From: Cyanophora paradoxa CCMP329
Taxonomy: Eukaryota > Plantae > Glaucophyta
DNA length: 64,000 nucleotides
Assembly (NCBI GenBank): GCA_004431415.1
Contig: QPMI01000655.1
Span: forward strand, 205,157 to 269,156
Direction: 5' to 3'
Part shown: one piece after another, positions 1 through 64,000 of the stretch
How the letters are laid out: every line of letters begins with the position of its first letter
How positions within the stretch are numbered: the stretch's first letter is position 1
The notes under the pieces: model-generated
What the model saw: only the letters and a program-made list of their open reading frames with translations
What the model was told of the DNA's origin: nothing
Databases searched by the model: none
Program-made: the position numbers and the translations under genes

Positions 1-1084
1 GCGGCCGGCGCGGGCGAGGCGGTGCAGGCACTCCACCGTCCGCAGCGCCGTCGTCGCGTCCAGCCCCGACGTCGGCTCGTCCAGGTACAGCACCGACGGG
101 TTCTGTCCAGCCGAGCGCCTCAGCCAGGCTTGGCCGCGGCGAGGCGGGCGGGGCGGGCGGGGCGGCTGCACCTGGAGGAGGACGACGCCGATGGAGACGC
201 GGCGCCGCTCGCCGCCCGAGACGCCGCGCACGAGGGGGCCCCCGATCTTCGTCCCCGCGCACCCCCGCAGGCCGAGCTCCCCGATGACGGCGTCGGCGCG
301 GGCGAGCTTCTCGGCGCGCGACATCGAGGCCGGCAGCCGCAGCAGCGCCGAGAACTCCAGGCACTCCCGCACGTTCAGGTACGGCAGGAGGTAGTCGTCC
401 TGCAGCACGTACCCCACCGTCCGCTTCATCTGCCCCCGCTCGCCTCTCGGCGGGGGCCGCGCGGGGGGCCGGCGGCGCGCGCGGCGCCGCGGATCGGACC
501 TCGCTGCGAGAGTAGGGCGCGCCGTTCACGAGGACGTCGCCCGTCCCGCTGGCCGTGCTCGGCAGCCGCGAGCTGAGGTAGTTGAGGAGGCTGCGGCGGC
601 ATTGAGCTGAGCGCGGCAGGCGCCCGGCCGGCGCGCAGGGTCGAGCTCACGTCGTCTTTCCCGAGCCAGAGCCGCCGAGGATTGCGCACTGAACGAGCTT
701 AGCTAAGGAATATGCAGCACACGGAGAGGTCGGCGGCGGGCGCGCACCAACTCCCCGGCGCGGACCACTCCTGAGACGCCATGCAGAACTTGGGACACCG
801 CAGCTTTCTTCTTGAGGAAGCCGCCGGTTGTGATTGACACGCGCACCTGCGCCACATTCAGATAGTGCAGGTCTAGCGGGCTGCGTGCAGCTGGCGCGCA
901 CGTCGGTCCACGAGACGTCGCAGGGCTTCACGCGCCCCAGATGATGTTCCCCCGCCTCCAGCTCGACGAGGTCGCTCTCGCTCGGTTTGTGTTCGCTCCA
1001 CTTGACATCACTTGCGGCTTCTATACCTGTGGCTCCCTCCGCGTCCAGCGGCGGACCAAGCGCGCGTGCTGCGGCGCGCTCCAT
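1..1084 (-). CDS. ABCG-family ABC half-transporter, 5' part (multi-exon; runs off window start)
   Basis: Spliced minus-strand translation gives Walker [35 protein letters not shown], signature [13 protein letters not shown] and Walker [12 protein letters not shown]; ATG at 1084. Confidence 0.85.
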
Positions 1085-1305
1085 GGCCAAACAGCCGGCT
1101 GCGGGAGGGCGTAGTTCGCGCTAGGTTCACCTAGATCGAGCTCGGCGCCGAGTCGGCGGTCCTGCCGCCTCTACGGCGCCTGTCGACAGCCGTGCTCGTC
1201 AGCCTCGACAGAAGGGGGGGTAGGGCCACGAGTGCAGTCGAGCACGTATCGGCGGATCCCGAGTCCAGGTCTTGCGGCGCTGCGACATCCAGAGCTGCGG
1301 CTCGG

Positions 1306-4300
1306 ATGGAGAACCCGAACCCGATCCGCCTGACCTTCGAGGTGTGCGCTGCTCGTGCCGCTTCATTCTCGCCAGGCTGACTGAGATGTACACGCGCCAG
1401 GACCTTACATGCGATGTTCACGTCAGACCGGTCCCCTGGCGCAAGGAGACTCGCCGCATTCTCGAGGGCGTGTCTTGCGAGGTCACCCCTGGCGCGTTGT
1501 GGCCCGGCCGCGGAGCTGCGTCTAGACCTGGGTCTGACGCCACGTTCAGGTTCTCTCACAGCGGTCCTAGGAGGAAGCGGCTCAGGAAAGACGACACTGC
1601 TCAACATTCTGGCGGGTCGGCTCCTGAACGGCAGCTTCAGCGGCAAGATCCTCGCGAACGGCTCGCCCATGGACCCGAAGATCCTCGCGCGCAACCTCGG
1701 CTACGGTTCGCCCCGCCCGCCGCTGGGCCCTCTGGGCGCTCGCCGCAGCGCGGCGCGCGCTCACGCTCCGAGCTTGCGAGCAGTTGTTCAGGATGACAGC
1801 TTCATCCCGTCGCTCACAGTGCGGGAGACGCTGATGTTTGTGGCGCGGCTCAAGCTCCCGCCCTCGTGGGACGACCAGCAGCGGAGTGACCGCGTGAACG
1901 CTGTGCTGGCGGAGCTCGGCCTCCGCTCGTGCGCGGACCGGCCGGTCGGCAACGCGGTCTTCCGCGGCGTCTCGGGGGGCGAGCGGCGGCGGACCTCCAT
2001 CGCCTGCGCCCTCATCAAGAACCCGCCCGTCCTCTTCCTCGGTCCGCCGCCCCCGGATCGGAGCCCTCCGCGCGCCTCACGCGCCGCCCCGCGCCGCCCC
2101 GCAGACGAGCCGACGACAGGACTCGACTCGTTCCACGCGTACAACGTCATCGAGGCCCGCCGCCTCCCGCCGCGCCTCGCCGCGCCTCGCCCTGGCCTCT
2201 CACGCCGCCCGCAGACCCTCAAGCGCATCGCCTCCGAGGACGGCCGCACCGTCGTGCGCCCCCTAACCCATCCAACCTCCCCCCGGCACGAAACTAGAGC
2301 GGCAGCCTGGACCCCCGCGCACGCCTTCGGCCCCCGCGGGGGCGAGCTGACGATGAGCCGCCCCGGGGCGGGGTCAGGTGGCGACGATCCACCAGCCGCG
2401 GCACGACCTCTTCGAGCTCGTCGACCGCGTGCTGCTCCTCTCCCGCGGCCGTCTCCTCTACGGCGGGCCCCGCGCCGCCTTCATCCAGCACTTCGCCGAC
2501 GCCGGCTACCCCTGCCCCAGGTTCCCCCCCCCCCCCCCCCGCCACCACCGCTTGCTGAGGGGCGGGGAGCAGGAACGCGAACGCGGCGGACTTCTACATG
2601 GACGTCTGCTCCCTCGACACGCGCACCCCCGAGGCCGAGCGCGCCTCCGCCCTCGTCCGCCCGCCCCGCCCCGCCCCGCCTCCGCCCTCCCGTCTGACCC
2701 GCCGCCGCTCGCCGTGCAGCGGATAGAGGCGCTCCTGGCGCACTGGCGCCAGCGCAAGGGCGCTCCGCCCTCGCCGGCGGCCGCCTCCGCCGAGGCCGGC
2801 GCGCAGGCCGGGCAGGTGCGCAAGCCGGAAGCCGCGGGCTTGGCCTCCAAGTGCCCGTCGCCGACGCGGGTGCCCTGGGGCGGCAGGCGGTCCGGATGCT
2901 CTCGCTCGGCTCGGACGGGGCGGATGCGTGCGGGGAGCGGCTGGCCGAGCGGCGCTCGTTCGAGATGGAGGGGGCCGGGGGGGCGGTGGTGGTGAAGCCG
3001 CACCCGGCGGAGCAGGCGGGGTACGGGCGGGCCTTCTCGGCGCTGGTGGGCCGCTACGGGAAGACGATCGCGCGGCAGCCGGCGGACGTCTCCCTCCGCA
3101 TCATGCAGCTCTTCGCCTTCGCCTTCATGTCCGCCCCGCCCCGCCCCCCAACGCGCCCTCCCCGCCTCCGCCGAACGCGAAGACCGCCGGCAGCAACTGG
3201 GTGTACCTCTTCCGCGTGGGGTACGACCAGGAGGGCGTGCAGAACCGGAACGGGCTGATGTACGAGGCCGTGGGCGGCACCGTCATGGTCGGCATGCTCG
3301 TCACCGTGCGCCCGCGCCCCGAAGCAGCTCGTCTCCCCGTTGCACTCCCTGTCGTTCTGAGTTGGCGGCTGCGGGGCCCGCAGGTGGCCATCTTCCCCCC
3401 GCAGCGCAACGTGTTCTACAGGGAGCGGGAGGACCGGCTGTACCCCTCGTCGGCGTTCTTCTGGGTGTACACGCTGATGGAGCTGCCCTTCACGGCCTTC
3501 TCCTGCCTCCTCATGTCGTTCCTGTACTACTGGGCGATCGGGCTGCGGCCCGAGGCGGCCGCCTGGGGCGTCTTTGTCCTCTGCGTCTTCCTCGTCGTCT
3601 GGTGGGGCGAGTCGGTGAGCGGCTGCCGTCGACTCTTCGTCGCGCCGCGCGCACCGCACCGCGGGCGAGCTCAAGTGCGCGCGCGTGCGCGTGCCGCCAG
3701 GTGAGCCTCGTGGTCTGCTGCCTGGCGTACGACCCGACCTTCGCGACGTCCATGGCGGGCCTCATCGTCATGATGTACGGCCTCACCGCCGCCGCCTTTT
3801 TCAGGTCACCCGCCCCGCTTTGAATTGTTCCTCTCGCGAAACCAACATGGACTGAGCGCACGCACGTGCGTAGCACGAACATGAACGAGGGCTCCTCCCG
3901 CTTCTTCACGGTGCCAGCCCGCCATTGCGGTTACAATTGCTCCGCTCAGAACTGATCGGAGATGTCGAATCGCCTCGCCAGGCTGTGAACTACGTGGCGC
4001 CCATCCGATGGCTGTCTCAGGCCACTGTGGCCAACGAGTTCGTCGGCAAGGTGCGCACGCGCGCGCGGCCGTGGGCGCGAGAAAGAGAACCGAGGACAGG
4101 ACAAGAAAGTGATGGGATTAGTGTATCGATATATCGGTACATGTACATGTGCAGATTGTGCATATGCTGCTGCAATCTTACAGATCAGCCCGCGATATAT
4201 ACGCCCCAAGTTTATATAATTACAGACCGCTGATGCGGCGCCTCGTGCAGAGCTTCGACTGCGGGGCGGCGCCGGCGCAGGCGTGCTTCGCGACGGGGGA

Positions 4301-4679
4301 CCAGTTCGTGGCGACCTACTTCCCCGACGCCGCCAGCGAGCTCTGGCGCAACGTCGCCATCGGGTGCGCCCCCGCCCCGCGCGCGCGTGAACGCCTTGCC
4401 GCACAGATACGTATACGCCCACCTTATACTCATAACCCTGAACTACGGCCGTGCTGTGCCCTAGATATTTCTTTTTGGGGGAAGGGATCGGACTGATCTC
4501 GTCAGACGATCCGGGATCCCCGGGCTCTCCCTCCTTCGATCCTCCTCGTCTTCTTGGAATGGGGGAACTGGATCTGATGGGGACTCCGGGGGGATCCGGG
4601 GCGCAGGGCCGGGATCTCTCTCTTCTACCGCCTCCTCGCCTTCGCGGTCTTCATGACCCGCCGCCGCCGCCTCAACTGA
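1306..4679 (+). CDS. ABCG-family ABC half-transporter (multi-exon, NBD then TMD)
   Basis: Exons encode [61 protein letters not shown] and ABC2 membrane segments (NVFYREREDRLY, LMELPF, NEF); ATG 1306, TGA 4677-4679. Confidence 0.9.
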
Positions 4680-5790
4680 TCGATCGCTTACGATTAGCAC
4701 GGAAAGCCGGCGCAGCGCTAGCAGCCCCCACCCGGCCCCCTTGGGCCCTTGCCATCCGCACGCCGCACGGGCGGGCGGGCCGCGGGCGCCGGCCCCACGG
4801 GCCACGGCCCACGGCTCCCGGCCCAATTGCAAGTTGGGCCCCAACTTTGCCCCCAAGTTCCCCACTGGGCCAAGTTGGGACCCCAACCCCTAGTAGTGGT
4901 CCCCTACCGGTAGCCCTCGGCCTCTCACTGACTCAGTGAGTCGGGGCCTCTCCGAGGCTCACACTGCCTCACAGGCCGCGGGCCTACTAGGCCTAGGGCC
5001 TAGGCTCTCAGCTCCCCGGCAGGCTCGAGTCAGCTCAGACTCAGCTGTGCTGCCTGTGCTGCTGTCACACTGTGACTCTGTGAGTCTGTGACAGTGCTGT
5101 GCATCACAGTGCATGTGCGCACTGCGCAGGCCTAGGCTCGAGCTCTCTTAGCTCTTAGCTACCGGACCAGTAGTACCGGTATATATATATAGCTTGCGAG
5201 TTGACTTGCAAATTGCAATTCCAGCCAACGGTCGAGGGCTTGAGTCAAGCTACGTAGACGATTTGACAAGATTGACTCGTCGTTTGAGTGTTCCAATCGT
5301 CACAGGCTCACAACTGCTGTTCAATTACGATACCCGTCACGGCGTAGAACCCGCGGAAAGTACCGTGCAGCGCTAGCCGTGCTGCAGTGCTAGGCTGCTA
5401 GGACGCATGCGCGCATGCAGATGCGCGTTACAGCCGGCCAAGAGCTGTTCCGAGTGTCGACGGTGCCCGGCATCCCAGGATTCCCAGCTAGTATGCGTGC
5501 GTGCGCGCGCGCGCGCCGCACCGGCACGTACTCGGCAATTCGACCTGGCGCTGGCGGGAGATTCGCCGAGTCGGCTGGCACCTGCGCGCGGCAGCGGACG
5601 CCGGCTTAAGAAAAGAGCAGCTTAGAATTTGCTGTTGGGGCGTTGCCTCGCCGGCGCGGGCGGTGAGCGGCCGCGGCCGCTTAGCGAGTTCGGGAGCCTC
5701 GGATCCGGAGCCGGCTGCGGCGCGCGGACTGCGCACGGCGTACATCCTTGCAATTGGCGTTTTCCCCGCGGCCGCGCGGGGCGGACCGCG

Positions 5791-8700
5791 ATGAAGGGCG
5801 GCGTGGTGCCGCTCGATCATGAGCTGGGAGTTGCGCTTGCGCTGCACGGCCTGCCGACCGTCCGGCCGCGCGCTCCCTCGAGCGCGGCGCCGAGCTCCCG
5901 AGCGCGCAGCCGCTCCGGCTCATCGGACGGGTGCGCCTCGCGATCGCCCGACTCTACCCGCGAGGAAGAGGCGGTTACGGATCCGGAGCGGGCGGCCGCC
6001 GCCGGGGGCGCGGGATGGGGCTCGGGCGGGGGCCTCTCGCGGGGCGGGGCGGTGCCGGTGGCGGTGCTGGCGGCGGTGCAGTCGGCGGCGCTGGCGTGCG
6101 TGCTGGCGGTGCTGCTGGGCCCCGACCCGCTGCCGCCGCCGGCGCGCGGCCTCCTCGCAGCCGCCTGCGCCGCCATGCTCCTCGCCGTGGCCGCCGCTGC
6201 CGCCGCCCTCCACCTGCTCGCCGTGCGGCCGCTGCGCCGCCTCCTCGCCGCCGCCGCCCGCCCGCGGCCCCGCCCCGGGGCCCCTCCCCGCCCTCCTCGC
6301 CGCCATCGACCCCCGCCCGTCGCCGGCGCCGGCGGGGCCGGCCGGGGCGGGGCGAGCGGGGCGTGGCTGCGGGACGAGGTGGCGGAGCTGCGTGGCGCGT
6401 GGGAGGCCGCCGGCGCCGCCCTCGCCGCCTGGCGCGAGCACTTCGACGCCCTCTTCGCCTTCCAGGCCCGACCCCCCCGCCACCACCCGCCCCGCCCCGC
6501 CCCGCCCTCCCCGCCCCGCCCCGCCCCGCCCCGCCGGCCGGGCTCACGGGGCCGCGCGGCGCAGGGCGCGGCCTACCTGTGCGTCACCGAGGCCGGCGCC
6601 GTTACGCGCATGAACGACGTGCGCCGTCCGCCCGCGCTCCGCCCGGGGCCGCCCCGAGCGCCCGCCGGCCGCAGGTGGCGCGCAAGCTCTTCGGGGTGCC
6701 GGAGGCCCCGCCCCGGTGCGCCCCTCGCCCCGCCCCTCGCGCCCAGCGCCGAGCCGCGCCGCGCCGCGCCGCGCCGCAGCCGCCGGCGAACCTCTCTGCG
6801 CTGCTGCCGAAGCTCTCGCCGGCGGTTCTGATGGCGGAAGTGGGAGAGCATGCAGCCGGGCCGATCACGATCTCGAGGGCGGCGGCGGGCGCCCGCGGCG
6901 GCGGCGGCGGCGGCGGGCTGTCGAGATGGACAGCGTGTGCCGCCGCGCCGACGGGACAACTTTCCTCGCCGAGATGCGCGCCTGCCGCCTCCCGACGGAC
7001 GCGGCGACCGGGGACGCGCTCGGGCCGGCGACGGGGGCGGGCGGGGGCTCGGGGGTGGCGCGGCGGGGGTCGGGATCGAGGGGGCTGCTGCTGCTGCAGC
7101 TGCGGGAGGCGGGGTGGAAGGGGGCGGACCCGCGCGTGAGCGTCTTCATGGAGCAGGCGAACGACGCCGTCATCGTCATGACCGCCAACTCCACGGCCCG
7201 CCGCGCCCCCCGCCCCCGCCCGCCCCGCCTGACCCGCCCCAGATCACCGCCTTCAACCGGAGCGCCCAGGCCATGTTCGGCTGGACGGCCGAGGAGGCCA
7301 TCGGCAGCAAGGTCGAGATGCTCATGAGCAAGCTCTACGGCTCCATCCAGTGCGCCCCGCGGCGGGCGGGGCGGGGCCGGGGCGCTGAGGGCGGGGCGGG
7401 CAGCCACAAGGCGGTGAAGCGGTACCTGCAGACGGGCGAGGCGCGCGTCGTCGGCCGCCTGCGCGAGACGACCGCCGTCCGCCGCGACGGCTCCCCCTTC
7501 CGTCCGCCCGCCCGCCCCGCCCCGCCCCGCCCCGGCGGCGGCCGACGGGGCGGCGGGGGCAGCGATCGAGCTCTCGGTGGCGGAGGCGCGGGTCGGGGGC
7601 GAGCGGCTCTTCGTGGGGAGCATCCGGGACGCGAGCGAGCGGCGGCGGGCGGTGCAGGAGCTGGAGGACACGAAGAGCCGGTACCAGTCGCTGCTGCTGA
7701 ACATCCTGCCGGCGCCCGTGGTGAAGGAGCTGCTGGAGGAGCGGCCGGTGCTCGAGCTCGCCACGCGCTACGAGGAGGTCGCCATCGTCTTCGCCGACAT
7801 CGTCGGCTTCACCGTGCGGCCCCGCCGGCCCCCGTCCCCCCGCGTCCCGCGGGGCCGCCGGGCCGGCTCGAGGGCGGGGGCGGGGCGCAGACGATCAGCG
7901 AGGGGCTGGACCCGCGCGTGCTCGTGCAGACCCTCAACGACATCTTCTCCCGCTTCGACGCCATCTGCGAGCGCCACGGCCTCGAGAAGGCGCCCCCGCC
8001 CCCCCGCCGCCCGGCCCCGGCCCCTCGCCCCGCCCTGACCGGCCCCCTGCGCCCAGATCAAGACCATCGGGGGTGAGACCATCGATATCCCGAGACCGCC
8101 GGCCGGGGCGGCGCCGCTTCGGCTCTGACGCCCCCCGGCGGCAGACGCGTACATGGCGGTCTCGGGGCTGCCCTTCCCGATCCCGCAGCACGTGGAGGCG
8201 GCGGCCGACACGGCCCTCGAGATGATCGAGGCGCTCGAGAACGTGCCGCCCTTCACCGTCCGCCTCAAGACCCGCCGCCGCGCCCCCCGCCCCGGCCCCG
8301 GCGCCGCCGCCACGCTGCTGCCGCCGCCGCCCGAGCCGCCTGCGCGGCGGGGCAGCCTCGAACTGGAAGCGAACGCTGGCGGGGTTGTGTACGACGAGGT
8401 TCGGGGCTTCTCGCGGCGGCCCTCCGCCGTCGGGCCCCCCGGCCTGCCCCAGGCCGCCCCCTCCCAATCCCGCGCCACGTCTCCCGCCTCGAGGCCGACC
8501 CCAGACACGGCCCCGCCGACGGCCTCTGCGGCGGGGGCGGGGGCGGAGGAGTGGGAGGAGGTGGAGGAGGAGCAGCGCGTCGACCTCCAGATCCGCGTCG
8601 GCATGGTCCGCCCCGCCCGCCCGCCCCTCTGAGGCCCCTCCCCGCCCCCCGGCCCCGCGCGCGCGTGCGGGCCGACGGCGGGGGTGCACGTGCAGCACAT

Positions 8701-11652
8701 GGGCCCGGTGGTGGCGGGGGTGATCGGGATCCGGAAGCTGGTGTACGACGTCTGGTCGGACGCCGTGAACGTCGCGTCGCGGATGGAGTCGTCGGGGGCG
8801 CCGGGCCGCGTGCACGTGAGCGCCGCCGTCGAGGCGCGCCTGCGGGAGCGCTTCGAGCTCGAGCCACGCGGGAGCGTGCACGTGAAGGGCAAGGGGCCGA
8901 TGGAGACCTTTTTCCTCGTCGGCCGCCGCCCGGAGGACCCGGGCGACCCCGCGACGCAGCGCGAGAACACATCGGGGCGCCTGCGGGCCGCCCTCTCGCC
9001 GCCGCTTGCTTCCCTGCCGCTCAGCAACCCGAGGGCAAGCCTGGCGTCCGAGGGGGAGGGCCCCGCCTCCGCCGAGTTCTCCCTCGGCGCCGCGGCGGCC
9101 CCTGCGCGATCGGCGCAATCGGCCTCTGTGAGGAGAGCAAAGAGCGTGCACCTGATCCGGATGCAGGAGGCGGAGATGGCGCGGCAGGAGATGGAGGACC
9201 GGGAGCCGGTCTCGGCCCTCGCCGGCGGCTTTGCCTGGGAGCGGGTCGCCGACCCCGCCTTCAACGCGCGCGACGTGGTGCACCTGGCGGCGAGCGAGGC
9301 GCGCGCGCTCGTCGGCAAGCTGCTCCGCATGCTCGGCCTCGCCTCGCTGCTCGCCGGCAAGGAGGCCGCCCTCGACGCCCTCGTCCAGGAGCTCCAGGCC
9401 GCCCCGCCCCGCGCCGGCTCCCCCGCCCGCGGCTTCCAGGGGGCCCTCCAGGCCGCCCACCAGCTCGCCCTGCTCGTGCGGGGCGTCGAGCGGCTGCGGC
9501 GGCACGTGTACCCCGCCGAGATCCTCGGCATCTTCCTCGCCCTTCTCTGCTCCAACGCCGAGGCCGCCGTGGGGGCCCTCCTGCAGGCCTCGCGGCTGCC
9601 CGAGGGGCAGGGGCCGGGGCCGGCCGCGCCGCCGCAGGCCCTCGAGCGCAGCGCCCTCGCCCGCGCCCGCGAGTGGCTCCAGCAGCACCCCCTCGACGGC
9701 AAGCCCGCCGCCGCCGGGCCCTCGCCCGTGGCGGACATGAGGAGGGCGGGTCGGTCGATCAAGAGGAGAGCGGCGGCGTCGCTCACGATCGATACCAACC
9801 CGCCGGCCGTGGAGGCCGTGCGCGGGGCCGGCGTGGAGTGCAGCCCGCAGAGCGATTCCTCCCCGCACAGCGCCCACGCCCGCTTCAGCTTCCGGGCGGC
9901 CCCGTTCCTGCAGGCGGCGGCAGCCGCCGACCGGGATGGCCTCGGGCCCCCCTCGCCGTCGAGCGTCGCCGCCGTTGGCCGCCCCGGAGCGCCCGCCCCG
10001 CACTTCTCCCCGCTGCGCGGCCCGCAGGAAGCGCCGGGAGGCGGCAGCGCCAGCGGCGGCCTGCAGCCTTCGCCGCGGTCACCACCATCGCCGAAGGGGC
10101 CGGTAGAAGACGGGTTCGGGCCAGCGTCGCCGTCGGGGAAAGGCGGGCGCGTGGCGGCGCTGCTGCTGGAGATCCTCGAGGAGATCGACTCGGTGGACGA
10201 GCGGCGCGCCCGCCCGCCCGCCCGCGCGCCGGCGGCAGCGGCGGCTGAGCGGGCGGGGGCGCAGGTGCGCGAACACGCTCTGCTCGTGCCTGGAGGCGGT
10301 GGGGGACCGGGCGGAGGCGGCCCTCGCCTGGACCCTCCTCATGGAGGAGACGGCCGCCGAGTACGAGGCGCTCCGCTCCGGCGGGCCCGACCGCTCCTGG
10401 TCCCTCTCCGAGCCGGCCCGCGCCCGCCTCTGCGCCCTCCTCTTCCGCGTCGCCAGCTTCGCCGACTGCTACAAGTTCCCCCACGTCGCCGAGCGCGCCG
10501 CCCCCGCCTTGTCCGCCCGCCCCACCCGCCCCCGCCGCGGCCGCCCCGCCTGACACCCCACCCGCAGCGCGTACCAGTACTTCCGTGCGCCGCGCCGCGC
10601 CGCGTGCCGGCGCCGCCACGCGCCGCTGCCCTGCAGCTGTCGCCGACGCGGGGTCGCGCAGCGGAACTGGCGCCGGCGGGGCCGATCGAGCCGCCGGAGC
10701 GGGAGGAGGGAATGTCGGACGGGGCGAGCTCGGTGGGCAACAACAACGCCACCTCAGCACGTGCGTGTTTCTCATCATGACCAGCGTTCCCGCGCGGAAT
10801 CTTGAATCTGAGGCGGCGCGCGCAGAGCTGCTGGAGGGCGGGTTCACGAACCTGATCATGGGCGGCCCGGCGGCGTCGCTGGGGACGCACGGGCACAGGC
10901 GCTCCTCCATCCACTTCCAGCGCGCTCGCTCGGCGTCGGATCTGAGCCAGTCGGGCCCCAGCTCCCGCCTCAGCTCCCTAGGCCTCGCTACCATCTCCAG
11001 CTCCCTCCGCAACCCGCTGGCGCCGGCGTGGCCGGCGGGGGCGGCGCAGCAGGCGGCGGCGGTGGCTCGGGCGCGGCGGGCGGCGCGCCTCGCGCCGGCG
11101 GCGCTCCGGGCGTGGCAGGCGAGCGCGGAGCACGTCATCGCGTTCATCGACGTGCGGCCCGGGAGCTGCGCGGGGGGCGGGGCCGGGACGGGGCGCTGAG
11201 TCGCTGGGGGGCAGATCGTCGTGGGGCCGGTGCTGCACGTGGCGGGGCGGCTGCTGGAGGAGCTCGCCGACGAGGAAGGCAAGCTCGAGCAGCCCCGCGA
11301 GATGTTCCGCGCCATCGCCTTCGCCGGGCCCCTGCCTCCCCCGGGCGTCTCGACCCCGGATGCGGATGCGCGTGCAGGTGGTGCCGCCGCCCCTTCTTCA
11401 AATTCGGAGCCGGAGTTGGCGACGCCGCGCTCAAGGGCGCGGGCCCGCCGCCTCCCAATCGCGAGCCGGCACCCAGCCTCCACTCAAGCTCAAGCAGCCT
11501 CGGGCGACTCGATCGCGAGCCCCGTCGCGAGGCCCGGGCCCCAAGCCTCCCGTCGACTCGCCGATCGCGAGCTCGAGCTCGAGCCGCCCAGGAACCCTTT
11601 CCAGACTCCCACTGCACTTGCAATCGGCCACTACTATGCGTTTGGAATTTAG
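5791..11652 (+). CDS. TM/PAS-domain class III adenylyl cyclase with degenerate PDE-like C-terminus (multi-exon), copy A
   Basis: PAS (FNRSAQAMFGWTAEEAIGSKVEMLM; RRDGSPF..ELSV); cyclase motifs IVFADIVGFT, EKIKTIGDAYM, IRVGMH.GPVVAGVIG, YDVWSDAVNVASRMES. K and D at the specificity positions imply ATP substrate. Ends approximate. Confidence 0.8.
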
Positions 11653-12298
11653 CATTTGATTCCGAAATATACGTAGGATGACGTTTGCGTAGGGTGTGTT
11701 CGGAAGCCAAATATACGTAGGTTGACGTTTCTTTCCGATATCCTATCATGTCACAGTGTTGCCAGCGCTAGCATCCAAGCTTAAGCTTCGATTTGCAAAT
11801 GACGCATGCACAGTGATTGGATCACTGATATTTATCCACAAATGTACACTCTAGATCTGCGCATGCGCCAGCGCTAGCGCTAGCCTGGCAGCTGCACTCT
11901 AAAGCTAGATATACCGATATGCATTAATTTACGTGTATACGTATACGAAATCGAACCATTACAGTACATGTACAGTTGCTAGCACACACTTCCGATCACG
12001 GCCGTTCACGTTCCGTTCATCATGGCATTGGGGTACTATCTTCAAAGAAAACCTACCGTCAAAAAGAAAACTATAGCTAGGCTAACGCGCAACCTAAAGC
12101 TACTAGGCTAGCAAAAACATGATCACGAAGCAGTGCAATCGCGATCGCGAATTCAAAAATGAAATACGCTAGAGCGGGTGCAAAAAAGATGCATCCCATA
12201 TAGCGCTTCGACGGCTCGCCGTCAGTCGTACTAGAGGGCTGTGTGACTGCGCGAGGGCGCAGCGATGCAGCTGGGGTGCAGATCCACAGCCGTGACCG

Positions 12299-15200
12299 CT
12301 AGAAGACGCTGGAGAAGGGCCTGGCTGCGGCGGGCCCCGAGGGGGGCACCCCGCCCCCGCGGCCTGCCCGAGGGGGCCCCGAGGAGCGGGGAGCCGCGAA
12401 TGCGGACGGGGTGCCCCCCTCGGAAGGAGTCGGGGAAGCAACGGCGGGCGTTAGGGGCCCGGCGAAGGCGATGGCGCGGAACATCTCGCGGGGCTGCTCG
12501 AGCTTGCCCTCCTCGTCGGCGAGCTCCTCCAGCAGCCGCCCCGCCACGTGCAGCACCGGCCCCACGACGATCTGCCCCCCAGCGACTCAGCGCCCCGTCC
12601 CGGCCCCGCCCCCCGCGCAGCTCCCGGGCCGCACGTCGATGAACGCGATGACGTGCTCCGCGCTCGCCTGCCACGCCCGGAGCGCCGCCGGCGCGAGGCG
12701 CGCCGCCCGCCGCGCCCGAGCCACCGCCGCCGCCTGCTGCGCCGCCCCCGCCGGCCACGCCGGCGCCAGCGGGTTGTGCACGTGCGGGGTGGGGCCGGCT
12801 CCGAGGGAGTGCGGGCGCGGGTTCTCGGCGAGGGTGCGTCCGCGCGGGGCGCCGGGGGCGGGCCGCTGGTGGCCGTGCAGTAGGGCAAAGGAGCCAAGGG
12901 CGGGGCCGCCCATGATCAGATTCGTGAACCCGCCCTGCAGCAGGTCTGCGGGCGCCGCCGTCAGAGAGAGCGGGAGGCGTCGCGCAAGGCAGCGCACCCG
13001 GGGACAGATCGGCGGTGCCCACCGAGCTCGCCCCGTCCGACATCCCATCCTCCCGCTCCGGCGGCTCGATCGGCCCCGCCGGCGCCAGCTCCGCTGCGCG
13101 ACCCCGCGTCGGCGACAGCTGCAGGGCAGCGGCGCGTGGCGGCGCCGGCACGCGGCGCGGCGCGGCGCACGGAAGTACTGGTACGCGCTGTGGGGTGGGG
13201 CGTCAGGCGGGGCGGCCGCGGCGGGGCGGGGCGGGCGGGGCGGGCGGACAAGGCGGGGGCGGCGCGCTCGGCGACGTGGGGGAACTTGTAGCAGTCGGCG
13301 AAGCTGGCGACGCGGAAGAGGAGGGCGCAGAGGCGGGCGCGGGCCGGCTCGGAGAGGGACCAGGAGCGGTCGGGCCCGCCGGAGCGGAGCGCCTCGTACT
13401 CGCCGGCCGTCTCCTCCATGAGGAGGGTCCAGGCGAGCGCCGCCTCCGCCCGGTCCCCCACCGCCTCCAGGCACGAGCAGAGCGTGTTCGCGCACCTGCG
13501 CCCCCGCCCCCTCAGCCGCCCCTGCCGCCGGCGCGCGGGCGGGCGGGCGGGCGCGCGCGCGCCGCTCGTCCACCGAGTCGATCTCCTCGAGGATCTCCAG
13601 CAGCAGCGCCGCCACGCGCCCGCCCCGCGCGGCGCGCTGCGTCGACTGGCCGGCGGCGGACGTCCGGCGGGAGCCGGGCGCCGAGGAGGGCCTCGGCCCC
13701 GGCCTCCACATCGCCTCGCTCGTGGGAAACGAGCCCGAGCTGTAGACGCGCCCGATCCCGGGCGTCTCCTCCTCCTCCTCCTCCTCCAGCTCGGGCACCG
13801 TCTCGGGCTGCTGGGAGCGGCAGCGGCTGCGGACGCTGGCGGTGGCGGCTGGCGGCGAGGGCGAGGCGAGCTCGCCGACGCTCGGGAGGAGGCGCCCCTC
13901 GGCGGCCACGAGGCGGAAGGAGGGCGCCCGGAAGCTGAAGCGCGGGCGCCCCGAGGGCGAGGCTGGCGGCCCCGCTCCAAAGCCCAGCGAGCCCCCCCCA
14001 CTCGGAGGTCCCGCCGCCGGCTCCTGCGCCGCCGCCGCCGCCGCCGCCGCCCGCCGCATCTCTTCCACGGGCGAGGGCGCCGGCGCCGGCGCCGGGGCGG
14101 CGGCGGGCTTGCCGTCGAGGGGGTGCTGCTGGAGCCACTCGCGGGCGCGGGCGAGGGCGCTGCGCTCGAGGGCCTGCGGCGGCGCGGCCGGCCCCGGCCC
14201 CTGCCCCTCGGGCAGCCGCGAGGCCTGCAGGAGGGCCCTCACGGCGGCCTCGGCGTTGGAGCAGAGGAGGGCGAGGAAGATGCCGAGGATCTCGGCGGGG
14301 TAGACGTGCCGCCGCAGCCGCTCGACGCCCCGCACGAGCAGCGCGAGCTGGTGGGCGGCCTGGAGGGCCCCCTGGAAGCCGCGGGCGGAGGAGCCGGCGC
14401 GGGGCGGGGCGGCCTGGAGCTCCTGGACGAGGGCGTCGAGGGCGGCCTCCTTGCCGGCGAGCAGCGAGGCGAGGCCGAGCATGCGGAGGAGCTTGCCGAC
14501 GAGCGCGCGCGCCTCGCTCGCCGCCAGGTGCACGACGTCGCGGGCGTTGAAGGCCGGCTCCGCCACCCGCTCCCAGGCGAAGCCGCCGGCGAGCGCCGAG
14601 ACCGGCTCCCGGTCCTCCATCTCCTGCCGCGCCATCTCCGCCTCCTGCATCCGGATCAGGTGCACGCTCTGCGCCCGCTTGAAGCGCGGCCCGTGGCCGC
14701 TGCCGCCTGCATCAAAGTCGCCTCCAGCGCTCTCGGCGAGGCTTCCCTTGCGCGTCACAGCCGCTGTACGCGGGGACGCTGCCATGGATGGCGGCTCGCC
14801 GGGGGCCGGGCCAAGGGCGGCCCGGATGCGGCCCGCCGCCCCTACTTCCCGGTGCGTGGCCGGCGTGCGGGCGCCCTCCGGGCGGCGGCCGACGAGGAAG
14901 AAGGTCTCCATCGGCCCCTTGCCCTTCACGTGCACGCTCCCGCGCGGCTCGAGCTCGAAGCGCTCCCGCAGGCGCGCCTCGACGGCGGCGCTCACGTGCA
15001 CGCGCCCCGGCGCCCCCGACGACTCCATCCGCGACGCGACGTTCACGGCGTCCGACCAGACGTCGTACACCAGCTTCCGGATCCCGATCACCCCCGCCAC
15101 CACCGGGCCCACGTGCTGCGCCCCCGCCGTCGGCTCGCACGCGCGCGCGGGGCCGGGGGGCGGAGCCTCAGAGGGGCGGGCGGGCGGGGCGGACCATGCC

Positions 15201-18002
15201 GACGCGGATCTGGAGGTCGACGCGCTGCTCCTCCTCCACCTCCTCCCACTCCTCCGCCCCCGCCGCCGCCGCTTGGGCAGGGGCGGGCGACGAGGAGCGG
15301 GACCCGGCAGCGAGGTCGAAGAGAGAGGCGGGGAGGAGGACGCCCGGGGCCGGCGCCGGCGAGGCGCGCCCGTCGGAGGCCGGCCCGTGGATGGTTGTCG
15401 AGGGCCGCGGCGAGAAGCGCCCGCTGCCTTCGTGTTCTTCTTCCAGTTCGAGGCTGCCCCGCCGCGCAGGCGCCTCGGGCGGCGGCGGCAGCAGCGTGGC
15501 GGCGGCGCCGGGGCCGGGGCGGGGGGCGCGGCGGCGGGTCTTGAGGCGGACGGTGAAGGGCGGCACGTTCTCGAGCGCCTCGATCATCTCGAGGGCCGTG
15601 TCGGCCGCCGCCTCCACGTGCTGCGGGATCGGGAAGGGCAGCCCCGAGACCGCCATGTACGCGTCTGCCGCCGGGGGGTGTCAGAGCCCCAACGCGGCGC
15701 CGCCCCGGCCGGCGGTCTCGGGATATCGATGGTCTCACCCCCGATGGTCTTGATCTGGGCGCAGGGGGCCGGTCAGGGCGGGGCGAGGGGCCGGGGCCGG
15801 GCGGCGGGGGGGCGGGGGCGCCTTCTCGAGGCCGTGGCGCTCGCAGATGGCGTCGAAGCGGGAGAAGATGTCGTTGAGGGTCTGCACGAGCACGCGCGGG
15901 TCCAGCCTCTCGCTGATCGTCTGCGCCCCGCCCCCGCGCTCCAGCCGGCCCGGCGGGCGGGGCCCCGCGGGGCGCGGGGCGGGGGCGGGCGGGGCCGCAC
16001 GGTGAAGCCGACGATGTCGGCGAAGACGATGGCGACCTCCTCGTAGCGCGTGGCGAGCTCGAGCACCGGCCGCTCCTCCAGCAGCTCCTTCACCACGGGC
16101 GCCGGCAGGATGTTCAGCAGCAGCGACTGGTACCGGCTCTTCGTGTCCTCCAGCTCCTGCACCGCCCGCCGCCGCTCGCTCGCGTCCCGGATGCTCCCCA
16201 CGAAGAGCCGCTCGCCCCCGACCCGCGCCTCCGCCACCGAGAGCTCGATCGCTGCCCCGCCGCCCCGTCGGCCGCCGCCGGGGCGGGGCGGGGCGGGGCG
16301 GGCGGGCGGACGGAAGGGGGAGCCGTCGCGGCGGACGGCGGTCGTCTCGCGCAGGCGGCCGACGACGCGCGCCTCGCCCGTCTGCAGGTACCGCTTCACC
16401 GCCTTGTGGCTGCCCGCCCTGCCCTCAGCGCCCCGGCCCCGCCCCGCCCGCCGCGGGGCGCACTGGATGGAGCCGTAGAGCTTGCTCATGAGCATCTCGA
16501 CCTTGCTCCCGATGGCCTCCTCGGCCGTCCAGCCGAACATGGCCTGGGCGCTCCGGTTGAAGGCGGTGATCTGGGGCGGGTCAGGCGGGGCGGGCGGGGG
16601 CGGGGGGGCGGGGCGGGCCGTGGAGTTGGCGGTCATGACGATGACGGCGTCGTTCGCCTGCTCCATGAAGACGCTCACGCGCGGGTCCGCCCCCTTCCAC
16701 CCCGCCTCCCGCAGCTGCAGCAGCAGCAGCCCCCTCGATCCCGACCCCCGCCGCGCCACCCCCGAGCCCCCGCCCGCCCCCGTCGCCGGCCCGAGCGCGT
16801 CCCCGGTCGCCGCGTCCGTCGGGAGGCGGCAGGCGCGCATCTCGGCGAGGAAAGTTGTCCCGTCGGCGCGGCGGCACACGCTGTCCATCTCGACAGCCCG
16901 CCGCCGCCGCCGCCGCCGCGGGCGCCCGCCGCCGCCCTCGAGATCGTGATCGGGCCCGGCTGCATGCTCTCCCACTTCCGCCATCAGAACCGCCGGCGAG
17001 AGCTTCGGCAGCAGCGCAGAGAGGTTCGCCGGCGGCTGCGGCGCGGCGCGGCGCGGCGCGGCTCGGCGCTGGGCGCGAGGGGGCGGGGCGAGGGGGCGCA
17101 CCGGGGCGGGGGCCTCCGGCACCCCGAAGAGCTTGCGCGCCACCTGCGGCCGGCGGGCGCTCGGGGCGGCCCCGGGCGGAGCGCGGGCGGACGGCGCACG
17201 TCGTTCATGCGCGTAACGGCGCCGGCCTCGGTGACGCACAGGTAGGCCGCGCCCTGCGCCGCGCGGCCCGTGAGCCCGGCCGGCGGGGCGGGGCGGGGCG
17301 GGGAGGGCGGGGCGGGGCGGGGCGGGGGTGGTGGCGGGGGGGTCGGGCCTGGAAGGCGAAGAGGGCGTCGAAGTGCTCGCGCCAGGCGGCGAGGGCGGCG
17401 GCGGCGGCCTCCCACGCGGCCCGCAGCTCCGCCACCTCGTCCCGCAGCCACGCCCCCGCCGACGCCGCCCCGGCCGGCCCCGCCGGCGCCAGCGAAGGGC
17501 GGCGGTCGATGGCGGCGAGGAGGGCGGGGAGGGGCCCCGCGGCGCCGGCCCCGGGGCGGGCGGCGGCTGCGAGGAGGCGGCGCAGCGGCCGCACGGAGAG
17601 CAGGTGGAGGGCGGCGGCGGCGGCGGCCACGGCAAGGAGCATGGCGGCGCAGGCGGCTGCGAGGAGGCCGCGCGCCGGCGGCGGCAGCGGGTCGGGACCC
17701 AGCAGCACCGCCAGCACGCACGCCAGCGCTGCCGACTGCACCGCCGCCAGCACCGCCACCGGCACCGCCGCGCCCCGCGAGAGGCCCCCGCCCGAGCCCG
17801 ATCCCGCGCCCCCGGCGTCGAGCTCCGCTGGGTCATCGGGCCCGGGGGCATATGATCCTGAGCGCGTGCCGGCGACGCCGCGCGAGGCGGCCCGTGAGGC
17901 GCCGGCCGCGGCGAATGGCGCCGCCGGCACGGGCGCGGGGGCCAGGCTGTGCAGCGAAGCGGGGCCTTCTGGCACCACCCCGTGCTCCCTTCCGACCTTC
18001 AT
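12299..18002 (-). CDS. TM/PAS-domain class III adenylyl cyclase with PDE-like C-terminus, inverted paralog copy B
   Basis: Reverse complement is near-identical to 5.99-11.33 kb over domains and introns; same motifs in ORFs 15773..17851, 15168..15656, 12587..15112. Confidence 0.8.
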
Positions 18003-18794
18003 CGCCCGGCTGTGGCGACGGGAGGGGATGTCGCGCAAGCTCCTGTCGCAAGCTCGAGCTCCTGGGTTCGCTGCGGACGGTGGCGGGGCCGAAACTAGTG
18101 CGTGGGCAGCTGCAGCATCACCGCCTTTCAGGCCCGCAGAAAGTGCCGCGCGCCGCCAGCAAATGCATACGCGCTACCCTACTGGGCCTAGTACCGAGCG
18201 GCCGCGCCACTGGGCAGCTGGCGCCGGTAAAGCTCAAGCTTGCCGCATGCGTACGCGTACTGCAGTATATACACGCCGCGTTACTAATTTAGCTAAGTTA
18301 CCTGCAGGCTAGGCTGCAGCTGCAGCTGCCGACGTGCCGCATGCAAATTTTGGAAGCCGAACTTCGGAAGAACAGACTCTGCCAGGCTCTCCGAGGTCCC
18401 GCGGGGCGGCACCCGGCGCCGCGGCGCCGCCGAGGTCCCGCGGCGCTGCCATGCTAAACAGACTCACAGATCTAGATTCTAGAGTCTAGACAGGCTGTCG
18501 GAGGCCGACGGAGGGTCGACGGAGGCTGGCCCCGGGGGGTACCGGTAAAGTTTACACGCGCCGTTCGCGCGGCGGTACGAACGGTGCACGTGACGTCGAC
18601 GTCGACAGATCTAGGATCATCTAGCTTATAGAGCGACGGATCGGAGATCTATTTTTAGAGCGTAAGCGGCACTGAGCGCTAGCGGACCAACTGGTAAAAC
18701 TACTTAGTATTGTGCCCTATAGCTACTAGTAGTTTGAAAGTACTCTCCGAGTTCGGTGAATGGGGATACACTAATCTTGCGACGGGTACAGTGC

Positions 18795-21700
18795 ATGCTC
18801 AGCAAGATCAAGCTGCAAAAGCTTGAAGAGAAGCGCATCAGCACGCGTACGTACGTACTGCGGCATCGATAACGATCACTTCGAGCCCATGGCCAGGCCT
18901 AGGTCTGCAACATCAACCCGGCGAGGCTCAGCGCAGCAGCTGGCAGCGAATCCGTCCGCGTAGCGGCTTAAGCTTCGAATTCGCAGCGGCAGCGCGTCGT
19001 GCACGTGGCCGTGGCCGGACAGCGGAGCAGCGTACGCCCACGCGCGCAGAGCTTGATGTACGAGCAAGGGGAGGGCTCGGCTGCGGGGCACGTGTTCCGG
19101 CGCGCCTCCGTGTCCTCCGCGCGGCATGGATACGCGCGCATGCAGCTCCGGGAGCTGGAGCTGCAGGTGGAGGAAGTTCGCGCCGCCTCGACGCACGCGC
19201 CTGTGCACCCGATCGGCGCCGACTCGTACTGTGCACCCCGTGCGCGCCGTGGGTCCGGATCCGGAGGGGACGGGGAGGGCGACTCGATCCGCCTCGGCGA
19301 GGCCCTCAAGGCGCGCGCGCGGTCGCGACCCTTGAGATCGCGGCGCAGCGCCTCGCCGCCGCCCCAAGCTTCTCGAGCTTATGCCTGGGCCTGCACGTGA
19401 ACGCCCGCATGCGCAGGCGCTGCACAAAGAGCGCGAGAACGTGCGTCGCTACGGCGCTCTGGCCGCGTTCGGCGTCTTCTACGCGGTCCGCTCTCACTAC
19501 GAATCCCCCCCTTGGTCCTTCTCCTCTCGTATGCCTTGTCTGACCCCCACCAGATTTACCTCGTCGTTCTTTTCCTCCAGCGGGACACGCGCGCCGCCTG
19601 GGAAGTGCAGGTCTGCTCTGGATCAGAATTCGAAGCTCTAGATCTTCTCCTCGCGATCGCCCGGGGCGGGGGCCGGCGAGTGCGCGTGCGAGCGTGGTTG
19701 CGAGCGCCTCGCAGAGCTCGATCACGCGGGACATCGAGGCGGCGGGGCTCGCCGAGGTGAAGGACCCGCCCGACTTCCTCGCCTGGCTCGAGGGCCCCTT
19801 CCGGGACCTCGCCCTCCGCGGCTCCGGCGGCACCGTCGCCCGCCACAACCGCCTCATCGTACAGCCCCTCATCCTCCAGGTCTCCGTCCCGTACCCCCTT
19901 CGAGCTCGCTCTCGAATGTACCCCCGACGCCGCGCCCCGCCCCTGGCAGGAAAGGCACGCGCCAGAGCGGTGCAAGGGCCAGCCCCGCTTCGACAGGGCG
20001 AGTACCCCTCGGCGCCTTGAGCCCGTACCCCGACCCCCGCCACAGGTGTACCCTGAGTGCTTTACGGGGCCGACGATCGTGGAGCCGCGGCCGCCGGCGC
20101 TGGACCTGGACTATGCGGACCCGGTCAACGCCGCCGCCGGCAATCAGCTTCTGTGCGGGCCCCTCGAGCCCTCTGGCCCACTAGAGCCTTGGATTCCTGA
20201 CTCGAGACACGCACATGCACAGGAGAATCACGCGGACGATGTTCGACCTGCCCGGGGAGAAGCTGCCCGACCCCGCGGAAGCGAAGCAGGAGAAGGTCAG
20301 CGAGGCGGCTTCGCCGAGCAACAGGACGGCGGGGGCGGAGGAGGGGCCGGCGCCGACGCGGGAAGAGGCGTTCTACGCGGCCTTCATGCTCGGCCTCGCC
20401 GAGGAGTTCGTGTTCCTTTTCGGAGGGCGCAGCGTGCGCCGTGCACGCGCGAGCCCGACCGCGACGCTGACCGCCTCTGGTCCGCAGCATCACGAGGGCG
20501 GGGCGCGACTCGGGCTCCTTCGCGGGCGTCGAGATCAGTGCGCTGCGCTGCACCTGCCGTCCGAGCGCTGGGGAGCCTTAAGATGGGAAGATCTAGAGCC
20601 CGAGAGTCCTCAGGGCGAGGCGTAGGCTTGGGGTCTTCTCTGAGAGGAGGGGGTCGGGGGCGGGGGCAGTCGGGGCGCTGGACGCGCTGAACGGGACGCG
20701 GGCCACCTTCCTCGCCGACGTCGAGCTCGTCCGGGTCCGACCTCCAGCCCAGCGCCCCCTAGGCGCCCCGCCCCTCCGCCCCCGCCCCCTCCAGCTTCCC
20801 CGCGCCCCCAGTTCCTCGGCTTCGTCGGGCGCAACACCCGCTCCATCTCCGTCAAGTTCGGTCAGCGGCTCCGGAAATCGCGATCGATGCGGACCCCCGG
20901 CAGCGTGCACGCTCGAGCCTTCTTCACGACTGACTGGCTGTCGGTGGCTCGCCAGCGGCGTACAACGGGCACGTGCGGATGGCGTCGGTGGCGGAGGCGA
21001 AGATCGAGGCGGCGTACACGGGCAGCGTCGCCCCCTCCGTCTCCGTCAACGTCTTCCGCGCCGAGCTGTCCGCCCCGCCCTCATTCGAGGGATCCCCTCC
21101 GCCTCTCGCCCCCGCTCTCGCTCACGCTTCGAGCTCTCGCAGGTACTCGCAGCCCCTCGACTGGTTCCGCCTCGTGCGCCGCTGCGCATCTCCCCTCCGA
21201 CCCCCCTTAGCTCCCCGGCCACCGTGCCATCAAGCTTGCATTTGACGGCCATCGAGCTGATCATGAAGTGCGCGCGTGCGTTCGGACAGGCGCTGGAGAT
21301 CGTCGTTGTCTTGGGAGTCGCCGTCCGGTGCGCCCCCTTCCCCTCAGCTCCGCTCTCAGCCCGAGAAGCCGCCGCGGCCGCCTGCGCAGGCTCGTCGCCA
21401 CGGCCCGCGACCTCCTCCGGCAGCGCTGCAAGGCGAGCAAGACTTTCAGGCGAGGGGCCCTGAAAGCGGTGCGCCTGCGCCTGCCTGTCTCACAGAGCCG
21501 GCGACCATCATGAGCTGGAGCTGACCATGAAGCGGGGCAGTTGCTTGTGGGGCTGGCCGACCAGCTCGTCTTCGCGGCCGCCATCGGCCTCTGGGGCGCC
21601 GTCGTCGCCGCCACCTCCTCTCTCCCTTCCCCGCGCCCCGACGTGAGCCCAGTCCCGCCCCCTCCCCCCCCCCCCCTGCCCCCCCCCCCCCTCCTCTCCC

Positions 21701-22945
21701 TCCCCCCTCTTCTCTCCCTGCCCCGCCTCCCCCCCCCCCCCCCCCCCCCCCCGGGCCCGCCCCCCTACTCTGAAATATTTCGCAGGTGGGACAGAGCGGG
21801 TCCACCGACGAGGGGATACAAGCCATCGGCGTGCGCCCGCCTCGACCCGCTCCGCTTCTGAATCCAAAGAAGCGCCCGACGCTCGCTCGCGATGGGCGCA
21901 GCGGCTCTACAGGGACTGCGACCGCGCGGCGTCCCTCTTCAGAGCCTACCACGTCGTCAGCTCGATCAGTGCGCCTAGACCTTCAAGGGTTTTAATTAGT
22001 TATAATTAGACCAGAGCCTCGGGGCTCGTGATTCCGAAGTACAGCTAACCAATGACGTCGCTCGCGCGCGGCATTCGAAGACATCTTCCTGGGACTGCTG
22101 CGCCTCTACGGCCTGCTGCACTTCCAGGACCGCATGGGCGTCCTCACCCGCACCCTCGCCCGGGTCACCCGCCCACCGAGCCCCGGAGCCCCTCGAGCTC
22201 TTGGTCGGCCAGCTGACCCCGCCCCAGGGCGCCACTGACATGATGCACCTCGGCGCCCTCATCCTCGTCACCCTCATCGTGCGCGCCTTCGCTTTCTGCG
22301 TGTAATTTCAATGTGCGTGGCGGGCGCCGAATACCCGTCCTTGACGCATTCGAATTCCCGCAGGCTTTCGGTGCCCCGCTCTGCACGATCCCTGATGATC
22401 GTGATCGACCTGCCGGTGATCGTGATCATGACTGACGTGACCGCGCGCTCTTCCTCGCTCTTCTCGCAGCCGCAATGGTAGACGCCGAACCGCCGCTGCT
22501 AAATGCAACGAATCTCTGCCCGTCTAACTTTAGTAAGAGACACCTTTTCAGGGCACCCTCATGTTCGGGACCTACGACGTTTATTTCTCGGACCTGGTGC
22601 CCTCAAATCATAACCTTTGCACTCGCTTTTTCCCGCGATCGCTGACCGCGTCCCCAGGGATGGTCCCTCGCGACCCTCAGCGAGTACCTCCTCCTCATGG
22701 ACATGTTCAACCTGGAGGGGTACGCCGCTTCATGATTCGAAACGCTGCCGTTATTCAACGTCCGATGCATACGCACATGGCCTGCAGAATCGTGGTCAAG
22801 GAGATCGCCCTGCAGATCATCGTGCGCCCGGTCGCGACTTCAGCTTTCCCACTTCTCTTCAATCTCCTGCTTGATCTTGATCTCGCACCCGCGCCAGTTC
22901 CAGTGGGTGTTCGCCTTCATCGCGACCTACATGCTCGTCAACTTG
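18795..22945 (+). CDS. Polycystin-2/TRPP-like cation channel, 5' exons (interrupted by provirus in an intron)
   Basis: Exon peptides IYLVVLFLQRD, PDFLAWLEGPF..HNRLI, NTRSISVKF, YNGHVRMASVAEAKIE...VSVNVFR, YSQPLDWFRL-ALEIVVVL and the S6-like FQWVFAFIATYMLVNL. Start codon uncertain. Confidence 0.6.
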
Positions 22946-22950
22946 GTCCG

Positions 22951-22956
22951 TACCCC
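22951..22956 (+). repeat. Left target-site duplication TACCCC
   Basis: The same hexamer occurs directly after the right TIR (52757-52762). Confidence 0.9.
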
Positions 22957-23248
22957 ACACATAGGGATACCCCTGATCCAAGCCCTCCGGCCTTCGGCCT
23001 ACAGGCTTGGATCAGGGGTATCCCTATGTGTGCGCGTTTCAGGTACTAGGGTAGTAAGCATTTATTTCAGGTCTTAGGGTATTAATCATGTCTTTTTGGC
23101 ACCAGTATGTTGGCCGCCTCTGGGGTATTAGAAGCTTGGATTCGGCACCAATTAGGCAGGAGAGGCAGGAGGGTTATTTGTAAACTTTCCTATGGATTCC
23201 CCTCTTGTGTGGGATTTTACATATAACCCTCCTGCCTCTCCTGCCTCT
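22957..23248 (+). repeat. Left terminal inverted repeat (~292 bp) containing two hairpins
   Basis: Reverse complement of 52467-52756, with only a few differences in the loop of the inner hairpin. Confidence 0.95.
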
Positions 23249-23257
23249 ATCCATAAT

Positions 23258-23628
23258 TAAGACTGCCAACCATCTCTTCATTTCTTTACGTTTTCTCTTA
23301 AAGAGATATCTTGAATAGTCAGGGGATGGAAGGGGAATGGGAGTGTCTGGTAAAAGGGTGGTTTGAGGGATGGCAGGGGGATGGGATGGATGGCGGAGGG
23401 GATGGCAGGGGGATGGAGGGATGGCAGAGGGGATGGCAGGGGATGGGAAAATGTATGAAATTTGGTTGATTTGTGACGATATCTGGTCAGGGGATGGGAG
23501 GGGGATGGGACTCAGTCAGGGGATGGGACTTTTCTCAGAAAACAAATTTTGTTTTTGTTTTTTGAAATTTTCTATTCGAGTACAAGGGGATGGGTTTCCC
23601 ATCCCCTCATCCCCCCATCCTCCTCTCT
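23258..23628 (+). repeat. G-rich internal direct repeat, copy 1 (GGGGATGG array followed by CCATCCCC array)
   Basis: Aligns by eye with 31001-31355 (taagactgcc...aaagagatatcttgaatagtcagggg...gggacttttctcagaaaa...aggggatgggtttcccatcccc). Confidence 0.85.
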
Positions 23629-23630
23629 GC

Positions 23631-25018
23631 TCAAATCCTCCTCCTTGATCTCGTGGAAATTGCTGGAGCTTCATAGGTCTCCTTTGAATTCGAGAAATCT
23701 CTATACCACCTTACTGCCTCTGCTCCCCCTGCTAATCTCTCTGTTCCCGCCACCCTCAATCTCTCCAACTCTCTCCCTTGTTTCTTCTTCTTCCCTGCTC
23801 TGTCCTCCAATAATGGTTTATCTGGCACGTTTGGCGCCCTCTCAATCCCCTCTCTGGCCAAAAGTCGCTCTGTTCTGGCCTCTTTCTTTGCCTCTTCAAT
23901 GACATTTATTGATGGCGCCTCCAAGAACTCCACGGTTTCCACTTTCTGTAATTCGTAGTGGGCATAAAGTCGATCTATTAGTTTGCCAGAAATGTCCCTT
24001 AGTTTAAATTTGAACCCCTCCACTCCTTCTATTGTGAATATTTCGCGGCTCCAATTATTCCCTTGTTTGGCAAATGGGCTCTTCTCTATTTTAGTTCTCA
24101 CGTGGCTCCCTGCTGGATAGTCTTTTAGATATTCAATTGACTTCATGAATTTCTCGTTTTCTTTTCCGAGTATTAGAGGAACATGTACCTCTGTGGTCTC
24201 TGCTGGTTTCATCCCGTTGCTGAGTGGATGGTATTATTGTAGTTGTAGGCAAAATCTTGGAGCTTGTCGAAAAACTTTACAGTATTATTCGCTATACAAT
24301 ACGAGTTAATTAGCTTCTTTATTGTGCGATTAAAGGCTTCTATTCGGCCTTGGCTATTGTGATCTCCAACCTGCGAAACTTGGTGCTCAATCATCTGGGT
24401 TTCTAAATGGTCTTTAAATACCTTGTTCAGGAATTCGCTCCCAGCATCACTTTGTATCTTCACAATTGGACGAGGGACTTGTTGCTCAAGCTCCTTAAAT
24501 GCGTTCAATGTGCTTTCTGCTGTCTTTCCCCTCATGGGAATTATAAAGCCCAGTCTGGTGGTATTTTCTACAGCTGTGAGGAACGTGTTGTAGCCTTGAT
24601 TCTGTTTGCTGTACGAAGGATAAAAGATTAGGTCTATGGCATAGCAGTCGAGTGGCTGTCTTATTGGGATATAGGCAGTCTTCTTGGCAGATGGGAGGGG
24701 TTTATTTATCTGGTTGATTTCTTGGGCATCATAGAATCTACGGATTGTCTTTCTTGGCACATCTGGAAGCTCTTTGGCCAATGAAGCAAGGCCTTTAAAT
24801 CCTACCTTGGTGTCATAGAATGTCCTTGCTAAGGGATCCAAGTGAGGCACAGCAATGGCAGTTGGGATATCCGCAGGAACTAAAGCTTTGAGGTCACTCT
24901 TTTTCTGAATGCGACCCCTCTCTCCTCTTGAGGGATTGGGATTGGCAATATACTCACATCGTACTCTGTTTGTCTGCGTGTGATCTTTGATGACATCTAT
25001 ATTGGGATTAGAAAGCAA
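23631..25018 (-). CDS. Retroviral-type (rve) Maverick/Polinton integrase; one 1-nt indel near 24212
   Basis: DDE motifs YAIDL, QSDAGSEF, RIEAFNRTI; YNNTIHSATG|MKP is restored by adding one G; C-terminal VR..K..F.K...NWS.EIF.I...ELQKV typical of Maverick integrases. Confidence 0.9.
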
Positions 25019-28000
25019 TCTTTGACATCTTCACATTGAAGGTCTCATTTTCAAGCTTCTTTTGGACAGTCATTTCGATTTGCTTGGGTTTTTGGTGGAG
25101 CACATGGTCTTTATAATCTTGGAAAGACAGATCTGTTTGAATGGTCTCCTTACAAACACCTGCCAGCTTTTTGATTTCCTCATCATCTGTTTTAATGCTG
25201 TAGCATTTCGGCCTCACACCAGCATATTCAGTAATGGTTCTGCCCTCAAACTCATCTTTGAACTTGCCAAGCTCTGTGGGGTGGGTGTCAATGTCTTGTA
25301 GGTCTTTTGCTATAGTTTTCGAATTTATTTGAAGGCAAAGCGAATCTGTATCAGTAAAAAGCAGTTTACAGTCTGGCCATTTCCGCTTGATGGTGTTATA
25401 ATAATAATCAAATAGGCGCAGCTTGGCAAGATCTAAAACAACTGCCCCAATTGCTATGGGCTTATCTAACTTGACATCTTTTTGTAGCATTTCGAAGGCT
25501 ACTGCTGAATCGCTTAGTCTTGTTTCTGCTTTGAGTAGGGGCGATCTGGCGTATTTCATAAATTGCTTTTCGTTGGTGGCAATCTTGACATTAGACCTTC
25601 CTCTCACTTTCTCAATGGTTTTGCCAAAAAGGCTATTGTTCATGATCTTAAAGAAGTCCTTTTCGGGTTTGGAAGGGGCTGCTTTGCGGTTTTGGGCATT
25701 GGATTCGACGTAAGGCTTCATAAAGGCAGCCTGAGTAAATGTTAGCACCCTGTGGATTTTGGTGACCTTTAAGCCTTGCGCTACCATGAATTGGAGCAAA
25801 GGTTTCGACACCACATAATTACAAATGTCTTCGCAGGCTGCTTGTAGTCCATCCTCTGCTCTCTTGATAACAAGAGGTAGCTCTTTGTGGAGTTGATGGA
25901 GGTGCTGGGGATAATGGATGTCAACTTCTAAGATGGCCCCTCTGCTGATGACAGGTCGTAATTTGAGGGTTCTGGGTGCCATTGGAAATTCGAGAGGGGT
26001 AGCTTTTGGGATAGGGCATATCCATATAGGTTATTGGCATCCAAATATATAATGTGGCTGTCCCTTTCCTTTTTGGCATATTTATGATTCATAATCGAAA
26101 GGCCTCCCCTGATCATGCCTTCAACCATGTTGTACATATCAAGGTTGGAAAGAAGCTCGATTTTAGGCTTGGTAATAGATAGCATGCTGTCCACGAAAGC
26201 CCTGGACTTGAGACATAGAGGGCAGCATCCATCCCAAAAGTTTTGTGTGATTTCTGGCGGAAAAGCTGGAACTTTTCCATTAATCCTTCCACGTTCTGGA
26301 CGCCATAATCAATAAAGTTTTTGATGTCAATGAATTTAAAGCAACCCCAAGTGATCGACATGTAGTTGTCAAACGATTTTGCGAGGACTTCCACCCTTTT
26401 TTCGGGATTTAAGGCGACTGCCTTGAATATCTGCGTTCCAGATAGGGACAGATCATTGGTCACTATGGGAATCTTGGTGAGATTGCTGGTGCGTCTGTGG
26501 AGATTACATTTGCGACATGCTGTGCCTACAAAATCGCCAGTTTGGTGGTCGTGATCCCTCACTTTATAATTGTCTTGGGTGAAATCACCTTGGCAGATGT
26601 AGCAGGTTTTAGCAAGGTAATGGGTACGTTTCTGCTCTTTGGTCAGTGACATTGGGATGTTGGTAAATAGGGCTTTGAATAGCTCTGGGGCTGTGCTGTC
26701 GAGGGTACTCAGGAGCTCAAAGATGTTGGAGTGGGTTTTAGTGAGTACTACTCTATTATTATGAAGAGCTGTCAGTGAGATTGATTTGATCTTGAACATA
26801 CCAGAAATATCTGTTTCATAATCGAAATAGCAATAGGCAATCACGGGGAGGAATACAGTCTTTGAGAGATGTTTAAGACCAAATTCAATGAATGTGGGTT
26901 GTTTTGGGGTCTCTCCAGCACTTGTCTTCCAATCCACACAACGTTTGCTTTGAATGTGGGATTGAAGCTTCTCCTCAGTCTTGAAGTGGTTGGAACAGGT
27001 TTTACAGAAATGGAGTCGCTGCTTATCATTTTTAGCTAAGACTCTGGACATGCTGAATATTGTGGTATAATGACTGTTACCATTTTCGTCTGTAATAAGC
27101 AGCAGATCCACTTGGTGTTTCCTGTTCCTTGAGGAGCTGTTGTGGAGTAGATTAATTTCTTCTGTAGAGTTAGAGGGGTCGTAAATATTAACAGAGATTG
27201 CTGGATTGAGATTTTCAAAGAGATCAATAGTATCAGCATCTGCCTTTACAGGAAACTCAATGCCCTCGAAATTTAGTTCTTTTTTGAACCACCTCCTGTA
27301 TTGGGAAGTCTCATTGCGCTTGTGGCTATTTACTTCGTCCTTGTGAATATAAGAAAGGATAGCATACTCAAAGCATCTATTGTCCTTGTTATTAACATTG
27401 ACAATGGCTCGTTTATTTTTGAGCCACTCTGGGAGTGGGATAAAAGCACCTCCTGAGATGGGTTTAAAGGACAGAACAATCACTCTCAAAGCCTCAATGC
27501 TTTGGAGTTTATAGCTGTCTGTGACATTAATTTGCGACTGGCATTCCTTAGCCAATTTCGCAGTTTCTTTAGTGAGGGTTCGAGATCTTGTCATGATAGC
27601 ATAGGTGCTGTAAATGTGCTTGGTAATAAAGTCTCTCGAATTGTTTGCTTTTGAAAAGCGACAGACAAACGTAAAGCGAGTTTTAATCGACATCTGTGAA
27701 TTGATGGCATCTTGGAGCCTTGTGTGGAGTTCCTCAGAGTAGGTGTCTATAAACTCTTGAGTGGTCAGGATCTGGTGGTGAGCCCTGATGGTAAAATCAA
27801 TGTATTTATTATTAAGAGCACGATGTTCATTTATTAAGGTAGTGTATTCATCTCCTCTGACTTGAGTTGTGGTAGTTTGTTCGACTTGGATTTGGCCAAG
27901 GCGATCAGTCTCATCAAGGGTCTCGATTTTCCCTAATAGCTCTCGATTGAGAGCTTGAAGCCCCTTGAGCTTCTTGTTGGTCTGTTTAATATAAGATTCA

Positions 28001-28101
28001 TATTCACTTTCACTGATGGAGTGATTGGCCAGTAAGAACGCCAGATTCCCGAGAATCTTGTCCTGGAGCTCCTTAATTTGGTAGTGGCTGGGGCGGGGCA
28101 T
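25008..28101 (-). CDS. Protein-primed family B DNA polymerase (pPolB) with N-terminal OTU-like, C2H2 and EndoVII-like Zn domains; two 1-nt indels
   Basis: Motifs IRGG, YLDANNLYG, KIMNNSLFGK, FTDTDS, LGKFKDE, PKCYS; N-terminal FIPLPEWLKNKRAIVNVNNKDNRCFEYAI and CYIC..VRDHDHQTG...ACRKCN. Frames join by adding one G at ~26191 and at ~25938. Confidence 0.9.
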
Positions 28102-28245
28102 GGTTGGGGGGTTGTACTTATATATAGGTACGAAAATAATCTTTAAATGTTTATATTGTGGACAATTCGCAGCGCTAAAAAAACGAATAGAATCAGCATT
28201 TAAAGAATAAAATCTTACCTATAGTGTAGAGGAACAAGAATTAAA

Positions 28246-28437
28246 ATGGCATACCATGCGGCATCTCAAATTGCCTATGTGACTCGTCGCCGTGCTCAAG
28301 ATCCTGCTTTCCGTGAGAGAATGAAGCTTAATAGTCTGAGGAGCAGATACTACAAAGGTGACCCCCTTCCCTGCGTGAGGTACCTCTTTGATGAAAGGAG
28401 GTGCCTTGTTGGCAGACCAAGGACAGTGGTGTATTGA
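28246..28437 (+). CDS. Small basic hypothetical protein (63 aa; DPAFRE helix, GRP AT-hook-like motif)
   Basis: Clean ATG context (ttaaaATG); resembles ORF 34947-35177. Confidence 0.55.
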   Translation: MAYHAASQIAYVTRRRAQDPAFRERMKLNSLRSRYYKGDPLPCVRYLFDERRCLVGRPRTVVY

Positions 28438-28448
28438 GGGGGTTGCGA

Positions 28449-28456
28449 AAAATTGA
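28449..28456 (+). promoter_or_regulatory. AAAATTGA motif (Mimiviridae-type early promoter) upstream of the primase-helicase
   Basis: Exact octamer ~85 nt upstream of ATG 28541, in intergenic DNA. Confidence 0.45.
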
Positions 28457-28540
28457 TTGTTTTATTTAATGATTCTATAAACTACTTAAGGACAAGGGCC
28501 CTTATAGAATCATCAAATTATTTTCTCACCCTACTGTAGA

Positions 28541-31003
28541 ATGACATCCACCATGTTCACCACCACCGAAATTACTTGTGCCCCCACTGAGGCAACTTTC
28601 AAGAAGCAGCTTCAAAACTTTGACAAGTCTGGCATCATCTCCATGAGCTGGGATGAGGCTAATTGTATCATTCAAAAAGGGAAGCACTGGGTCGAGCATT
28701 TAACCCCTGAACAGCTGACCAGGGTTTATTTGGACTTTGACAGGCTTGTCCCTCTCGAGAATGATGCTTCTATCAACCAAAAAGAAGCTGCTCAAGTTGT
28801 ATTGGATTTGCGCAAACGTCTTGCTGCCTTGTCAGGGGTTGACTTGGATAAAATTGCTGTTAGTGTGAGGCATCGAAGGGTAAAGCTTGTTGATTCAGGA
28901 GAGGTTAAATTCAAGCAATCTGCCCATTTTATTTGGGCAGATCTGGTTATGAAGCATGAAGATATCCCAAATCTACTTGATTCTTGGGGGCTGGTTAGAG
29001 GGGATGATTATGATCCTCAGCCATACAGTTCCACACAAAATATTGTCTGTATCTACAATTGTAAGGATACTGGGCTTGACAAAAGGACCAAAAAGCATGA
29101 TGTTGATATTGATGTGGTCTTCAAACCAGCAATGTACTGCCTTCAAGGAGTCCCCTATAAACACTACTTTGTCCAGTTCTATGAAGCTGGGGCGCAGCTA
29201 CTTCAAATTCAGGAGGGGGGCAAGGCTGTTCCATTCAAGGCTCCTATAGTGGCATCAAACCCCACCTTATCTGGCTTTGACATTCTTAGAAAGGCTGTTA
29301 TGGGGTTGGATGGAAAACGCGCTGATGATAGAAAGGCATGGGTCAATGTTGGCTATGCCATCTGTAATGTTAGCAAAGACATGGAAATCCCAAAGAAACA
29401 GGCCAGAGAACTGTGGCATGACTTCAGCTCTAAATGCTTGGACAAGTATGATGAAGATGGGGCTGACAAAGATTTTGAGAGCATCTGGAACAGCAAGAGA
29501 AAGGGGAGCAAAATCACAATGGGTTCACTCAGGACCTGGCTGAAGCAGGATAATCCAGAACTTTACAAGGTCATGTTTTCAGCACCCCAAGTATCAGGAT
29601 TCTTATTCTTGGATGATGAGGAGGGGGAAGAAAATGGAAAGGTCAACTACAAACTGGATCCAATCCCAGCAAGGGATATATATGAGGTACAAAAACGATA
29701 CTTGGATGCCAGGTGTATCCATTGTACTGATAAAAAGTGTGTGTTTATGTGGAATGACAAAGAAAAATCTTGGGTTCCCCATGACATTGAAAAAGTGAAG
29801 AAAGGTACTTTCCCACACATCCAGTATGATGCTGGGGATGGTAAATATAAGAGTACCTTCAAGAAGTGGATAGAGGATGGAGATAGTACCAGATATGAGT
29901 TTGTGGAGTTCCTTCCACCTCCTGCCAAGCTCCCATGTAAAACAGCCAGTGTCTTCAACCTCTATCAGGGAATGGCAATCGATTATGCTCCATGTGGTGA
30001 TATTCCTGATGTGATCACTGATGAGATGATCAGCCCTTTCCTGAAACATTTGAGTTTAATGTGTGGGGAGAATGAGAAAGCTACAGAGTATGCCTTGAAA
30101 TGGTTTGCTCATATGCTCCAGAGGCCTGGGGAAAAGATTGGGGTTGCCTTGGTTTTCATGGGTGTCCAAGGCACAGGAAAAAATACACTGCTGGACATTT
30201 TTGAGAAAAAGGTGTTGGGCAACAAATTGGCCTTCTCCACATGTGATGGAGAGAATGACCTATTTTCCAGATTCTCACACAACAAAGAGCATAAAATTAT
30301 GGTGACATTGAATGAGGCCAAAGCAAAGGATAACTATGAGTACAGCGAAAAGCTTAAGGATTATATAACAAATGATAAGATCACCATTGAACACAAAGGC
30401 ATTGACAGCTACACAAGCCCCAATTGTGTCCACTTCGTTTTCACAACAAATAGTAATATCCCTGTGAAGGTGGAGTCTGGAGATAGGCGATTTGCCTTCT
30501 TTGAAAGCAGCACAAAACACCAAAGAGATGCTGAGTACTTCAAGCCACTTCATGCTTGGCTTGACAATACTGACAACATCCACATGATTGTCAGGTTCCT
30601 GAAACACGTGGACATCAGCAATGTGGATTGGGATAAAGAGAGGCCATTGAGTGCCAAATATTTCCTTGCTCAACAGGCAACACTTTCACCTATTGAATAC
30701 TTTGCCTACTGGCTAACAGCCAATGGAAAGGTCACCAAGGAGAAATGTAAGACACAAAATCTGATCAGTGCTTGGACTTGGTGGGCAGAGTTTCAGGAGA
30801 AGGCCAAATTCAAGTGTGAGATGAATCAAAAGAAGTTCTATATTGAGATGAGGAATACAGCCTTTATTGAGGTGAAAAAGTGCCAAGGCATCAATTACTA
30901 TCATTTCAAATGGGAGGATATGATGTCTGCCTTCAAGAAATGTAAGCTGGAAGATGATGATAGCATCAAAGAGGAAGAGAATATTCTGATTCAAGATGAT
31001 TAA
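28541..31003 (+). CDS. AEP primase-polymerase + PriCT-2 + D5-like SF3 helicase (820 aa)
   Basis: RVYLDFD, SAHFIW, YDPQPY (AEP); WVNVGYAI..LWHDFSSK..KYD..ITMGSLRTWLKQDNPE (PriCT-2); GVQGTGKN, LNEA, FTTN, DRRF (SF3). Confidence 0.92.
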   Translation: MTSTMFTTTEITCAPTEATFKKQLQNFDKSGIISMSWDEANCIIQKGKHWVEHLTPEQLTRVYLDFDRLVPLENDASINQKEAAQVVLDLRKRLAALSGVDLDKIAVSVRHRRVKLVDSGEVKFKQSAHFIWADLVMKHEDIPNLLDSWGLVRGDDYDPQPYSSTQNIVCIYNCKDTGLDKRTKKHDVDIDVVFKPAMYCLQGVPYKHYFVQFYEAGAQLLQIQEGGKAVPFKAPIVASNPTLSGFDILRKAVMGLDGKRADDRKAWVNVGYAICNVSKDMEIPKKQARELWHDFSSKCLDKYDEDGADKDFESIWNSKRKGSKITMGSLRTWLKQDNPELYKVMFSAPQVSGFLFLDDEEGEENGKVNYKLDPIPARDIYEVQKRYLDARCIHCTDKKCVFMWNDKEKSWVPHDIEKVKKGTFPHIQYDAGDGKYKSTFKKWIEDGDSTRYEFVEFLPPPAKLPCKTASVFNLYQGMAIDYAPCGDIPDVITDEMISPFLKHLSLMCGENEKATEYALKWFAHMLQRPGEKIGVALVFMGVQGTGKNTLLDIFEKKVLGNKLAFSTCDGENDLFSRFSHNKEHKIMVTLNEAKAKDNYEYSEKLKDYITNDKITIEHKGIDSYTSPNCVHFVFTTNSNIPVKVESGDRRFAFFESSTKHQRDAEYFKPLHAWLDNTDNIHMIVRFLKHVDISNVDWDKERPLSAKYFLAQQATLSPIEYFAYWLTANGKVTKEKCKTQNLISAWTWWAEFQEKAKFKCEMNQKKFYIEMRNTAFIEVKKCQGINYYHFKWEDMMSAFKKCKLEDDDSIKEEENILIQDD

Positions 31004-31355
31004 GACTGCCCTCCTTCTACTCATTTTTTCCATTTATCTATAAAAGAGATATCTTGAATAGTCAGGGGGATGGAAGGGGGATGGGACTGTCTGGTAAGGA
31101 GTGGTTTGAGGGGATGGGTAGGGGGATGGGAGGGGATGGGAGGGGGATGGGTAGGGGGATGGGAAAAAAGGAAGGAGGTGGCTGATTTGTGACCATAGCC
31201 AGTCAGGGGGATGGGTAGGGGGATGGGAGTCAGTCAGGGGGATGGGACTTTTCTCAGAAAAATAATTTTGTTTTTGTTTTTTGAAATTTTCTAATCGAGT
31301 TCAAGGGGATGGGTTTCCCATCCCCCCATCCCCCTATCCCCCCATCCCCCTCTCT
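31001..31355 (+). repeat. G-rich internal direct repeat, copy 2
   Basis: Begins at the helicase stop codon; same anchors as 23258-23628. Confidence 0.85.
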
Positions 31356-31384
31356 CCATCCCTACCACTTGGAAGAGGAGGAGG

Positions 31385-31760
31385 ATTAGGGGGCTCATGA
31401 TAGGCCTGGGGGGGGTTTGGGGGGGTTTCCAGAAGTTTGGGGGGGGATCTGGGGGGGGATCGTTTTTTACTTTCTGGTTGTTTTATGACCAGAAATGGTA
31501 ATAATGTATACATGTGGGGGGGTTAGGGGGGTTAGGGGGGGATATATAACTCCTATAGCCTCCAAATCTTTTCATTTTTAAGCAACAAGCCAGAAATATA
31601 TAGAGTTGTGAGAGAATACCCCCCTACCCACTCCACAACCCCCTAATCCCCCCCTAAACCCCACCTTCCAGACTGAGAATGGTAACCTAAACAACAAGAC
31701 GTCAGTTGGCAGAAACCCCCCCTAACTTCTCCTTGAGTCCCCTAACCCCCCCAAAATCCA
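31385..31760. repeat. Telomere-like TTAGGGGG.. array facing an inverted CCCCCTAA array
   Basis: ggggggttaggggggttaggggggg at ~31516-31541; ccccctaa variants at ~31640-31750. Confidence 0.6.
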
Positions 31761-31841
31761 CCCCACTTGCTTGTAGGCCACCAGCACTTAAGGACATCTT
31801 CATATAGCATGGTGAAGAGCCCAAGCCCCAAGTGCCCACCA

Positions 31842-31849
31842 AAAATTGA
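31842..31849 (+). promoter_or_regulatory. Second AAAATTGA motif
   Basis: Exact octamer ~54 nt upstream of ATG 31903. Confidence 0.35.
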
Positions 31850-31902
31850 TTCTTGACACCCCCAACCCCCAAACAGTCTTACATAAGCCCACCAGTACCA
31901 CC

Positions 31903-32136
31903 ATGGACTCAGATAGCAGCTATGATGACATCCCCTTGAGGACATGGTTGAACTGTGGGAGGCAGTCAGGCAGCAGTATTATGATGAGTATAGGAAGTCC
32001 CCCAAGACATCAACCCCAGAAAAGTAAAGAATTGCGCAGATTGATGGAGGCATATGAGAACATCATATGTGATAACTATGGCATGGAGGGGTATGCCCTA
32101 CTCCACAAAGCAAATTTTAGCTGGAGAAAGTCATGA
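31903..32136 (+). CDS. Small hypothetical protein (possibly frameshifted)
   Basis: accaccATGG start, upstream AAAATTGA, element-like base composition; no recognisable motif. Confidence 0.3.
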   Translation: MDSDSSYDDIPLRTWLNCGRQSGSSIMMSIGSPPRHQPQKSKELRRLMEAYENIICDNYGMEGYALLHKANFSWRKS

Positions 32137-32293
32137 AAATTGTAAGTACCCCATCTTAAAATCACCGATTCACTCCTTGCCGCTATCACCGTTGGATTCC
32201 TCGTACAAAGTAGATATTTATAGACTCCAACATCATAGCCTTACGATGATCTGGTGACGAGCTACGAATATTTTCAGTTTCGCATATACCAAA

Positions 32294-32447
32294 TGTATAT
32301 ACCATAATGATATATGTATATGATATATTATGATGTCACATGACATATATATATAACATAGCTTTCCGGACTCGCCGCGTCATGGCGATCACGGCGCTAT
32401 AGTTTTTACCAAAACTTGTTTTTTTTTCATATATATCATATACATAT
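32294..32447 (+). repeat. 154-bp AT-rich foldback unit, copy 1
   Basis: Near-identical to 33917-34069; perfect 17-bp internal inverted repeat (32312-32328 / 32431-32447). Confidence 0.9.
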
Positions 32448-32457
32448 GTACGTTCGC

Positions 32458-32604
32458 GCGTACTGAGCCACGGTACGCACAGGGGCCTGCGTACTGCGCT
32501 ACGGTACGCACAGTGGCTTGCGTACTGCGCTACGGTACGCACAGTGGCTTGCGTACTGCGCTACGGTACGCACAGTGGCCTGCGTACCAGCTAAAGTACG
32601 CACA
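32458..32604 (+). repeat. 31-bp tandem repeat, ~5 copies (gcgtactgcgctacggtacgcacagtggctt)
   Basis: Period 31 read directly; each unit carries a tgcgtac...gtacgca dyad. Confidence 0.9.
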
Positions 32605-33916
32605 TTAAATCTTATAAGACCATATAAGATTTTGAAAAAGAACAAGATCCGTGCTCCTGCGGAGCACTAAGTACGGCGAAGCCTCGCGGACGCCCTCGCG
32701 GTTGTCACAGTAGGCCTATAGGGCACTCAGCGACTGGCCAGCGGCCTGGCCGATCGCGAACAGGTTTCTGGCTGGAAGCTGGCTGGCTGACGGCCAGTCC
32801 AGCTACCGCTGGCCGGCTAGAGGAATATAACTAGAGGAATATTAATGTACTGAGGAAATAAAGGGAGGCCGGAGCAGGTTGAGATTAGAGGAGATGAATT
32901 ATATATAATATTGTTGAGAGGGAGGCCCGGGAGGGGCAAGGTTCTCGCGGCCAGGCGCATGCACAGAGCTTGCGAATCGCTTAAACAGAATCTTGAATGC
33001 ATATAGCTATAGCATCGATGTGCGGGGCTGCGGAGCTCGAGGCGAGGGCGCGCGGAAAGATGTGCAGGTCCATGCAGGATCGAATTTTCGGGGTCGGCTG
33101 GGTCCTCGCGGCCCGTCGCATACGCAAAGCGTGCGGAAGACTTTGCCTACATCTTAAATGCTTATGCTATCGTTCCGCGCATGCGCCGCGGCGTGGGCGC
33201 GCGGAAAGATGTCAGGGCGCGTGCAGGATCGAATTTTGGCCGTCGGGTACCTTCCTGCGCTGTTCCGGCTCCGAAAAGCGGATTTCGGGGTGCGCAGGCC
33301 CTGCTATGTCCATGCGCGCCAGTACGCATCGATTGCGCGCGTCGCGGGACCGGGCGGGACCGGCTAGCGCTGGATCAAATTTTCGGCCGACTCTTCGCAC
33401 TGGAGCGTCGACGGCGCTTGAAATCGAGCTTGCGGCGATGCGCTCGCCCTCGCGCGGCATTCTGTATCGTTCTGGGGCGTCCCTGGCGCGATTTCGTCGC
33501 GGGACCGGGCGGGACCGGGTCCCACCTTCTGACTCGGACTGCATTTGTCGGAGGTTAAGTACCGGAATTGATCCAGAGGGAAATTCGATTTTCGCGCGAC
33601 GCCCACGGGCGAGCGGTCGTCTTAGGGGAGCCACGACGCTAAAAATGGATCTAGAGAGGTCTGTGGGGGTTAGGGTAGCTGAGTCATTAGCGGCAATCGC
33701 GTCCGTGTCGAGGCAGAATTAATAATTCGTCCTCGAGGGAGTGCGACGCGGAAATTATTTAGCAGGGGGGATCTTGAGTGGAAAAAAAGGTTAAAAAAGG
33801 AATTTATATCGGCGGTTTTTGGGTTTGAGAAAGAGGCTTCGCCTGATTCTTATAAAGACCATATAAGATATAAGACAACTCTTATAAGACCTTATATGAC
33901 TTAAATTTGAGCGACT

Positions 33917-34069
33917 TGTATATACCATTATGATATATGTATATGATATATCATAATGTCACATGACATATATATATAACATAGCTTTCCGGACTCGCCG
34001 CGTCATGGCGATCACGGCGCTGTAGTTTTTACCAAAACTTGGTTTTTTTCATATATATCATATACATAT
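33917..34069 (+). repeat. 153-bp AT-rich foldback unit, copy 2
   Basis: Direct repeat of 32294-32447; followed by CCTACC/GGTAGG dyad motifs (34079-34212). Confidence 0.9.
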
Positions 34070-34645
34070 ATATGAGCCAGCCTACCGCAGTGGTAGGCGA
34101 GCCCGTGTGTCTACCGCAGACCGGTAGGCACAGTCCGCCGGCGGTAGAACAGTAGGGCCCTGCCTACTCGCCTACCGGTAGAGCCCTCGCGCCTACCGTA
34201 CAGCAGTAGGCGGCTTTTTCCTTATAGAGCTCTATAAGAATGTTTCTAAAACTTTCAATTAGAGCCACTTAAGGAACTTCAAACGCGAATATCTCGGCAC
34301 CAGATTGGCCGTTTTGAGCGCTCTTTTTTTCCTGTGAAGCTCTCATCAAGCTCTACGCAGAGCCGCCCCTTTCGCATTTTTATGCTGCCTAAAAGTAGAT
34401 TATTATGACAACTCCCATCCATACTCGCCTTGTAGAGGTGTCCTTTGAACTCTCATATTTGGCGCTGACGTCTCCAAGCTCAGAACTGAGTAACTCCATA
34501 CATCGCCTCTCTATAGAACTGTACAACCTTGGTCATCGAATAGCCCCCTGTCTCCACATATCAAAGCAGCTTTACAAAAAATATCAAACGATCTCCTCAT
34601 GCTTGGAAATGAGATTAGCCCCTTCCCTGATGGCAGATAATGTGT

Positions 34646-34921
34646 TCAATGTAGACGGTTTCCTTGGTACTCATCCCAAGCGCTGCTTACAGCCTGAGCA
34701 AATTGCTCCCCTGTCACCTCTTCAATGCTCTCCAAGCTTACCCTTTGCCCCTCAGTTGACCCTGTCCTCAGCACCACATCATAGGGAGACCCACTCCTGG
34801 ATCCACTTGGGGAGGAAGATCCAATGCTGACGTCAATAGTAGTATCACAACAGCTACATTTATAATTGCTGGTCACATGTATATGAAACATATCCAGCAA
34901 TTGTTGGAGCCATTGCCACAT
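34646..34921 (-). CDS. Small hypothetical viral protein (91 aa)
   Basis: Co-oriented and tightly packed behind 34947-35177; no recognised domain. Confidence 0.4.
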   Translation of the reverse strand: MWQWLQQLLDMFHIHVTSNYKCSCCDTTIDVSIGSSSPSGSRSGSPYDVVLRTGSTEGQRVSLESIEEVTGEQFAQAVSSAWDEYQGNRLH

Positions 34922-34946
34922 CTTACAAGTAACAGGACAAAATAAC

Positions 34947-35177
34947 TCAGTTGCTGCTCTCAGTGGTTAAAAAGTATTTAGCCGGCCTCCCCATTGGCCT
35001 CACCACTTCTTTTTGTGCCCTTCGGCGATAATATGATGCCAAGGCTTGTTGTTTCTTAACCTCTCTATATGCTGGGTCTTCCCTGTATCTTTTTTGGTTT
35101 GCTAAAGCGCTCTTAATATAACTCTCACTTACAGGACTATCAACGGTGAACTCAACCAGACTGATGGTATCATCCAT
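34947..35177 (-). CDS. Small basic hypothetical protein (76 aa; DPAYRE helix, GRP motif)
   Basis: ttataaATG start context; similar to 28246-28437. Confidence 0.55.
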   Translation of the reverse strand: MDDTISLVEFTVDSPVSESYIKSALANQKRYREDPAYREVKKQQALASYYRRRAQKEVVRPMGRPAKYFLTTESSN

Positions 35178-35205
35178 TTATAATAGAAAAAACGTTTATT
35201 TTTTC

Positions 35206-35940
35206 TCAAAGCCAAACCCGTCGTTTATACACTGTGGGGGCTACGCCTTTGTCCACCTCTGCCTTTGTAGCACCTGGCTCAATAGTCCCCTTTTGGGTCT
35301 TTGTTTTCATTTCATCAACTGCTTGCTCATCAATTTGGGTCTCTTTCTTGGCAATAAACTGTTTATCTGGAATTCCAGTGATCCCCATTTTGAACACCTC
35401 CTTTCTTAGCATCTCCTTGAGTTTGGATCTCTCTCTCTTCTCAGTTACATATTGCTCCAAGGCACTGGACTTGGCTTCCAGATCTTTAAGCTTGGCAGTC
35501 ATTTCGTCCCATTGAGCCTTGGGAACTCTATGAATATTCTGGGTGGGAGCAGTCTTGTATGTGACTTCACCCGCCATAGACTGGATAACCTTGTCGGATT
35601 CTTTACTGAGACCCTCACCTTTGCGAGTGAGTGATAGATCTTGGAGCCCAAGACCTTTATCATCAGCAGCACCTATAATTCGCCTGGCACCCTCACCCAC
35701 AGCCTTCATTTTAGAAGCTTCAGGGGAGATGTTGAGCTGATCACTGGTGGACGTCTGTGGGGCTTTGTCATCAAAGGATTCCTCATAGGCGGCATTAAGG
35801 GGATCCTCTTGCTGTTGTGAGGGCTTTATCTCATTCATTCCATTGAATTTAAGCGGGTCTGTGTTAATGGAGCCATTGTTACCACCACCTGAATAACCAA
35901 CAGCCCCAGCAGGGATGCCTATTTTCCGTTTGGGGGGCAT
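35206..35940 (-). CDS. Hypothetical protein (244 aa; N-terminal PKRK, coiled coil)
   Basis: Long ORF packed directly downstream of the ATPase. Confidence 0.7.
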   Translation of the reverse strand: MPPKRKIGIPAGAVGYSGGGNNGSINTDPLKFNGMNEIKPSQQQEDPLNAAYEESFDDKAPQTSTSDQLNISPEASKMKAVGEGARRIIGAADDKGLGLQDLSLTRKGEGLSKESDKVIQSMAGEVTYKTAPTQNIHRVPKAQWDEMTAKLKDLEAKSSALEQYVTEKRERSKLKEMLRKEVFKMGITGIPDKQFIAKKETQIDEQAVDEMKTKTQKGTIEPGATKAEVDKGVAPTVYKRRVWL

Positions 35941-35968
35941 TGTGTCTTTATTAAAGTGAGAGATATTT

Positions 35969-36751
35969 TTATAGACCGCGTTTATATCGCATTAACTTAT
36001 TACTATGAACTTGGCTTTTCACTTCTTTGCGCCCCTCTTCTTTCTCTGGTGGTTTAAGCTCATCTTCTTTCTTCTTTGGCTTCCTGTGGAACCGTGGAAA
36101 TGGGAAATCTTTGACCAAATCCGCTTTATCTACGAAATATTTCACAGAATAATCGGCGGATGACCAAATTAGAAACTGATAGGAATGAACGTACTCTTCA
36201 AACATTTTATAGAAAACATCTTTGTCCCGCATTATATTATATTCTTCCTCAATGGCTTCAAGCTCCTTTCTATTGGCAGCGCTTAGGAACATAGCATAAT
36301 CTGAGTTGACGCGAATGGTCGATGAGACTTTCCTTAGCTTTTGTGTGATACAGATAATAGATATTTTCAAATGTCTGCCCATAGAGTACAATTTGTTGAT
36401 TATTTTATCGCGAGTGAGATCGACCAAGTCATTATCAATTAGATCGTCCAGTACAACTAAGAGTTGATTAATCGGCTCTCCTTTTTCTATTTTCTGTTGT
36501 CGATCTTCCAGAACCTTTTCAATGTAAGGAGCATCCCATTTGCCAAGCTGAACACTTGCTACATTGTTCCAAAAGTTGTTAAAAGCCGTTCCACTGATTA
36601 CAAGGACGACATCAATCTTTTTGGCATCATGAAGCTGCTTGAGCCAGTACTTGACAGCCTCTGATTTACCAGTAGCAGATTTGCCAATTGCCAAAACGCG
36701 GAAAGGGGGGTTTATCATCTCACCAGCATTAAATTCGTCCAAGTCGCCCAT
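35969..36751 (-). CDS. A32-like (FtsK/HerA) genome packaging ATPase
   Basis: Walker A GKSATGKS, Walker B LLVVLDD, GRHLKISIICITQ, IRVNSDY. Confidence 0.93.
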   Translation of the reverse strand: MGDLDEFNAGEMINPPFRVLAIGKSATGKSEAVKYWLKQLHDAKKIDVVLVISGTAFNNFWNNVASVQLGKWDAPYIEKVLEDRQQKIEKGEPINQLLVVLDDLIDNDLVDLTRDKIINKLYSMGRHLKISIICITQKLRKVSSTIRVNSDYAMFLSAANRKELEAIEEEYNIMRDKDVFYKMFEEYVHSYQFLIWSSADYSVKYFVDKADLVKDFPFPRFHRKPKKKEDELKPPEKEEGRKEVKSQVHSNKLMRYKRGL

Positions 36752-36811
36752 GCTTCCTTCTATAAAGAACCAGATAAAAATAATACGATGTGACTGAATA
36801 TGGTTTATAGA

Positions 36812-37759
36812 TCAAAGACTTGATAAGAATCGATTGATACACCCCTCTATGTCAGTTTCAGTGTATGGGATTCGCAAAAGTTTAATATTGTTGGCTTCAC
36901 AGTAGCGATTTTTTATAGCATCACGCAGTTTTGTATCTTCAAATGCTTGTTGACCTCCAAATTGTTCTATAGGTTTGAAATGCTGAATGCCATCGTATTC
37001 AATCGCAATTTTCAATGATGGTATGAAGAAATCAAATCGAAGCTCCTTAACGTTTCGGCAGCCTTTAAACTTCGCTTGTTTCTTGAACTCAATACCTATC
37101 AGGTCTAACACAGTTTCAATTTTGCTCTCACCTTTTGACATTTTACAGTTTGGACAACCACATCCTCGAAGATGCGAATCAGCCTGCTGCTCAAAATCCT
37201 TTCCACATGCCTTACAACCAAGCAATACTTTACCAAATTTGTTTGTGTAAATCACTTTAGAATAATCATATTTGTTTCCATGTACAGCTTGACTGTCTTG
37301 AACGAATTTTGAGTGAGTTCTTTTCCTTACTTCACCACGTTTTTTATAAGAACATTTTTCACAACCTCGACCTTTCACATGGGAGTCAGGTATTTGGGAA
37401 AAGAACGTACCACAAGTATTACATTTGATCTCAACTTTTGTTCGAGCGTTTACATATTTCACACCCGTGTAATCATATTTGTCCCCATGTTTCGCTTTTG
37501 CTTCTTCAATGAATACATCGACTTTCTTTTGGAAACGAGCTTGATAGAAAATCCTCTTACAGTTTTTACATCCTCCATGACTCTTGGGATTTAGATGATT
37601 TCCACAAATGACCTCAAAGTATTCGTTACAGAACTTACATAGCAGTGTGATGTTTGATTTGTAACCATTATACTTGGCACAATCATAACCGAATTTATCA
37701 CCATGGATGCTTACACTTTTTTCAATAAACTTTTCAATAGAATTCAGTTTTAGCGGCAT
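36812..37759 (-). CDS. Homing-endonuclease-like protein: 3 Zn-ribbon repeats + Vsr/DUF559-type nuclease
   Basis: HGDK(F/Y)xY..CxxC..H...GCxxC repeated three times; SKGESKI..LRFDFFIP..IAIEYDGIQHF..RDAIKNRYC..LLRIPY. Confidence 0.85.
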   Translation of the reverse strand: MPLKLNSIEKFIEKSVSIHGDKFGYDCAKYNGYKSNITLLCKFCNEYFEVICGNHLNPKSHGGCKNCKRIFYQARFQKKVDVFIEEAKAKHGDKYDYTGVKYVNARTKVEIKCNTCGTFFSQIPDSHVKGRGCEKCSYKKRGEVRKRTHSKFVQDSQAVHGNKYDYSKVIYTNKFGKVLLGCKACGKDFEQQADSHLRGCGCPNCKMSKGESKIETVLDLIGIEFKKQAKFKGCRNVKELRFDFFIPSLKIAIEYDGIQHFKPIEQFGGQQAFEDTKLRDAIKNRYCEANNIKLLRIPYTETDIEGCINRFLSSL

Positions 37760-37865
37760 TGGTTACGACTTTCTTACAATCTATGTATAGCAAACCTTTA
37801 AGTAGTTTTCCATTAGCAAAAAGTACTCATTTTGTCTGTGAAATCCCTTACGAGAAATGGTTAGA

Positions 37866-39236
37866 CTACAGATTAATTTTTCGGAGCCCGTCCTTGTCCA
37901 AAATGAGGAACGTGTGCATGAGAGCGCGAACATTGACATCAATTGCCTTGTCAGTGGGCATGTAGAGAGTGAGGAATGAAGATGAAGAATTGGTCAGGTC
38001 AACATAGCCAGACTGGGCAATATTGCGAATCGCCTTCTCACCGTCAAGACAGAAACTCATACCCGAAAGAACATAGCGATCAGCAACCTTATCCATATTA
38101 GAGCATTTGAAGACATCAGCAATCAGCTCAGCACCCTTGAGCAGTGGAATAGGCTCAGTGGCATAGAGACGTTGACCATTAATTTCCACAGTGAAAGTAA
38201 TATCTTTGGAGTTGGAGTAGGTCTTGAGAACACTGTGGGAACCATTAGCTTTGTCAACAGTAGCGTTATCACGAACTGAAACAAGCAGAGCATAAACGAG
38301 ACCTGAGATTTGGGAGAGGTTAACTCGATTGGGTTGGGCACCACCCTTGGCTTTCATATCACTGACATCCACAAATCCAATATCCAGAGCAGGGATAGCC
38401 ATGCCAGTTGTCTTTACCTTCTCAATAACAGTAGCGAAAAGCTCATCAGACACATTAACAGCATACATATAAAGGCGAGGAGAAGTAATTTTAATTTCAA
38501 CGTTTGGCGCACCAAGATTGAAAGTGGTGATGTTTTGGCCAACATGTGCCAGCACAGATTCAGCAGGTGCGACGCCAAGCCCATCGTCCTTGTCCCCATC
38601 AATGGCTGTGTCCCCAGCCTTAGGAAGAGTACGACCACCATAAGAAGTCTCAACATAACCCTTCCCTACATCCTTGAACCAAACAGTTACTACCATTTCA
38701 CCAGACAGAGCACCAAGAGGTAGGTAGTGGTTTAGCCAAGGCACAGGAATTTCAACAAAGAATGAGCCACCAAGTCGGTTGGTTCCATGGGCGGGGATGC
38801 CGTGAAGCATGCCCATTGACCGCTTCTTTTTGGCAAGCTGATCCTCACTATAATAGACAAGAGGGAAATGAGCAAGGAAATCAGAAGGGATATGGTAGGT
38901 GTATGACCCATAGGTAATTTCAAGTCGCTGAACCAAAGCACCAACTGGGCGAGTATACCCATTTCGAACAAGATCAGCATCACCAAAAGTGATAGCTGGA
39001 AGGTCGAAGGCAAGTTCAAGTTTGCCACAGAAATTGTAGCGAGGGAGTTTGAATGAAATGCGATTTCCAACACTATTTTCAAAAGTATTGCTCGGGTTCA
39101 CAACAACAAGAACGGGCTTAGACTTGGATTCAAGACCAAGCATTAGGGAGTTATCCAGAAAGAAGGCCTTGGCCTCCTCTGGGGTTGTTAGGGCTTCTTT
39201 CAACGAAAGGCGCTGGAGGGTCGACGTAATATCCAT
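37866..39236 (-). CDS. Major capsid protein (double jelly-roll, PLV-type), 456 aa
   Basis: Size, position between ATPase and penton, and DJR-like strands ISFKLPR..KLELAFDLP, LVQRLEITYG, FFVEIPVPW..YLPLGAL..VTVWFK. Confidence 0.78.
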   Translation of the reverse strand: MDITSTLQRLSLKEALTTPEEAKAFFLDNSLMLGLESKSKPVLVVVNPSNTFENSVGNRISFKLPRYNFCGKLELAFDLPAITFGDADLVRNGYTRPVGALVQRLEITYGSYTYHIPSDFLAHFPLVYYSEDQLAKKKRSMGMLHGIPAHGTNRLGGSFFVEIPVPWLNHYLPLGALSGEMVVTVWFKDVGKGYVETSYGGRTLPKAGDTAIDGDKDDGLGVAPAESVLAHVGQNITTFNLGAPNVEIKITSPRLYMYAVNVSDELFATVIEKVKTTGMAIPALDIGFVDVSDMKAKGGAQPNRVNLSQISGLVYALLVSVRDNATVDKANGSHSVLKTYSNSKDITFTVEINGQRLYATEPIPLLKGAELIADVFKCSNMDKVADRYVLSGMSFCLDGEKAIRNIAQSGYVDLTNSSSSFLTLYMPTDKAIDVNVRALMHTFLILDKDGLRKINL

Positions 39237-39290
39237 GATTTTCTCTTTTATTATACTGTAACATAAAAAAATTACGAATGAACCTAGTGT

Positions 39291-40321
39291 TTACCCAAAA
39301 CTCGCAATGATTGGATATGTTGGATGACTTTGTGACATCCGCATCTTAAAGTATTCATAGACAGGGTCGCCTGCTGGCTCCTCCCCATATCGAATTTCAA
39401 ATGTGAGGTGGACAGGTTGACCCTCAAAATCGATTGGTTCGTTTATAGCATTTACTATATCCACAGAGAATGTAGACAAACCCATTTTTTTGTTATAGTA
39501 CTTGTAAAGTGGGTGAGATTCTGTTGAATTGTAAACCACATGCTCACCATAGTCCTTGTCAGGAACCACGATTTTGTGGAAGTAACCAGTCAGGAGACCA
39601 TCCCCACACTGAACCAGATCACCCAACTCTTTTACTCTGACAAATAAAACACTGTCCCTTGTCTTTTCAGGCTCAAACGAAGATATAATACCATTCACCC
39701 GTTCACCAGTAAAGATGCCATCAGTAAGAGCATTATAAACCTGTGATTGGATTGGGGAATTTCCATATCTTCCGGGATCAAGACCAAGCAATCGGGCAGC
39801 GCTCAGCAACTTTTGGATCGTTTTCTGGTTTGGATTTCCAGCGTTAGAGAAGGCTAAATAGAAAGGTTTCTCTGAGTGGAATATAATTCGTTTTAGTGAC
39901 TCATCCCATTTACAGCGAATAGATGGTTCCGGCTCTCTATCATCGAATTTCGCATTAATTACATTTACCAATTGCTGGTGGCTTTGAATGGGTTTTTTGC
40001 GACTTATGATTAATTGCTTCCAAGGTTCAAAGCCGGCCGCTGGTCGAGTAGTTGGAATGCCATCAATGCCAGCACCATCGAATTCTTCACTCCAAAAAAT
40101 GCTGAATGAATTATCAATTGTAATATCCCTGGTTGCGTTTCACCACTCACCATAGGGATACTATTATAAAATTCGGCCGAGACCAGCCTGACAGCCCTCA
40201 CATTCTCATATATGTTTGGAAGTCGAGCTACAAAGCTTGAAGTAGGACCGTCACCAGAGATTGTATTAAAAGAACTCACCTCAATGTAATCCACGGGCAT
40301 TCTCCTTTTATCTATATTCAT
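39291..40321 (-). CDS. Minor capsid (penton)-like protein 1; one 1-nt frameshift between ORFs 40010-40321 and 39291-39971
   Basis: N-terminal IEVSS..SSFVARLPNIYENVRAVRLVSAEFYNS and C-terminal LFVRVKEL..FSVDIVN..PIDFEGQPVHLTFEI, typical of the PLV/NCLDV single jelly-roll mCP. Confidence 0.75.
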
Positions 40322-40329
40322 ATATTAAA

Positions 40330-41265
40330 ATGAACCGGCTTGTCAATGTTGATAGCAGGGATCGCAGCCAAGGTGAAACCGAAAACTCTTACAGGGTTGC
40401 CCTCACAACACCAGTAGAGAGACCTCGAGAGTGTAGGGTTATTTACGCAGAAATTCCAAACAGCATTTACAATAGTGTGGGAACAGATCATTTAATAGTG
40501 GAATTCACCTATCAGGATAGTTCTGTCACTGAAACAGTAACTTACAACATCTCCCCCCTGCCAACCGGTTATATCAATCAGGGACATTTTGGGGTCACCC
40601 AACCATACAACTATGGATTGAACTATGTGTTCTATGAGGAAACTATAGCAGGAAAAACAGTTGCTTTCGAATTCAAATTATTTTACAATCCAACCACTTA
40701 TAAAGTGGAGTTCTACAGTAACAGATTTTTCCGTATAAGAGCAAGCAATAAGCGTATTGGTAAGCTTCTGGGGTTAAGCTCAACTGAGTTCCAGTCTTCA
40801 TTTATGGATGACAATTCGCCCTCTCAATCTCCATATCGCCCTGAGAATTTTCTAAAGTATGATGGCAAACCTATCACACTCAATCACCCCTTGTGGGGAA
40901 CTACCTTTTCGGGATCCAGACTTTCATCCACACCTCTTAGATATGTTTATTACAGCAATAAGATGGCAGACATGAACGCTGAGCAGTACCTTTATTTACA
41001 TGTCAAAGAACTTGCTCCCTTTGCCAGCAGACATAATATAGTCCCAAAATCACAGCCACAAAACCAAGGCGCCATACTGAGACTCCAATTAAGCAAGGAT
41101 ATAGGAGGCTATGTTTACTATAATGGTGAGCATGGGGAATTTATTCGAATTAACGACCGACATCTGGTGGTAAGGGAATTAACAGTTGAGTTTAGAGACT
41201 ACTTTGGGGAAATCATTGACATGAACGGAATTGACAATTCTTTTCAGCTCGAGTTTATCGAATAA
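40330..41265 (+). CDS. Minor capsid (penton)-like protein 2
   Basis: VNVDSRDR..NSYRVAL..YAEIPNSIYN; YLYLHVKEL; ELTVEFRDYFGEIIDMNGIDNSFQLEF. Confidence 0.8.
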   Translation: MNRLVNVDSRDRSQGETENSYRVALTTPVERPRECRVIYAEIPNSIYNSVGTDHLIVEFTYQDSSVTETVTYNISPLPTGYINQGHFGVTQPYNYGLNYVFYEETIAGKTVAFEFKLFYNPTTYKVEFYSNRFFRIRASNKRIGKLLGLSSTEFQSSFMDDNSPSQSPYRPENFLKYDGKPITLNHPLWGTTFSGSRLSSTPLRYVYYSNKMADMNAEQYLYLHVKELAPFASRHNIVPKSQPQNQGAILRLQLSKDIGGYVYYNGEHGEFIRINDRHLVVRELTVEFRDYFGEIIDMNGIDNSFQLEFIE

Positions 41266-42810
41266 ACGCACCTGTAAAATCGACTCTCATTGTGGGAGCA
41301 TTCACATAGACAAGGGGATAAATGCGAACATACTTGATTCTCAAAGAGAACCCTACGTAGAAAGCATCCTTGATGGTGAGAGGGTAACCATTTAATAAAG
41401 CTATATCGCCGGAATTATTAGCATTGTTTATATTCTCACAAACAAATGTTTTGTTCTGCCCTTCTGCTCGAATAAAAGACCAGTTGACCCCATTAGTTGA
41501 TGTAGCCACACTGAAAGTCTTTATAAAAGCATTGGTGTCCCTGACCCATAGGCAACCACTGAAGAGAGTTCAAAAGTGTATGGGAAAGCAACTTGAAGGT
41601 ACTCAGTGGGGGTCTCCCATATCTGCTCTGGAGCAAATGCCCCAGCTTCCCAGCCAAATGATGAAGGTCGAGCCATGTGGGGCTCTTTACCTATCACAGA
41701 GGAGGAGGCAGTAAAGGCATCATCAGCAAGTTTGTACCAATTAGCATCCAAAGGTGGTGACAGGGTGAGAGTGGAAGAGATGTATGCTTTTGATGGGTTC
41801 TTTAATTCATAGTTTGCTACCAGCAAATCGCAAAGCTTATTAATCATGCTGTTGTTTGCTGCTATGTATGTCTCGGTGAACGAAAGCATGTCAGGGATTT
41901 TAGAGGTATCATCAAGGGACCTGACTATGTGATTTGGAAGAGGAACAGATAGCCTATAGTACCTTCCATAATCCTGATCGTAGTTATAAGGTAGCAACTC
42001 CTCCATCTTGTCAAGAGCCGACAGCTCACTTGCTGCCATGAGCATGTTAATCAATGGGCTTCCATCTGTTGAGGCAATCCATGAGAGAATGCCCCAACTG
42101 TTCACAGTCTCATAAGCATAGCCGAAATAATCAGACTCTAAATATGGGTCTACCTCACCACAAGAGATGCTTATAACTATAATGTCATCATCATCACTGT
42201 AAATCTTCCTCGCATGGCTATAGCCACACACGCTGGGGTTATTGTTTCCTGAGATAGCACCATCAATAAGGCAAGCAGTTATCCCATGATTGAAGTCAAC
42301 TATACTCACAGGTGAAAAGTAGGTGGGAGCAGCAGAGGTAGCCCTTGCTGCTATTTTACAGGGCAGAAAGTTGTAGTTGTTATCGTTTGTGATGAATATA
42401 GGTTTCATGTACTGAGTATCAAACGAAGTAATAACAATGTCCTTCAAGGAATCTTGAATGAGGGATTCGCCAGTAACAGAATTGATTGCGCTTTCTAAAG
42501 GAGCCACATCATACTTGGTGTTAAAAAGGGCATTTTCGATTATATTTCGAGGATTTGCGAAAATCAAGGGCAGCTGAGTGAGGTATATATTATGTAAATC
42601 ATTGGCTGTGAGTTTGGGTTCGCCTGCCCTATCTGGATGCCTAATGTTCAACCCAATGGCAATGATCCCACCTGTGGAAGTTCCACTAACAAGATCCACA
42701 AGATCTATTATACGCCTGCCAGTTCGATTTTCGATTTCTTTAAGCAGTCTGGTAATGATAATGCCCCTTGCTCCGCCTCCTGACAATGCTAAAACGACCT
42801 TGAGAGGCAT
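41255..42810 (-). CDS. Patatin-like phospholipase fused to a C-terminal F5/8 type C (discoidin) domain; one 1-nt indel near 41540
   Basis: GGGARG, GTSTG, ATSAAPTYF, IDGA. Adding one G gives YLQVAF..YGSGDTNAFIKTFSVATSTNGVNW..KYVRIYP..MRVDF (discoidin pattern). Confidence 0.85.
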
Positions 42811-42853
42811 CTAATACTTATAAGGAATTTTATAAATCCATATAGTAAAAGCC

Positions 42854-45800
42854 ATGAGCTTTAATTACCCCCCTAATCTGGAAACAATTCAAGATGATAA
42901 TTCCAGCAGCACAAAGCATGTGAACTTTGATAATATAAAAGTTAAAGGTTCAATATCAATCGACCACAGCTCTGACGGTTCTTCAAAGACTCAATCAAGG
43001 GAGCATGCCCTTTCCTTAAATCAGACCGATCCAGACAAGGAGGATGTCAGTATAGCTTTTAGTTTGGGCAATGTGAAAGCCAACCAAGTAGCAGAGATCA
43101 AGGCAACCAGAAAGAGACCCAGAAAACTTAAACCAAGTGGAACCCATCCAGACATACCATCAAGGTGTGATAGTGGCCGTTTGATTTTCAATGTACAAGA
43201 TGAGCAGGGCAAACAGAACACGGGTTTAAGAATTTATAATGAGGGCAGCACCACAAAAACAGAGGTTCCCCAAGTATTACAAGTGGGCCATTTCCAGAAC
43301 ACGAATCAAGTCTGTTCAACTAATGATGTATACCCCAAGGATATTACATATGACTTTGCGAGGAATGAGCCGTTTGGGTTTTTTACTCCAAATGATGTCC
43401 ACCAGAAAAAGCCATCAATTACCATCAACAGCAGCCCCACTCAACCAGTGGCAATCCATTTACACCCTGATCTTGTCGAAATGGATAGGCACCTTTTACC
43501 ATTGGTCACAAACACCAAAGACCTTGGAATCAGGACGAGGCAGTGGCGAAATATCCATGGAAGCAATGTGTATGCCAATGGTGAAAAGCTTGTCAGTGAG
43601 AAAACTTTAAGGGAAATCTTTGAGCATTACGGTCCTGTTCCTGTCCCCTTTCCGCTTCCGTGGGATCCACCTGACCTTACACCAAAGAAGCAACCAGGGA
43701 GGGAATACACAGCAGAGGAAAATGTAGCCTTTGGGCAGCACATAGTTAGCTGGGAAAAAGTCAGAAACAAACCAGTATTTACAGATTACAAACAACCAGC
43801 TGAGGAGCTTTTATCACCAGATGTAAATGTAATACCTCTTGAAGATAGGAGATTTGAAGACGATAATGTCTTACCAGATGGCTTTGACCCAAATCTTGTG
43901 ACTTATGATCGCTACGAGCCTTTTCATGAGCAGCTTTTACCTGATGGTTTTGCGCCTGATCTGTTCGATTTTATCATTAATTGGGAAGATATTCGAAACA
44001 AACCTGAAACATATCCACCAGATCCCCATGGTCATGATTGGGACGAAATCGAAAATAAACCTGATAGATTTCCACCAGAAGATCACAGACATGATTGGGA
44101 AGAGATTGATAATAAACCTGACAGATTTCCACCAGAGGATCACAGACATGATTGGGGTGACATTGACGGAATACCAGAACAGTTCCCACCAGAAGATCAT
44201 AGGCATAATTGGGACGAAATAGATGAACAACCCACATTCGCATCAGCAGGCAATATGTTGACAGACTTTCCACTTGGTGTAAGTCTCTATCAAAATATTG
44301 AGATTGAAGAAAGATTACAATTAAATGACTACTATGTGAATCGTAGGGGATTAGATGCTGGAACCACAATGGAAGGCGAATTGTATATCAGACCCCCAAC
44401 AAGAGTTAATTTAGTGGCAGCTGGTGGAGGTGTTGAAATAAAAGACACCAAACCCGGTATCTATCTAACAAGTTACTACCCAGATGACATCCCAATGACA
44501 GCAACATTTCCACCTATACCATCTCTTCCAGCTGATCCAATTAATTTTGTAGACAAAGATGCCACCCTTCAAATTAACGTAACTGATGTTAGCGCTTTTG
44601 ATGGATCAAGACCAAAGTTAATATTTAGTCGAGAACGTCTCTTACCTGATGATTTAATTGGAGATCGAGATGATTATAAACAGTGTGAGGTAGCTTGGAT
44701 TAAAACAAATTATAATGGTGGAGTGGGGGAGGGTGTCTTAGAGATCAATCAAAGGGCATCAGCCAAAAACATACACAACGAAACTATATCGAGAATTGTC
44801 ACAGAGGATTATTTAGAAAATAAGAACTACATAGATGGAACAGAACTCTCAACTATACTCAATGATTATGTAACAGAAACTGAATATGCCACAACACTGG
44901 CAGCAGCATTAATACCCTATGTTACAGAGACTGAGCTTGATGCTGAACTCGCTAAATATTTACCACTGACAGGTGGCACCATTACAGGTGATCTTACAGT
45001 CAATAGAGAATTGGAGGTAAAGGATAAGATTGTTATAGGGAACAATGAGATTTCAAGAGCACCTTTAAACTTCTTAAATTTCGATGTTGGGGGTTTGTCT
45101 CATTGCCTTCTAAGATTTAATGCGAGTTTGGATGATGCTTGGGAAAATAATGTACTGGTCTATGAGCTTGTTAATAAAGCAAATGCTAATGTTATTCAAA
45201 AACTGATACAGTCAGGAAGTGTAGTATTCAAGAGTTCAGGAGGTCCTAATAACAAACCCTTCTATGATGTAGCAGACACAAATAGCTTCTCTACTTTCCG
45301 TTATTCCTTCACTTCTACAAATTCAGCAGGCTATGAAACCATCGATTTCAGTGGAGGGATAACTGTCGCATTTGTGATTAAGTTAAGAAGCGCTGAACCG
45401 CTTGAACCTATTTTACAGTTTGATGGGTCTTCTACACTTGGTAGTAATGGGCAAATTTGGAGTATTTCCAAAGGTCAATGGGGTGATGGTTTCGTTTTGA
45501 ACATCAGCAAATTAGACCAATCTACTTTCAGGGTTCCACTCACAATTGACGAAGTAGATTCTTGGACAATCTATGACATCACAATCACAAGCACATTCGT
45601 AAAAGTGGGTGTTAATGCGAAAGAGAGACAGACCTTTTCGATTACAAATGGTTCTCATCTGCCCCGAAATGATGTAAAGTATGTATATTTGGGAAGTCAA
45701 TACTCAAAATTTGACCTGTGCGAATTCTATTGTTTCACAAGAGCCTTAACAGCTGCTGAGCTATATAATTTACGATGGTATCTTCATCAATTCTACGGAT

Positions 45801-48800
45801 TTGTGGAAGACCCTTCAAACCCAATACCAAGAGATGATAATAAACTACTCATCAAGACTCAGGAACTACAAGTAACAGGGATGAACTTAGCAACCACCAA
45901 TGGTGTAGCAGCATTACTTACAGAATTCACAACCTCGAATGTAGTAGACGGATGGTTAAATAAATACACCACTTCTAATGTTGTGGAGGGTTGGATAGCA
46001 GATTCAGAAGCGTTGTTAGAGAACTACTTACCATTAACAGGTGGAACAATCACAGGAAATCTTAACGTGAGCAATCAAGGAAACACTGACAGCAAACTCA
46101 AAATATATGAGAACACTTTCAAATTGGATTATTTGGATGTCTCGACGTTTAATGTCCTTTCAGTTCTTAATGTTTTCGTTTGGGTCAGAGCAAGGGACAA
46201 CATGAAAGATGGAACGATAGTGAGTGGACTTGGAAACGGAGCAGGAGACGTTTGGTTTGATAATAACCCTGAGACACCGAATTTTCTTCTTGGGTTTGGT
46301 AATGTTGCTGGGAACTCGACGCAAATTAAGAATAATGGAGGTCCTAACAACAAACCTTATTTTAATTCGTATCCTACCATTAACTTCAACTTTTCAGCCT
46401 ATAATACGTGGGGGGCTGAGTGTGAACTTTTCATGAGCCAAACTTCACAGCAACATTTAACTGTGTTTTTCGTCGCGAAATTCACAGATACAGCACCTCC
46501 AAATGTAGAGAACGTTTTATCTTTGAGATATGGAACCACAAATTGGAGCATCAATAAATGGAACAATGGTGCGACTTGTTATATTCAGGTTTCTAATGGG
46601 GTTGGAGCAGCAGGATTAGGTGAAAGCACTTCACCAAGTAACGCAAAAGCAGAAATTACATACTCCGAAATGACGACATGGACACTCTACGAAGTAACAG
46701 TCTCTCCTTCCACTGTTACATTTGGGATCAATGGTAGCAATAGAAGTGTTGCAAATGTTACAAACATGTTCCCCAATAACCTTGTTACTGAAAGTCGTAT
46801 TGGCTCTTCAACCTCCAAACAAGATTTAGCAGAGCTAATAGTGATTATTAAACCAACAACAGAAATCGTCAAAAATAACGTGCGAAGTTATCTCCTTCAA
46901 AAATACGGTTATCCTGAGCCATTAGACAATCCTTTCTCCAGTGACCCTAACAAACTTCTTCTACAAACAAACAGCCTGAGAGTTACAGGAAGTCTTATAG
47001 CCAACAACCTCCAATATACAGCACCAGCACCAGGAGGTGGTTTTATTATCAAAGATTTCCAAACAAGTTCAAGCCTTCAAGAGGCAGAAATAACTGCCAT
47101 CAATGCCCAGATTACACAGATACAAGAAAGCATAGACAGTATCAATACCAATATAGAACCTTTAACCACTTCCAATGTAGTTCACGAATGGGTAGCTCCA
47201 CTGACTGCTTCCAATGTAGTTCAGGAATGGATAGCCCCATTGACTGCTTCCAATGTAGTTCACGAATGGGTAGCTCCACTGACTGCTTCCAATGTAGTTC
47301 AGGAATGGATAGCCCATTGACTGCTTCCAATGTAGTTCAAGAGTGGATAGCCCCACTGACTGCTTCCAATGTAGTTCAGGAATGGATAGCCCCATTGACT
47401 GCTTCCAATGTAGTTCACGAATGGGTAGCTCCACTGACTGCTTCCAATGTAGTTCAGGAATGGATAGCCCATTGACTGCTTCCAATGTAGTTCAAGAGTG
47501 GATAGCCCCACTGACTGCTTCCAATATAGTTCAAGAGTGGTTAGTTCCCAAGGCTGATACAGAAACCGTAAATTCCCAAATAGCCCTGCTGACGTCTTCC
47601 AACACAGTTCAGGGCTGGTTAATCCCAAGGCTGATACAGCAGCTGTAAATTCCCAAATAGCCCTGCTGACATCCTCCAACACAGTTCAAGCTTGGTTAGC
47701 CCCAAAGGCTGAGACTGCCTTTGTTAACTCCCAAATAGCCCTGTTGACCTCTTCCAACACAGTTCAGGGCTGGTTAGCTCCCAAGGCTGATACGGCTACA
47801 GTCAATACCCAAATATCTCCACTCACATCCTCAAATATAGTTCAGAGCTGGTTGAGTGACTATTTGCCCAAATCAGGAGGGACTATCACATCCAATCTTT
47901 CTGTTTCGGGCAGCCTTTACACAAATAACATAAGAAGTGGTAGCCAATCCATAGACTTGGTTCTAATCCAAAACTTGATACCTCCCCTGGAACGCCTTTC
48001 AGCATACACAAATCCACTGTCTACACCAAACTGTGTATTCCACTGGTATCCTTTAAATGAGCCATCAGGCACAGCAATACCAGAACTTACCAATAGGGCA
48101 TCTGGGCAACCCAATGCTTTGCCTTCTTGGCTAAAAGTGTCAACTGGGGCCTTCGTGCTGAGTGCCTCTTTAATCAATGGGAATAAACTATTTGGGGTTA
48201 CAGGGGTAACAACCTATTTGGCGCAACCAAGTCCCTACATAGCAAACCCATTCAGCAATGGGATGACAATGTTCTCTGTGAGAAGGAACTATTCAACCTC
48301 TGCCAGTCCTTCAGCTCATCTAAACATTTACAGTGACCCTACATCAAGTAGAAATATAAGATTCGGAACCACAGGAGAAACATCTATTGGAATAACGAGT
48401 TATCAAACAAATGGAGTGTATCAAGCAACTTCCACAGCATCCACAGCCACGAGCTTTTACAACAATTGGACTTTGTTTGACTATCATGTCACTTCAACCG
48501 TAACCACAGTAGGCATCAATAGTGTTGATTTATCCCCCACATTATCTGGCAACTACAATTTAAGTGAAGTGGCAAATCTCACAATCCAAAAGATTGGGAT
48601 AGAAAGCTTCCAAGGACAAATGGCAGAAATAATCATTTACAATCGGGCTCTATCAGCTGATGAGAAGGGCTTTATCCGCTACTATCTATCACAAAAGTAT
48701 GGTCTGAGCAACCCAATTCCCCAAATCAGCCCAGCCTACTCCTCAAATGAGTTCCTACAGGTGTCCACCCCCAATCTTATACTTAATAAGCTGACTGTGA

Positions 48801-50251
48801 ATAGCAATGTAGCCTTGCCAAATATCCCCACATCAAACACTGTTCAAAACTGGCTTCAACCTTACACCACTTCAAATGTCGTTCAAGCATTGATAGCTGA
48901 AAAAATTAATCCACAACTTGTTACTTCAAATGTTACAAGGGACTGGCTCAGCAGCTATCTGCCCCGAACGGGAGGTACAATAACATCAAACCTTGTAGTT
49001 TCAAGCAACCTTTACACTCCTTCAATCATAAATGGTGACCAGTCCATCAAGTTCTATCCAATTTCTACATCGCCACCAATTGACCAGCTCCTTTCATATA
49101 CTAATCCACTTTTCACATCCAATTGTGTGTTCCACTGGTACCCAAATTCAACTGATGTCAATGGCTCGTTGTTAGAAACAATGGTCAACAGAGCAGAAGG
49201 GCTCCCACTTGCCTTACCAAACATGAGCCCTGGGTTCACTTTATCCAAGAACTCAATAAGCAGTGGGACAGCATTGAATGGAAATAAATACATGGTCAGC
49301 ACAAGTAGTTCTTCTGGATATCGGCATCAGTACACCACAGCATTATCAAACATTTTTGCCAGTGGCATGACTGTATTTTCAGTGAGAAAGCACACTGCCA
49401 CAGGTAACCAATCACATTTTGTAGTTACCAATGATGACACAAGTGACCCTACATACGGGAGATATATCACACTGGGAGCAGTTAATGGAAATTCCCTTGG
49501 TATTATCACTTCCACATTAACACAAGTCTCAACAACAAGCTTCTTGAATTCTTGGGGGTTGTTCGACTTTCAATTAACCCCTACAACACTAACTATGGGG
49601 TTGAATGGCGCAGATGTATCTCCCTCAATTACTGGAAGCTTCCTGTGGTCAAACACGCCAACCATAAAAATAAAGGAACTCTCATTCACTTCCTATGTAG
49701 GAGAGATAGCCGAAGTTGTAATTTTTAATCGGGCTTTATCTCCAACTGAAAAGAGTTTCATGAGATATTACTTTAAGCTCAAATTTGGGCTTGACTTTCC
49801 ATACACTTATCCCGAAACATACACTCAGCTCTCAGCAAATCTTTTGGTAGACAAGCTCAGTGTGAACACCAATGTTTACGCAAGGTCTTTCTATGAGGTG
49901 GCCACTGGAACTACAAATAGTCTAAGTAAAATCCTGACATGGAATGAAATCAGGCAAAGATTTCTATCTGGGACTTTCCAGATGAGTATAGGACCCCTCA
50001 ACGCCAATAGCCGTGGAGAAGCCACTTATATTTTAAATTGGAACCCAGCATTCAACACGAAACCACCTGTCATTAGTTTAGTAATGGAAGGAACCCCTGT
50101 GACAACCCAAGCGCTTGGCTATAAGTTTGGATTATCGAATTCAAGTTCTACCTCGTCCACAGTTCATGTTACCTTGCTAACTGATGCGACTGCTACAGCA
50201 AATACGACATATACCTTCACAATTCACTGGACAGCATATGGAATTCCGTGA
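42854..50251 (+). CDS. Giant fibre/adhesin protein (~2460 aa; frameshifts in the repeat region 47.3-47.7 kb)
   Basis: ORFs 42854-47320 and 47744-50251 are joined by TSN repeats; HxHDWxEIxxKPxxFPP repeats, four YLPxxGGTIT motifs, four LamG-like domains ending in an EIIIYNRALS..YL..KYG-type motif. Confidence 0.8.
43979..44235 (+). repeat. Coding 57-bp repeat (DWDEIENKPDRFPPEDHRH), ~4.5 copies
   Basis: Seen in DNA and in translation. Confidence 0.85.
47159..47855 (+). repeat. Coding tandem repeats: ten 39-bp units (PLTASNVVQEWIA) then ~four 78-bp units (PKADT..VNSQIALLTSSNTVQGWL)
   Basis: Read directly; two 39-bp units lack one C. Confidence 0.9.
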
Positions 50252-50290
50252 TGAAGCTTTATTTTTCTATCCTTCTTAATAAAAGAAGTA

Positions 50291-51136
50291 ATGGGCGAAT
50301 ATAATCGAGTCCAATTACCAGTTTACGCATTGGGGAGTCCAGCAATTCATTTTAGACAACATGAAGTGTCTGATGAAGTTCGTGGAATGGAATCAACAGA
50401 ACGGGCAAATTCAGGTAATGCTTTTGACAAGAATAGTATGATTCGTGTAAAAGAACTGAGAGCTGATAAAAATTCGGGAGTGGTGAAAACAACTCAACTA
50501 CTTGTAACAAATGCGAATTTTCAATCAGCAAATGGACAACCTGATGCGTATGGTGTAGATATCAAAGCATTTGAATTTGACAATACAAGGGCTGCTGCTG
50601 TTATAAGATCAGGAGGAGCAATAATTGGTGGTGGCTGTAGAGTATCGGGAATGCTTGGCTCTTCTGCTGCCTTTAATGATTTTCCGGACACTTTACCTGA
50701 ACATGCTGATAATCCCCAAAGAATTCGCATGTTTCTTCCATGCGGGGATTCCCCGTATGCTTTTGGTATCATTAGAGCTAATGTAAATACGCAAAATGCC
50801 ACTCAACCCCAAGGTATTGCCGGACCATGGAAATTGGCTAATCAGCTTCTACCAAAGGCAATGTATTCTATATGTCGCTCTCAGAATGGAGGATTAGAAG
50901 GTTATACTTTCTTTGTTCAAGCAGTAGGCCATGGTGGGCGTGGATGGATCACAAGAAATCCTGCTACACAACCAAACAGTTTCGATTTTTGGGCATCAGA
51001 GGTAGGGGGTTATGATATTTTAATTTTTGGATATCGTAATGATGAAGCAGCATGGGCTGTTGCCAACTGTATAAATCCTGATTCGCAAGTATCGAATTTC
51101 TATAATGAACCATTCCCAAATGATCCCATTCCGTAA
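50291..51136 (+). CDS. Hypothetical virion/fibre-associated protein A (281 aa)
   Basis: Paralog of 51156-52001: ESTE, ELR.DKN.GVVKTT.LLVTNANF, RSGGA.IG.G.RV.G. Confidence 0.75.
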   Translation: MGEYNRVQLPVYALGSPAIHFRQHEVSDEVRGMESTERANSGNAFDKNSMIRVKELRADKNSGVVKTTQLLVTNANFQSANGQPDAYGVDIKAFEFDNTRAAAVIRSGGAIIGGGCRVSGMLGSSAAFNDFPDTLPEHADNPQRIRMFLPCGDSPYAFGIIRANVNTQNATQPQGIAGPWKLANQLLPKAMYSICRSQNGGLEGYTFFVQAVGHGGRGWITRNPATQPNSFDFWASEVGGYDILIFGYRNDEAAWAVANCINPDSQVSNFYNEPFPNDPIP

Positions 51137-51155
51137 TTATGTTTCAGTATATTAA

Positions 51156-52001
51156 ATGGCAGCACCAGCACCACCAGAGCGCATTTTAACAGCGCAACTA
51201 TCATTAGCTGCTCCAGCTAACCACGTCTTACAGCATGCTATTATTGATAATATTGATGGTCTCGAATCCACAGAGATAGCCCCAACCCTAAATACTTTTG
51301 GGGACACTCACATGCTAAGACTAAGAGAATTGAGATGTGACAAAAATAATGGGGTCGTTAAAACTACTAAACTTCTTGTAACAAATGCGAATTTCAACGC
51401 ATTTCATGGGGATCCTGATAGTTACAATGATGATAACAAGGTAACCAATTTTGCCTACGAAGCAAGAAGGGGAGCAATTAAATGTAGGTCAGGAGGTGCC
51501 TATATTGGAGATGGTTTAAGGGTTGGTGGAATTATTGGAGCGCCTTTATTAGTAAATGATCAACCCAATCCAGATGATGTGAATACAAGAATCAGGACAT
51601 ATGTCCCGGGAATGAATGAGCCTTACATTATCAAAATCAACACAATCATTATCAACCTTCAGACTGCTGTCATTGATGTTATAGAGCCTTTGGGAAATCA
51701 CTATAGATATACTGAGACGTTGCCTGCTGATATTTACGCATTATGTAGAAGAACAGATGGAGCAAGACCCCGAATTACTGTCCAAGTAGTCCCAGTAGAT
51801 AATTTCGGACTTGCTTTCCATTCACTGCCACTTCTTGACACACAAGATGACCAATATATTATAAGAGCTACCCAGCAAGGGGCTTACACAGTGATTATGT
51901 ATGCTGAAAGGAATGATGAAATTGCCAGAGGAAATAGATTTGGTCAATATCTAACCACAAATTTATACAATCCCATTGGAGGAAGTGATCCTTTGCCTTA
52001 A
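51156..52001 (+). CDS. Hypothetical virion/fibre-associated protein B (281 aa)
   Basis: Tandem paralog of 50291-51136. Confidence 0.75.
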   Translation: MAAPAPPERILTAQLSLAAPANHVLQHAIIDNIDGLESTEIAPTLNTFGDTHMLRLRELRCDKNNGVVKTTKLLVTNANFNAFHGDPDSYNDDNKVTNFAYEARRGAIKCRSGGAYIGDGLRVGGIIGAPLLVNDQPNPDDVNTRIRTYVPGMNEPYIIKINTIIINLQTAVIDVIEPLGNHYRYTETLPADIYALCRRTDGARPRITVQVVPVDNFGLAFHSLPLLDTQDDQYIIRATQQGAYTVIMYAERNDEIARGNRFGQYLTTNLYNPIGGSDPLP

Positions 52002-52046
52002 ATCTCCAGCAATCTTATTGTTTTTTCTATTCTATTGGTAATCAAA

Positions 52047-52445
52047 ATGCTTGCCAAAGGTTACCATGTGATGCTTGATTTCCAATTCAGCCAACCAATT
52101 AGAGACCATGTGGAGCTCTCTAAATGGCTCATGAATGTCAGTGAAGACATCATCAAGAAATATGGAATACAGGTTGTCCACAAACATGCTGAGATTTTTG
52201 ATGGCACCAAATCACCCCCTGGATTTGCCCAAGTATTATTATTAGATGAAAGCCATTGCTCTGCTCATTGCTACAGTGATCAAGGCATGTTGGCAATAGA
52301 TATATTCAGCTGTGGAAAACAGGCAGAAAGGAATACAAGTTTAATTGCTTTTGAGCTGGAGGAGGAGATAAACAAATATGCTGTTGGATTTGGGGCAGTA
52401 ATTAAAAAGAGATTACACCATGAGAAGAGGAGATTTGAGGTTTAA
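52047..52445 (+). CDS. speD: Prokaryotic-type pyruvoyl S-adenosylmethionine decarboxylase proenzyme
   Basis: GYHVMLDF..., PPGFAQVLLLDESHCSAHCY..GMLAIDIFSCG, with the E|SH self-cleavage site and terminal CG motif. Confidence 0.85.
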   Translation: MLAKGYHVMLDFQFSQPIRDHVELSKWLMNVSEDIIKKYGIQVVHKHAEIFDGTKSPPGFAQVLLLDESHCSAHCYSDQGMLAIDIFSCGKQAERNTSLIAFELEEEINKYAVGFGAVIKKRLHHEKRRFEV

Positions 52446-52466
52446 GAGAGGGGCAGGAGAGGCAAG

Positions 52467-52756
52467 AGAGGCAGGAGAGGCAGGAGGGTTATATGTAAAA
52501 TCCCACACAAGAGGGGATTCCTTAGAAGTTTACAAATAACCCTCCTGCCTCTCCTGCCTAATTGGTGCCGAATCCAAGCTTCTAATACCCCAGAGGCGGC
52601 CAACATACTGGTGCCAAAAAGACATGATTAATACCCTAAGACCTGAAATAAATGCTTACTACCCTAGTACCTGAAACGCGCACACATAGGGATACCCCTG
52701 ATCCAAGCCTGTAGGCCGAAGGCCGGAGGGCTTGGATCAGGGGTATCCCTATGTGT
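52467..52756 (-). repeat. Right terminal inverted repeat (~290 bp)
   Basis: Reverse complement of 22957-23248; termini 5'-ACAC...GTGT-3'. Confidence 0.95.
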
Positions 52757-52762
52757 TACCCC
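52757..52762 (+). repeat. Right target-site duplication TACCCC
   Basis: ...ccctatgtgt|tacccc; matches 22951-22956. Confidence 0.9.
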
Positions 52763-52815
52763 CCTCGCTGTCGATGCCCCTGTTTCGTTAACGCACTGAT
52801 CACCCCTCTCTCTAG

Positions 52816-53414
52816 TTCCTGGGCATTGTGTACTGGTACTACGACTCGAACAAGGAGGCGTGCGAGGAGGGCCGGAACATGCTGGTGGACATCGCTCAGG
52901 TCGGACCGATCTGAGGTCCAGATTGGATCTGCGGTCTGACGGGTACGAAGATCTCTCGGACCGTTGCGGAGGACACGGCTGTGCGGGCGGGGAGGCCCTG
53001 GCTTTGGGGCGCGAGGGGCCACGTCCAAGCAGGCGCGTACGGTCGCGATCGCGTTTCCGGACTGTACCCCCCTCGGCTGACTGGCGAACAGGTAGCAGAT
53101 GTGCTGAAGGGGCTGGCAGAAAGGCGGGGCCCCGAGGGCTGCACCAGCGGCGGGGAGCTGGCGGGGTATGCGGCTCCCGAATCCGCCTCCTGCCAAGAGT
53201 TGACTGTATCCCTGTACCCCGCAGGGCCCTGAAGGATCGGTACCCCCACCTCACGGAGGAGAGGGCGCAGCGGTGGGCGGAGCGCGTTGCGGAGCGCGCG
53301 AGGTCGGAGCTGTCGGACGTGGATGAGGATCCGGAGGAGGGCGAATTCGAAGGGAGGACGCCATCGGCGGGCGATCGCGAGGGCAGCTCGCGGGTTCGTC
53401 GACGTCCCCAATGA
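52816..53414 (+). CDS. Polycystin-2-like channel, 3' exons after the provirus
   Basis: After the acceptor ...ctctctag (52815) the frame reads FLGIVYWYYDSNKE, completing LVNL-FLGIV (cf. the PKD2 S6 LLNMFLAII pattern); later exons end at the stop near 53414. Confidence 0.6.
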
Positions 53415-54124
53415 AGAAGCGCGGCATTCATTCACGTATCCGCGATGGGCTCACAGCACCCTTTTCTTTCAAGTTTCTCTCAGGGAAAGAAGGCGGCGGA
53501 GGCGCCGGGCGTAGAGGCGAGTCTCTTCCTTGCAGTGCCTGCTCATGATCAGGTCCTCGAGCCTTCTGCTGATGCGCGCCCCAGGAGCGGCTGAAGGGGA
53601 TGGAGCAGACGCTGGCGGAGGGGCGCGAGCGGATGCAGCGCATCGAGGCGCTCCTCGCCTCCCTCCTCGCAGCCTCTGGGGGCGGGGGCGGGGGCGGCCG
53701 CCGGGCCCCCGTCGCCGCGAGGTAGATTCACCGCCTCTTCAAGGCTTGCCCAGTTTGCAGTTGGCAAGCCAGCCGCTGAGCGTGGCTGCGTACGCATCGA
53801 TCTTGATCTCGAAGGGGCCGCCGCAGCCGTCCGTCGGCACCCGGCCCCATGCCACATGCACATGCATGATTGCCCTGCGGGAATGCACGCACGGCACCAC
53901 GTGCACGAGGCTGCCACGAGCCCCCGGCCCCGCGCCGCAGTTGCAGTGCCGCACATGCGCCCCGCAGCATGCGAAGCGGCCGCATGTCCCCCGCAGAGCG
54001 ACATTCCGCAACGACTGTTGAATCGTACATGTTTAAGGCCGGAAGACGATTAGGTTCCTATCACGTAAACCGAGCTAGATTAATTGGCATCTCTAGATCT
54101 AGACCTCACGCTGGAATAGAAACA

Positions 54125-55950
54125 TTAAGAGGAGAGCGCCGGAGGGGCGGCGTCGGTGGCGGGAGAGGAGGTCGCGGCGGCGGGGGCGGGGGCGGGGGCG
54201 GGCTGCAGGCGGCTCCTGTTGAGCTTAACGGGGCCGGATCGCTTGGGCATCTTCACCTGCATCTTGACCTGCCGGCGGCCGCGTGAGCGCCGGCGGGGGT
54301 CGGGGCGCGAGGGGAGGCGCGGCGCACCTCGATGGACTGGCCGTTGCGGGTGACGGTGATCGTCTTCGTCACGAGCCCGTCCGCGTCGGGGGCGCTCTCC
54401 TTCGGGGCGGGCGAGGAGGTGGATGGCGACGGGGCGGGGGCGGGGAGGTGGATGCAGGGGGGCGATGGGCGCGGAGGCGGCAGCGACGGAGGCGCTCGCG
54501 GTCTCGGCGAGGGCCGCCCGTGCCGCTGCGGGCGCAGGCCCAGCAGGGGCCGAAGCGGGGCCGAGGCGCTTGGGCAAGGTCCCGAGGGAGGTGCAAGGTC
54601 GGCATCCGAGGGCACGGGGCGGAGGGAGGCGGCGGGGGTGGGGGCGGCGGGGGCAGGTTCGGTGGGCGGCGGCGTCGCGGAGCGGGCGGAGGGGGGCGGA
54701 GAGGACGACTCGCTCGCGATGCTGGGGGCGTGCGCGGGCGGCGGCGACGCGAGGAGCGGCTGCGACTCTGCGGCGTCGGAGGACGATGTGGACGGGGCAG
54801 GCGCAGACGTCGGAGGACGGGGCAGCTGAACTGCGACTTCGTGGTGCCCGCGGCGAGAGCCGAGCGCTGCGCGGCCACCGGCCTTGGAGGAGACGCGCAC
54901 AGAGAGGCCGTTCCCGAGGGCGACGGCGCGGGCTTCGGCCGCCGGTCGGGTAGCGGGAGCGCACGCGGGTGCGGTGGGCGGTTGCGCGGCTAGAAATTCT
55001 GCAGGTGAAGGAGACGGCGCCTTTTCTTCGGACGACGAGCTCGAGGAACTGACGCGTTCAGGCGCGGAGAGAGAGTCGGAGTCAGAGAACCGGACGCGCT
55101 TTGTCTCCTTCCTTTCCGTGGCTGCTCGACAATTAGCTAAAGGAAAAGACAAAACGCAGGATGCGAACCTTCCTGAGTGTCGTTCTCGCCAGCTCGAACC
55201 GCTTCGGATGAAGGCGCTGGTACTGCGGAGGACTGTGCGCGAACCTTCTCCATCGCCTGCAGAGCACGTGCCCTGATTTCCGCCTCCAAAGATTCACCTG
55301 CGGCTTTGTGCCTCTCCTGTAGAAGAGCGAGGGCCTGGGTCCGGAGGGTATTCTCAACCTTTTCTTGTTCTGGAGGTGACAATCAGCGAGTGAAGAACGG
55401 CATTTGGAGTGATTGCCCGCACCCTCGCGCTCGACCTTCTCGCGGATTGCCTGCAGGGCCTTCCTCCGGAGCTTAAGCATCTCTATCTCTACGCGGACCG
55501 TTTGCACCACGAGAAAAAGCCGTCACGTGCACACGCAGACGCACCAGAGCTCGCGCTAGGAACCATGGGAAGCGGCGCAGGCGATACCGAAGGTGAGTCG
55601 CTGCCAGAACCAGAGTCGCGCCGGCACTGCTTCTTCAGCTTCGCGGGATCTGCCTGGTGCTTCATCGCTTCGAGAACTTCATCAACATCAAGCTCGCCGT
55701 CAGAGAAGCCCTCCTCCTGCTGCCAACTCAGACGAATGCAAACAAGGCCATGGCATTTCCAAACAGACCAGTTCTCGGCGCTTCATCTCCTCGCGTTCTC
55801 GCCGCTTCTTGTCCTGTAGAGCTCAAGGTCCCCGCCAGAGGAAGCATCCGCCTCTTTGATGCGGCTCGTCCCCTCGCGCAGCTTCTTCTGTTTTTCAAGG
55901 AAGCCATTCAGTGCCTGAGTCAACGTCTGCACGCCACCGTGATCCGCCAT
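54125..55950 (-). CDS. Host hypothetical coiled-coil/low-complexity protein (multi-exon)
   Basis: Plausible spliced exons (VRVEIEMLKLRRKALQAIREKVERE; TKTITVTRNGQSIE|VKMQVKMPK); boundaries uncertain. Confidence 0.35.
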
Positions 55951-55984
55951 GACAAAGGAGCGGAGGCATCTACCCCCACAGACA

Positions 55985-58784
55985 CTATGATTCCTCTACC
56001 CGCTCCGGGCGGATCAGACCGGATCTGACTGGCCACGGCCAGCGTCGCGGATGGATATCAAAATTGACTGCGCGCGGCCGAGTCGCGATCGGAATCTTTG
56101 AAGCACTGCGCGCACTCGACCCCAGAGCACAACGCCTCAGGGCCTGGCCATGGGAGGCGCGGCGCCGGCTAAGGGGGCGGGGGCAGGCCCATCTTCGCAG
56201 CGGCCATGGCGTCGAGCTGGCCACGGGGCGAGGTGTCGGTACCGCATCCAATCCAACCATGCGCGCTACGCGGCCTTCACGAACCTGCCCGGACGTGTAC
56301 GAGTCCACCCGCGGCTGCGTCCGCGGCACTGCCCGCGCGATCATCTCCTGCGCGTCCCGCCGGGCCCCCAGCCAAGGCCTGCCTCAGACGGAGCAGCGAG
56401 GGCGGGCCGGGGGCGGGGGCCGGCGCGCGCCTGTGCGTAGGGCATGTGCGCGAGGCCGGCCTCCCGCAGCGCCACCGTGAGCTTGAAGCTGCGCCCGGCG
56501 CGTGCACGTGAGACTTCGAGATCCCCGCGAGGGAGGGAGGCTGGCGTGGGGTCCGGGGCGCGCCGGGTGTCGGAGAAGAGCTGATCGACGGTGTACCCGT
56601 GGACGGGAAGAGCTCCTTGCCGGAGGGCCCCGCCGAGCCCGACGCCGAGGCCGCCGCCGCCGCCTCGCCCGAGACCATCGCCGCCGTCGGCCGCAGCAGC
56701 CGCGCCGGGTCGCTGGCCCCGCCCCGTCGGGGCGCGCCGGGTCGGCGGGGCGGGCGGGCGGGCGGCGCGCACCTCTCGACGACGGGGCGACGGTCTCGCG
56801 GAGGCGGGCGAGGCGCGCCTCCCGCTCCGCCCGCTCCCGCTCCCGCTCCGCCGCCCGCTCCCGCTCCCCCGCCACCTTCCGCTCCCGCTCCTCCGCCCGC
56901 GCCGCCACCCGCGGCGCCGCCGCCTGCGACCCCCTCAGCCACGAGCGAGCGCAGAGCCCGCCCTCTCTCTCTTCGAGACCAGCCGCGCACGAGGAGGCGT
57001 GCGCGGGCCTCCTCCTCCTCGGCGCGCCTCGCCTCCTCCTCGGCGGCGCGCATGCGCTCCTGCTCGGCCCGCTGCGCCGCCCTGTACTCCCGATGAGCTT
57101 CCTGCGGGCCTCCCGCGCGGCCCGCTCCTCCGCCGAGCGGGCCTCGGCGCGCGCCGCCTCCTCCTCGGCCTGCCGCCGCTCGAGCTCGGCGAGCTCCGCC
57201 GCCCGCGCCTCGGCCGCCTCGCGCATGCCCGCAGCCGCTCCCGCAGCTCGCCCCGCCGCGCCTCGAAGGCCCGCAGCTCGGCTTCCCGCTCCGCCCGCTC
57301 CCGCCCCTCCCGCACGCTCTCCGCGAAGGCCCGCTCCGCCTCCCGCGCCAGGGCCTCCCGCGCCGCGCCCCACGCCGAGAGCGCCGCCTTGCGCTTGGCG
57401 TGGTAGTAGCGCTGCCGGGCGTGCTGGTCGTGGAAGGCTTCGATGTCCATCCGCCGGCGGGCGGGCATCTCGAGGGCGAGGCGCTCGCAGATGGCGTCCC
57501 GCCCGAGGCCCTTCTTCTCGTACTCCTCGTAGATCTTGCGGAAGTGGAAGCGCGCCGGCTCGTCCCACGCCGCCGCGTCGGGGCCCCGCCCCGCCGCCTC
57601 CGCCGCCTCCAGCTCCTCCTTGTACCCCTTCAGCTGCCCGATGTACCGCAGGTCCAGCCTGCCGCCACGCCCGTCAGCCTGGAGCTCGGAGCCTGGAACG
57701 AGGGAGGGGCGGCCCGCACTCGGAGAATCGCTCCACGAACAGCGCGGCGAGGCGCGGTCGGGCGTCGCCGCCGCCCCGCCCCGTCCCCGGCCCCGCTCCC
57801 GCGGTCCGGTGCGCCGGCGTACGAGCGATCGCTGGCCGCGCCGTCGTCCTCGGGGGGCGGGGCGGGGCGGGGGCCGGGGGCGGCTCGGGGGGCGCCTCGA
57901 GGGCCTCGATCTGGGAGAGGGGCGGCACCGTCGCCGCCTCCGCCGCGGCCGCCGCGGCCTCCTCCGCCAGCTGCGCCCCGTAGGCCTTGTGCGGCCCGAA
58001 ACGGAGCGGCGGGCGGGCGGGCGGCTGGGGCGCACCTCGGCGCCCAGGCGTCGAAGCGTTCGCGGGCGGACTGGAGTTGGCGGCGGGCGAGGAGCGAGCC
58101 GCCGGGGGCCCCCGCGAGGCTCTTCACCACCTCGCGCGACTGCTCCACGTCCGCCATCAGCTCTGCCACCGCTCAGAGCGGCGCCGCACGAGCCGGGGAC
58201 GGGGACGGCGTGCGCACCGTGGAAGAGCAGCAGGCGCGCCTTCTTGCACTCGAAGTCGATCGCCGCGAGCTGCCGCGCCATGTCGACGGCCTCCTCCTGC
58301 TCCTCCTCCTCCTTTGATCGCCGCCCTCCTCCTCGAGCTCGACGCTCTCGTCGGCGTCCGCCGCTCCTTCGAGACGGGCCGAACGCTCCTGCGCGCCTCC
58401 TCCGGCGGCGCCGCGGGTCCGGTCCTGCTCCAGCCTGTCGAGTATCTCCTGCAACTCCCCTTCCAGCTCGTCCCTGCGCGGATCTCGCGCACCAGCGGCC
58501 CACGCCGCGGAGCGGAGCGCACCTCAGCTTGCTGAGGCGCTGGCTCTCCTGGAGCCACTCTTTCTTGTGCTTGTTTACAGCGCTGGACTTTTTGCTCTTG
58601 CTCGTCGCCTGCTCCAGGGCCTTGATCTTGCTCTCGATGTCGACGCTGCCAGCCTTCGCTTGCGCGACCTGGTACCGAGCCGCCTGCGTCGTCCCCGCTG
58701 TGGCAGGTACGTGGGGACATTTACGTAGCGCGTCTTGCCCCGCGCATCGGCCTGCAGCGTCCTCACGATTTGTACGCCGGACAT
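55985..58784 (-). CDS. CCDC148-like coiled-coil protein (multi-exon)
   Basis: HKKEWLQESQRL, WDEPARFHFRKIYEEY, LARLRETVA, DPARLLRPTAA, LFPVHGYTVDQLFSD..FKLTVALREAGLAHMPYA resemble CCDC148; 3' end approximate. Confidence 0.55.
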
Positions 58785-58953
58785 CCTCCGCCGCTGCCGC
58801 CGTACCGCTGAGGCCAGGCCAGGTCAGAATCTACTGATCAAGTGCACGCGACGGGTGATTTAGCTGCCGGGGAGGGCTGTAGCGCGCTGACGGATGTCGG
58901 ACGGTGTACCCAAACCGGCAGCTTAGTCTGCTTAGACTGCTTTAGCTAAGGAC

Positions 58954-61900
58954 ATGGGCGGAGGCAAGAGCAAAGCCAAGCCGCGGCCTCCTGCGGAACC
59001 TCCTCCTCCTCCTCCTCCTCCTCCCGCTGTACCGCCGCCGCCTGCCGCTGCACCGTCGAGTGCGGCCGAATTGGCCGCCGAGCGGGAGCGGCGCAGAGCA
59101 CATGTCGAGGCCGCAAGGGACTCGGGGAGCAGCAGCTTCATTCAAAAGCGGCAAGGGCGCGCGCGCTCGCACACGTGAGGGTCTTGGTCGTCAGGTCTCT
59201 TTCCGCGCCGCGCCCGCTTAGCTATAGGCAACGGAGCGCCCTGTGGCGATGCGCAGGAGTTCTCATATATCTTCTTCTGCAGCACACAGACGGACACGTC
59301 GCTCGAACGCGTCGCCCTCCACGGCATTTTCCCGAAGCTCGCCGCGAAGCGCGTCCACCCCGCGCAAGGCAAGCTGGCGTCGCCTTTCCAGAGCGTCGGC
59401 GTGCAAGTGGCGGGCGTGGACCTCCTCTCTGGGCTCACAAAGCTCGAGGCCGAGGCCGCTCTGCGGTCGGGCACGGTGGGCGCTGTCCAGTCCCGCCCGT
59501 CCGTCGGCGAGCGCCTTTAACGCCGGCGCAGCTGGAGAGCGCATACCTGAGAGAGATCGACGAGTACAGGCCGTTCATCATCGCCGTGGTCGGCGCCAGC
59601 GCGGCGCAGCCGTCCCCTTCCCCTCCCCCTCCCGCTCGGCGCACCCCCTCCCCGTCCCCAGCGCCTCCGGATCCCCCGGGGGCCGCACCACCGCCGAATG
59701 CTCCGGATGGCCCCAGCTCGACCGCCGCTGCTGAGCTACTGACGGCGGCGCCTGGCGCGGTGCCCGTCGAGGGCGCAGCGGGCGCCGGGGACGACCCCGC
59801 GCCGCCCCAGCCCGAGGAAGCGCATCGGTTCCCAGAAGAGGAGGAGGAGGAGGAAGACGGGGCGCGGCTGGGCGAGCGGTGCGCGTGCGCAGAGCTCGGG
59901 CCTCCCCGCCGGCTCCCGCCTGGGCCCCGCCAAGCGTGCCCTGGAAACAGGGTCCTGGAGCGCGTGCTGGAGGCGGCCGTGCTGGGCGAGGCCGTCCCCG
60001 AGGCCCAGCGCCGCCGCGCCGTCCTCTGCCTCCCCCGCCCCACCCGCCCCGGCCCCGACGACGCCCCCGGCTCCCTGCGCGCCCGCCTGCGCCGCCTCCA
60101 GGGGCCCAGGCTCCTCGACGGGTACGACGACCCGCGCGACGCAGCCGCCTTCGCCCTCCAGGCCCGCCCCCCGACCCTCGCCCCTCGCTCGGCGGCGCTC
60201 TCCTCACAGGCTCGCGCAGAGCCTGCAGGAGCTGATTGCGGGAGCTCCGGGGCGGGGGGCCGGCGGCGGCGAGCAGGGGTACGACGCACTGGGGGAGTAC
60301 CTGCGGGCGGCCTGCGAGGGGACCGCGAGCGCCCCACCGCCCTGGCTCACCTGAACCTCGAGGTCCTCGCCCCCGGGGGCGACGATGGTGACGACGAAGC
60401 CGACGGGGAGGCCGCGCGGGTGCGCTCCCGCCCCGCGCCGCGGCAGCCGCGCCCCGCGGCCCTCACGAACCCTCGCTCGCGATCGCGCCAGGCGTCGCCG
60501 CGCGACGGCGCGCCGGGGCTGGGGCCCGAGCTGCCCCCCGCGATGGCCGGCGGGGCGCGCGTGCTGCTCCGCGCTGCCCCCGGCGCCGGCCGCACGGCCC
60601 TCCTCGCCCGCTGGTGCCCTGCCCCCGGCCTCGTCCTCTCGCCTCCCCCTCAGCTTTGCGCAGGGCGTCGTCGCTGCGGGGGCGCCCCGAGCGGTACGCG
60701 CTGGTCGCCCACTTCGAGGAGGGGCCCGAGCCGCCCCCGGGGGCCCCACCCCCTCCAGCCCTCCCTCCCCGCCCTCTCCCGCCCGCCCCCCGCCGCCGGT
60801 GGCGGCCTGCCTCCGGGCGTGGGCGCCGGGCTGCGGGCCTTCCTGGGGGGCCCCTGGGGCCCGACGAGGAGGAGGCGCTGGAGAGCGGGGCCGAGGAGCG
60901 GGGGGCCGGCCTGCCGCCGGGTTCCATCGCGCTGCGGGCCTCCTCGCGAGGGCGGCGGCGCGGGCGGCCGCCGAGGGCGCGCCCTCGTCCTCCTCGCCGA
61001 CTGCAGCCTCGAGCGGCTCGGGCCGTGGCTCCCGCCGCACGTGCCCGCGCCGCCGCCCTCGTCCTCTCCGCGGGGCTGACCGCCCAGGCGCCCCCGGGCT
61101 GGCGCGCCCTCGACCTGCCCCCGCTCTCCCCGACGAGCGCCGCGCCGCCGCCTCCGCCGCCGCCGCCGCCAGCGGCCGGCACGAGCTCCCCGCCGCACTG
61201 CTCGATGCGGTGGCGGCGTCGGAGGCGTGCGGGACGGCCTCTACCTCCGCCTCCTCCTCGCGCCGCCCTCGCCCCGGACGCCGCCGCCGGCCCCGCGGCG
61301 GCGCCCCCGAGGAGCTCGCGGCGGGGATGCTGGGCGCCTGCCCCGACGCCGCCGGCCTCGCGGCGCGCAGCCTGGGGGAGCTCGAGGGGCGGCACCCTGC
61401 GGCTGGGCTGCGGCGGGCCCTGCGCGCCCTCCTCTGCAGCCGCGCCGGCCTCACGGACGACGAGCTCGTCGAGCTCGCCGGCGCCCTCCCCTCTCCTGGG
61501 CCGCCGCCGCCGCCTCCGCCGCCACCCGCCGCCTCCTCCGCCGCGCCCCGGGGCCCCTCGCAGAGGCCGGGACGGCCACCCGGGGGGCGAGCGCTGGGTG
61601 CTGGCCGGCCCCGCCGCGCGCCGGGCGGTGGAGGAGCGCTTCGGGCTGGCCCCGGGCGGCGACGCCCGCGCGGGGGCCCACAGCCGCCTCGCCGACTTCT
61701 TCGCTCCGCGCCTGCTCGCCGCCGCCGGCAGCGGCCCCGCGGCGCCCGCCCCCGAGGCGCTCCCGTTCGAGCTGCGGCGAGCCATCGCGGAGCTCCCCTG
61801 GCAGCTCGCCGAGAGGCGCGCCCCCCGAAACCCGCCTGCTCGCCCGCCCCGGCCGGCCGGCGCCCGCCTGACTCCTTCTGGCTGCGCAGCGGGCGGTGCG

Positions 61901-63543
61901 GGAGCTGCGGCGCTGCCTCGCCGACGAGCGCGTCGCCGCCTTCTACCTCTCCCGTCCGCCCCGCCCCTTCCTTCGCCCGTCGCGCCCTCACGCCCCCTCC
62001 CGCAGTGCGCGGCGCGGCCGGCGAGGAGGAGTACCGCGAGCTCTGGGCGCGGGCGGGGGCGGCCCCCGGCGCCGGCCCGCACCCGCTGGGGCCCCTCGCC
62101 TCGCAGCTGGCGGGGCGGGGCGGGCCCCGCGCCCTCGCCCTCCTCCGCCGGGTCGCGGCGCACATGGCGCGGAGGGGGCCGGCGACGCGGCGCGGGCGGC
62201 GCTGGCGCTGGCGGTGGCGCACGTGCGGCGGGAGGGCGGCGCGGGGCCCGAGGCGTTGGCGGAGGCCCTCGGGGAGCTGGCCGCCTGCGCCGCGGCCGCG
62301 GGGACGGCGCCTACGCCGCCGCCTCCTCTCCGACGCCGCCGCCGCCCTCGAGCCGCCCCCGCCCGAGCCGCCCGAGGCGGCCGAGGCGCCCCCGCCGCCG
62401 AAGAGCGAGGCCCTCGCCCGCGCCCTCCGGCGGCTCGGGCGGCGGCGCAGCGGGGCGGGTCGCGCGGGGCGGCCCTGGCGGCCTTCCGGCGGGCGGCGCT
62501 GGCGCACCCCGCCGGCGACCCGCTGGCCCTCCTCGCGTCCGCCCGCTGCGCCCCCGCCCGCCGAGGCCGACGCCCTCCTCCAGGCGGGCCCTCTTCCCTC
62601 GCCCCCCTCGAGCCCCCGCCTGACAGCGGCCCCCGCGCAGGAGGCCGAGGGGCTCCTGGAGGGCGTCGTGGGCCCCGCCCACCCCCGCACCGCCGCCGCC
62701 GCCGAGCACGTGCGCCTGCTTGCTCCCCCCACTCCCGCACCCGTTCCTTCGACGAGGCCCGGGGCCGGACGGCAGCGGAGCGAGCTCGCGCGGGCGGCCG
62801 GCGACGCGGCGGGGGCGGCGCGCCACTGCGAGCGCGCGCTCGCGGCCTGGCGCTGCAGCCTGGGGGACGCGAACCCCTACGTCGCCGCCTCCCTCTCCCA
62901 GCTCGCCCGGGCGCGCCGGCCGCTACCCCTCCTCACTCCCTCCTTCCTTCCGCTGAGGCCGCGGGGCGCGCAGTGCGGGGCGGGCCTGGGGGAGCTGGCG
63001 AGGGCGCGGGGCCTGTACGAGGCGGCGCGGGCGTGCTGGCGGCGCTCTACGGCGAGGGCGACGCGCGCACGGCCGCCGCCGCGTGCTGCGTCGCCGACTG
63101 CCTGCGCCTCGCCCCCGGCCGCGGCCCGCCCGACCTCGCCGCCGCCCGCCGCCTCTACGAGGCCGCCCTGCCCCGCCTCCGCGCCGGCTCGGCTCCCCGC
63201 GCGGCCGCCTCGCTGCCGCGCGGGCGGCCGGCGGGCTCGCTGAGTGCTGCCGGCGGCTCGCGGGGGAGAACGCGGCGGGCCTGGAGGAGCGAGGCGCGGC
63301 CCTCCTGCGCGCCGCCGAGCACTACCGCGAGGCGGCCGAGGCGCAGGCGGCCCTCGCCGCCGCCCTCCGCGCCGCCGGCTCCCCCGACGCGGCGGCGGCC
63401 GCAGCGGAGGCGGCGGCGGAGCGGAGCGCGCAGCGTTGCTCGAGGAGATGGAGGCGGGCGCCGGCGACGGAGGCGGCGCCTTCTCTCGCACGGAATCGCT
63501 TATGCCGGCCGACGTCGAACTTCTCGGCAGCTTTCACTTCTGA
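58954..63543 (+). CDS. DUF4062/NACHT-like/TPR protein (NPHP3/TTC41-like architecture), multi-exon
   Basis: MGGGKSK start; YLREIDEYRPFIIAVVG; degenerate P-loop AAPGAGRTALLARW; LLCSRAGLTDDEL; TPR-like ERALAAWRCSLGDANPYVAASLSQLA. Confidence 0.5.
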
Positions 63544-64000
63544 CGCTAAAGCAACGCGAGGGACAGATGTTACTAAGATTATGGATAGATATCCTGATGA
63601 GCTAATCTACGAAGGCCGGGTGGGGTCCTCCGCCGGAACCCGCCAGGGCAGCGGACGCAAGTCCGGCGGGCTCATCCTAGGCGGACAGTTCACTTGAAGA
63701 CCGCCTCGTTGCACTTCCACTTGGTCACTTCCGCGGGCGCGAGCATCTTGTTGGGGTTCGGGCCCTGCAGGCGATGGAGCGGCGGCCGAATCAGCGACTC
63801 CACCGCGGGCACGCGGCGCTTCAGCTAAGCTGCGCGCTGTTAGGGCACAACGCACCCCCCGATATGGGGACTTGCCCGTCCTGTCGTTCTGCGGGGCCAA
63901 GCCGCGTTAGAAGGCCATCGGGAGGTTGCGCGGCGGGAGTCGCTCACCCCGCCGAACCCGCGAGCCCAGCCGACGAGGGCGCCCATCAACGAGAACGCGC

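Follow-up and report, generated by a model that had tools for sequence, protein, structure and literature searches.

The window analysed here, 64,000 nt of Cyanophora paradoxa DNA, holds a 29,800-nt element (22957-52756) inserted 11 nt past a splice donor of a gene predicted to encode a TRPP/PKD2-like channel (Table 1). TACCCC target duplications flank the element, a 6-bp match at both ends for which we computed a chance of ~0.0006, and GC content is 42.9% within it compared with 72.6% and 74.2% in the flanks. The start of the original intron (GTCCG, 22946-22950) is kept 5' of the left duplication, and the 3' remainder of the intron retains CTGAT 20 nt before its end and a TAG acceptor. Removal of the element and one TACCCC restores a 64-nt phase-0 GT-AG intron, across which ...YMLVNL joins FLGIVYWYY in frame; as filled, the intron (22946-52815) measures 29,870 nt, a 467-fold increase. 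The identical duplication and the in-frame reconstruction rule out flanks from different genes.

A preliminary description of this DNA had therefore correctly recognised one gene and one intron, with its boundaries, its intact donor, branch-like site and acceptor, and its more than 400-fold enlargement from ~64 nt. Its picture of a genome of ~60-nt introns requires correction: the 23 introns of this gene between the modelled exons upstream of the insertion range from 48 to 143 nt (median 75), and the species mean is given as 86 bp (PMC6704402). Because 54.5% of the modelled gene span is intronic, an intronic landing calls for no insertion bias.

The terminal inverted repeats (TIRs) of the element are identical over 231 nt and reach ~290 nt with two mismatches and a 2-nt gap. 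The terminal hairpin at the left end has a predicted fold of -72.2 kcal/mol (z -9.3). A sequence search with the TIR start gave 0 matches in viral and metagenome contigs.

Table 1. Features of the locus in window coordinates.
Feature	Position	Strand	Basis or remark
PKD2/TRPP-like channel gene, 24 modelled exons 5' of the insertion	19417-22945	+	model without stops, same sequence as P0002 residues 86-552
Exon just 5' of the insertion, start of last transmembrane helix	22898-22945	+	donor GT at 22946
Trap intron, 59 nt: host donor, target duplication, first 48 nt of TIR	22946-23004	+	starts GT, ends CAG
Left target-site duplication TACCCC	22951-22956	.	direct sequence comparison
Left TIR	22957-23248	.	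terminal hairpin 22956-23032 (28-29 bp); second hairpin 23154-23246
Start of TIR-derived terminal exon, 14 codons then stop	23005-23049	+	contigs extend to 23153 (X16) and 23323 (X15)
rve-type integrase, ~455 aa	23631-25000	-	read through two breaks with X; PF00665 E 0.003, below cut-off; PHROG transposase 1.6e-9; 5' limit approximate
Protein-primed family-B DNA polymerase, 1031 aa	25008-28101	-	read through two breaks with X; PF03175 E 0.0011; PHROG DNA polymerase 3.4e-11
Primase-helicase, PriCT-2 and DUF5906	28541-31003	+	Pfam
A32-type packaging ATPase	35969-36751	-	PF04665 E 4.6e-13, 49.6 bits (cut-off 22.8)
Homing-endonuclease-like gene	36812-37759	-	phrog_559 E 1.4e-73
Major capsid protein, 456 aa, by homology	37866-39236	-	58% identity, full length, to P0001
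311-aa ORF, candidate minor capsid protein	40330-41265	+	guess from size and position
Patatin-like lipase	41521-42810	-	PF01734 E 1.2e-19
Two fibre-like genes, LamG-like domains, 39-nt tandem array	42854-50251	+	domain and PHROG searches; repeat
S-adenosylmethionine decarboxylase	52047-52445	+	PF02675 E 9.7e-12
Right TIR	52467-52756	.	repeat comparison
Right target-site duplication TACCCC	52757-52762	.	direct sequence comparison
3' remainder of original host intron	52763-52815	+	branch-like site and acceptor intact
Predicted next exon, completes last transmembrane helix	52816-52899	+	in-frame join; GT donor 52900; prediction only
Predicted last coding exon	53585-53724	+	open frame after CAG; prediction only

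The host gene and the element

The public protein model of the host gene, P0002, adds further 5' exons upstream of 19417. It matches PF08016 at 30.5 bits (cut-off 22.4) and the polycystin domain PF20519 below cut-off (E 0.045), and its best PDB matches are polycystin-2/PKD2L1 (E ~2e-5). These likenesses, common to TRPP/PKD2 channels, bear out the earlier reading of a polycystin-like channel gene, in a form very divergent from known members (E ~2e-5); a search for relatives of P0002 gave P0002 alone. Seven exon blocks are directly visible in spliced contigs. P0002 stops after residue 560 by reading through an intron, and thereby misses two micro-exons and the last exons; in our reconstructed protein, a hydrophobic segment (607-625) crosses the join at residue 620/621. 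Homology searches with eight short-exon pieces gave one weak PKD_channel match (E 0.1) and none for the two junction exons. Upstream splicing is irregular: one intron (22371-22469) is retained, and alternative acceptors are used near 22538-22552.

Integrase, protein-primed polymerase, helicase, packaging ATPase and capsid are all encoded in the element, in keeping with its previous designation as a provirus. The N-terminal part of the polymerase is an EndoVII/zinc-finger region (PF02945), and what we take to be the polymerase motif patterns are present in order. The capsid relative P0001 is listed as a major capsid protein with an HHpred probability of 98.5 (PMC10120064 Table S2); the capsid itself has no direct match in Pfam, PHROG or PDB, and its relatives number only two among 1.84 billion representatives, with none in viral contigs. 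The 311-aa ORF is likewise without a Pfam or PHROG match.

Polinton-like viruses are defined by TIRs of hundreds of bp and a length of 14-40 kb (PMC12220804). The element has TIRs, a length of 29.8 kb, an rve integrase with a 6-bp duplication (5-6 bp being typical of the group), an A32 ATPase, a major capsid protein and replication genes, and its genes identify it as a Polinton-like virus belonging to a family previously recorded in Cyanophora paradoxa. An adenovirus-like maturation protease is a core gene of canonical Polinton/Maverick elements; we found no match to one among 23 ORFs searched in Pfam and 12 in PHROGs, searches that a very divergent protease could escape, and for this reason did not file the element as canonical Polinton/Maverick. 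We also rejected a decayed element. At the four breaks in integrase and polymerase, short-read contigs from runs X6 and X8 are one letter longer (three at full depth, one at 60-72%), such that the frameshifts are absent from them, and all of the element's indels (11/11) fall in G/C runs. In a long-read assembly, homopolymer error can thus make elements of this kind look decayed.

Transcripts across the left boundary

The transcript data are assembled contigs (depth 4-8) from four runs, X15-X18, and such contigs lose rare forms. Runs X15-X24 are presumed to be RNA, their records carrying no RNA label, and X19-X24 (share 0.14 or less) were left out. Contigs from X15 and X17 skip host introns over six and seven of the listed exon blocks and are therefore mRNA-derived.

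In X15 and X16 (2/4 runs, two samples of study P15), the host donor at 22945 is spliced to an AG that lies within the left TIR, 48 nt from its outer end (23004). The contigs of 558 nt (X15) and 1557 nt (X16) follow the TIR to right-end position 52709, which equals 23004 at the left end, and their loose end is the exact reverse complement of 30 nt of the exon preceding the insertion (22915-22944). The X16 contig is a single record without branches and, on the exon model, is long enough to start at ~19,800; the X15 contig has a depth of 5.4, close to the 7.7 of the mRNA contig further upstream. Distally, the X15 contig differs at six positions (23193-23290) from the left end of the element as it stands in the window, a sign that it may continue into a different copy or that the strain varies there, and the 3' end of the transcript is provisional. 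X17 lacks an exon-TIR junction and has an unspliced TIR contig (22969-23135), from retention here or from another copy; its host contig ends, by bookkeeping, one letter past 22945, where G is expected of a trapped or retained transcript and T of a normal join, the letter itself not being displayed. No contig of X18 was matched to the locus.

These transcripts show a mechanism absent from the preliminary description, in which an AG supplied by the element creates a new 59-nt intron. The gene's 23 introns span 48-143 nt, a range that includes this length. The branch-like CTGAT of the new intron lies 32 nt from the intron end, where most host examples lie at 15-28 nt, and within the very stable predicted hairpin. 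That the junction ends at the border between loop and 3' arm of this hairpin (-72 kcal/mol), with GG microhomology, and comes at low depth from a single study, is what one might see if reverse transcription or assembly had faltered there. We consider such an artefact very improbable: the junction starts exactly at a GT donor that is independently predicted from the empty intron and sits 10 nt before the hairpin base, it ends in CAG, gives an intron of normal length and is seen in both samples, and a hairpin skip would be expected to take out the whole stem.

It had been proposed earlier that TIR pairing lets the 30-kb intron splice out, and one could imagine a 29.9-kb intron removed, perhaps in this way, often enough for a working channel, with the trapped form as a by-product. 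The splice signals of the original intron (donor, branch-like site and acceptor) are intact, the perfect 231-nt stretches of the two TIRs could pair, and a minor isoform could go unseen in contigs. However, the unbranched X15 and X16 contigs join the same donor to the TIR acceptor, each TIR end would probably fold into its own 28-29-bp hairpin long before its partner is transcribed, and the largest modelled intron of this gene is 143 nt, all of which makes this account very unlikely. Among the loose ends listed for the contigs of the four runs, none precedes 52816 as a 22945-52816 join would require; these runs also have no contigs over the downstream exons (52816-53724), a blank that carries no evidential weight. 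The pairing proposal is thus not supported, and transcripts entering the element, earlier named as the sign that would speak against it, are what the X15 and X16 contigs record. By contrast, the fallback offered at the time, an allele cut within the last helix, agrees with the stop 14 codons past the junction.

DNA contigs were taken from X6 and X8, 2/14 DNA runs, which come from two studies and are not flagged as a possible source. In each, one unbranched contig runs from 21768 through the duplication to 22982, 26 letters past the left junction (the junction covered here) and below our 31-letter bridge standard. Were the element confined to a subset of cells or strains, an empty allele would give intact mRNA and the gene would be kept even with a real trap. 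Variation in the rough element-to-flank depth ratio (~22-36x in X8 and 13-17x in X6, not a copy number) would fit a family that differs among cultures, and the DNA runs examined are few. Against this, no empty allele was found in either run, with no branch at 22956, and the crossing contig has flank-like depth in both (31.9 vs 28.2; 56.5 vs 48-54). We regard partial insertion as highly improbable.

A gene trap and its likely consequence

We conclude that, very probably, a Polinton-like provirus diverts the host donor to an AG in its TIR, truncates the channel 14 codons on and in so doing likely knocks out the gene. The rve integrase would have carried out the integration, and the identical TIR ends suggest that this was recent. 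In this genome of short introns, the spliceosome may pair a donor with whichever YAG comes first at a distance it permits, and the TIR AG is the first at least 48 nt from the donor. The trapped form is probably the main isoform. The truncated protein, which lacks the C-terminal tail and the remainder of the last helix, would be non-functional. Haploidy of Cyanophora paradoxa is favoured by k-mer spectra (PMC6704402), and in a haploid organism no intact allele would be left. The provirus therefore acts as a gene trap of natural origin, and in this alga, which is probably haploid, the gene is likely knocked out.

A designed acceptor is not implied, because a YAG lies at an intron-compatible distance for 93% of 8,458 element positions (within 80 nt for 61%, with CTRAY upstream for 10%). 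The TIR acceptor is probably fortuitous rather than selected, and we think it unlikely that the TIR holds a conserved, selected 3' splice site. If it did, every intronic insertion, in either orientation, would trap the host transcript, since both ends are alike; the host promoter would drive RNA into the element, and at the left end this RNA would run antisense to the integrase; the family would combine a built-in insertional mutagen with a self-silencing switch; and the laboratory alga would amount to a ready-made collection of trapped genes.

Endogenous Polinton-like viruses are abundant in protists, and their cost to the host has mostly been inferred from annotation. Evidence from transcripts at this locus indicates that, where introns are short, insertion into one of them is not silent: the element end becomes the last exon. 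We predict that the model glaucophyte in culture is naturally null for a PKD2-like channel, a point of relevance to studies of its flagellar signalling.

Comparison with known systems

Targeted literature searches found no report of host transcripts spliced into Polinton-like virus ends, and the accessible portions of PMC10120064 and PMC12220804 contain no analysis of the effect of insertion on the host transcript. The element belongs with the endogenous Polinton-like viruses of the same host, for which 366 capsid matches are listed (PMC10120064 Table S1): its capsid is 58% identical to the listed P0001, and another listed major capsid protein has, by eye, a near-identical N-terminus (PMC10120064). 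Its gene set (A32 ATPase, rve, pPolB, lipase and AdoMetDC, without protease) fits the glaucophyte row of PMC12220804 Table S6, where by our hand count of the columns A32 occurs 139 times, rve 85, pPolB 49, lipase 89, AdoMetDC 66 and protease 0, apparently among 156 elements in total.

The EMALEs of Cafeteria are likewise rve-integrated and low in GC, with TIRs and target duplications (PMC8547959). Unlike the present element, they carry virophage-type core genes including the protease. Fifteen EMALE sites lie in predicted host genes (13 in exons, 2 in introns), and gene disruption has been proposed (PMC8547959); there it is predicted from annotation, whereas here the transcript outcome is observed. 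Exonization of transposon ends is known, for example from maize Ds1 (PMC5395267), and in Ds1 as in engineered splice-acceptor gene traps an inserted element similarly gives an acceptor and joins the host transcript. The present case differs from these in that the insert is a DNA virus of 30 kb, capsid-encoding and apparently intact, with its acceptor in a TIR hairpin, and in that the new intron resembles the short introns of the host in size.

The insertion and its host intron

Base composition changes sharply at both borders of the element, from 72.6% and 74.2% GC outside to 42.9% inside. The element ends in inverted repeats (TIRs) that are identical over 231 nt and alignable over about 290 nt, and TACCCC is present on both flanks. 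Deleting the element and one TACCCC in silico restores a 64-nt phase 0 intron that begins with GT, carries CTGAT 20 nt before its end and closes with TAG, and joins the exon ending at 22945 in frame to the exon starting at 52816. These features bear out the preliminary description of a 30-kb provirus within a single intron whose donor, branch-like site and acceptor are all intact; the enlargement, put there at more than 400-fold, computes to 467-fold. Its figure of ~60-nt introns was too low, as the gene's 23 modelled introns measure 48–143 nt (median 75). Because introns fill 54.5% of the modelled gene span, insertion into one is ordinary.

In 14 listed DNA runs, 0.96–0.97 of flank words are present. 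Five of the 14 were flagged as possible sources, and we examined contigs from two of the other nine, X6 and X8, at the left junction. Each run yields a single unbranched contig of flank-like depth from 21768 through the duplication to 22982, entering the TIR by 26 letters against a bridge standard of 31. The empty allele was not seen in the X6 and X8 contigs, which lose rare variants; haploidy is favoured by PMC6704402.

Features of the window and their coordinates
Feature	Coordinates	Description
Duplicated host gene	5,997–11,340; 12,446–17,820	Inverted, tail to tail; mostly 94–99% identical in longest blocks; PAS-like and adenylate/guanylate cyclase domains
GC-AG intron	within 19950–20045	48 nt; one among 23 modelled host introns
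Micro-exons	22364–22370; 22470–22477	7 nt and 8 nt, channel gene
Candidate acceptors	22538–22552	Up to three, for one channel exon
Element	22957–52756	29,800 nt
TIRs	22957–23248; 52467–52756	Left; right
Terminal TIR hairpin	22956–23032	28–29-bp perfect stem plus small inner stem-loop; mirrored right
Second TIR hairpin	23154–23246	31-bp stem; mirrored at right end
G-rich cassette	23253–23623; 30996–31342	~350 nt; two direct copies (70–93%), at 3' ends of integrase and helicase genes; possible terminator
Gene-poor stretch	31350–34400	About 3 kb without convincing genes; holds a 31-nt tandem array; may be an origin or a captured insert
133-nt direct repeat	32294; 33917	96%; encloses 1.6-kb GC-richer stretch within gene-poor stretch
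281-aa ORF pair	50291–52001	Adjoining; N-terminal halves visibly similar; no family match; likely tandem paralogs
Right TIR end	52743–52756	GTs 61, 63 and 73 nt upstream of host acceptor; in principle donors to downstream host exon

Gene content of the element

Profile searches identified an rve-type integrase, a family-B polymerase, a PriCT-2 primase-helicase, an A32 ATPase, an endonuclease, a patatin, fibre-like proteins and an AdoMet decarboxylase; Pfam and PHROG searches detected no protease among the element ORFs. A 456-aa ORF is 58% identical to a public protein, P0001, listed as major capsid protein (HHpred 98.5) in Table S2 of PMC10120064, where 366 capsid hits are counted for Cyanophora paradoxa, and the gene set agrees with the glaucophyte row in Table S6 of PMC12220804 (columns counted by hand). 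The inserted element is genuine and of a known kind, a Polinton-like virus of a group already catalogued in this species.

The integrase and polymerase genes carry two breaks apiece in the window. All four breaks fall in C runs where short-read contigs from X6 and X8 are one letter longer, the longer reading having full depth at three breaks and 60–72% of depth at 26190. These breaks are probably assembly errors, although the contigs pool all element copies; read through with X, the integrase has 455 residues and the polymerase 1031. Element depth relative to the flank is about 22–36x in X8 and 13–17x in X6, rough values that are not copy numbers.

The interrupted channel gene and its transcripts

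One exon of the gene, 55 residues long, matches a public gene model, P0002, at 100% identity. P0002 is labelled Cyanophora paradoxa in the protein collection, scores above the Pfam threshold for PKD_channel, and has polycystin-2 and PKD2L1 as its best solved-structure relatives. Our exon chain, modelled under the constraint of offsets in transcript contigs, is stop-free, agrees with P0002 over residues 86–552 and, with the two micro-exons included, reaches residue 620 at 22945. The public model stops early and omits both micro-exons, which are backed by letters between joints in one X17 contig; homology searches gave no direct match for the two short junction exons. A hydrophobic segment at residues 607–625 straddles the interrupted intron and, as the last such segment, would correspond to S6, the last transmembrane segment in TRPP topology.

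Contigs from X15 and X17, presumed RNA runs from two studies, skip host introns across 6 and 7 listed exon blocks, indicating that the channel gene is transcribed and spliced upstream of the insertion. This splicing is irregular, with one retained intron and alternative acceptors near 22538–22552: the one used by the X17 contig shifts frame, and X15 bookkeeping is compatible with an in-frame acceptor 12 nt before the modelled one.

Among four presumed RNA runs compared with the right end of the element, X15 and X16 contain contigs that track the TIR as far as 52709, which corresponds to 23004 at the left end; their next 30 letters match the reverse complement of 22915–22944 exactly. The host donor at 22945 is therefore joined to 23005. 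The join removes 59 nt with a GT start and a CAG end. The AG used is the first at least 48 nt from the donor, earlier ones lying at 19 and 37 nt, and the resulting TIR-derived exon encodes 14 residues before a stop at 23047–23049. The X16 record is unbranched, ends at 23153, immediately before the second TIR hairpin, and is long enough, on the exon model, to extend upstream as far as about 19,800. The X15 contig stops at the G-rich start of the left cassette; its six distal differences from the window's left end suggest that it may pass into another element copy. The junction comes from one study, at contig depths of 4–8. It was not seen in X17, and X18 gave no matching contig; by letter count, the X17 mRNA contig runs one letter past 22945, consistent with a split between the trapped and the retained form.

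Transcripts entering the element, the outcome named beforehand as refuting a tolerated intron, are thus what X15 and X16 contain. Contigs could miss a minor, correctly spliced form, but with the host exon joined to the TIR in both runs, it is very improbable that the 30-kb intron is spliced out whole, as had been proposed. We consider a natural gene trap likely. Points against it are the single study and low depth behind the junction, the X15 differences, the irregular upstream splicing, and the branch-like site of the new intron, which sits within the terminal TIR hairpin, predicted at -72 kcal/mol. The insertion was presumably recent and made by the integrase. Splice sites would pair at short range, with the nearest permitted AG chosen, probably before synthesis of the hairpin's 3' arm. 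The stop in the new terminal exon would then remove the helix end and tail, presumably creating a null allele. An adaptive acceptor is not required, because 93% of 8,458 element positions offer a YAG at an intron-compatible distance; only 10% have CTRAY upstream of such a YAG, a motif found in 11 of the 23 host introns.

Relation to known systems

Titles and abstracts, mainly of open-access literature, yielded no case in which host RNA had been spliced to a Polinton-like TIR. Host-gene interruption has been predicted for the Cafeteria EMALEs (PMC8547959), and splice sites supplied by transposon ends are already known (PMC5395267).

Follow-up and report, generated by a model that had tools for sequence, protein, structure and literature searches.

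The 64,000-nucleotide stretch of Cyanophora paradoxa CCMP329 contig QPMI01000655.1 analysed here (the window) contains a 29,800-bp segment (22957..52756) with a GC content of 42.9% against 73.1% outside it. This locus raises the question whether the segment is a complete virus still able to replicate and, if so, by which mechanism and in which lineage. An earlier note on the same DNA had seen in it a polinton-like virus (PLV) with an unusual gene set and possibly of an undescribed lineage. Only the first part of this picture is retained: the element is probably a complete, rve-integrated PLV of probably recent insertion, lacking a recognisable maturation protease, while neither the gene set nor the lineage turned out to be new. 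Terminal palindromes, a vOTU protease within the polymerase pPolB, frameshifts and a split host intron were registered in addition to what that note contained.

Ends of the element and the split host intron

The element starts with ACAC, finishes with GTGT and is framed by the following features.

22898..22945, + strand: host exon preceding the intron that the element splits (its donor GT lies at 22946; run X18 contains spliced joints)
22951..22956: left target-site duplication TACCCC, exact, without possible extension on either side
22957..23248, + strand: left terminal inverted repeat (TIR), 292 bp, by repeat comparison
22957..23031: terminal palindrome, 75 nt, with a 28-bp perfect stem and a 19-nt loop containing a 4-bp mini-stem (fold and repeat analysis)
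23154..23246: inner second hairpin of the TIR, 31-bp arms (fold analysis)
52467..52756, − strand: right TIR, 290 bp, with a palindrome at 52682-52756 inside (repeat comparison)
52757..52762: right target-site duplication TACCCC, exact copy of the left one
52816..52899, + strand: host exon following that intron (acceptor AG ending at 52815), read in the same frame as the preceding exon

An exact 6-mer at a fixed place is expected by chance with p ~8e-4 for the host composition. The first 231 bases of the two TIRs are identical (231 of 231); over their full 292/290 bp there are two mismatches and one gap of two bases. Thus, the boundaries proposed earlier (TACCCC duplication, TIRs of ~290 bp, ACAC/GTGT ends) were reproduced, and the recent insertion read from them is backed as probable.

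The insertion site is an intron of a host gene, and the empty intron of 64 nt is comparable with its neighbours (61-86 nt). The gene may encode a polycystin/TRP-like channel, judging by its sequence pattern; single host exons found no match in Pfam. Within the palindrome lie a CTGAT that resembles a branch point and, at 23002-23004, a CAG acceptor, and in one RNA-like contig the host exon is spliced into the viral hairpin end. As a side effect the palindrome would give the host spliceosome a new acceptor and truncate the host protein. The element provides a concrete example of host splicing redirected by an integrated virus. Elsewhere in the window there is a 5-kb inverted duplication, perhaps an assembly artefact.

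Contigs assembled from short reads of three DNA runs were compared with the window over 22000-31200, i.e. the left junction, integrase, pPolB and primase. Those of two runs start in host DNA and match the end of the element without a difference over 26 bases, which falls short of the 31-letter bar set by the tool for a bridge; run X17 ends ahead of the junction. The possibility, raised earlier, that no reads span the host-element junctions is thereby answered in part, for the left side and below that bar. It is very improbable that a collapsed or contaminant viral contig was joined to host DNA during assembly. Read depth over integrase and polymerase many times exceeding that of the flanks would agree with such an artefact, as would the 5-kb duplication, but the target site is exactly duplicated and independent contigs cover the left junction; host exons joining in frame from both sides also argue against a chimeric assembly.

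Gene content and integrity

Between the TIRs the element contains the following features.

23260..23623, + strand: G-rich repeat, 80% like 31003-31342 (repeat search)
23631..24996, − strand: rve (retroviral-type) integrase, in pieces (Pfam, NCBIfam, DDE-like residues; breaks near 24212 and 24914)
25008..28101, − strand: Maverick-type pPolB (PHROG 3.8e-11 and 24 homologs; breaks near 25936 and 26190)
28541..31003, + strand: AEP primase - PriCT-2 - SF3 (D5-like) helicase, 820 aa, intact (Pfam PriCT_2 5.7e-12, DUF5906 7.3e-20)
32240..34400: CpG-rich non-coding island containing a 157-bp direct repeat in two copies, besides tandem units of 31 bp (repeat and frame scans)
35206..35940, − strand: 244-aa gene adjoining the ATPase, without assigned function (no significant family match in Pfam, PHROG, NCBIfam)
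35969..36751, − strand: A32/FtsK-type packaging ATPase (Pfam Pox_A32 4.6e-13)
36812..37759, − strand: phage-like homing endonuclease with zinc-finger repeats (phrog_559 1.4e-73)
37866..39236, − strand: double-jelly-roll capsid, 456 aa (homology to P0001, Foldseek)
39291..40321, − strand: candidate penton-like gene 1 (motif and position; one break near 40010-40139)
40330..41265, + strand: candidate penton-like gene 2, 311 aa, intact (motif; homolog P0027 at 56%)
41255..42810, − strand: patatin phospholipase with C-terminal discoidin (Pfam patatin 1.2e-19, F5/8 discoidin weak, 5e-4; one break near 41521-41569)
42854..50251, + strand: fibre-like gene with phage-tail repeats, LamG domains (2e-4) and 39-bp tandem units (Pfam/PHROG; frame broken in repeats ~47320-47558)
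50291..51136, + strand: 281-aa paralog A, without assigned function (36% identical to paralog B, E 4e-48)
51156..52001, + strand: 281-aa paralog B, without assigned function (36% identical to paralog A, E 4e-48)
52047..52445, + strand: bacterial-type S-adenosylmethionine decarboxylase (Pfam AdoMet_dc 9.7e-12; also PHROG/NCBIfam scans)

The integrase-polymerase-primase module is flanked on both sides by the G-rich repeat copies. All three components, claimed earlier as rve, pPolB and a PrimPol-D5 helicase, were confirmed by profile matches or homologs. The integrase matched Pfam rve with E 5.5e-6 (under the curated cut-off) and the NCBIfam IS481-type transposase with 3.2e-20, its DDE-like residues being in place. 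A nested retrotransposon was ruled out as the source of rve, as there is no reverse transcriptase and rve lies within the replication module. The idea of an unusual replication triad was dropped too, because this combination is standard in low-GC EMALEs.

pPolB retains its N-terminal region, the vOTU protease with Cys and His, an endonuclease-VII-like zinc finger and intact polymerase motifs A, B and C. Its exonuclease has lost the Exo II Asp, Exo III is deleted and Exo I is shifted or lost, all this with a deletion of ~95 residues common to P0003, an intact 1083-aa homolog with 50% identity. The distance between FxDS and FExFR is 20 residues here and in P0003 versus 112-120 in 19 of the 24 homologs, four others being too short. 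Lacking both Exo II and Exo III, the enzyme is predicted to copy DNA with no proofreading, a case also made for mavirus, and hence with many errors. Since it belongs to the long Maverick type, which has vOTU and a zinc finger, and its nearest named homologs are arthropod proteins (25-34% identity), the exonuclease was likely lost independently of mavirus. A quick-mode tree goes no further than joining it to P0003 on a long branch, leaving the lineage unplaced.

Seven frame breaks were found in the window, four in integrase/pPolB and three in the structural half. The four that were tested (24212, 24914, 25936 and 26190) each correspond to a one-base difference from the contigs of all three DNA runs, which near 24212 and near 24914 in the integrase carry one base more. 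They are likely assembly errors, and the same artefact was described by Bellas 2023 (PMC10120064). The interior may be a mosaic of sister copies. Read depth over the primase-helicase gene is below that of pPolB, and the gene is apparently present in only some sister copies.

One may assume instead that the provirus decays, its polymerase losing parts and giving way to the primase-helicase, so that this copy yields no more particles. The exonuclease deletion, the short TPR1 region, the seven breaks and the 4-kb gene-poor middle can be read in this way, as can the C-terminus of pPolB, which is ~25 aa shorter than in P0003, is corrected by no short-read contig and is a counter-point to our preferred explanation as well. 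Besides, the available text of a preprint on Halocafeteria seosinensis (bioRxiv 10.64898/2026.07.28.741278) regards two replicases as "transient states in ongoing replacement". However, the deletion is shared with an intact homolog, none of the four tested breaks is present in the short-read contigs, the frames of capsid, ATPase and primase are whole, and it is pPolB rather than the primase that has the higher depth. Among the variants listed, 15 of 20 scattered pPolB differences between sister copies are synonymous (p 4e-6 vs 25%), a count that omits eight clustered variants from one run, five of which change the residue. Decay is therefore improbable, and we keep to a complete element.

The capsid has no Pfam match, but shows 59% full-length identity to P0001, an entry with HHpred 98.47% to an iridovirus capsid in Table S2 of Bellas 2023 (PMC10120064). 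Its AlphaFold models are poor (pLDDT 39 and 36). Nevertheless, with the model of pLDDT 36 four of five BFVD matches found by Foldseek at E<=0.001 were named capsids, and the matches are NCLDV/adintovirus-like; against PDB neither Foldseek at E<=0.001 nor a sequence profile search gave anything. Just two capsid relatives occur among 1.84 billion representatives, and IMG/VR and JGI metagenome contigs contain none for capsid, ATPase or primase. The two pentons named earlier are retained as two candidate genes, by an N-terminal motif, size and position; they found no match in any family library or PDB and have no significant similarity to each other. The discoidin-patatin fusion is named for glaucophyte PLVs in Bulzu 2025 (PMC12220804, available text). 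As the earlier note supposed, no maturation protease was recognised, either by family scans of 25 main and 46 further short frames (three low-complexity frames of 62-68 aa being left out) or by a motif scan; a very divergent one may be among the three genes without assignment. An Rfam search gave zero matches. No RNA data set was listed as containing the viral genes, which carries no information about their expression.

Terminal palindromes and the mode of replication

The palindrome reaches the very last base of the element, so that a 3' end, once folded, is base-paired to its tip and directed into the element. The fold of the whole TIR has z -12.4, with 0 of 200 shuffles as good, and the longest perfect stems of the window are the two element ends. 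In a sister-copy end from run X17, a single loose end, both arms of the loop mini-stem have changed together, from GGCC/GGCC to GGGC/GCCC, so that it is kept. The loop has the same orientation at both ends, and no flipped one was found among the matches listed for short-read contigs of the DNA runs. A search with the palindrome pattern gave no viral matches and two metagenome ones, which lie in coding DNA and were read as chance. Most likely the palindrome is an end or origin structure.

With moderate confidence we regard the element as a complete and likely still functional PLV of a multi-copy family, which its own integrase likely pasted into the 64-base intron, and suggest the following cycle. 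The element would leave the chromosome as linear DNA. pPolB would start each strand on its own putative terminal-protein domain, cut off afterwards by the vOTU protease, and the terminal ACAC repeat would suit slide-back priming, as in phi29 and adenovirus. The AEP-D5 protein would unwind the DNA and perhaps re-prime it, and the ATPase would package it into a capsid equipped for entry with a putative penton, fibre and patatin-discoidin. Since the element contains no recognisable transcription enzyme, a co-infecting giant virus may plausibly activate it.

The same virus might, with a rather low probability in our estimate, replicate by fold-back priming: the 3' end folds into the 28-bp hairpin, pPolB or AEP elongates it and a nuclease resolves the ends, as in parvoviruses. 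The fully paired, inward-pointing 3' end and the compensated mini-stem of X17 would suit this model, which the available text of bioRxiv 10.64898/2026.07.28.741278 proposes for palindromic ends adjoining target-site duplications. It would, however, leave idle the pPolB N-terminal region and the vOTU catalytic pair, both of which are kept, and the palindromes of that text mostly accompany non-pPolB replicases. Uniform loop orientation and the lack of a Rep-like nickase in the frames scanned also count against it. Protein-primed replication by pPolB is therefore preferred.

A broader and rather doubtful idea is that of a glaucophyte-specific lineage between two replication modes, in which a proofreading-less Maverick polymerase would act on hairpin ends that fold back, its primase-helicase partner being exchangeable, and the hairpin would double as a mobile splice acceptor, knocking down those host genes into whose introns it goes.

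Place among known elements

Bellas 2023 (PMC10120064) assigned 366 C. paradoxa capsid hits to only two MCP clusters, 21 and 29, built at 25% identity; in the available tables these are marked "new" and unnamed, the capsids of the species standing outside such named groups as TsV/Aquintoviricetes, PgVV, Gossevirus, Trimcap and GKS2/3. Given 59% identity to the listed P0001, our capsid falls in cluster 21 or 29, and by eye 46 of its first 52 residues are identical to the Table S2 entry gene_64235. Within the consulted part of Table S6 of Bulzu 2025 (PMC12220804), 156 glaucophyte elements gave rve 85, PF03175 49, PriCT_2 15, lipases 89, AdoMet_dc 66, and no hits for nine protease models or for a tyrosine recombinase. 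Thus, the set called unusual was already tabulated, its rve, pPolB and primase/helicase being standard in EMALEs, and the closest capsid relatives are C. paradoxa entries of a published table. The alternative considered earlier, a capsid within a described clade of the same gene content, largely holds: the element is one copy of a multi-copy family of C. paradoxa with catalogued capsid family and gene set. No gene-level description of clusters 21/29 was found in the literature searched, and neither paper, as far as available, reports terminal palindromes, loss of the exonuclease or capture of an intron ("hairpin" occurs 0 times in both main texts). The less described features are the 75-nt terminal palindromes (precedent in one 2026 preprint), the exonuclease-deleted Maverick-type pPolB, the primase apparently in only some sister copies and, in one RNA-like contig, splicing into the hairpin.

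The glaucophytes are central to plastid evolution, and one that is kept in culture now offers a member of a large family (Bellas 2023: 366 capsid hits) that is fully delimited and probably intact. A single strain would allow two questions to be addressed: whether replication is primed by the palindromic ends of PLVs, as one preprint proposes, and how often pPolB loses proofreading when it has a helicase partner.

Capsid, A32/FtsK ATPase and 29,800 bp with TIRs agree with PLVs in the broad sense, whose range is given as 14-40 kb with TIRs (PMC12220804, available text). From other Cyanophora PLVs (PMC10120064, PMC12220804, as far as available) the element does not differ in rve, pPolB, primase, A32 ATPase, lipase, discoidin-patatin and AdoMet decarboxylase, nor in the absence of protease and tyrosine recombinase (PMC12220804), but those sources give counts only. 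With Maverick/Polinton (Polintoviricetes) it shares pPolB with vOTU, rve integrase, ATPase, capsid, TIRs and a 6-bp duplication within the 5-6 bp of Mavericks sensu stricto. It differs in lacking a recognisable vUlp1/adenain maturation protease, in a TP-vOTU-EXO-PALM organisation reduced by the loss of EXO (vOTU and palm motifs kept), in an additional AEP-D5 and in AC...GT ends. Maverick ends are usually AG...CT.

Mavirus and low-GC EMALEs (PMC8547959; PMC11161782, available text) are similar in rve, pPolB and primase/helicase, TIRs, a short duplication, low GC in a high-GC host, insertion into host genes or introns and a pPolB without working exonuclease; PMC11161782 describes a TP-vOTU-pPolB model and, for mavirus, an enzyme without exonuclease alongside an S3H helicase. 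Their virophage-type capsid and maturation protease were not found here, the capsid being NCLDV/adintovirus-like and pPolB of the long Maverick type. The Halocafeteria virophages and PLV subtype 4 (bioRxiv 10.64898/2026.07.28.741278, available text) resemble the element in a palindrome within the TIR adjoining the target-site duplication, in the rve integrase and in copies exchanging replication genes among themselves. Their palindromes, however, occur mostly with non-pPolB replicases and measure 52 nt in subtype 5, whereas here a 75-nt palindrome with a looped stem stands beside a vOTU-keeping pPolB.

Exact ends and the interrupted host intron

The polinton-like virus (PLV) spans 29,800 bp, and its boundaries are as exact as the earlier note had claimed: the TACCCC target-site duplication (TSD) on each side permits no extension, and the terminal inverted repeats (TIRs, 292 and 290 bp) are identical over the first 231 of 231 bases, beyond which there are two mismatches and one 2-base gap. 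Since contigs of all three DNA sequencing runs (X1, X3 and X17) carry the right-end letter at both mismatch sites, true TIRs may be closer to identical than in the window. GC content is 73.1% in the flanks versus 42.9% in the element, whose main features are as follows.

22957-23248: left TIR
23260-23623 and 31003-31342: G-rich direct repeats
28541-31003, plus strand: primase-helicase
32240-34400: non-coding island
39291-40321, minus strand: penton-like candidate
40330-41265, plus strand: penton-like candidate
50291-52001: two adjacent 281-aa paralogs
52467-52756: right TIR

Upstream host exons were set by spliced joints in a single contig of X18, a run classed tentatively as RNA; introns there are 61–86 nt long, and five of six are marked GT..AG. 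The final upstream exon stops at 22945 and the following one runs from 52816 with the frame kept, while removal of the element with one TACCCC leaves a 64-nt GT-AG intron. The insertion is genuine. X1 and X3 contigs cross the left junction with zero differences over 26 bases, which is under the 31-letter bar, and the X17 contig ends at 22926. At least half of the sampled words were present in 17 of 24 listed runs, which share one organism label and date from 2012 to 2024; the window itself may derive from one of these. That the whole arrangement is an assembly artefact seems highly improbable. When joined, the host exons resemble polycystin/TRP-type channels in the region of the pore and the final helix; Pfam searches with single host exons gave no match.

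That X18 contig also joins the host donor that follows 22945 to an AG (23003-23004) within the viral palindrome, reaching 111 bases into the viral end, and a CTGAT branch-like site precedes this CAG acceptor (window 22945-23049). Because the reading frame then stops after 14 codons, the element-bearing allele yields, by this one RNA-like contig, at least one truncated transcript. The flanks also contain ABC-transporter and TPR-containing host frames (1414-2697 and 60385-63243). A host gene whose product has PAS and guanylate/adenylate cyclase domains occurs there as a ~5-kb inverted duplication (5997-11340 and 12446-17820, ~98%), which is either real or a long-read fold-back artefact.

Gene content, polymerase and replication

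The element has fourteen genes, which together occupy 80% of its length. Replication and integration are represented by rve integrase, protein-primed polymerase (pPolB) and AEP-PriCT2-SF3 helicase; virion and packaging by A32 ATPase, capsid, two penton-like candidates, a long fibre-like gene and patatin-discoidin. The remainder comprises a 244-aa gene without assigned function, a phage-like homing endonuclease, AdoMet decarboxylase and, between the latter and the fibre, the 281-aa paralogs (36% identical, no family match), possibly virion or host-range proteins. Catalytic motifs are in place in rve, primase, helicase, ATPase, patatin and polymerase. The two pentons claimed previously are present as penton-like candidates; the claimed lack of a maturation protease agrees with family and motif scans, which found none among the frames scanned.

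The window contains seven frame breaks. At four of them, in rve and pPolB, contigs of all three DNA runs lengthen a short stretch by one base; at three places full depth supports this in every run, at the fourth only part of the depth does. These contigs pool sister copies, so the element's own copy may differ. An assembly error would explain the breaks more simply, and Bellas 2023 (PMC10120064) describes the same artefact. Decay of the provirus appears rather unlikely. Among the best-supported variants listed, 15 of 20 scattered pPolB changes between sister copies are synonymous (p 4e-6), leaving out eight clustered changes from one run, five of them residue-altering. The C-terminus of pPolB, about 25 aa shorter than in P0003 (an intact 1083-aa homolog, 50% identical) and matched there by run contigs, counts against its full health.

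Other pPolB homologs are Maverick-type at 23–43%. The FxDS-FExFR spacing is 20 residues in the window and P0003 versus 112–120 in 19 of 24 homologs, four of the 24 being fragments that do not span it; the shortening removes Exo III. Exo II Asp is missing in both proteins. P0003 has also lost Exo I, which in the window is either displaced or gone. Exonuclease loss is known for mavirus and Tlr1-type helicase fusions (PMC11161782); in the portions of the literature covered, no such internal deletion was found for a Maverick-type enzyme.

It is probable, on balance, that this proofreading-less pPolB would replicate the element by protein priming together with the AEP-D5 helicase, that rve would integrate it, and that fibre and patatin-discoidin would serve cell entry. 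The main rival, to which we assign a distinctly smaller chance, is hairpin self-priming at folded ends. Each end opens with a 75-nt palindrome (19-nt loop on a 28-bp perfect stem) and has a second hairpin ~200 bases from the tip, both absent from the earlier note; folding of the left end gave z -12.4 (0 of 200 shuffles). This geometry fits self-priming, and a paired change preserves the loop mini-stem in one sister end, but the vOTU Cys and His are retained in pPolB and no flipped loop occurs among the rows listed.

Sister copies and composition

Summed contig depth in X1, which is not copy number, is 57 in the host flank, ~1800 at the viral end, ~700–1800 over rve and pPolB and 160 over the primase, with similar steps in X3 and X17. 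Together with loose contig ends at 28111, 28176 and 28551 these steps suggest that most sister copies have another gene adjoining pPolB. The family is modular. The ~340-bp G-rich repeats (80% over 373 columns) flanking the integrase-polymerase-primase module could mediate its exchange or form G-quadruplexes. At 22953 an X3 loose end has this viral end after a C-run at a different GC-rich host site, and at 23004 and 23105 X1, X3 and X17 contain related ends sharing ~150 first bases before diverging.

Observed/expected CpG is 1.33 in the non-coding island and ~1.1 in host DNA, but elsewhere in the element it falls to 0.41 (primase 0.14, AdoMet decarboxylase 0.00); methylation of the viral DNA, or avoidance of methylation, could account for this depletion. 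The island contains two 157-bp direct copies (32294 and 33917, 95.5%), each edged by a 17–19-bp inverted repeat, and 31-bp tandem units. It had no Pfam or Rfam match and might be either a control region or a non-autonomous element nested in the virus.

Relatives and known systems

The earlier observation was confirmed, and its interpretation only partly supported. Among 1.84 billion representatives only two capsid relatives were found. One, P0001 (59% identical), is itself a C. paradoxa protein listed in Table S2 of Bellas 2023, where its HHpred match is an iridovirus capsid; a second entry agrees by eye at 46 of 52 N-terminal residues. Hand-counted columns of that source give 366 C. paradoxa capsid matches, 272 in cluster 21 and 94 in cluster 29, both "new" and unnamed. 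These capsid relatives point to Cyanophora as the likely host. The suggested undescribed lineage therefore has relatives on record, and judging from sequence comparison the element is a member of a family catalogued but undescribed in the literature searched.

The earlier view of the gene set as unusual was not supported. For 156 glaucophyte elements Table S6 of Bulzu 2025 (PMC12220804) gives ATPase in 139, minor capsid in 97, rve in 85, PF03175 in 49, PriCT_2 in 15, lipases in 89 and AdoMet_dc in 66, with zero matches to nine protease models and to tyrosine recombinase; discoidin, standalone or patatin-fused, occurs in 11 glaucophyte PLVs. Only 2 of the 156 match the capsid model of that study, hence the capsid is strongly divergent. 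Low-GC EMALEs, like our element, usually combine rve, pPolB and primase/helicase and also insert in introns (PMC8547959), and Halocafeteria elements, for which a 2026 preprint proposes a hairpin-priming model (bioRxiv 10.64898/2026.07.28.741278), similarly have palindromic ends beside TSDs.

Follow-up and report, generated by a model that had tools for sequence, protein, structure and literature searches.

An asymmetric terminal hairpin, found in a single orientation at the ends examined, bounds an integrated polinton-like virus of Cyanophora paradoxa and may act in fold-back priming

The hairpin telomeres of AAV and poxviruses occur as flip and flop isomers and are served by a Rep nickase or a junction resolvase. 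The T-like terminal palindromes described here resemble the parvoviral (AAV) ITRs, and a self-complementary end can give a 3′-OH primer; unlike in AAV and poxviruses, however, none of flip and flop isomers, Rep nickase or junction resolvase was found in the element that carries them. In Halocafeteria seosinensis, palindromes located in the TIRs and adjoining target duplications are described for virophage subtypes 1, 2, 5 and 6 and for polinton-like virus (PLV) subtype 4 (10.64898/2026.07.28.741278). The same preprint links these palindromes preferentially, as a tendency, to replicases other than pPolB, and proposes hairpin priming. Terminal palindromes and the priming idea are thus already known from that work, whose figures and supplements may list loops or pPolB-bearing cases. 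The Cyanophora element shares with the Halocafeteria elements a palindrome in the TIR beside the target duplication, an rve integrase and the character of a low-GC endogenous element. However, the Halocafeteria palindromes as described have a gap of at most 10 nt, whereas the Cyanophora element has an asymmetric, structured loop of 19 nt whose orientation can be scored; moreover, it encodes a pPolB with TP, vOTU and intact palm motifs beside a primase-helicase.

Two other systems provide points of comparison. With the pPolB replicons of Polinton/Maverick and mavirus (PMC11161782), the element shares a TP-vOTU-(exo)-palm polymerase, rve, TIRs and a 6-bp duplication. Unlike Polinton/mavirus as described there, it has Asp in the column of the predicted linking Ser, has lost the exonuclease motifs and the C-terminal D-x-K-R, and possesses an extra primase-helicase and a terminal fold-back, with no maturation protease found among the 21 ORFs scanned. 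With Streptomyces telomeres (PMC5449611), it shares a terminal palindrome whose 3′ strand bears a GNA triloop, at least two hairpins within the first ~300 nt, the absence of inversion and a TP fold encoded in the replicon. This likeness is an analogy only: palindrome I of Streptomyces measures 13 nt instead of 75, Tap and Tpg are unrelated proteins, and no integrase or capsid is involved. TIRs are treated as origins in 10.1101/2023.10.16.562556, giant-virus ends are dealt with in PMC12747079, and a PLV of Cyanophora paradoxa is mentioned in PMC12220804. Neither hairpins nor palindromes were mentioned in the available text of 10.1101/2025.10.09.676808 and PMC12220804 when it was looked up by word, and within a partial coverage of the literature we found nothing on the orientation of loops, on GNA caps or on the loss of the linking serine at the ends of PLVs. 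The copying of PLV ends and the removal of the terminal protein before integration are posed as open questions in PMC11161782 and 10.64898/2026.07.28.741278.

The window analysed here is a stretch of 64,000 nucleotides of the Cyanophora paradoxa genome. It contains a 29.8-kb element bounded by terminal hairpins that sit within the TIRs (Table 1). The GC content of the element is mostly 38–51%, an island within DNA of mostly 65–84% GC. A Pfam scan of 21 of the 49 ORFs listed identified rve, an EndoVII-like domain, PriCT-2 with a D5-like helicase, an A32 ATPase, patatin, LamG and SAM decarboxylase; the integrase also has PHROG transposase matches. In the same 21 of 49 ORFs, the scan detected no maturation cysteine protease (a divergent gene could escape it), no HUH Rep nickase, protelomerase or telomere/junction resolvase, and no Tap or Tpg homologue. 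The 456-aa ORF has no Pfam match and resembles nothing but one gene model of Cyanophora paradoxa (58% identity). Its Atlas features lie at 0.98 to clusters in which 12–18% of members carry Capsid_N or Capsid_NCLDV, with a low recognition score, and the ORF likely encodes a capsid protein. Because it combines an rve integrase, a pPolB, a primase-helicase, an A32 ATPase, a likely capsid protein, TIRs and a 6-bp target duplication, the element is an integrated polinton-like virus (Polisuviricotina).

Table 1. Coordinates of the features discussed in the text (positions in the window; TIR, terminal hairpin and gene features of the element).
Feature	Position	Strand	Remarks
Target-site duplication, left copy	22951–22956	+	6 bp, TACCCC
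Left TIR	22957–23248	.	231 bp perfect, 292 bp at 98.6%
Left terminal hairpin	22957–23031	.	Arm 22957–22984, loop 22985–23003, arm 23004–23031
Loop mini-hairpin	22989–22999	-	GGCC-TTC-GGCC; GGCC-GAA-GGCC (C-GAA-G triloop) on the 3′-terminal strand
Second hairpin, left TIR	23154–23246	.	24-bp perfect stem, 45-nt structured interior
Direct repeat, copy 1	23253–23623	+	80% to 30996–31342
rve-type integrase	23631–24996	-	Split in the window at single-base indels; start placed by eye
pPolB	25008–28101	-	TP fold, vOTU, eroded exonuclease with EndoVII-like zinc domain, intact palm motifs
TP priming loop T194-D195-S196-Y197	27511–27522	-	D195 in the predicted linking-Ser column
Primase-helicase	28541–31003	+	PriCT-2, D5-like SF3 helicase; N-terminal AEP motifs by eye only
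Direct repeat, copy 2	30996–31342	+	
A32-type packaging ATPase	35969–36751	-	PF04665, E 4.6e-13
Likely major capsid protein, 456 aa	37866–39236	-	Nearest Atlas clusters are capsid clusters
Right TIR	52467–52756	.	
Second hairpin, right TIR	52469–52559	.	23 nt past the stop of the SAM-decarboxylase gene
Right terminal hairpin	52682–52756	.	Exact reverse complement of 22957–23031
Target-site duplication, right copy	52757–52762	+	TACCCC, 6 bp

Several other repeats were observed in and around the element. The genes at both ends read toward the second TIR hairpin, a structure absent from the first-pass annotation, which is similar in placement to the 3′-end hairpins of giant-virus and virophage mRNAs; a role as transcription terminator was considered for this inner hairpin only. 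The 80% direct repeat pair brackets the block formed by integrase, pPolB and primase-helicase, as if this module were separately mobile, and double replicases with repeats bracketing them are described in 10.64898/2026.10.13.758929. Two 157-bp direct repeats (32294–32450 and 33917–34072, 95.5%), each a palindrome with a 17–19-bp stem, bracket ~1.5 kb that is richer in GC and has no clear gene, and this region is a candidate internal origin or inserted mini-element. At 47120–47854, 39-bp tandem repeats end a 1488-aa fibre-like ORF that is split across several frames, the breaks being probably further assembly indels. Outside the element, the host DNA contains an inverted duplication of ~5.3 kb (5997–11340 and 12446–17820) with pieces 82–99% complementary and a 1.1-kb spacer, which holds PAS and adenylate/guanylate cyclase domains. 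No relatives were found among viral contigs searched by MCP, ATPase and palm, or in metagenomes searched by MCP alignment.

The arms of the terminal hairpin pair perfectly (28/28) around a 19-nt loop, and the right end reproduces the left exactly in reverse complement. Both features, together with the GGCC-TTC-GGCC motif of the loop, had been described in a first-pass annotation of the stretch and are confirmed here. The outer base of the hairpin coincides with the virus–host junction, the stem ending exactly at the target duplication; one extra pair formed at the left end with the flanking host base (29 in the scan) is fortuitous. The hexamer TACCCC also occurs inside the arm, at 22968–22973; two other flanks seen in short reads carry no repeat of it, and its match to the target hexamer is probably due to chance. 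No perfect local inverted repeat in the whole 64-kb window is longer than the terminal hairpin. When the element was simulated with matched dinucleotide composition, its best perfect local stem reached 10–15 bp in 200 out of 200 cases, as compared to 28 bp in the real sequence, and the first 294 nt fold with a z-score of -12.4, none of 200 shuffles being equally stable. An assembly artefact is unlikely, because the flank-to-arm junction is present in all four short-read runs aligned, as is a sister hairpin whose loop differs. No other copy of the arm, and no solo copy, exists elsewhere in the 64-kb window when up to 8 mismatches are allowed, and a search of IMG/VR with the exact arm gave 0 matches. 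A gapped pattern search with the arm returned 24 loci, which were rejected as chance matches with stems of just 9–11 bp. The 23 sub-threshold matches to miRNA precursors in Rfam were dismissed as generic to any long hairpin.

The two strands of the loop differ in the pairs that they can form. On the 3′-terminal strand, all 4 pairs between the mini-stem and the main stem are G·A or G·T, as against C·A or C·T on the other strand; by inspection, the three loop-flank pairs of the sister hairpin are G·A on the 3′ strand. The energy gap between the two strands computed with ViennaRNA is only 0.7 kcal/mol, and ViennaRNA does not model the extra stability of GNA triloops. Such triloops form very stable, nuclease-resistant DNA mini-hairpins (PMC6479982, PMC5449611). 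These pairings suggest that selection acts on the 3′ strand as folded single-stranded DNA.

Public DNA runs provided further copies of the element. At least half of the words of the left 10 kb are present in 19 runs of one organism, four of which were aligned to the left end. The short-read contigs include the window's own junction and two other flanks joined to the same tip. A sister end is represented in 4/4 runs by a contig of 114 nt, the first 45 letters of which fail to align to the window. The 30 letters printed for this contig comprise 13 arm letters with one change, followed by a 17-nt loop; its arm is therefore 28 nt long as in the window, since 45 = 28 + 17. The sister mini-stem reads GGGC-TTC-GCCC where the window has GGCC-TTC-GGCC, so that one pair is changed on both sides while the closing pair and the triloop are kept. 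The sister loop contains GCGAAGC, and differs from that of the window in its flanking bases and its length. The left sister arm carries one change, the partner base of which is not among the differences listed, and arm length is kept at this end with a nearby inner TIR that differs at several places. The palindrome is retained at this sister end, where the arm is equally long and the loop has changed. Stem covariation, which the first-pass annotation proposed to look for in relatives, is visible here between sister copies in one mini-stem pair; a single covarying pair between two loop types of one organism is weak but real evidence.

Near position 23105, some sister ends cease to match the TIR after its first ~149 nt and continue into different sequence; the hairpin tip is therefore common to elements with different inner TIRs. 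Over positions 23878–26337 of the window, the runs contain contigs of single-copy depth that are ~80–87% alike. These contigs show a diverged sister element in the same organism, and P0031, the closest relative of the window pPolB (54% identity), may be its polymerase. Searching with P0031 yielded 10 distant metagenome loci (28–42% identity), none with an element end or a comparable hairpin.

The loop has the same orientation at both window ends (2/2). In 4/4 runs, the sister contig extends without interruption across both arms, the loop between them and 41 inner bases, and contains no inverted loop, because a loop inverted at even one end would have split the assembly graph to either side of the inner arm; variants of roughly single-copy depth do persist in the same assemblies as separate 61-nt contigs, bubbles from which k = 31 was inferred for the short-read contigs. 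The depth of the sister contig is 4.9–5.1x that of the host flank in all four runs, which corresponds to ~five ends as a rough figure, depth not being equal to copy number. One orientation at seven ends has a chance near 0.016 if the ends are independent and random, and they may not be independent. No inverted loop was present among the loose ends listed (21 of 24; 6 of 11), integrated copies only being concerned. Main-type ends elsewhere were left out of the scoring because one host flank makes the diagnostic words ambiguous. The comparison of flip and flop loops among copies, envisaged in the first-pass annotation, thus gave a negative answer for the two window ends and the ~five sister ends: flip-flop of the AAV/pox type is not seen in integrated ends, and an orientation that stays fixed is incompatible with symmetric resolution, as far as integration samples it.

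Does the element encode a polymerase still suited to protein priming? The pPolB retains palm motifs A, B, C and KxY, as well as the vOTU Cys and His. In contrast, a deletion of roughly 100 residues has removed ExoII and ExoIII, and the last ~30 aa are missing, including the D-x-K-R motif present in 11/11 aligned homologues. The main short-read contig has no indel at this C-terminus, and its short form appears real. The predicted linking Ser/Tyr of the TP domain is situated in the loop between alpha2 and beta4, with Gly/Pro nearby (PMC11161782). We aligned this loop in 140 of 176 homologues, after dropping 36 that lacked the vOTU Cys motif or 55 upstream residues. The linking column contains Ser in 133/140 homologues (Ser, Thr or Tyr in 136/140), and Gly or Pro is found at no more than 2 residues from it in 127/140, whereas the window pPolB and P0031 have Asp in this column and no Gly/Pro nearby. 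Both have Ser at +1, in a common D-S-Y. In the AlphaFold model, the TP fold is kept N-terminal to vOTU (mean pLDDT 91), and its top fold matches are the pPolBs of adintovirus, MELD, bidnavirus-like elements and mavirus. Protein priming may, on this model, persist via the shifted Ser. The altered linking site is therefore suggestive, but not decisive, as a sign that protein priming was lost, because the TP fold, a priming loop with Thr/Ser/Tyr, the +1 Ser shared with P0031 and the vOTU Cys/His are all kept.

The internal frameshifts of the window genes were compared with short-read contigs. Contigs without the two pPolB frameshifts account for all the depth at 25936 and for 2626 of 4086 at 26190; those without the rve frameshift at 24212 account for 1550 of 1655. 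Six indels just inside the left end are likewise without support in short-read contigs. The rve and pPolB frameshifts are thus likely assembly errors, and a pseudogene reading of the two genes was rejected as to these internal frameshifts, which are absent from the short-read contigs. Among the runs listed as containing the sequence there was none of RNA, and one 244-nt contig of a possible RNA run maps to the integrase; neither observation carries evidential weight.

The terminal hairpin is probably a functional end structure. The first-pass annotation had placed it at the ends of a virus-like element as a possible working structure, and this part is supported by a stem that stops at the target duplication and a sister that keeps arm length and mini-hairpin. 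The parvovirus or poxvirus form of the idea predicts loop inversion, which was not seen, and no Rep/HUH nickase or resolvase was found in the 21 ORFs. Hairpin-primed replication, also proposed there, remains the best reading in a form without inversion, whereas the form with inversion is contradicted by the single orientation at both window ends and in the sister contig. We tentatively favour, as the leading possibility although short of a probable one, that the hairpins are single-strand telomeres whose 3′ fold-back primes synthesis, the end being reopened on the same strand without flipping the loop. This reading is preferred because of the perfect stem, the cap favoured on the 3′ strand, the eroded protein-priming module and the presence of a second replicase. 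The two-sided change in the mini-stem of the sister end also speaks for it, as does the tendency of the Halocafeteria palindromes to accompany replicases other than pPolB (10.64898/2026.07.28.741278).

On an excised or displaced strand, the 3′ end would fold into a rod capped by the GAA triloop. This folded end would be fully paired, because no mismatch interrupts the stem up to the final base of the virus, where the target duplication begins. The paired 3′-OH could then be extended by the palm of the element's pPolB, or by a polymerase of the host or of a helper, while strand displacement would fall to the D5-like helicase; trimming and re-extension on the inner arm would keep the stem perfect. 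Since plain hairpin priming with terminal resolution predicts inversion, and none is seen, reopening by the integrase has to be added. Acting on a hairpin-closed intermediate, the rve integrase would cut where the outer arm joins the copied strand, free the original 3′ end and insert this 3′-OH into the target at cuts staggered by 6 bp. Repair by the host would then copy through the hairpin, giving the same loop orientation at every insertion. Against fold-back priming, no nickase or resolvase for producing unit genomes was found in the 21/49 ORFs scanned, and the TP fold is intact, with a priming loop containing Thr/Ser/Tyr, the D-S-Y shared with P0031 and the vOTU Cys/His.

This conservation argues for protein-primed patching of the ends as in Streptomyces, a serious alternative that we nevertheless hold to be somewhat unlikely. 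The primase-helicase would copy the interior, leaving 3′ overhangs of about TIR length; the hairpins would protect or mark the overhang and template the repair of lost end bases, and the TP-vOTU-pPolB, now a short-patch enzyme, would fill the 5′ end from the shifted linking Ser. Such a scheme directly predicts no loop inversion, as in our data, and employs every encoded part, including the TP fold, the hydroxyl residues of the priming loop and the vOTU dyad. Streptomyces telomeres are described as having GNA triloops in the 3′ overhang and as restoring truncated ends by fold-back (PMC5449611), and a short-patch enzyme may dispense with proofreading. However, the Ser present in 133/140 homologues is replaced in the linking column, and a 3′ end fully paired over 28 bp would be a ready primer and a poor TP template. 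Moreover, the Halocafeteria palindromes favour elements without pPolB (10.64898/2026.07.28.741278), and the 21 ORFs scanned contain no Tap/Tpg homologue.

The palindrome might instead be a by-product of ancestral fold-back copying of an end, spread with the TIR and devoid of present function. Accidental annealing is raised as an alternative by the Halocafeteria authors (10.64898/2026.07.28.741278), and all our data come from related copies in one host. This explanation is nevertheless improbable: the loop is not copied from an arm, yet its mini-hairpin has survived a change on both of its sides, even though loop flanks and length differ, and the sister keeps its arm length although the nearby inner TIR differs at several places. 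A role in integration or excision only is at least as doubtful. Here a junction nuclease would cut a cruciform formed at the boundary, or a second integrase site would be provided by the inner arm, which repeats the terminal 28 bp exactly in inverted form. The pPolB indeed harbours an EndoVII-like domain (PF02945, E 6.2e-6), but this domain is common across the pPolB family, being precomputed in 4/29 matches with the motif visible across the alignment. In addition, a cruciform extrudes both strands, which leaves a favourable loop on the 3′ strand only unexplained, and the 64-kb window has no solo arm copy elsewhere. The EndoVII-like zinc domain itself (26500–26650, minus strand, pPolB aa 485–534) displays DHDH and CxxCN motifs and is a hypothetical junction cutter. 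Finally, replication by a symmetric rolling hairpin or through closed telomeres, yielding both flip and flop ends as in AAV and poxviruses, is very improbable, for although a helper giant virus could supply a resolvase, both window ends have one orientation, the sister contig is unbroken in 4/4 runs and no Rep/HUH or protelomerase match exists in the 21 ORFs.

What is new here is an asymmetric loop that can be scored and does not flip at the ends examined, together with a pPolB whose priming site is altered. Thanks to the asymmetry of the loop, sequence data suffice to test the hairpin-priming model, and the absence of inversion at the integrated ends scored counts against its simplest form. 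The element family is present in multiple copies, roughly 15 by depth, in an organism with at least 19 public DNA runs. A bolder proposal, which we regard as rather unlikely but worth stating, is that of a virus family switching from protein to hairpin priming, where a pPolB deprived of its linking Ser would extend the fold-back 3′ end and the GAA-capped rod would let the integrase reopen the end without inversion. If true, this switch would amount to a non-flipping, hairpin-primed end cycle in which an integrase of retroviral type works with a polymerase that was formerly protein-primed.

Follow-up and report, generated by a model that had tools for sequence, protein, structure and literature searches.

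A Polinton-like virus integrated in the Cyanophora paradoxa genome carries a gene that likely encodes a pyruvoyl-dependent arginine decarboxylase

Introduction

Single polyamine enzymes are common in viruses, and the small PLP-independent family is the commonest of them in phages, as surveyed in PMC9992855. According to the same survey, an unrelated arginine decarboxylase (ADC) is kept in 40 of the 40 chlorovirus genomes considered, while the next enzyme is complete in only 28. Within the AdoMetDC-fold family the substrate has switched at least four times, as described in PMC10407285. That source reports one highly supported clade of arginine decarboxylases (SpeDA) uniting Gimesia, Solirubrobacter, MGII/Poseidonales archaea, Nannochloropsis, and Tribonema. 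The six members that were assayed all decarboxylate arginine but neither ornithine nor lysine; three of them were also tested for complementation of E. coli speD, and none succeeded (PMC10407285). In MGII archaea the genes are laid out as speB-speDA-speY (PMC10407285), and SpeY consumes agmatine (PMC13625781). For the AdoMetDC of Thermotoga maritima, PMC10407285 describes Ser, His, and Cys residues that are essential for processing and catalysis.

Polinton-like viruses (PLVs) are usually described through their capsid, replication, and integration modules. The present analysis concerns a window of 64,000 nucleotides of the C. paradoxa CCMP329 assembly (contig QPMI01000655.1), in which a PLV carries a small decarboxylase gene close to its right end. 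The intact gene likely encodes a pyruvoyl-dependent L-arginine decarboxylase, which would convert host arginine to agmatine and would represent cargo exchanged with giant viruses.

Organization of the integrated element

The element spans positions 22957-52756 (29.8 kb) and has a GC content of 43%, against 73–74% in the flanking host DNA. At each end lies a terminal inverted repeat (TIR), some 290 nt long, that bears a terminal hairpin. The outer arms, at 22957-23187 and 52526-52756, are 231 nt long and 100% identical, and additional arms of 59 nt at 23190-23248 and 52467-52525 are 97% identical. Repeat comparison delimits the left TIR at 22957..23248 and the right one at 52467..52756, the latter with a 75-nt hairpin at its end. 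Outside them lie the two copies of a 6-bp target-site duplication (22951..22956 and 52757..52762). An rve-type integrase is present as a 273-codon open frame, counted from stop to stop (24212..25030, minus strand; Pfam rve, E 5.5e-6, under the cut-off), followed by a protein-primed type B DNA polymerase (pPolB; 25008..28101, minus strand) that occupies three reading frames in this assembly. The pPolB frame is interrupted at about 26.1-26.2 kb and again at about 25.9-26.0 kb. These interruptions may be assembly errors, because read contigs reveal missing bases elsewhere in the window (52525, 52988, and 52999); decay is the other possibility. Additionally, the element encodes an 820-aa primase-helicase with PriCT-2 and DUF5906 domains in Pfam (28541..31003, plus strand) and an A32-like packaging ATPase (35969..36751, minus strand; Pox_A32, 49.6 bits). 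Taken together, the TIRs, the 6-bp duplication, the ATPase, the integrase, pPolB, and the primase-helicase identify an integrated PLV, which is the context that the preliminary description of this DNA had supposed.

The putative major capsid protein (456 aa; 37866..39236, minus strand) was assigned from atlas features, which reach 0.97-0.98 to NCLDV-type capsid clusters at a low recognition value. It has no Pfam match, and P0301 (58%) was the sole sequence relative found. Long fibre-like proteins are also encoded by the element. Tandem repeats of 39 nt (13 aa) at 47120-47850 join two long Laminin-G-like fibre ORFs with the frame broken by one-base slips, and the two ORFs may be a single gene. 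A second non-core enzyme besides the decarboxylase is a patatin-like phospholipase recognized by Pfam (41521..42810, minus strand), which sits on the opposite strand within the structural region. Directly upstream of the decarboxylase, on the same plus strand, are two tandem 281-aa paralogs that are 36% identical to each other and have no family match (50291..52001). Many diverged copies of these paralogs, and deletions across them, occur in read contigs of the host species. Apart from the decarboxylase, no polyamine enzyme, including spermidine synthase, was found among the element ORFs scanned (in 4, 16, and 5 window regions, which take in part of the short or overlapping ORFs).

The ratio of observed to expected CpG is 0.51 in the element, 1.1 in the host flanks, and 0.8-0.9 in free small-virus contigs. 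Within 28957-30956 of the element it falls to 0.10, and the decarboxylase gene contains no CpG at all, with TpG and CpA at 1.5. This depletion fits an exposure of the element to CG methylation by the host.

Some further structural features were observed. The left sub-terminal region (23253-23623) is directly repeated about 7.7 kb further inside (30996-31342; 81-93% identity in blocks), and the two copies bracket the integrase, pPolB, and primase-helicase as if these were a swappable replication module. The 1.6-kb segment at 32294-34085 is GC-richer and CpG-normal, carries 133-nt direct repeats (96%) at its borders as well as a 31-nt tandem array, and is possibly a nested insertion. In the host flank, positions 5997-17820 form a large imperfect palindrome with arms of about 5 kb (98-99% identity in blocks) and a centre near 11.9 kb.

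The decarboxylase gene and its product

The decarboxylase ORF (52047-52445, plus strand) runs from ATG to TAA over 399 bp and encodes 132 aa; an alternative in-frame TTG start at 52035 would add 4 aa. The product matches Pfam PF02675 (AdoMet_dc) at 45.6 bits (E 9.7e-12), above the cut-off of 25 bits. Against NCBIfam TIGR03330, the equivalog profile of the B. subtilis-type AdoMetDC, it reaches 50.1 bits, under the cut-off of 75.65. In a pairwise alignment with the T. maritima AdoMetDC, Glu68-Ser69, His74, and Cys89 correspond to Glu62-Ser63, His68, and Cys83. The processing Ser, the His, and the Cys are invariant in 23 of 23 aligned sequences, and a single motif family covers all 109 homologs that a protein search returned. 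The AlphaFold2 model has a pLDDT of 96.2. When compared with the PDB by Foldseek, its top five matches are the class 1b AdoMetDCs of T. maritima and Aquifex (E 9e-8 to 2e-7, TM 0.67-0.70).

Hence the gene is real and intact, and its product has the class 1b AdoMetDC fold. On the basis of profiles, alignment, model, and trees it is annotated as a class 1b pyruvoyl decarboxylase proenzyme, predicted to be of the SpeDA type. The preliminary description had already recognized this fold family, with the failure of a profile search named as a refuting outcome, and had called the gene intact and the last one before the right TIR. Each of these points agrees with the data: PF02675 is matched above its curated cut-off, structure comparison leads to the same class, the 132-aa frame has no internal stop, and the stop codon of the gene lies 21 nt ahead of the TIR.

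Copies of the gene in the host species

Sequence words of the region were present at half or more in 18 of the 24 listed read runs, all under a single species label. The depth of the contig with the gene exceeded that of the host flank (650 vs 37 in run X4 and 1502 vs 110 in run X6), which hints that the gene is multicopy in the host species, depth not being equal to copy number. Three of three DNA-type runs held the gene intact, with no indels in the ORF. Two further runs that cover parts of the gene and were taken as possible RNA were not used, as they may be DNA.

Copies of the main form differ from the window at 2-5 sites; two of the four listed changes are silent and the other two alter variable N-terminal residues. 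A diverged paralog contig of run X6, covering the active site, has 12 differences in 78 nt, and the five of these that are listed, in three codons, are all silent. From the intact copies and the silent changes of the diverged paralog, the gene is apparently maintained. In one of four runs (X4), a contig joins 52003 to 52606 and skips the gene, with 30 letters on its short side, and one sibling element appears to be without the decarboxylase gene. The search for the gene in sibling elements, which had been proposed earlier, therefore gave a divided answer: the gene seems to be multicopy, and one X4 contig skips it.

Substrate of the enzyme

The gene can be placed with the SpeDA arginine decarboxylases because of its phylogeny and the gene neighbourhoods of its relatives. 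Maximum-likelihood trees were computed with IQ-TREE from 47-48 of 218 trimmed sequences, picked to span a larger FastTree. With 48 sequences and 128 columns, the clade of the PLV gene was split from five phage SpeD outgroups at 99.8/99; with 47 sequences the split from the phage SpeDs had a support of 91.4/97. The outgroup was made up of phage proteins only, SpeDC, the other SpeDA clades, and the AdoMetDCs of HaV and YSLPV lying outside the set. The assayed SpeDA proteins are likewise absent from the trees, and the clade is identified by organism labels and synteny. In these trees the PLV gene has a long branch and is nested among Poseidoniales, Planctomycetota (Symmachiella and Rubinisphaera clusters), and a chrysophyte protein of Chromulina. 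Its protein shares 40-44% identity with MGII genes, compared with 20-24% for the validated AdoMetDCs of S-PM2, P2559S, and phiYS40, and it falls outside the group formed by the latter, for which outgroups were few.

The neighbourhoods of the relatives point in the same direction. GTDB yielded 345 relatives, of which the best 80 were considered; apart from a single one with the label Yoonia they are archaeal (79), and 33 of the archaeal ones bear the name MGII/Poseidoniales. A speY-like (DHS-like) gene adjoins 77 of these 80 and a speB-like (agmatinase-family) gene adjoins 21, the neighbour families having been verified by Pfam on a subset (DS on four, Arginase on three). Similarly, 72 of 80 metagenome loci have a speY-like neighbour and 11 a speB-like one. 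Five of five MGII MAGs, which are incomplete genomes, contain one SpeD homolog apiece, and spermidine synthase was found in none of them. Judged from these comparisons of sequence, arginine is quite probably the substrate of the PLV enzyme.

SAM is an unlikely substrate by comparison. A true AdoMetDC (SpeD) would supply decarboxylated SAM (dcSAM) for host spermidine, or would drain SAM and weaken host DNA methylation. The Pfam family and the fold do match AdoMetDC, and class 1b AdoMetDCs that stand alone and have been validated are known from Algavirales viruses (PMC9992855). The CpG-poor composition of the element would suit a methylation-related role; however, CpG depletion does not bear on the substrate of the enzyme. 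Against this reading also stand the score below the TIGR03330 cut-off, the low identity to the validated AdoMetDCs together with the position outside their group, and the relatives that adjoin speY and are without spermidine synthase. Moreover, Pro71 of the Thermotoga enzyme is Ser in the PLV protein, and none of 109 homologs in one set and of 144 in another has Pro at this site, although the validated AdoMetDC of phiYS40 also lacks it. At the site of Thermotoga Pro51 the PLV protein does have a proline (Pro57). A 'gamma' proline is conserved in AdoMetDC according to Fig. 8 of PMC10407285, and Pro71 and Pro51 are both conceivable as its site.

The label SpeD is thus probably wrong for this gene, even though the headline of the preliminary description (AdoMetDC/SpeD) was right as to the fold family. 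The caution given there about homologues with ornithine or arginine as their substrate was well placed. The phylogenetic comparison suggested there with phage, giant-virus, and bacterial SpeD separates the gene from phage SpeD and joins it to the Poseidoniales/Planctomycetota/chrysophyte group (99.8/99), with sisters in giant viruses. With the placement in SpeDA, two of the proposed functions lose ground: a SAM drain countering methylation silencing by the host becomes unlikely, and the supply of dcSAM for spermidine is undercut. A boost of polyamines remains a plausible role, by a different step, namely from arginine to agmatine.

Relatives in giant viruses

The protein nearest to the PLV decarboxylase is P0001 (66%), from a contig of 800 bp whose context is uninformative. 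The next relatives are 44-52% identical and include genes on three giant-virus contigs, L084, L086, and L088, all of which carry Erv1. L084 also has an NCLDV major capsid protein, RNase III, D5 helicase, AEP, and mRNA triphosphatase, and L088 has D5. On L084 (10001-10387) the decarboxylase is tail to tail with Erv1, and likewise on L086 and L088. The three genes are candidate giant-virus pyruvoyl arginine decarboxylases, and the accessible text of PMC9992855 makes no mention of them.

The PLV gene is sister to the giant-virus genes with moderate support (IQ-TREE 86.5/96 and 84/95, FastTree 0.75), and an exchange of the gene with giant viruses is likely. The direction of transfer is inferred from the terminal, optional position of the gene in the element. 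Phage and plasmid collections contained only distant SpeDs (below 60% and E 2e-5 or weaker), and the top matches in BFVD reached only 14-22%.

A second small-virus lineage

Single-protein scans of IMG/VR with the decarboxylase, the capsid protein, the upstream 281-aa protein, and P0003 recovered no sibling elements. Alignment scans of the same resource retrieved contigs L001-L003 and L176-L178. Among these, L001 and L002 were rejected as sibling elements for being phage-like contigs, and L003 was set aside for its weak match of 29 residues. The 70-kb phage-like contig L001 has an MGII-type member of the SpeDA-type clade at 9986-10363.

The contigs L176 (18.9 kb) and L177 (18.0 kb) encode a decarboxylase of the same family (L176:1539-1994 and L177:2289-2750; Pfam AdoMet_dc, 43.5 and 44.1 bits). 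They also encode an A32 ATPase and capsid-sized ORFs of 470 aa, and L177 has a DUF5906 helicase; on L176 there are two tandem capsid-like paralogs. None of the contigs with the 27 relatives of the capsid candidate is longer than 18.9 kb. The candidate showed no PDB profile match and no match to the capsid of the window or to an NCLDV capsid, and its single-sequence fold had a pLDDT of 34.5. No match was found between the penton-like proteins either. These two contigs are accordingly termed PLV-like only, with candidate capsids.

Their decarboxylases are 32-33% identical to that of the window and group with a gene on L178, a viral contig of 53 kb whose type is uncertain (99.9/100). A single clade of small-virus decarboxylases was rejected (AU p ~0.001), and because of this test the L176/L177 copy is regarded as separately derived. 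About nine context-less proteins (P0032-P0036, P0042, P0044, P0047, and P0084) match the L177 decarboxylase at 73-90% identity.

Proposed role and alternative explanations

By analogy with its family, the proenzyme would cleave itself between Glu68 and Ser69 into chains of 68 and 64 residues, and Ser69 would give rise to the pyruvoyl group with the assistance of His74 and Cys89. When the element is active, the mature enzyme would decarboxylate arginine to agmatine independently of PLP. Host enzymes would then take agmatine to putrescine and further to spermidine or homospermidine; they are invoked for these steps because the element yielded no partner enzyme. The probable benefit is an added supply of polyamine on which viral translation and the handling of DNA could draw, reached by a small PLP-independent entry that bypasses the ornithine decarboxylase of the host. 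The gene itself would behave as swappable cargo next to the right TIR.

The same activity might instead serve interference, with agmatine or the depletion of arginine hampering a co-infecting giant virus or the polyamine control of the host. Such a function would suit the effect that agmatine can have on animal cells, where it suppresses ornithine decarboxylase as well as the uptake of polyamines, and also the element's lack of a downstream enzyme among the ORFs scanned. In addition, several PLVs parasitise giant viruses, as stated in 10.64898/2026.10.13.758929. The nearest homologs, however, are on giant viruses themselves and so hint at an advantage for viral replication, and interference is considered an improbable purpose of the enzyme.

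It would be slightly more surprising if the gene were a neutral passenger, acquired at the genome end and propagated together with the element while serving no purpose at present. The X4 contig that skips the gene suggests that siblings can be without it. Intactness is a weak argument when the copies of the main family are nearly identical, and half of their four listed changes are non-synonymous. On the other side, the catalytic positions are all kept at an identity of 52% or less to the nearest relatives with context, the diverged paralog is silent at all listed sites, and the family also occurs in a second, unrelated small-virus lineage.

Phages often have SpeDC, an ornithine decarboxylase that yields putrescine itself and so would need no partner (PMC9992855, PMC10407285). 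Such an activity, or action on another basic substrate, is very improbable for the PLV protein, which matches none of the four diagnostic residues of SpeDC (Gln, Thr, Phe, and Tyr, placed by a reading of the alignment in Fig. S5 of PMC10407285), and SpeDC is described there as a clade of its own, apart from the Gimesia/Poseidonales clade.

With arginine decarboxylation as the preferred reading, a wider scenario can be proposed, which is possible although somewhat short of probable. PLV-type viruses would have captured a PLP-free arginine decarboxylase of 130-150 aa from larger viruses at least twice, giant viruses would possess a SpeDA subfamily that has gone unreported, and in protists the flux from arginine to agmatine would be recurrently selected as a viral lever, either feeding replication or competing with a helper giant virus. 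If true, a polyamine enzyme maintained in two unrelated small-virus lineages, with its closest relatives in giant viruses, would mean that PLVs also steer host metabolism. SpeDA, for which assays so far cover prokaryotes, two algae, and marine phages, would furthermore gain eukaryotic viruses as carriers. Labels of 'SAM decarboxylase' on viral genes of the SpeDA-type clade are likely wrong.

Comparison with known systems

A literature search, in which few subscription papers were covered, found no report of AdoMetDC or arginine decarboxylase in PLVs. The main texts of three PLV papers (PMC10120064, PMC12220804, and 10.64898/2026.10.13.758929), as far as accessible, mention no decarboxylase or polyamine gene, and their supplementary tables may list some. 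In the accessible text of PMC11633385, the sole decarboxylase mentioned is a phosphatidylserine decarboxylase, and in PMC9992855 virophages are named in the reference list alone. The locus can therefore be viewed as a known enzyme subfamily in a vehicle for which no prior report was found, with arginine decarboxylase, rather than SpeD, as the most likely identity of its product.

Metabolic cargo in PLVs has a precedent, because ferredoxins were reported in PLVs of cryptophytes (PMC12220804); these elements resemble the present one as endogenous PLVs with cargo of a metabolic type. With regard to the enzyme, the AdoMetDCs of T. maritima and of Algavirales (HaV01 and Yellowstone Lake phycodnavirus 2; PMC9992855) share the short prokaryotic-type proenzyme, and the latter also the carriage by a virus. 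The PLV model has a TM-score of about 0.7 to 1tlu/1vr7. The identity to these AdoMetDCs is about 20-25%, and the PLV protein has Tyr-Ser-Asp in place of Trp70-Pro71-Glu72 and Ala in place of Ser55. The Algavirales carriers are giant viruses, whereas the present carrier is a 30-kb PLV, in which the enzyme is not accompanied by a spermidine synthase.

The SpeDA of pelagiphage HTVC201P and the ADC of chlorovirus PBCV-1, as described in PMC9992855, are further parallels, being arginine decarboxylases encoded by viruses that often rely on the host for the later steps; for the PLV this activity is predicted. The HTVC201P enzyme differs in its separate origin near SpeDC and in its bacterial hosts, and that of PBCV-1 is an ODC-derived PLP enzyme with another fold. 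The closest counterpart is SpeDA of the Gimesia/Poseidonales/Nannochloropsis clade (PMC10407285), which has the same fold, the same catalytic Ser, His, and Cys, and the same host lineages in its clade. The 40-44% identity of the PLV protein is to MGII genes that have the layout of speB, the decarboxylase gene, and speY. In contrast to these systems, the PLV gene stands alone in a eukaryotic virus, with neither speY nor speB adjacent, and its activity as an arginine decarboxylase is a prediction.
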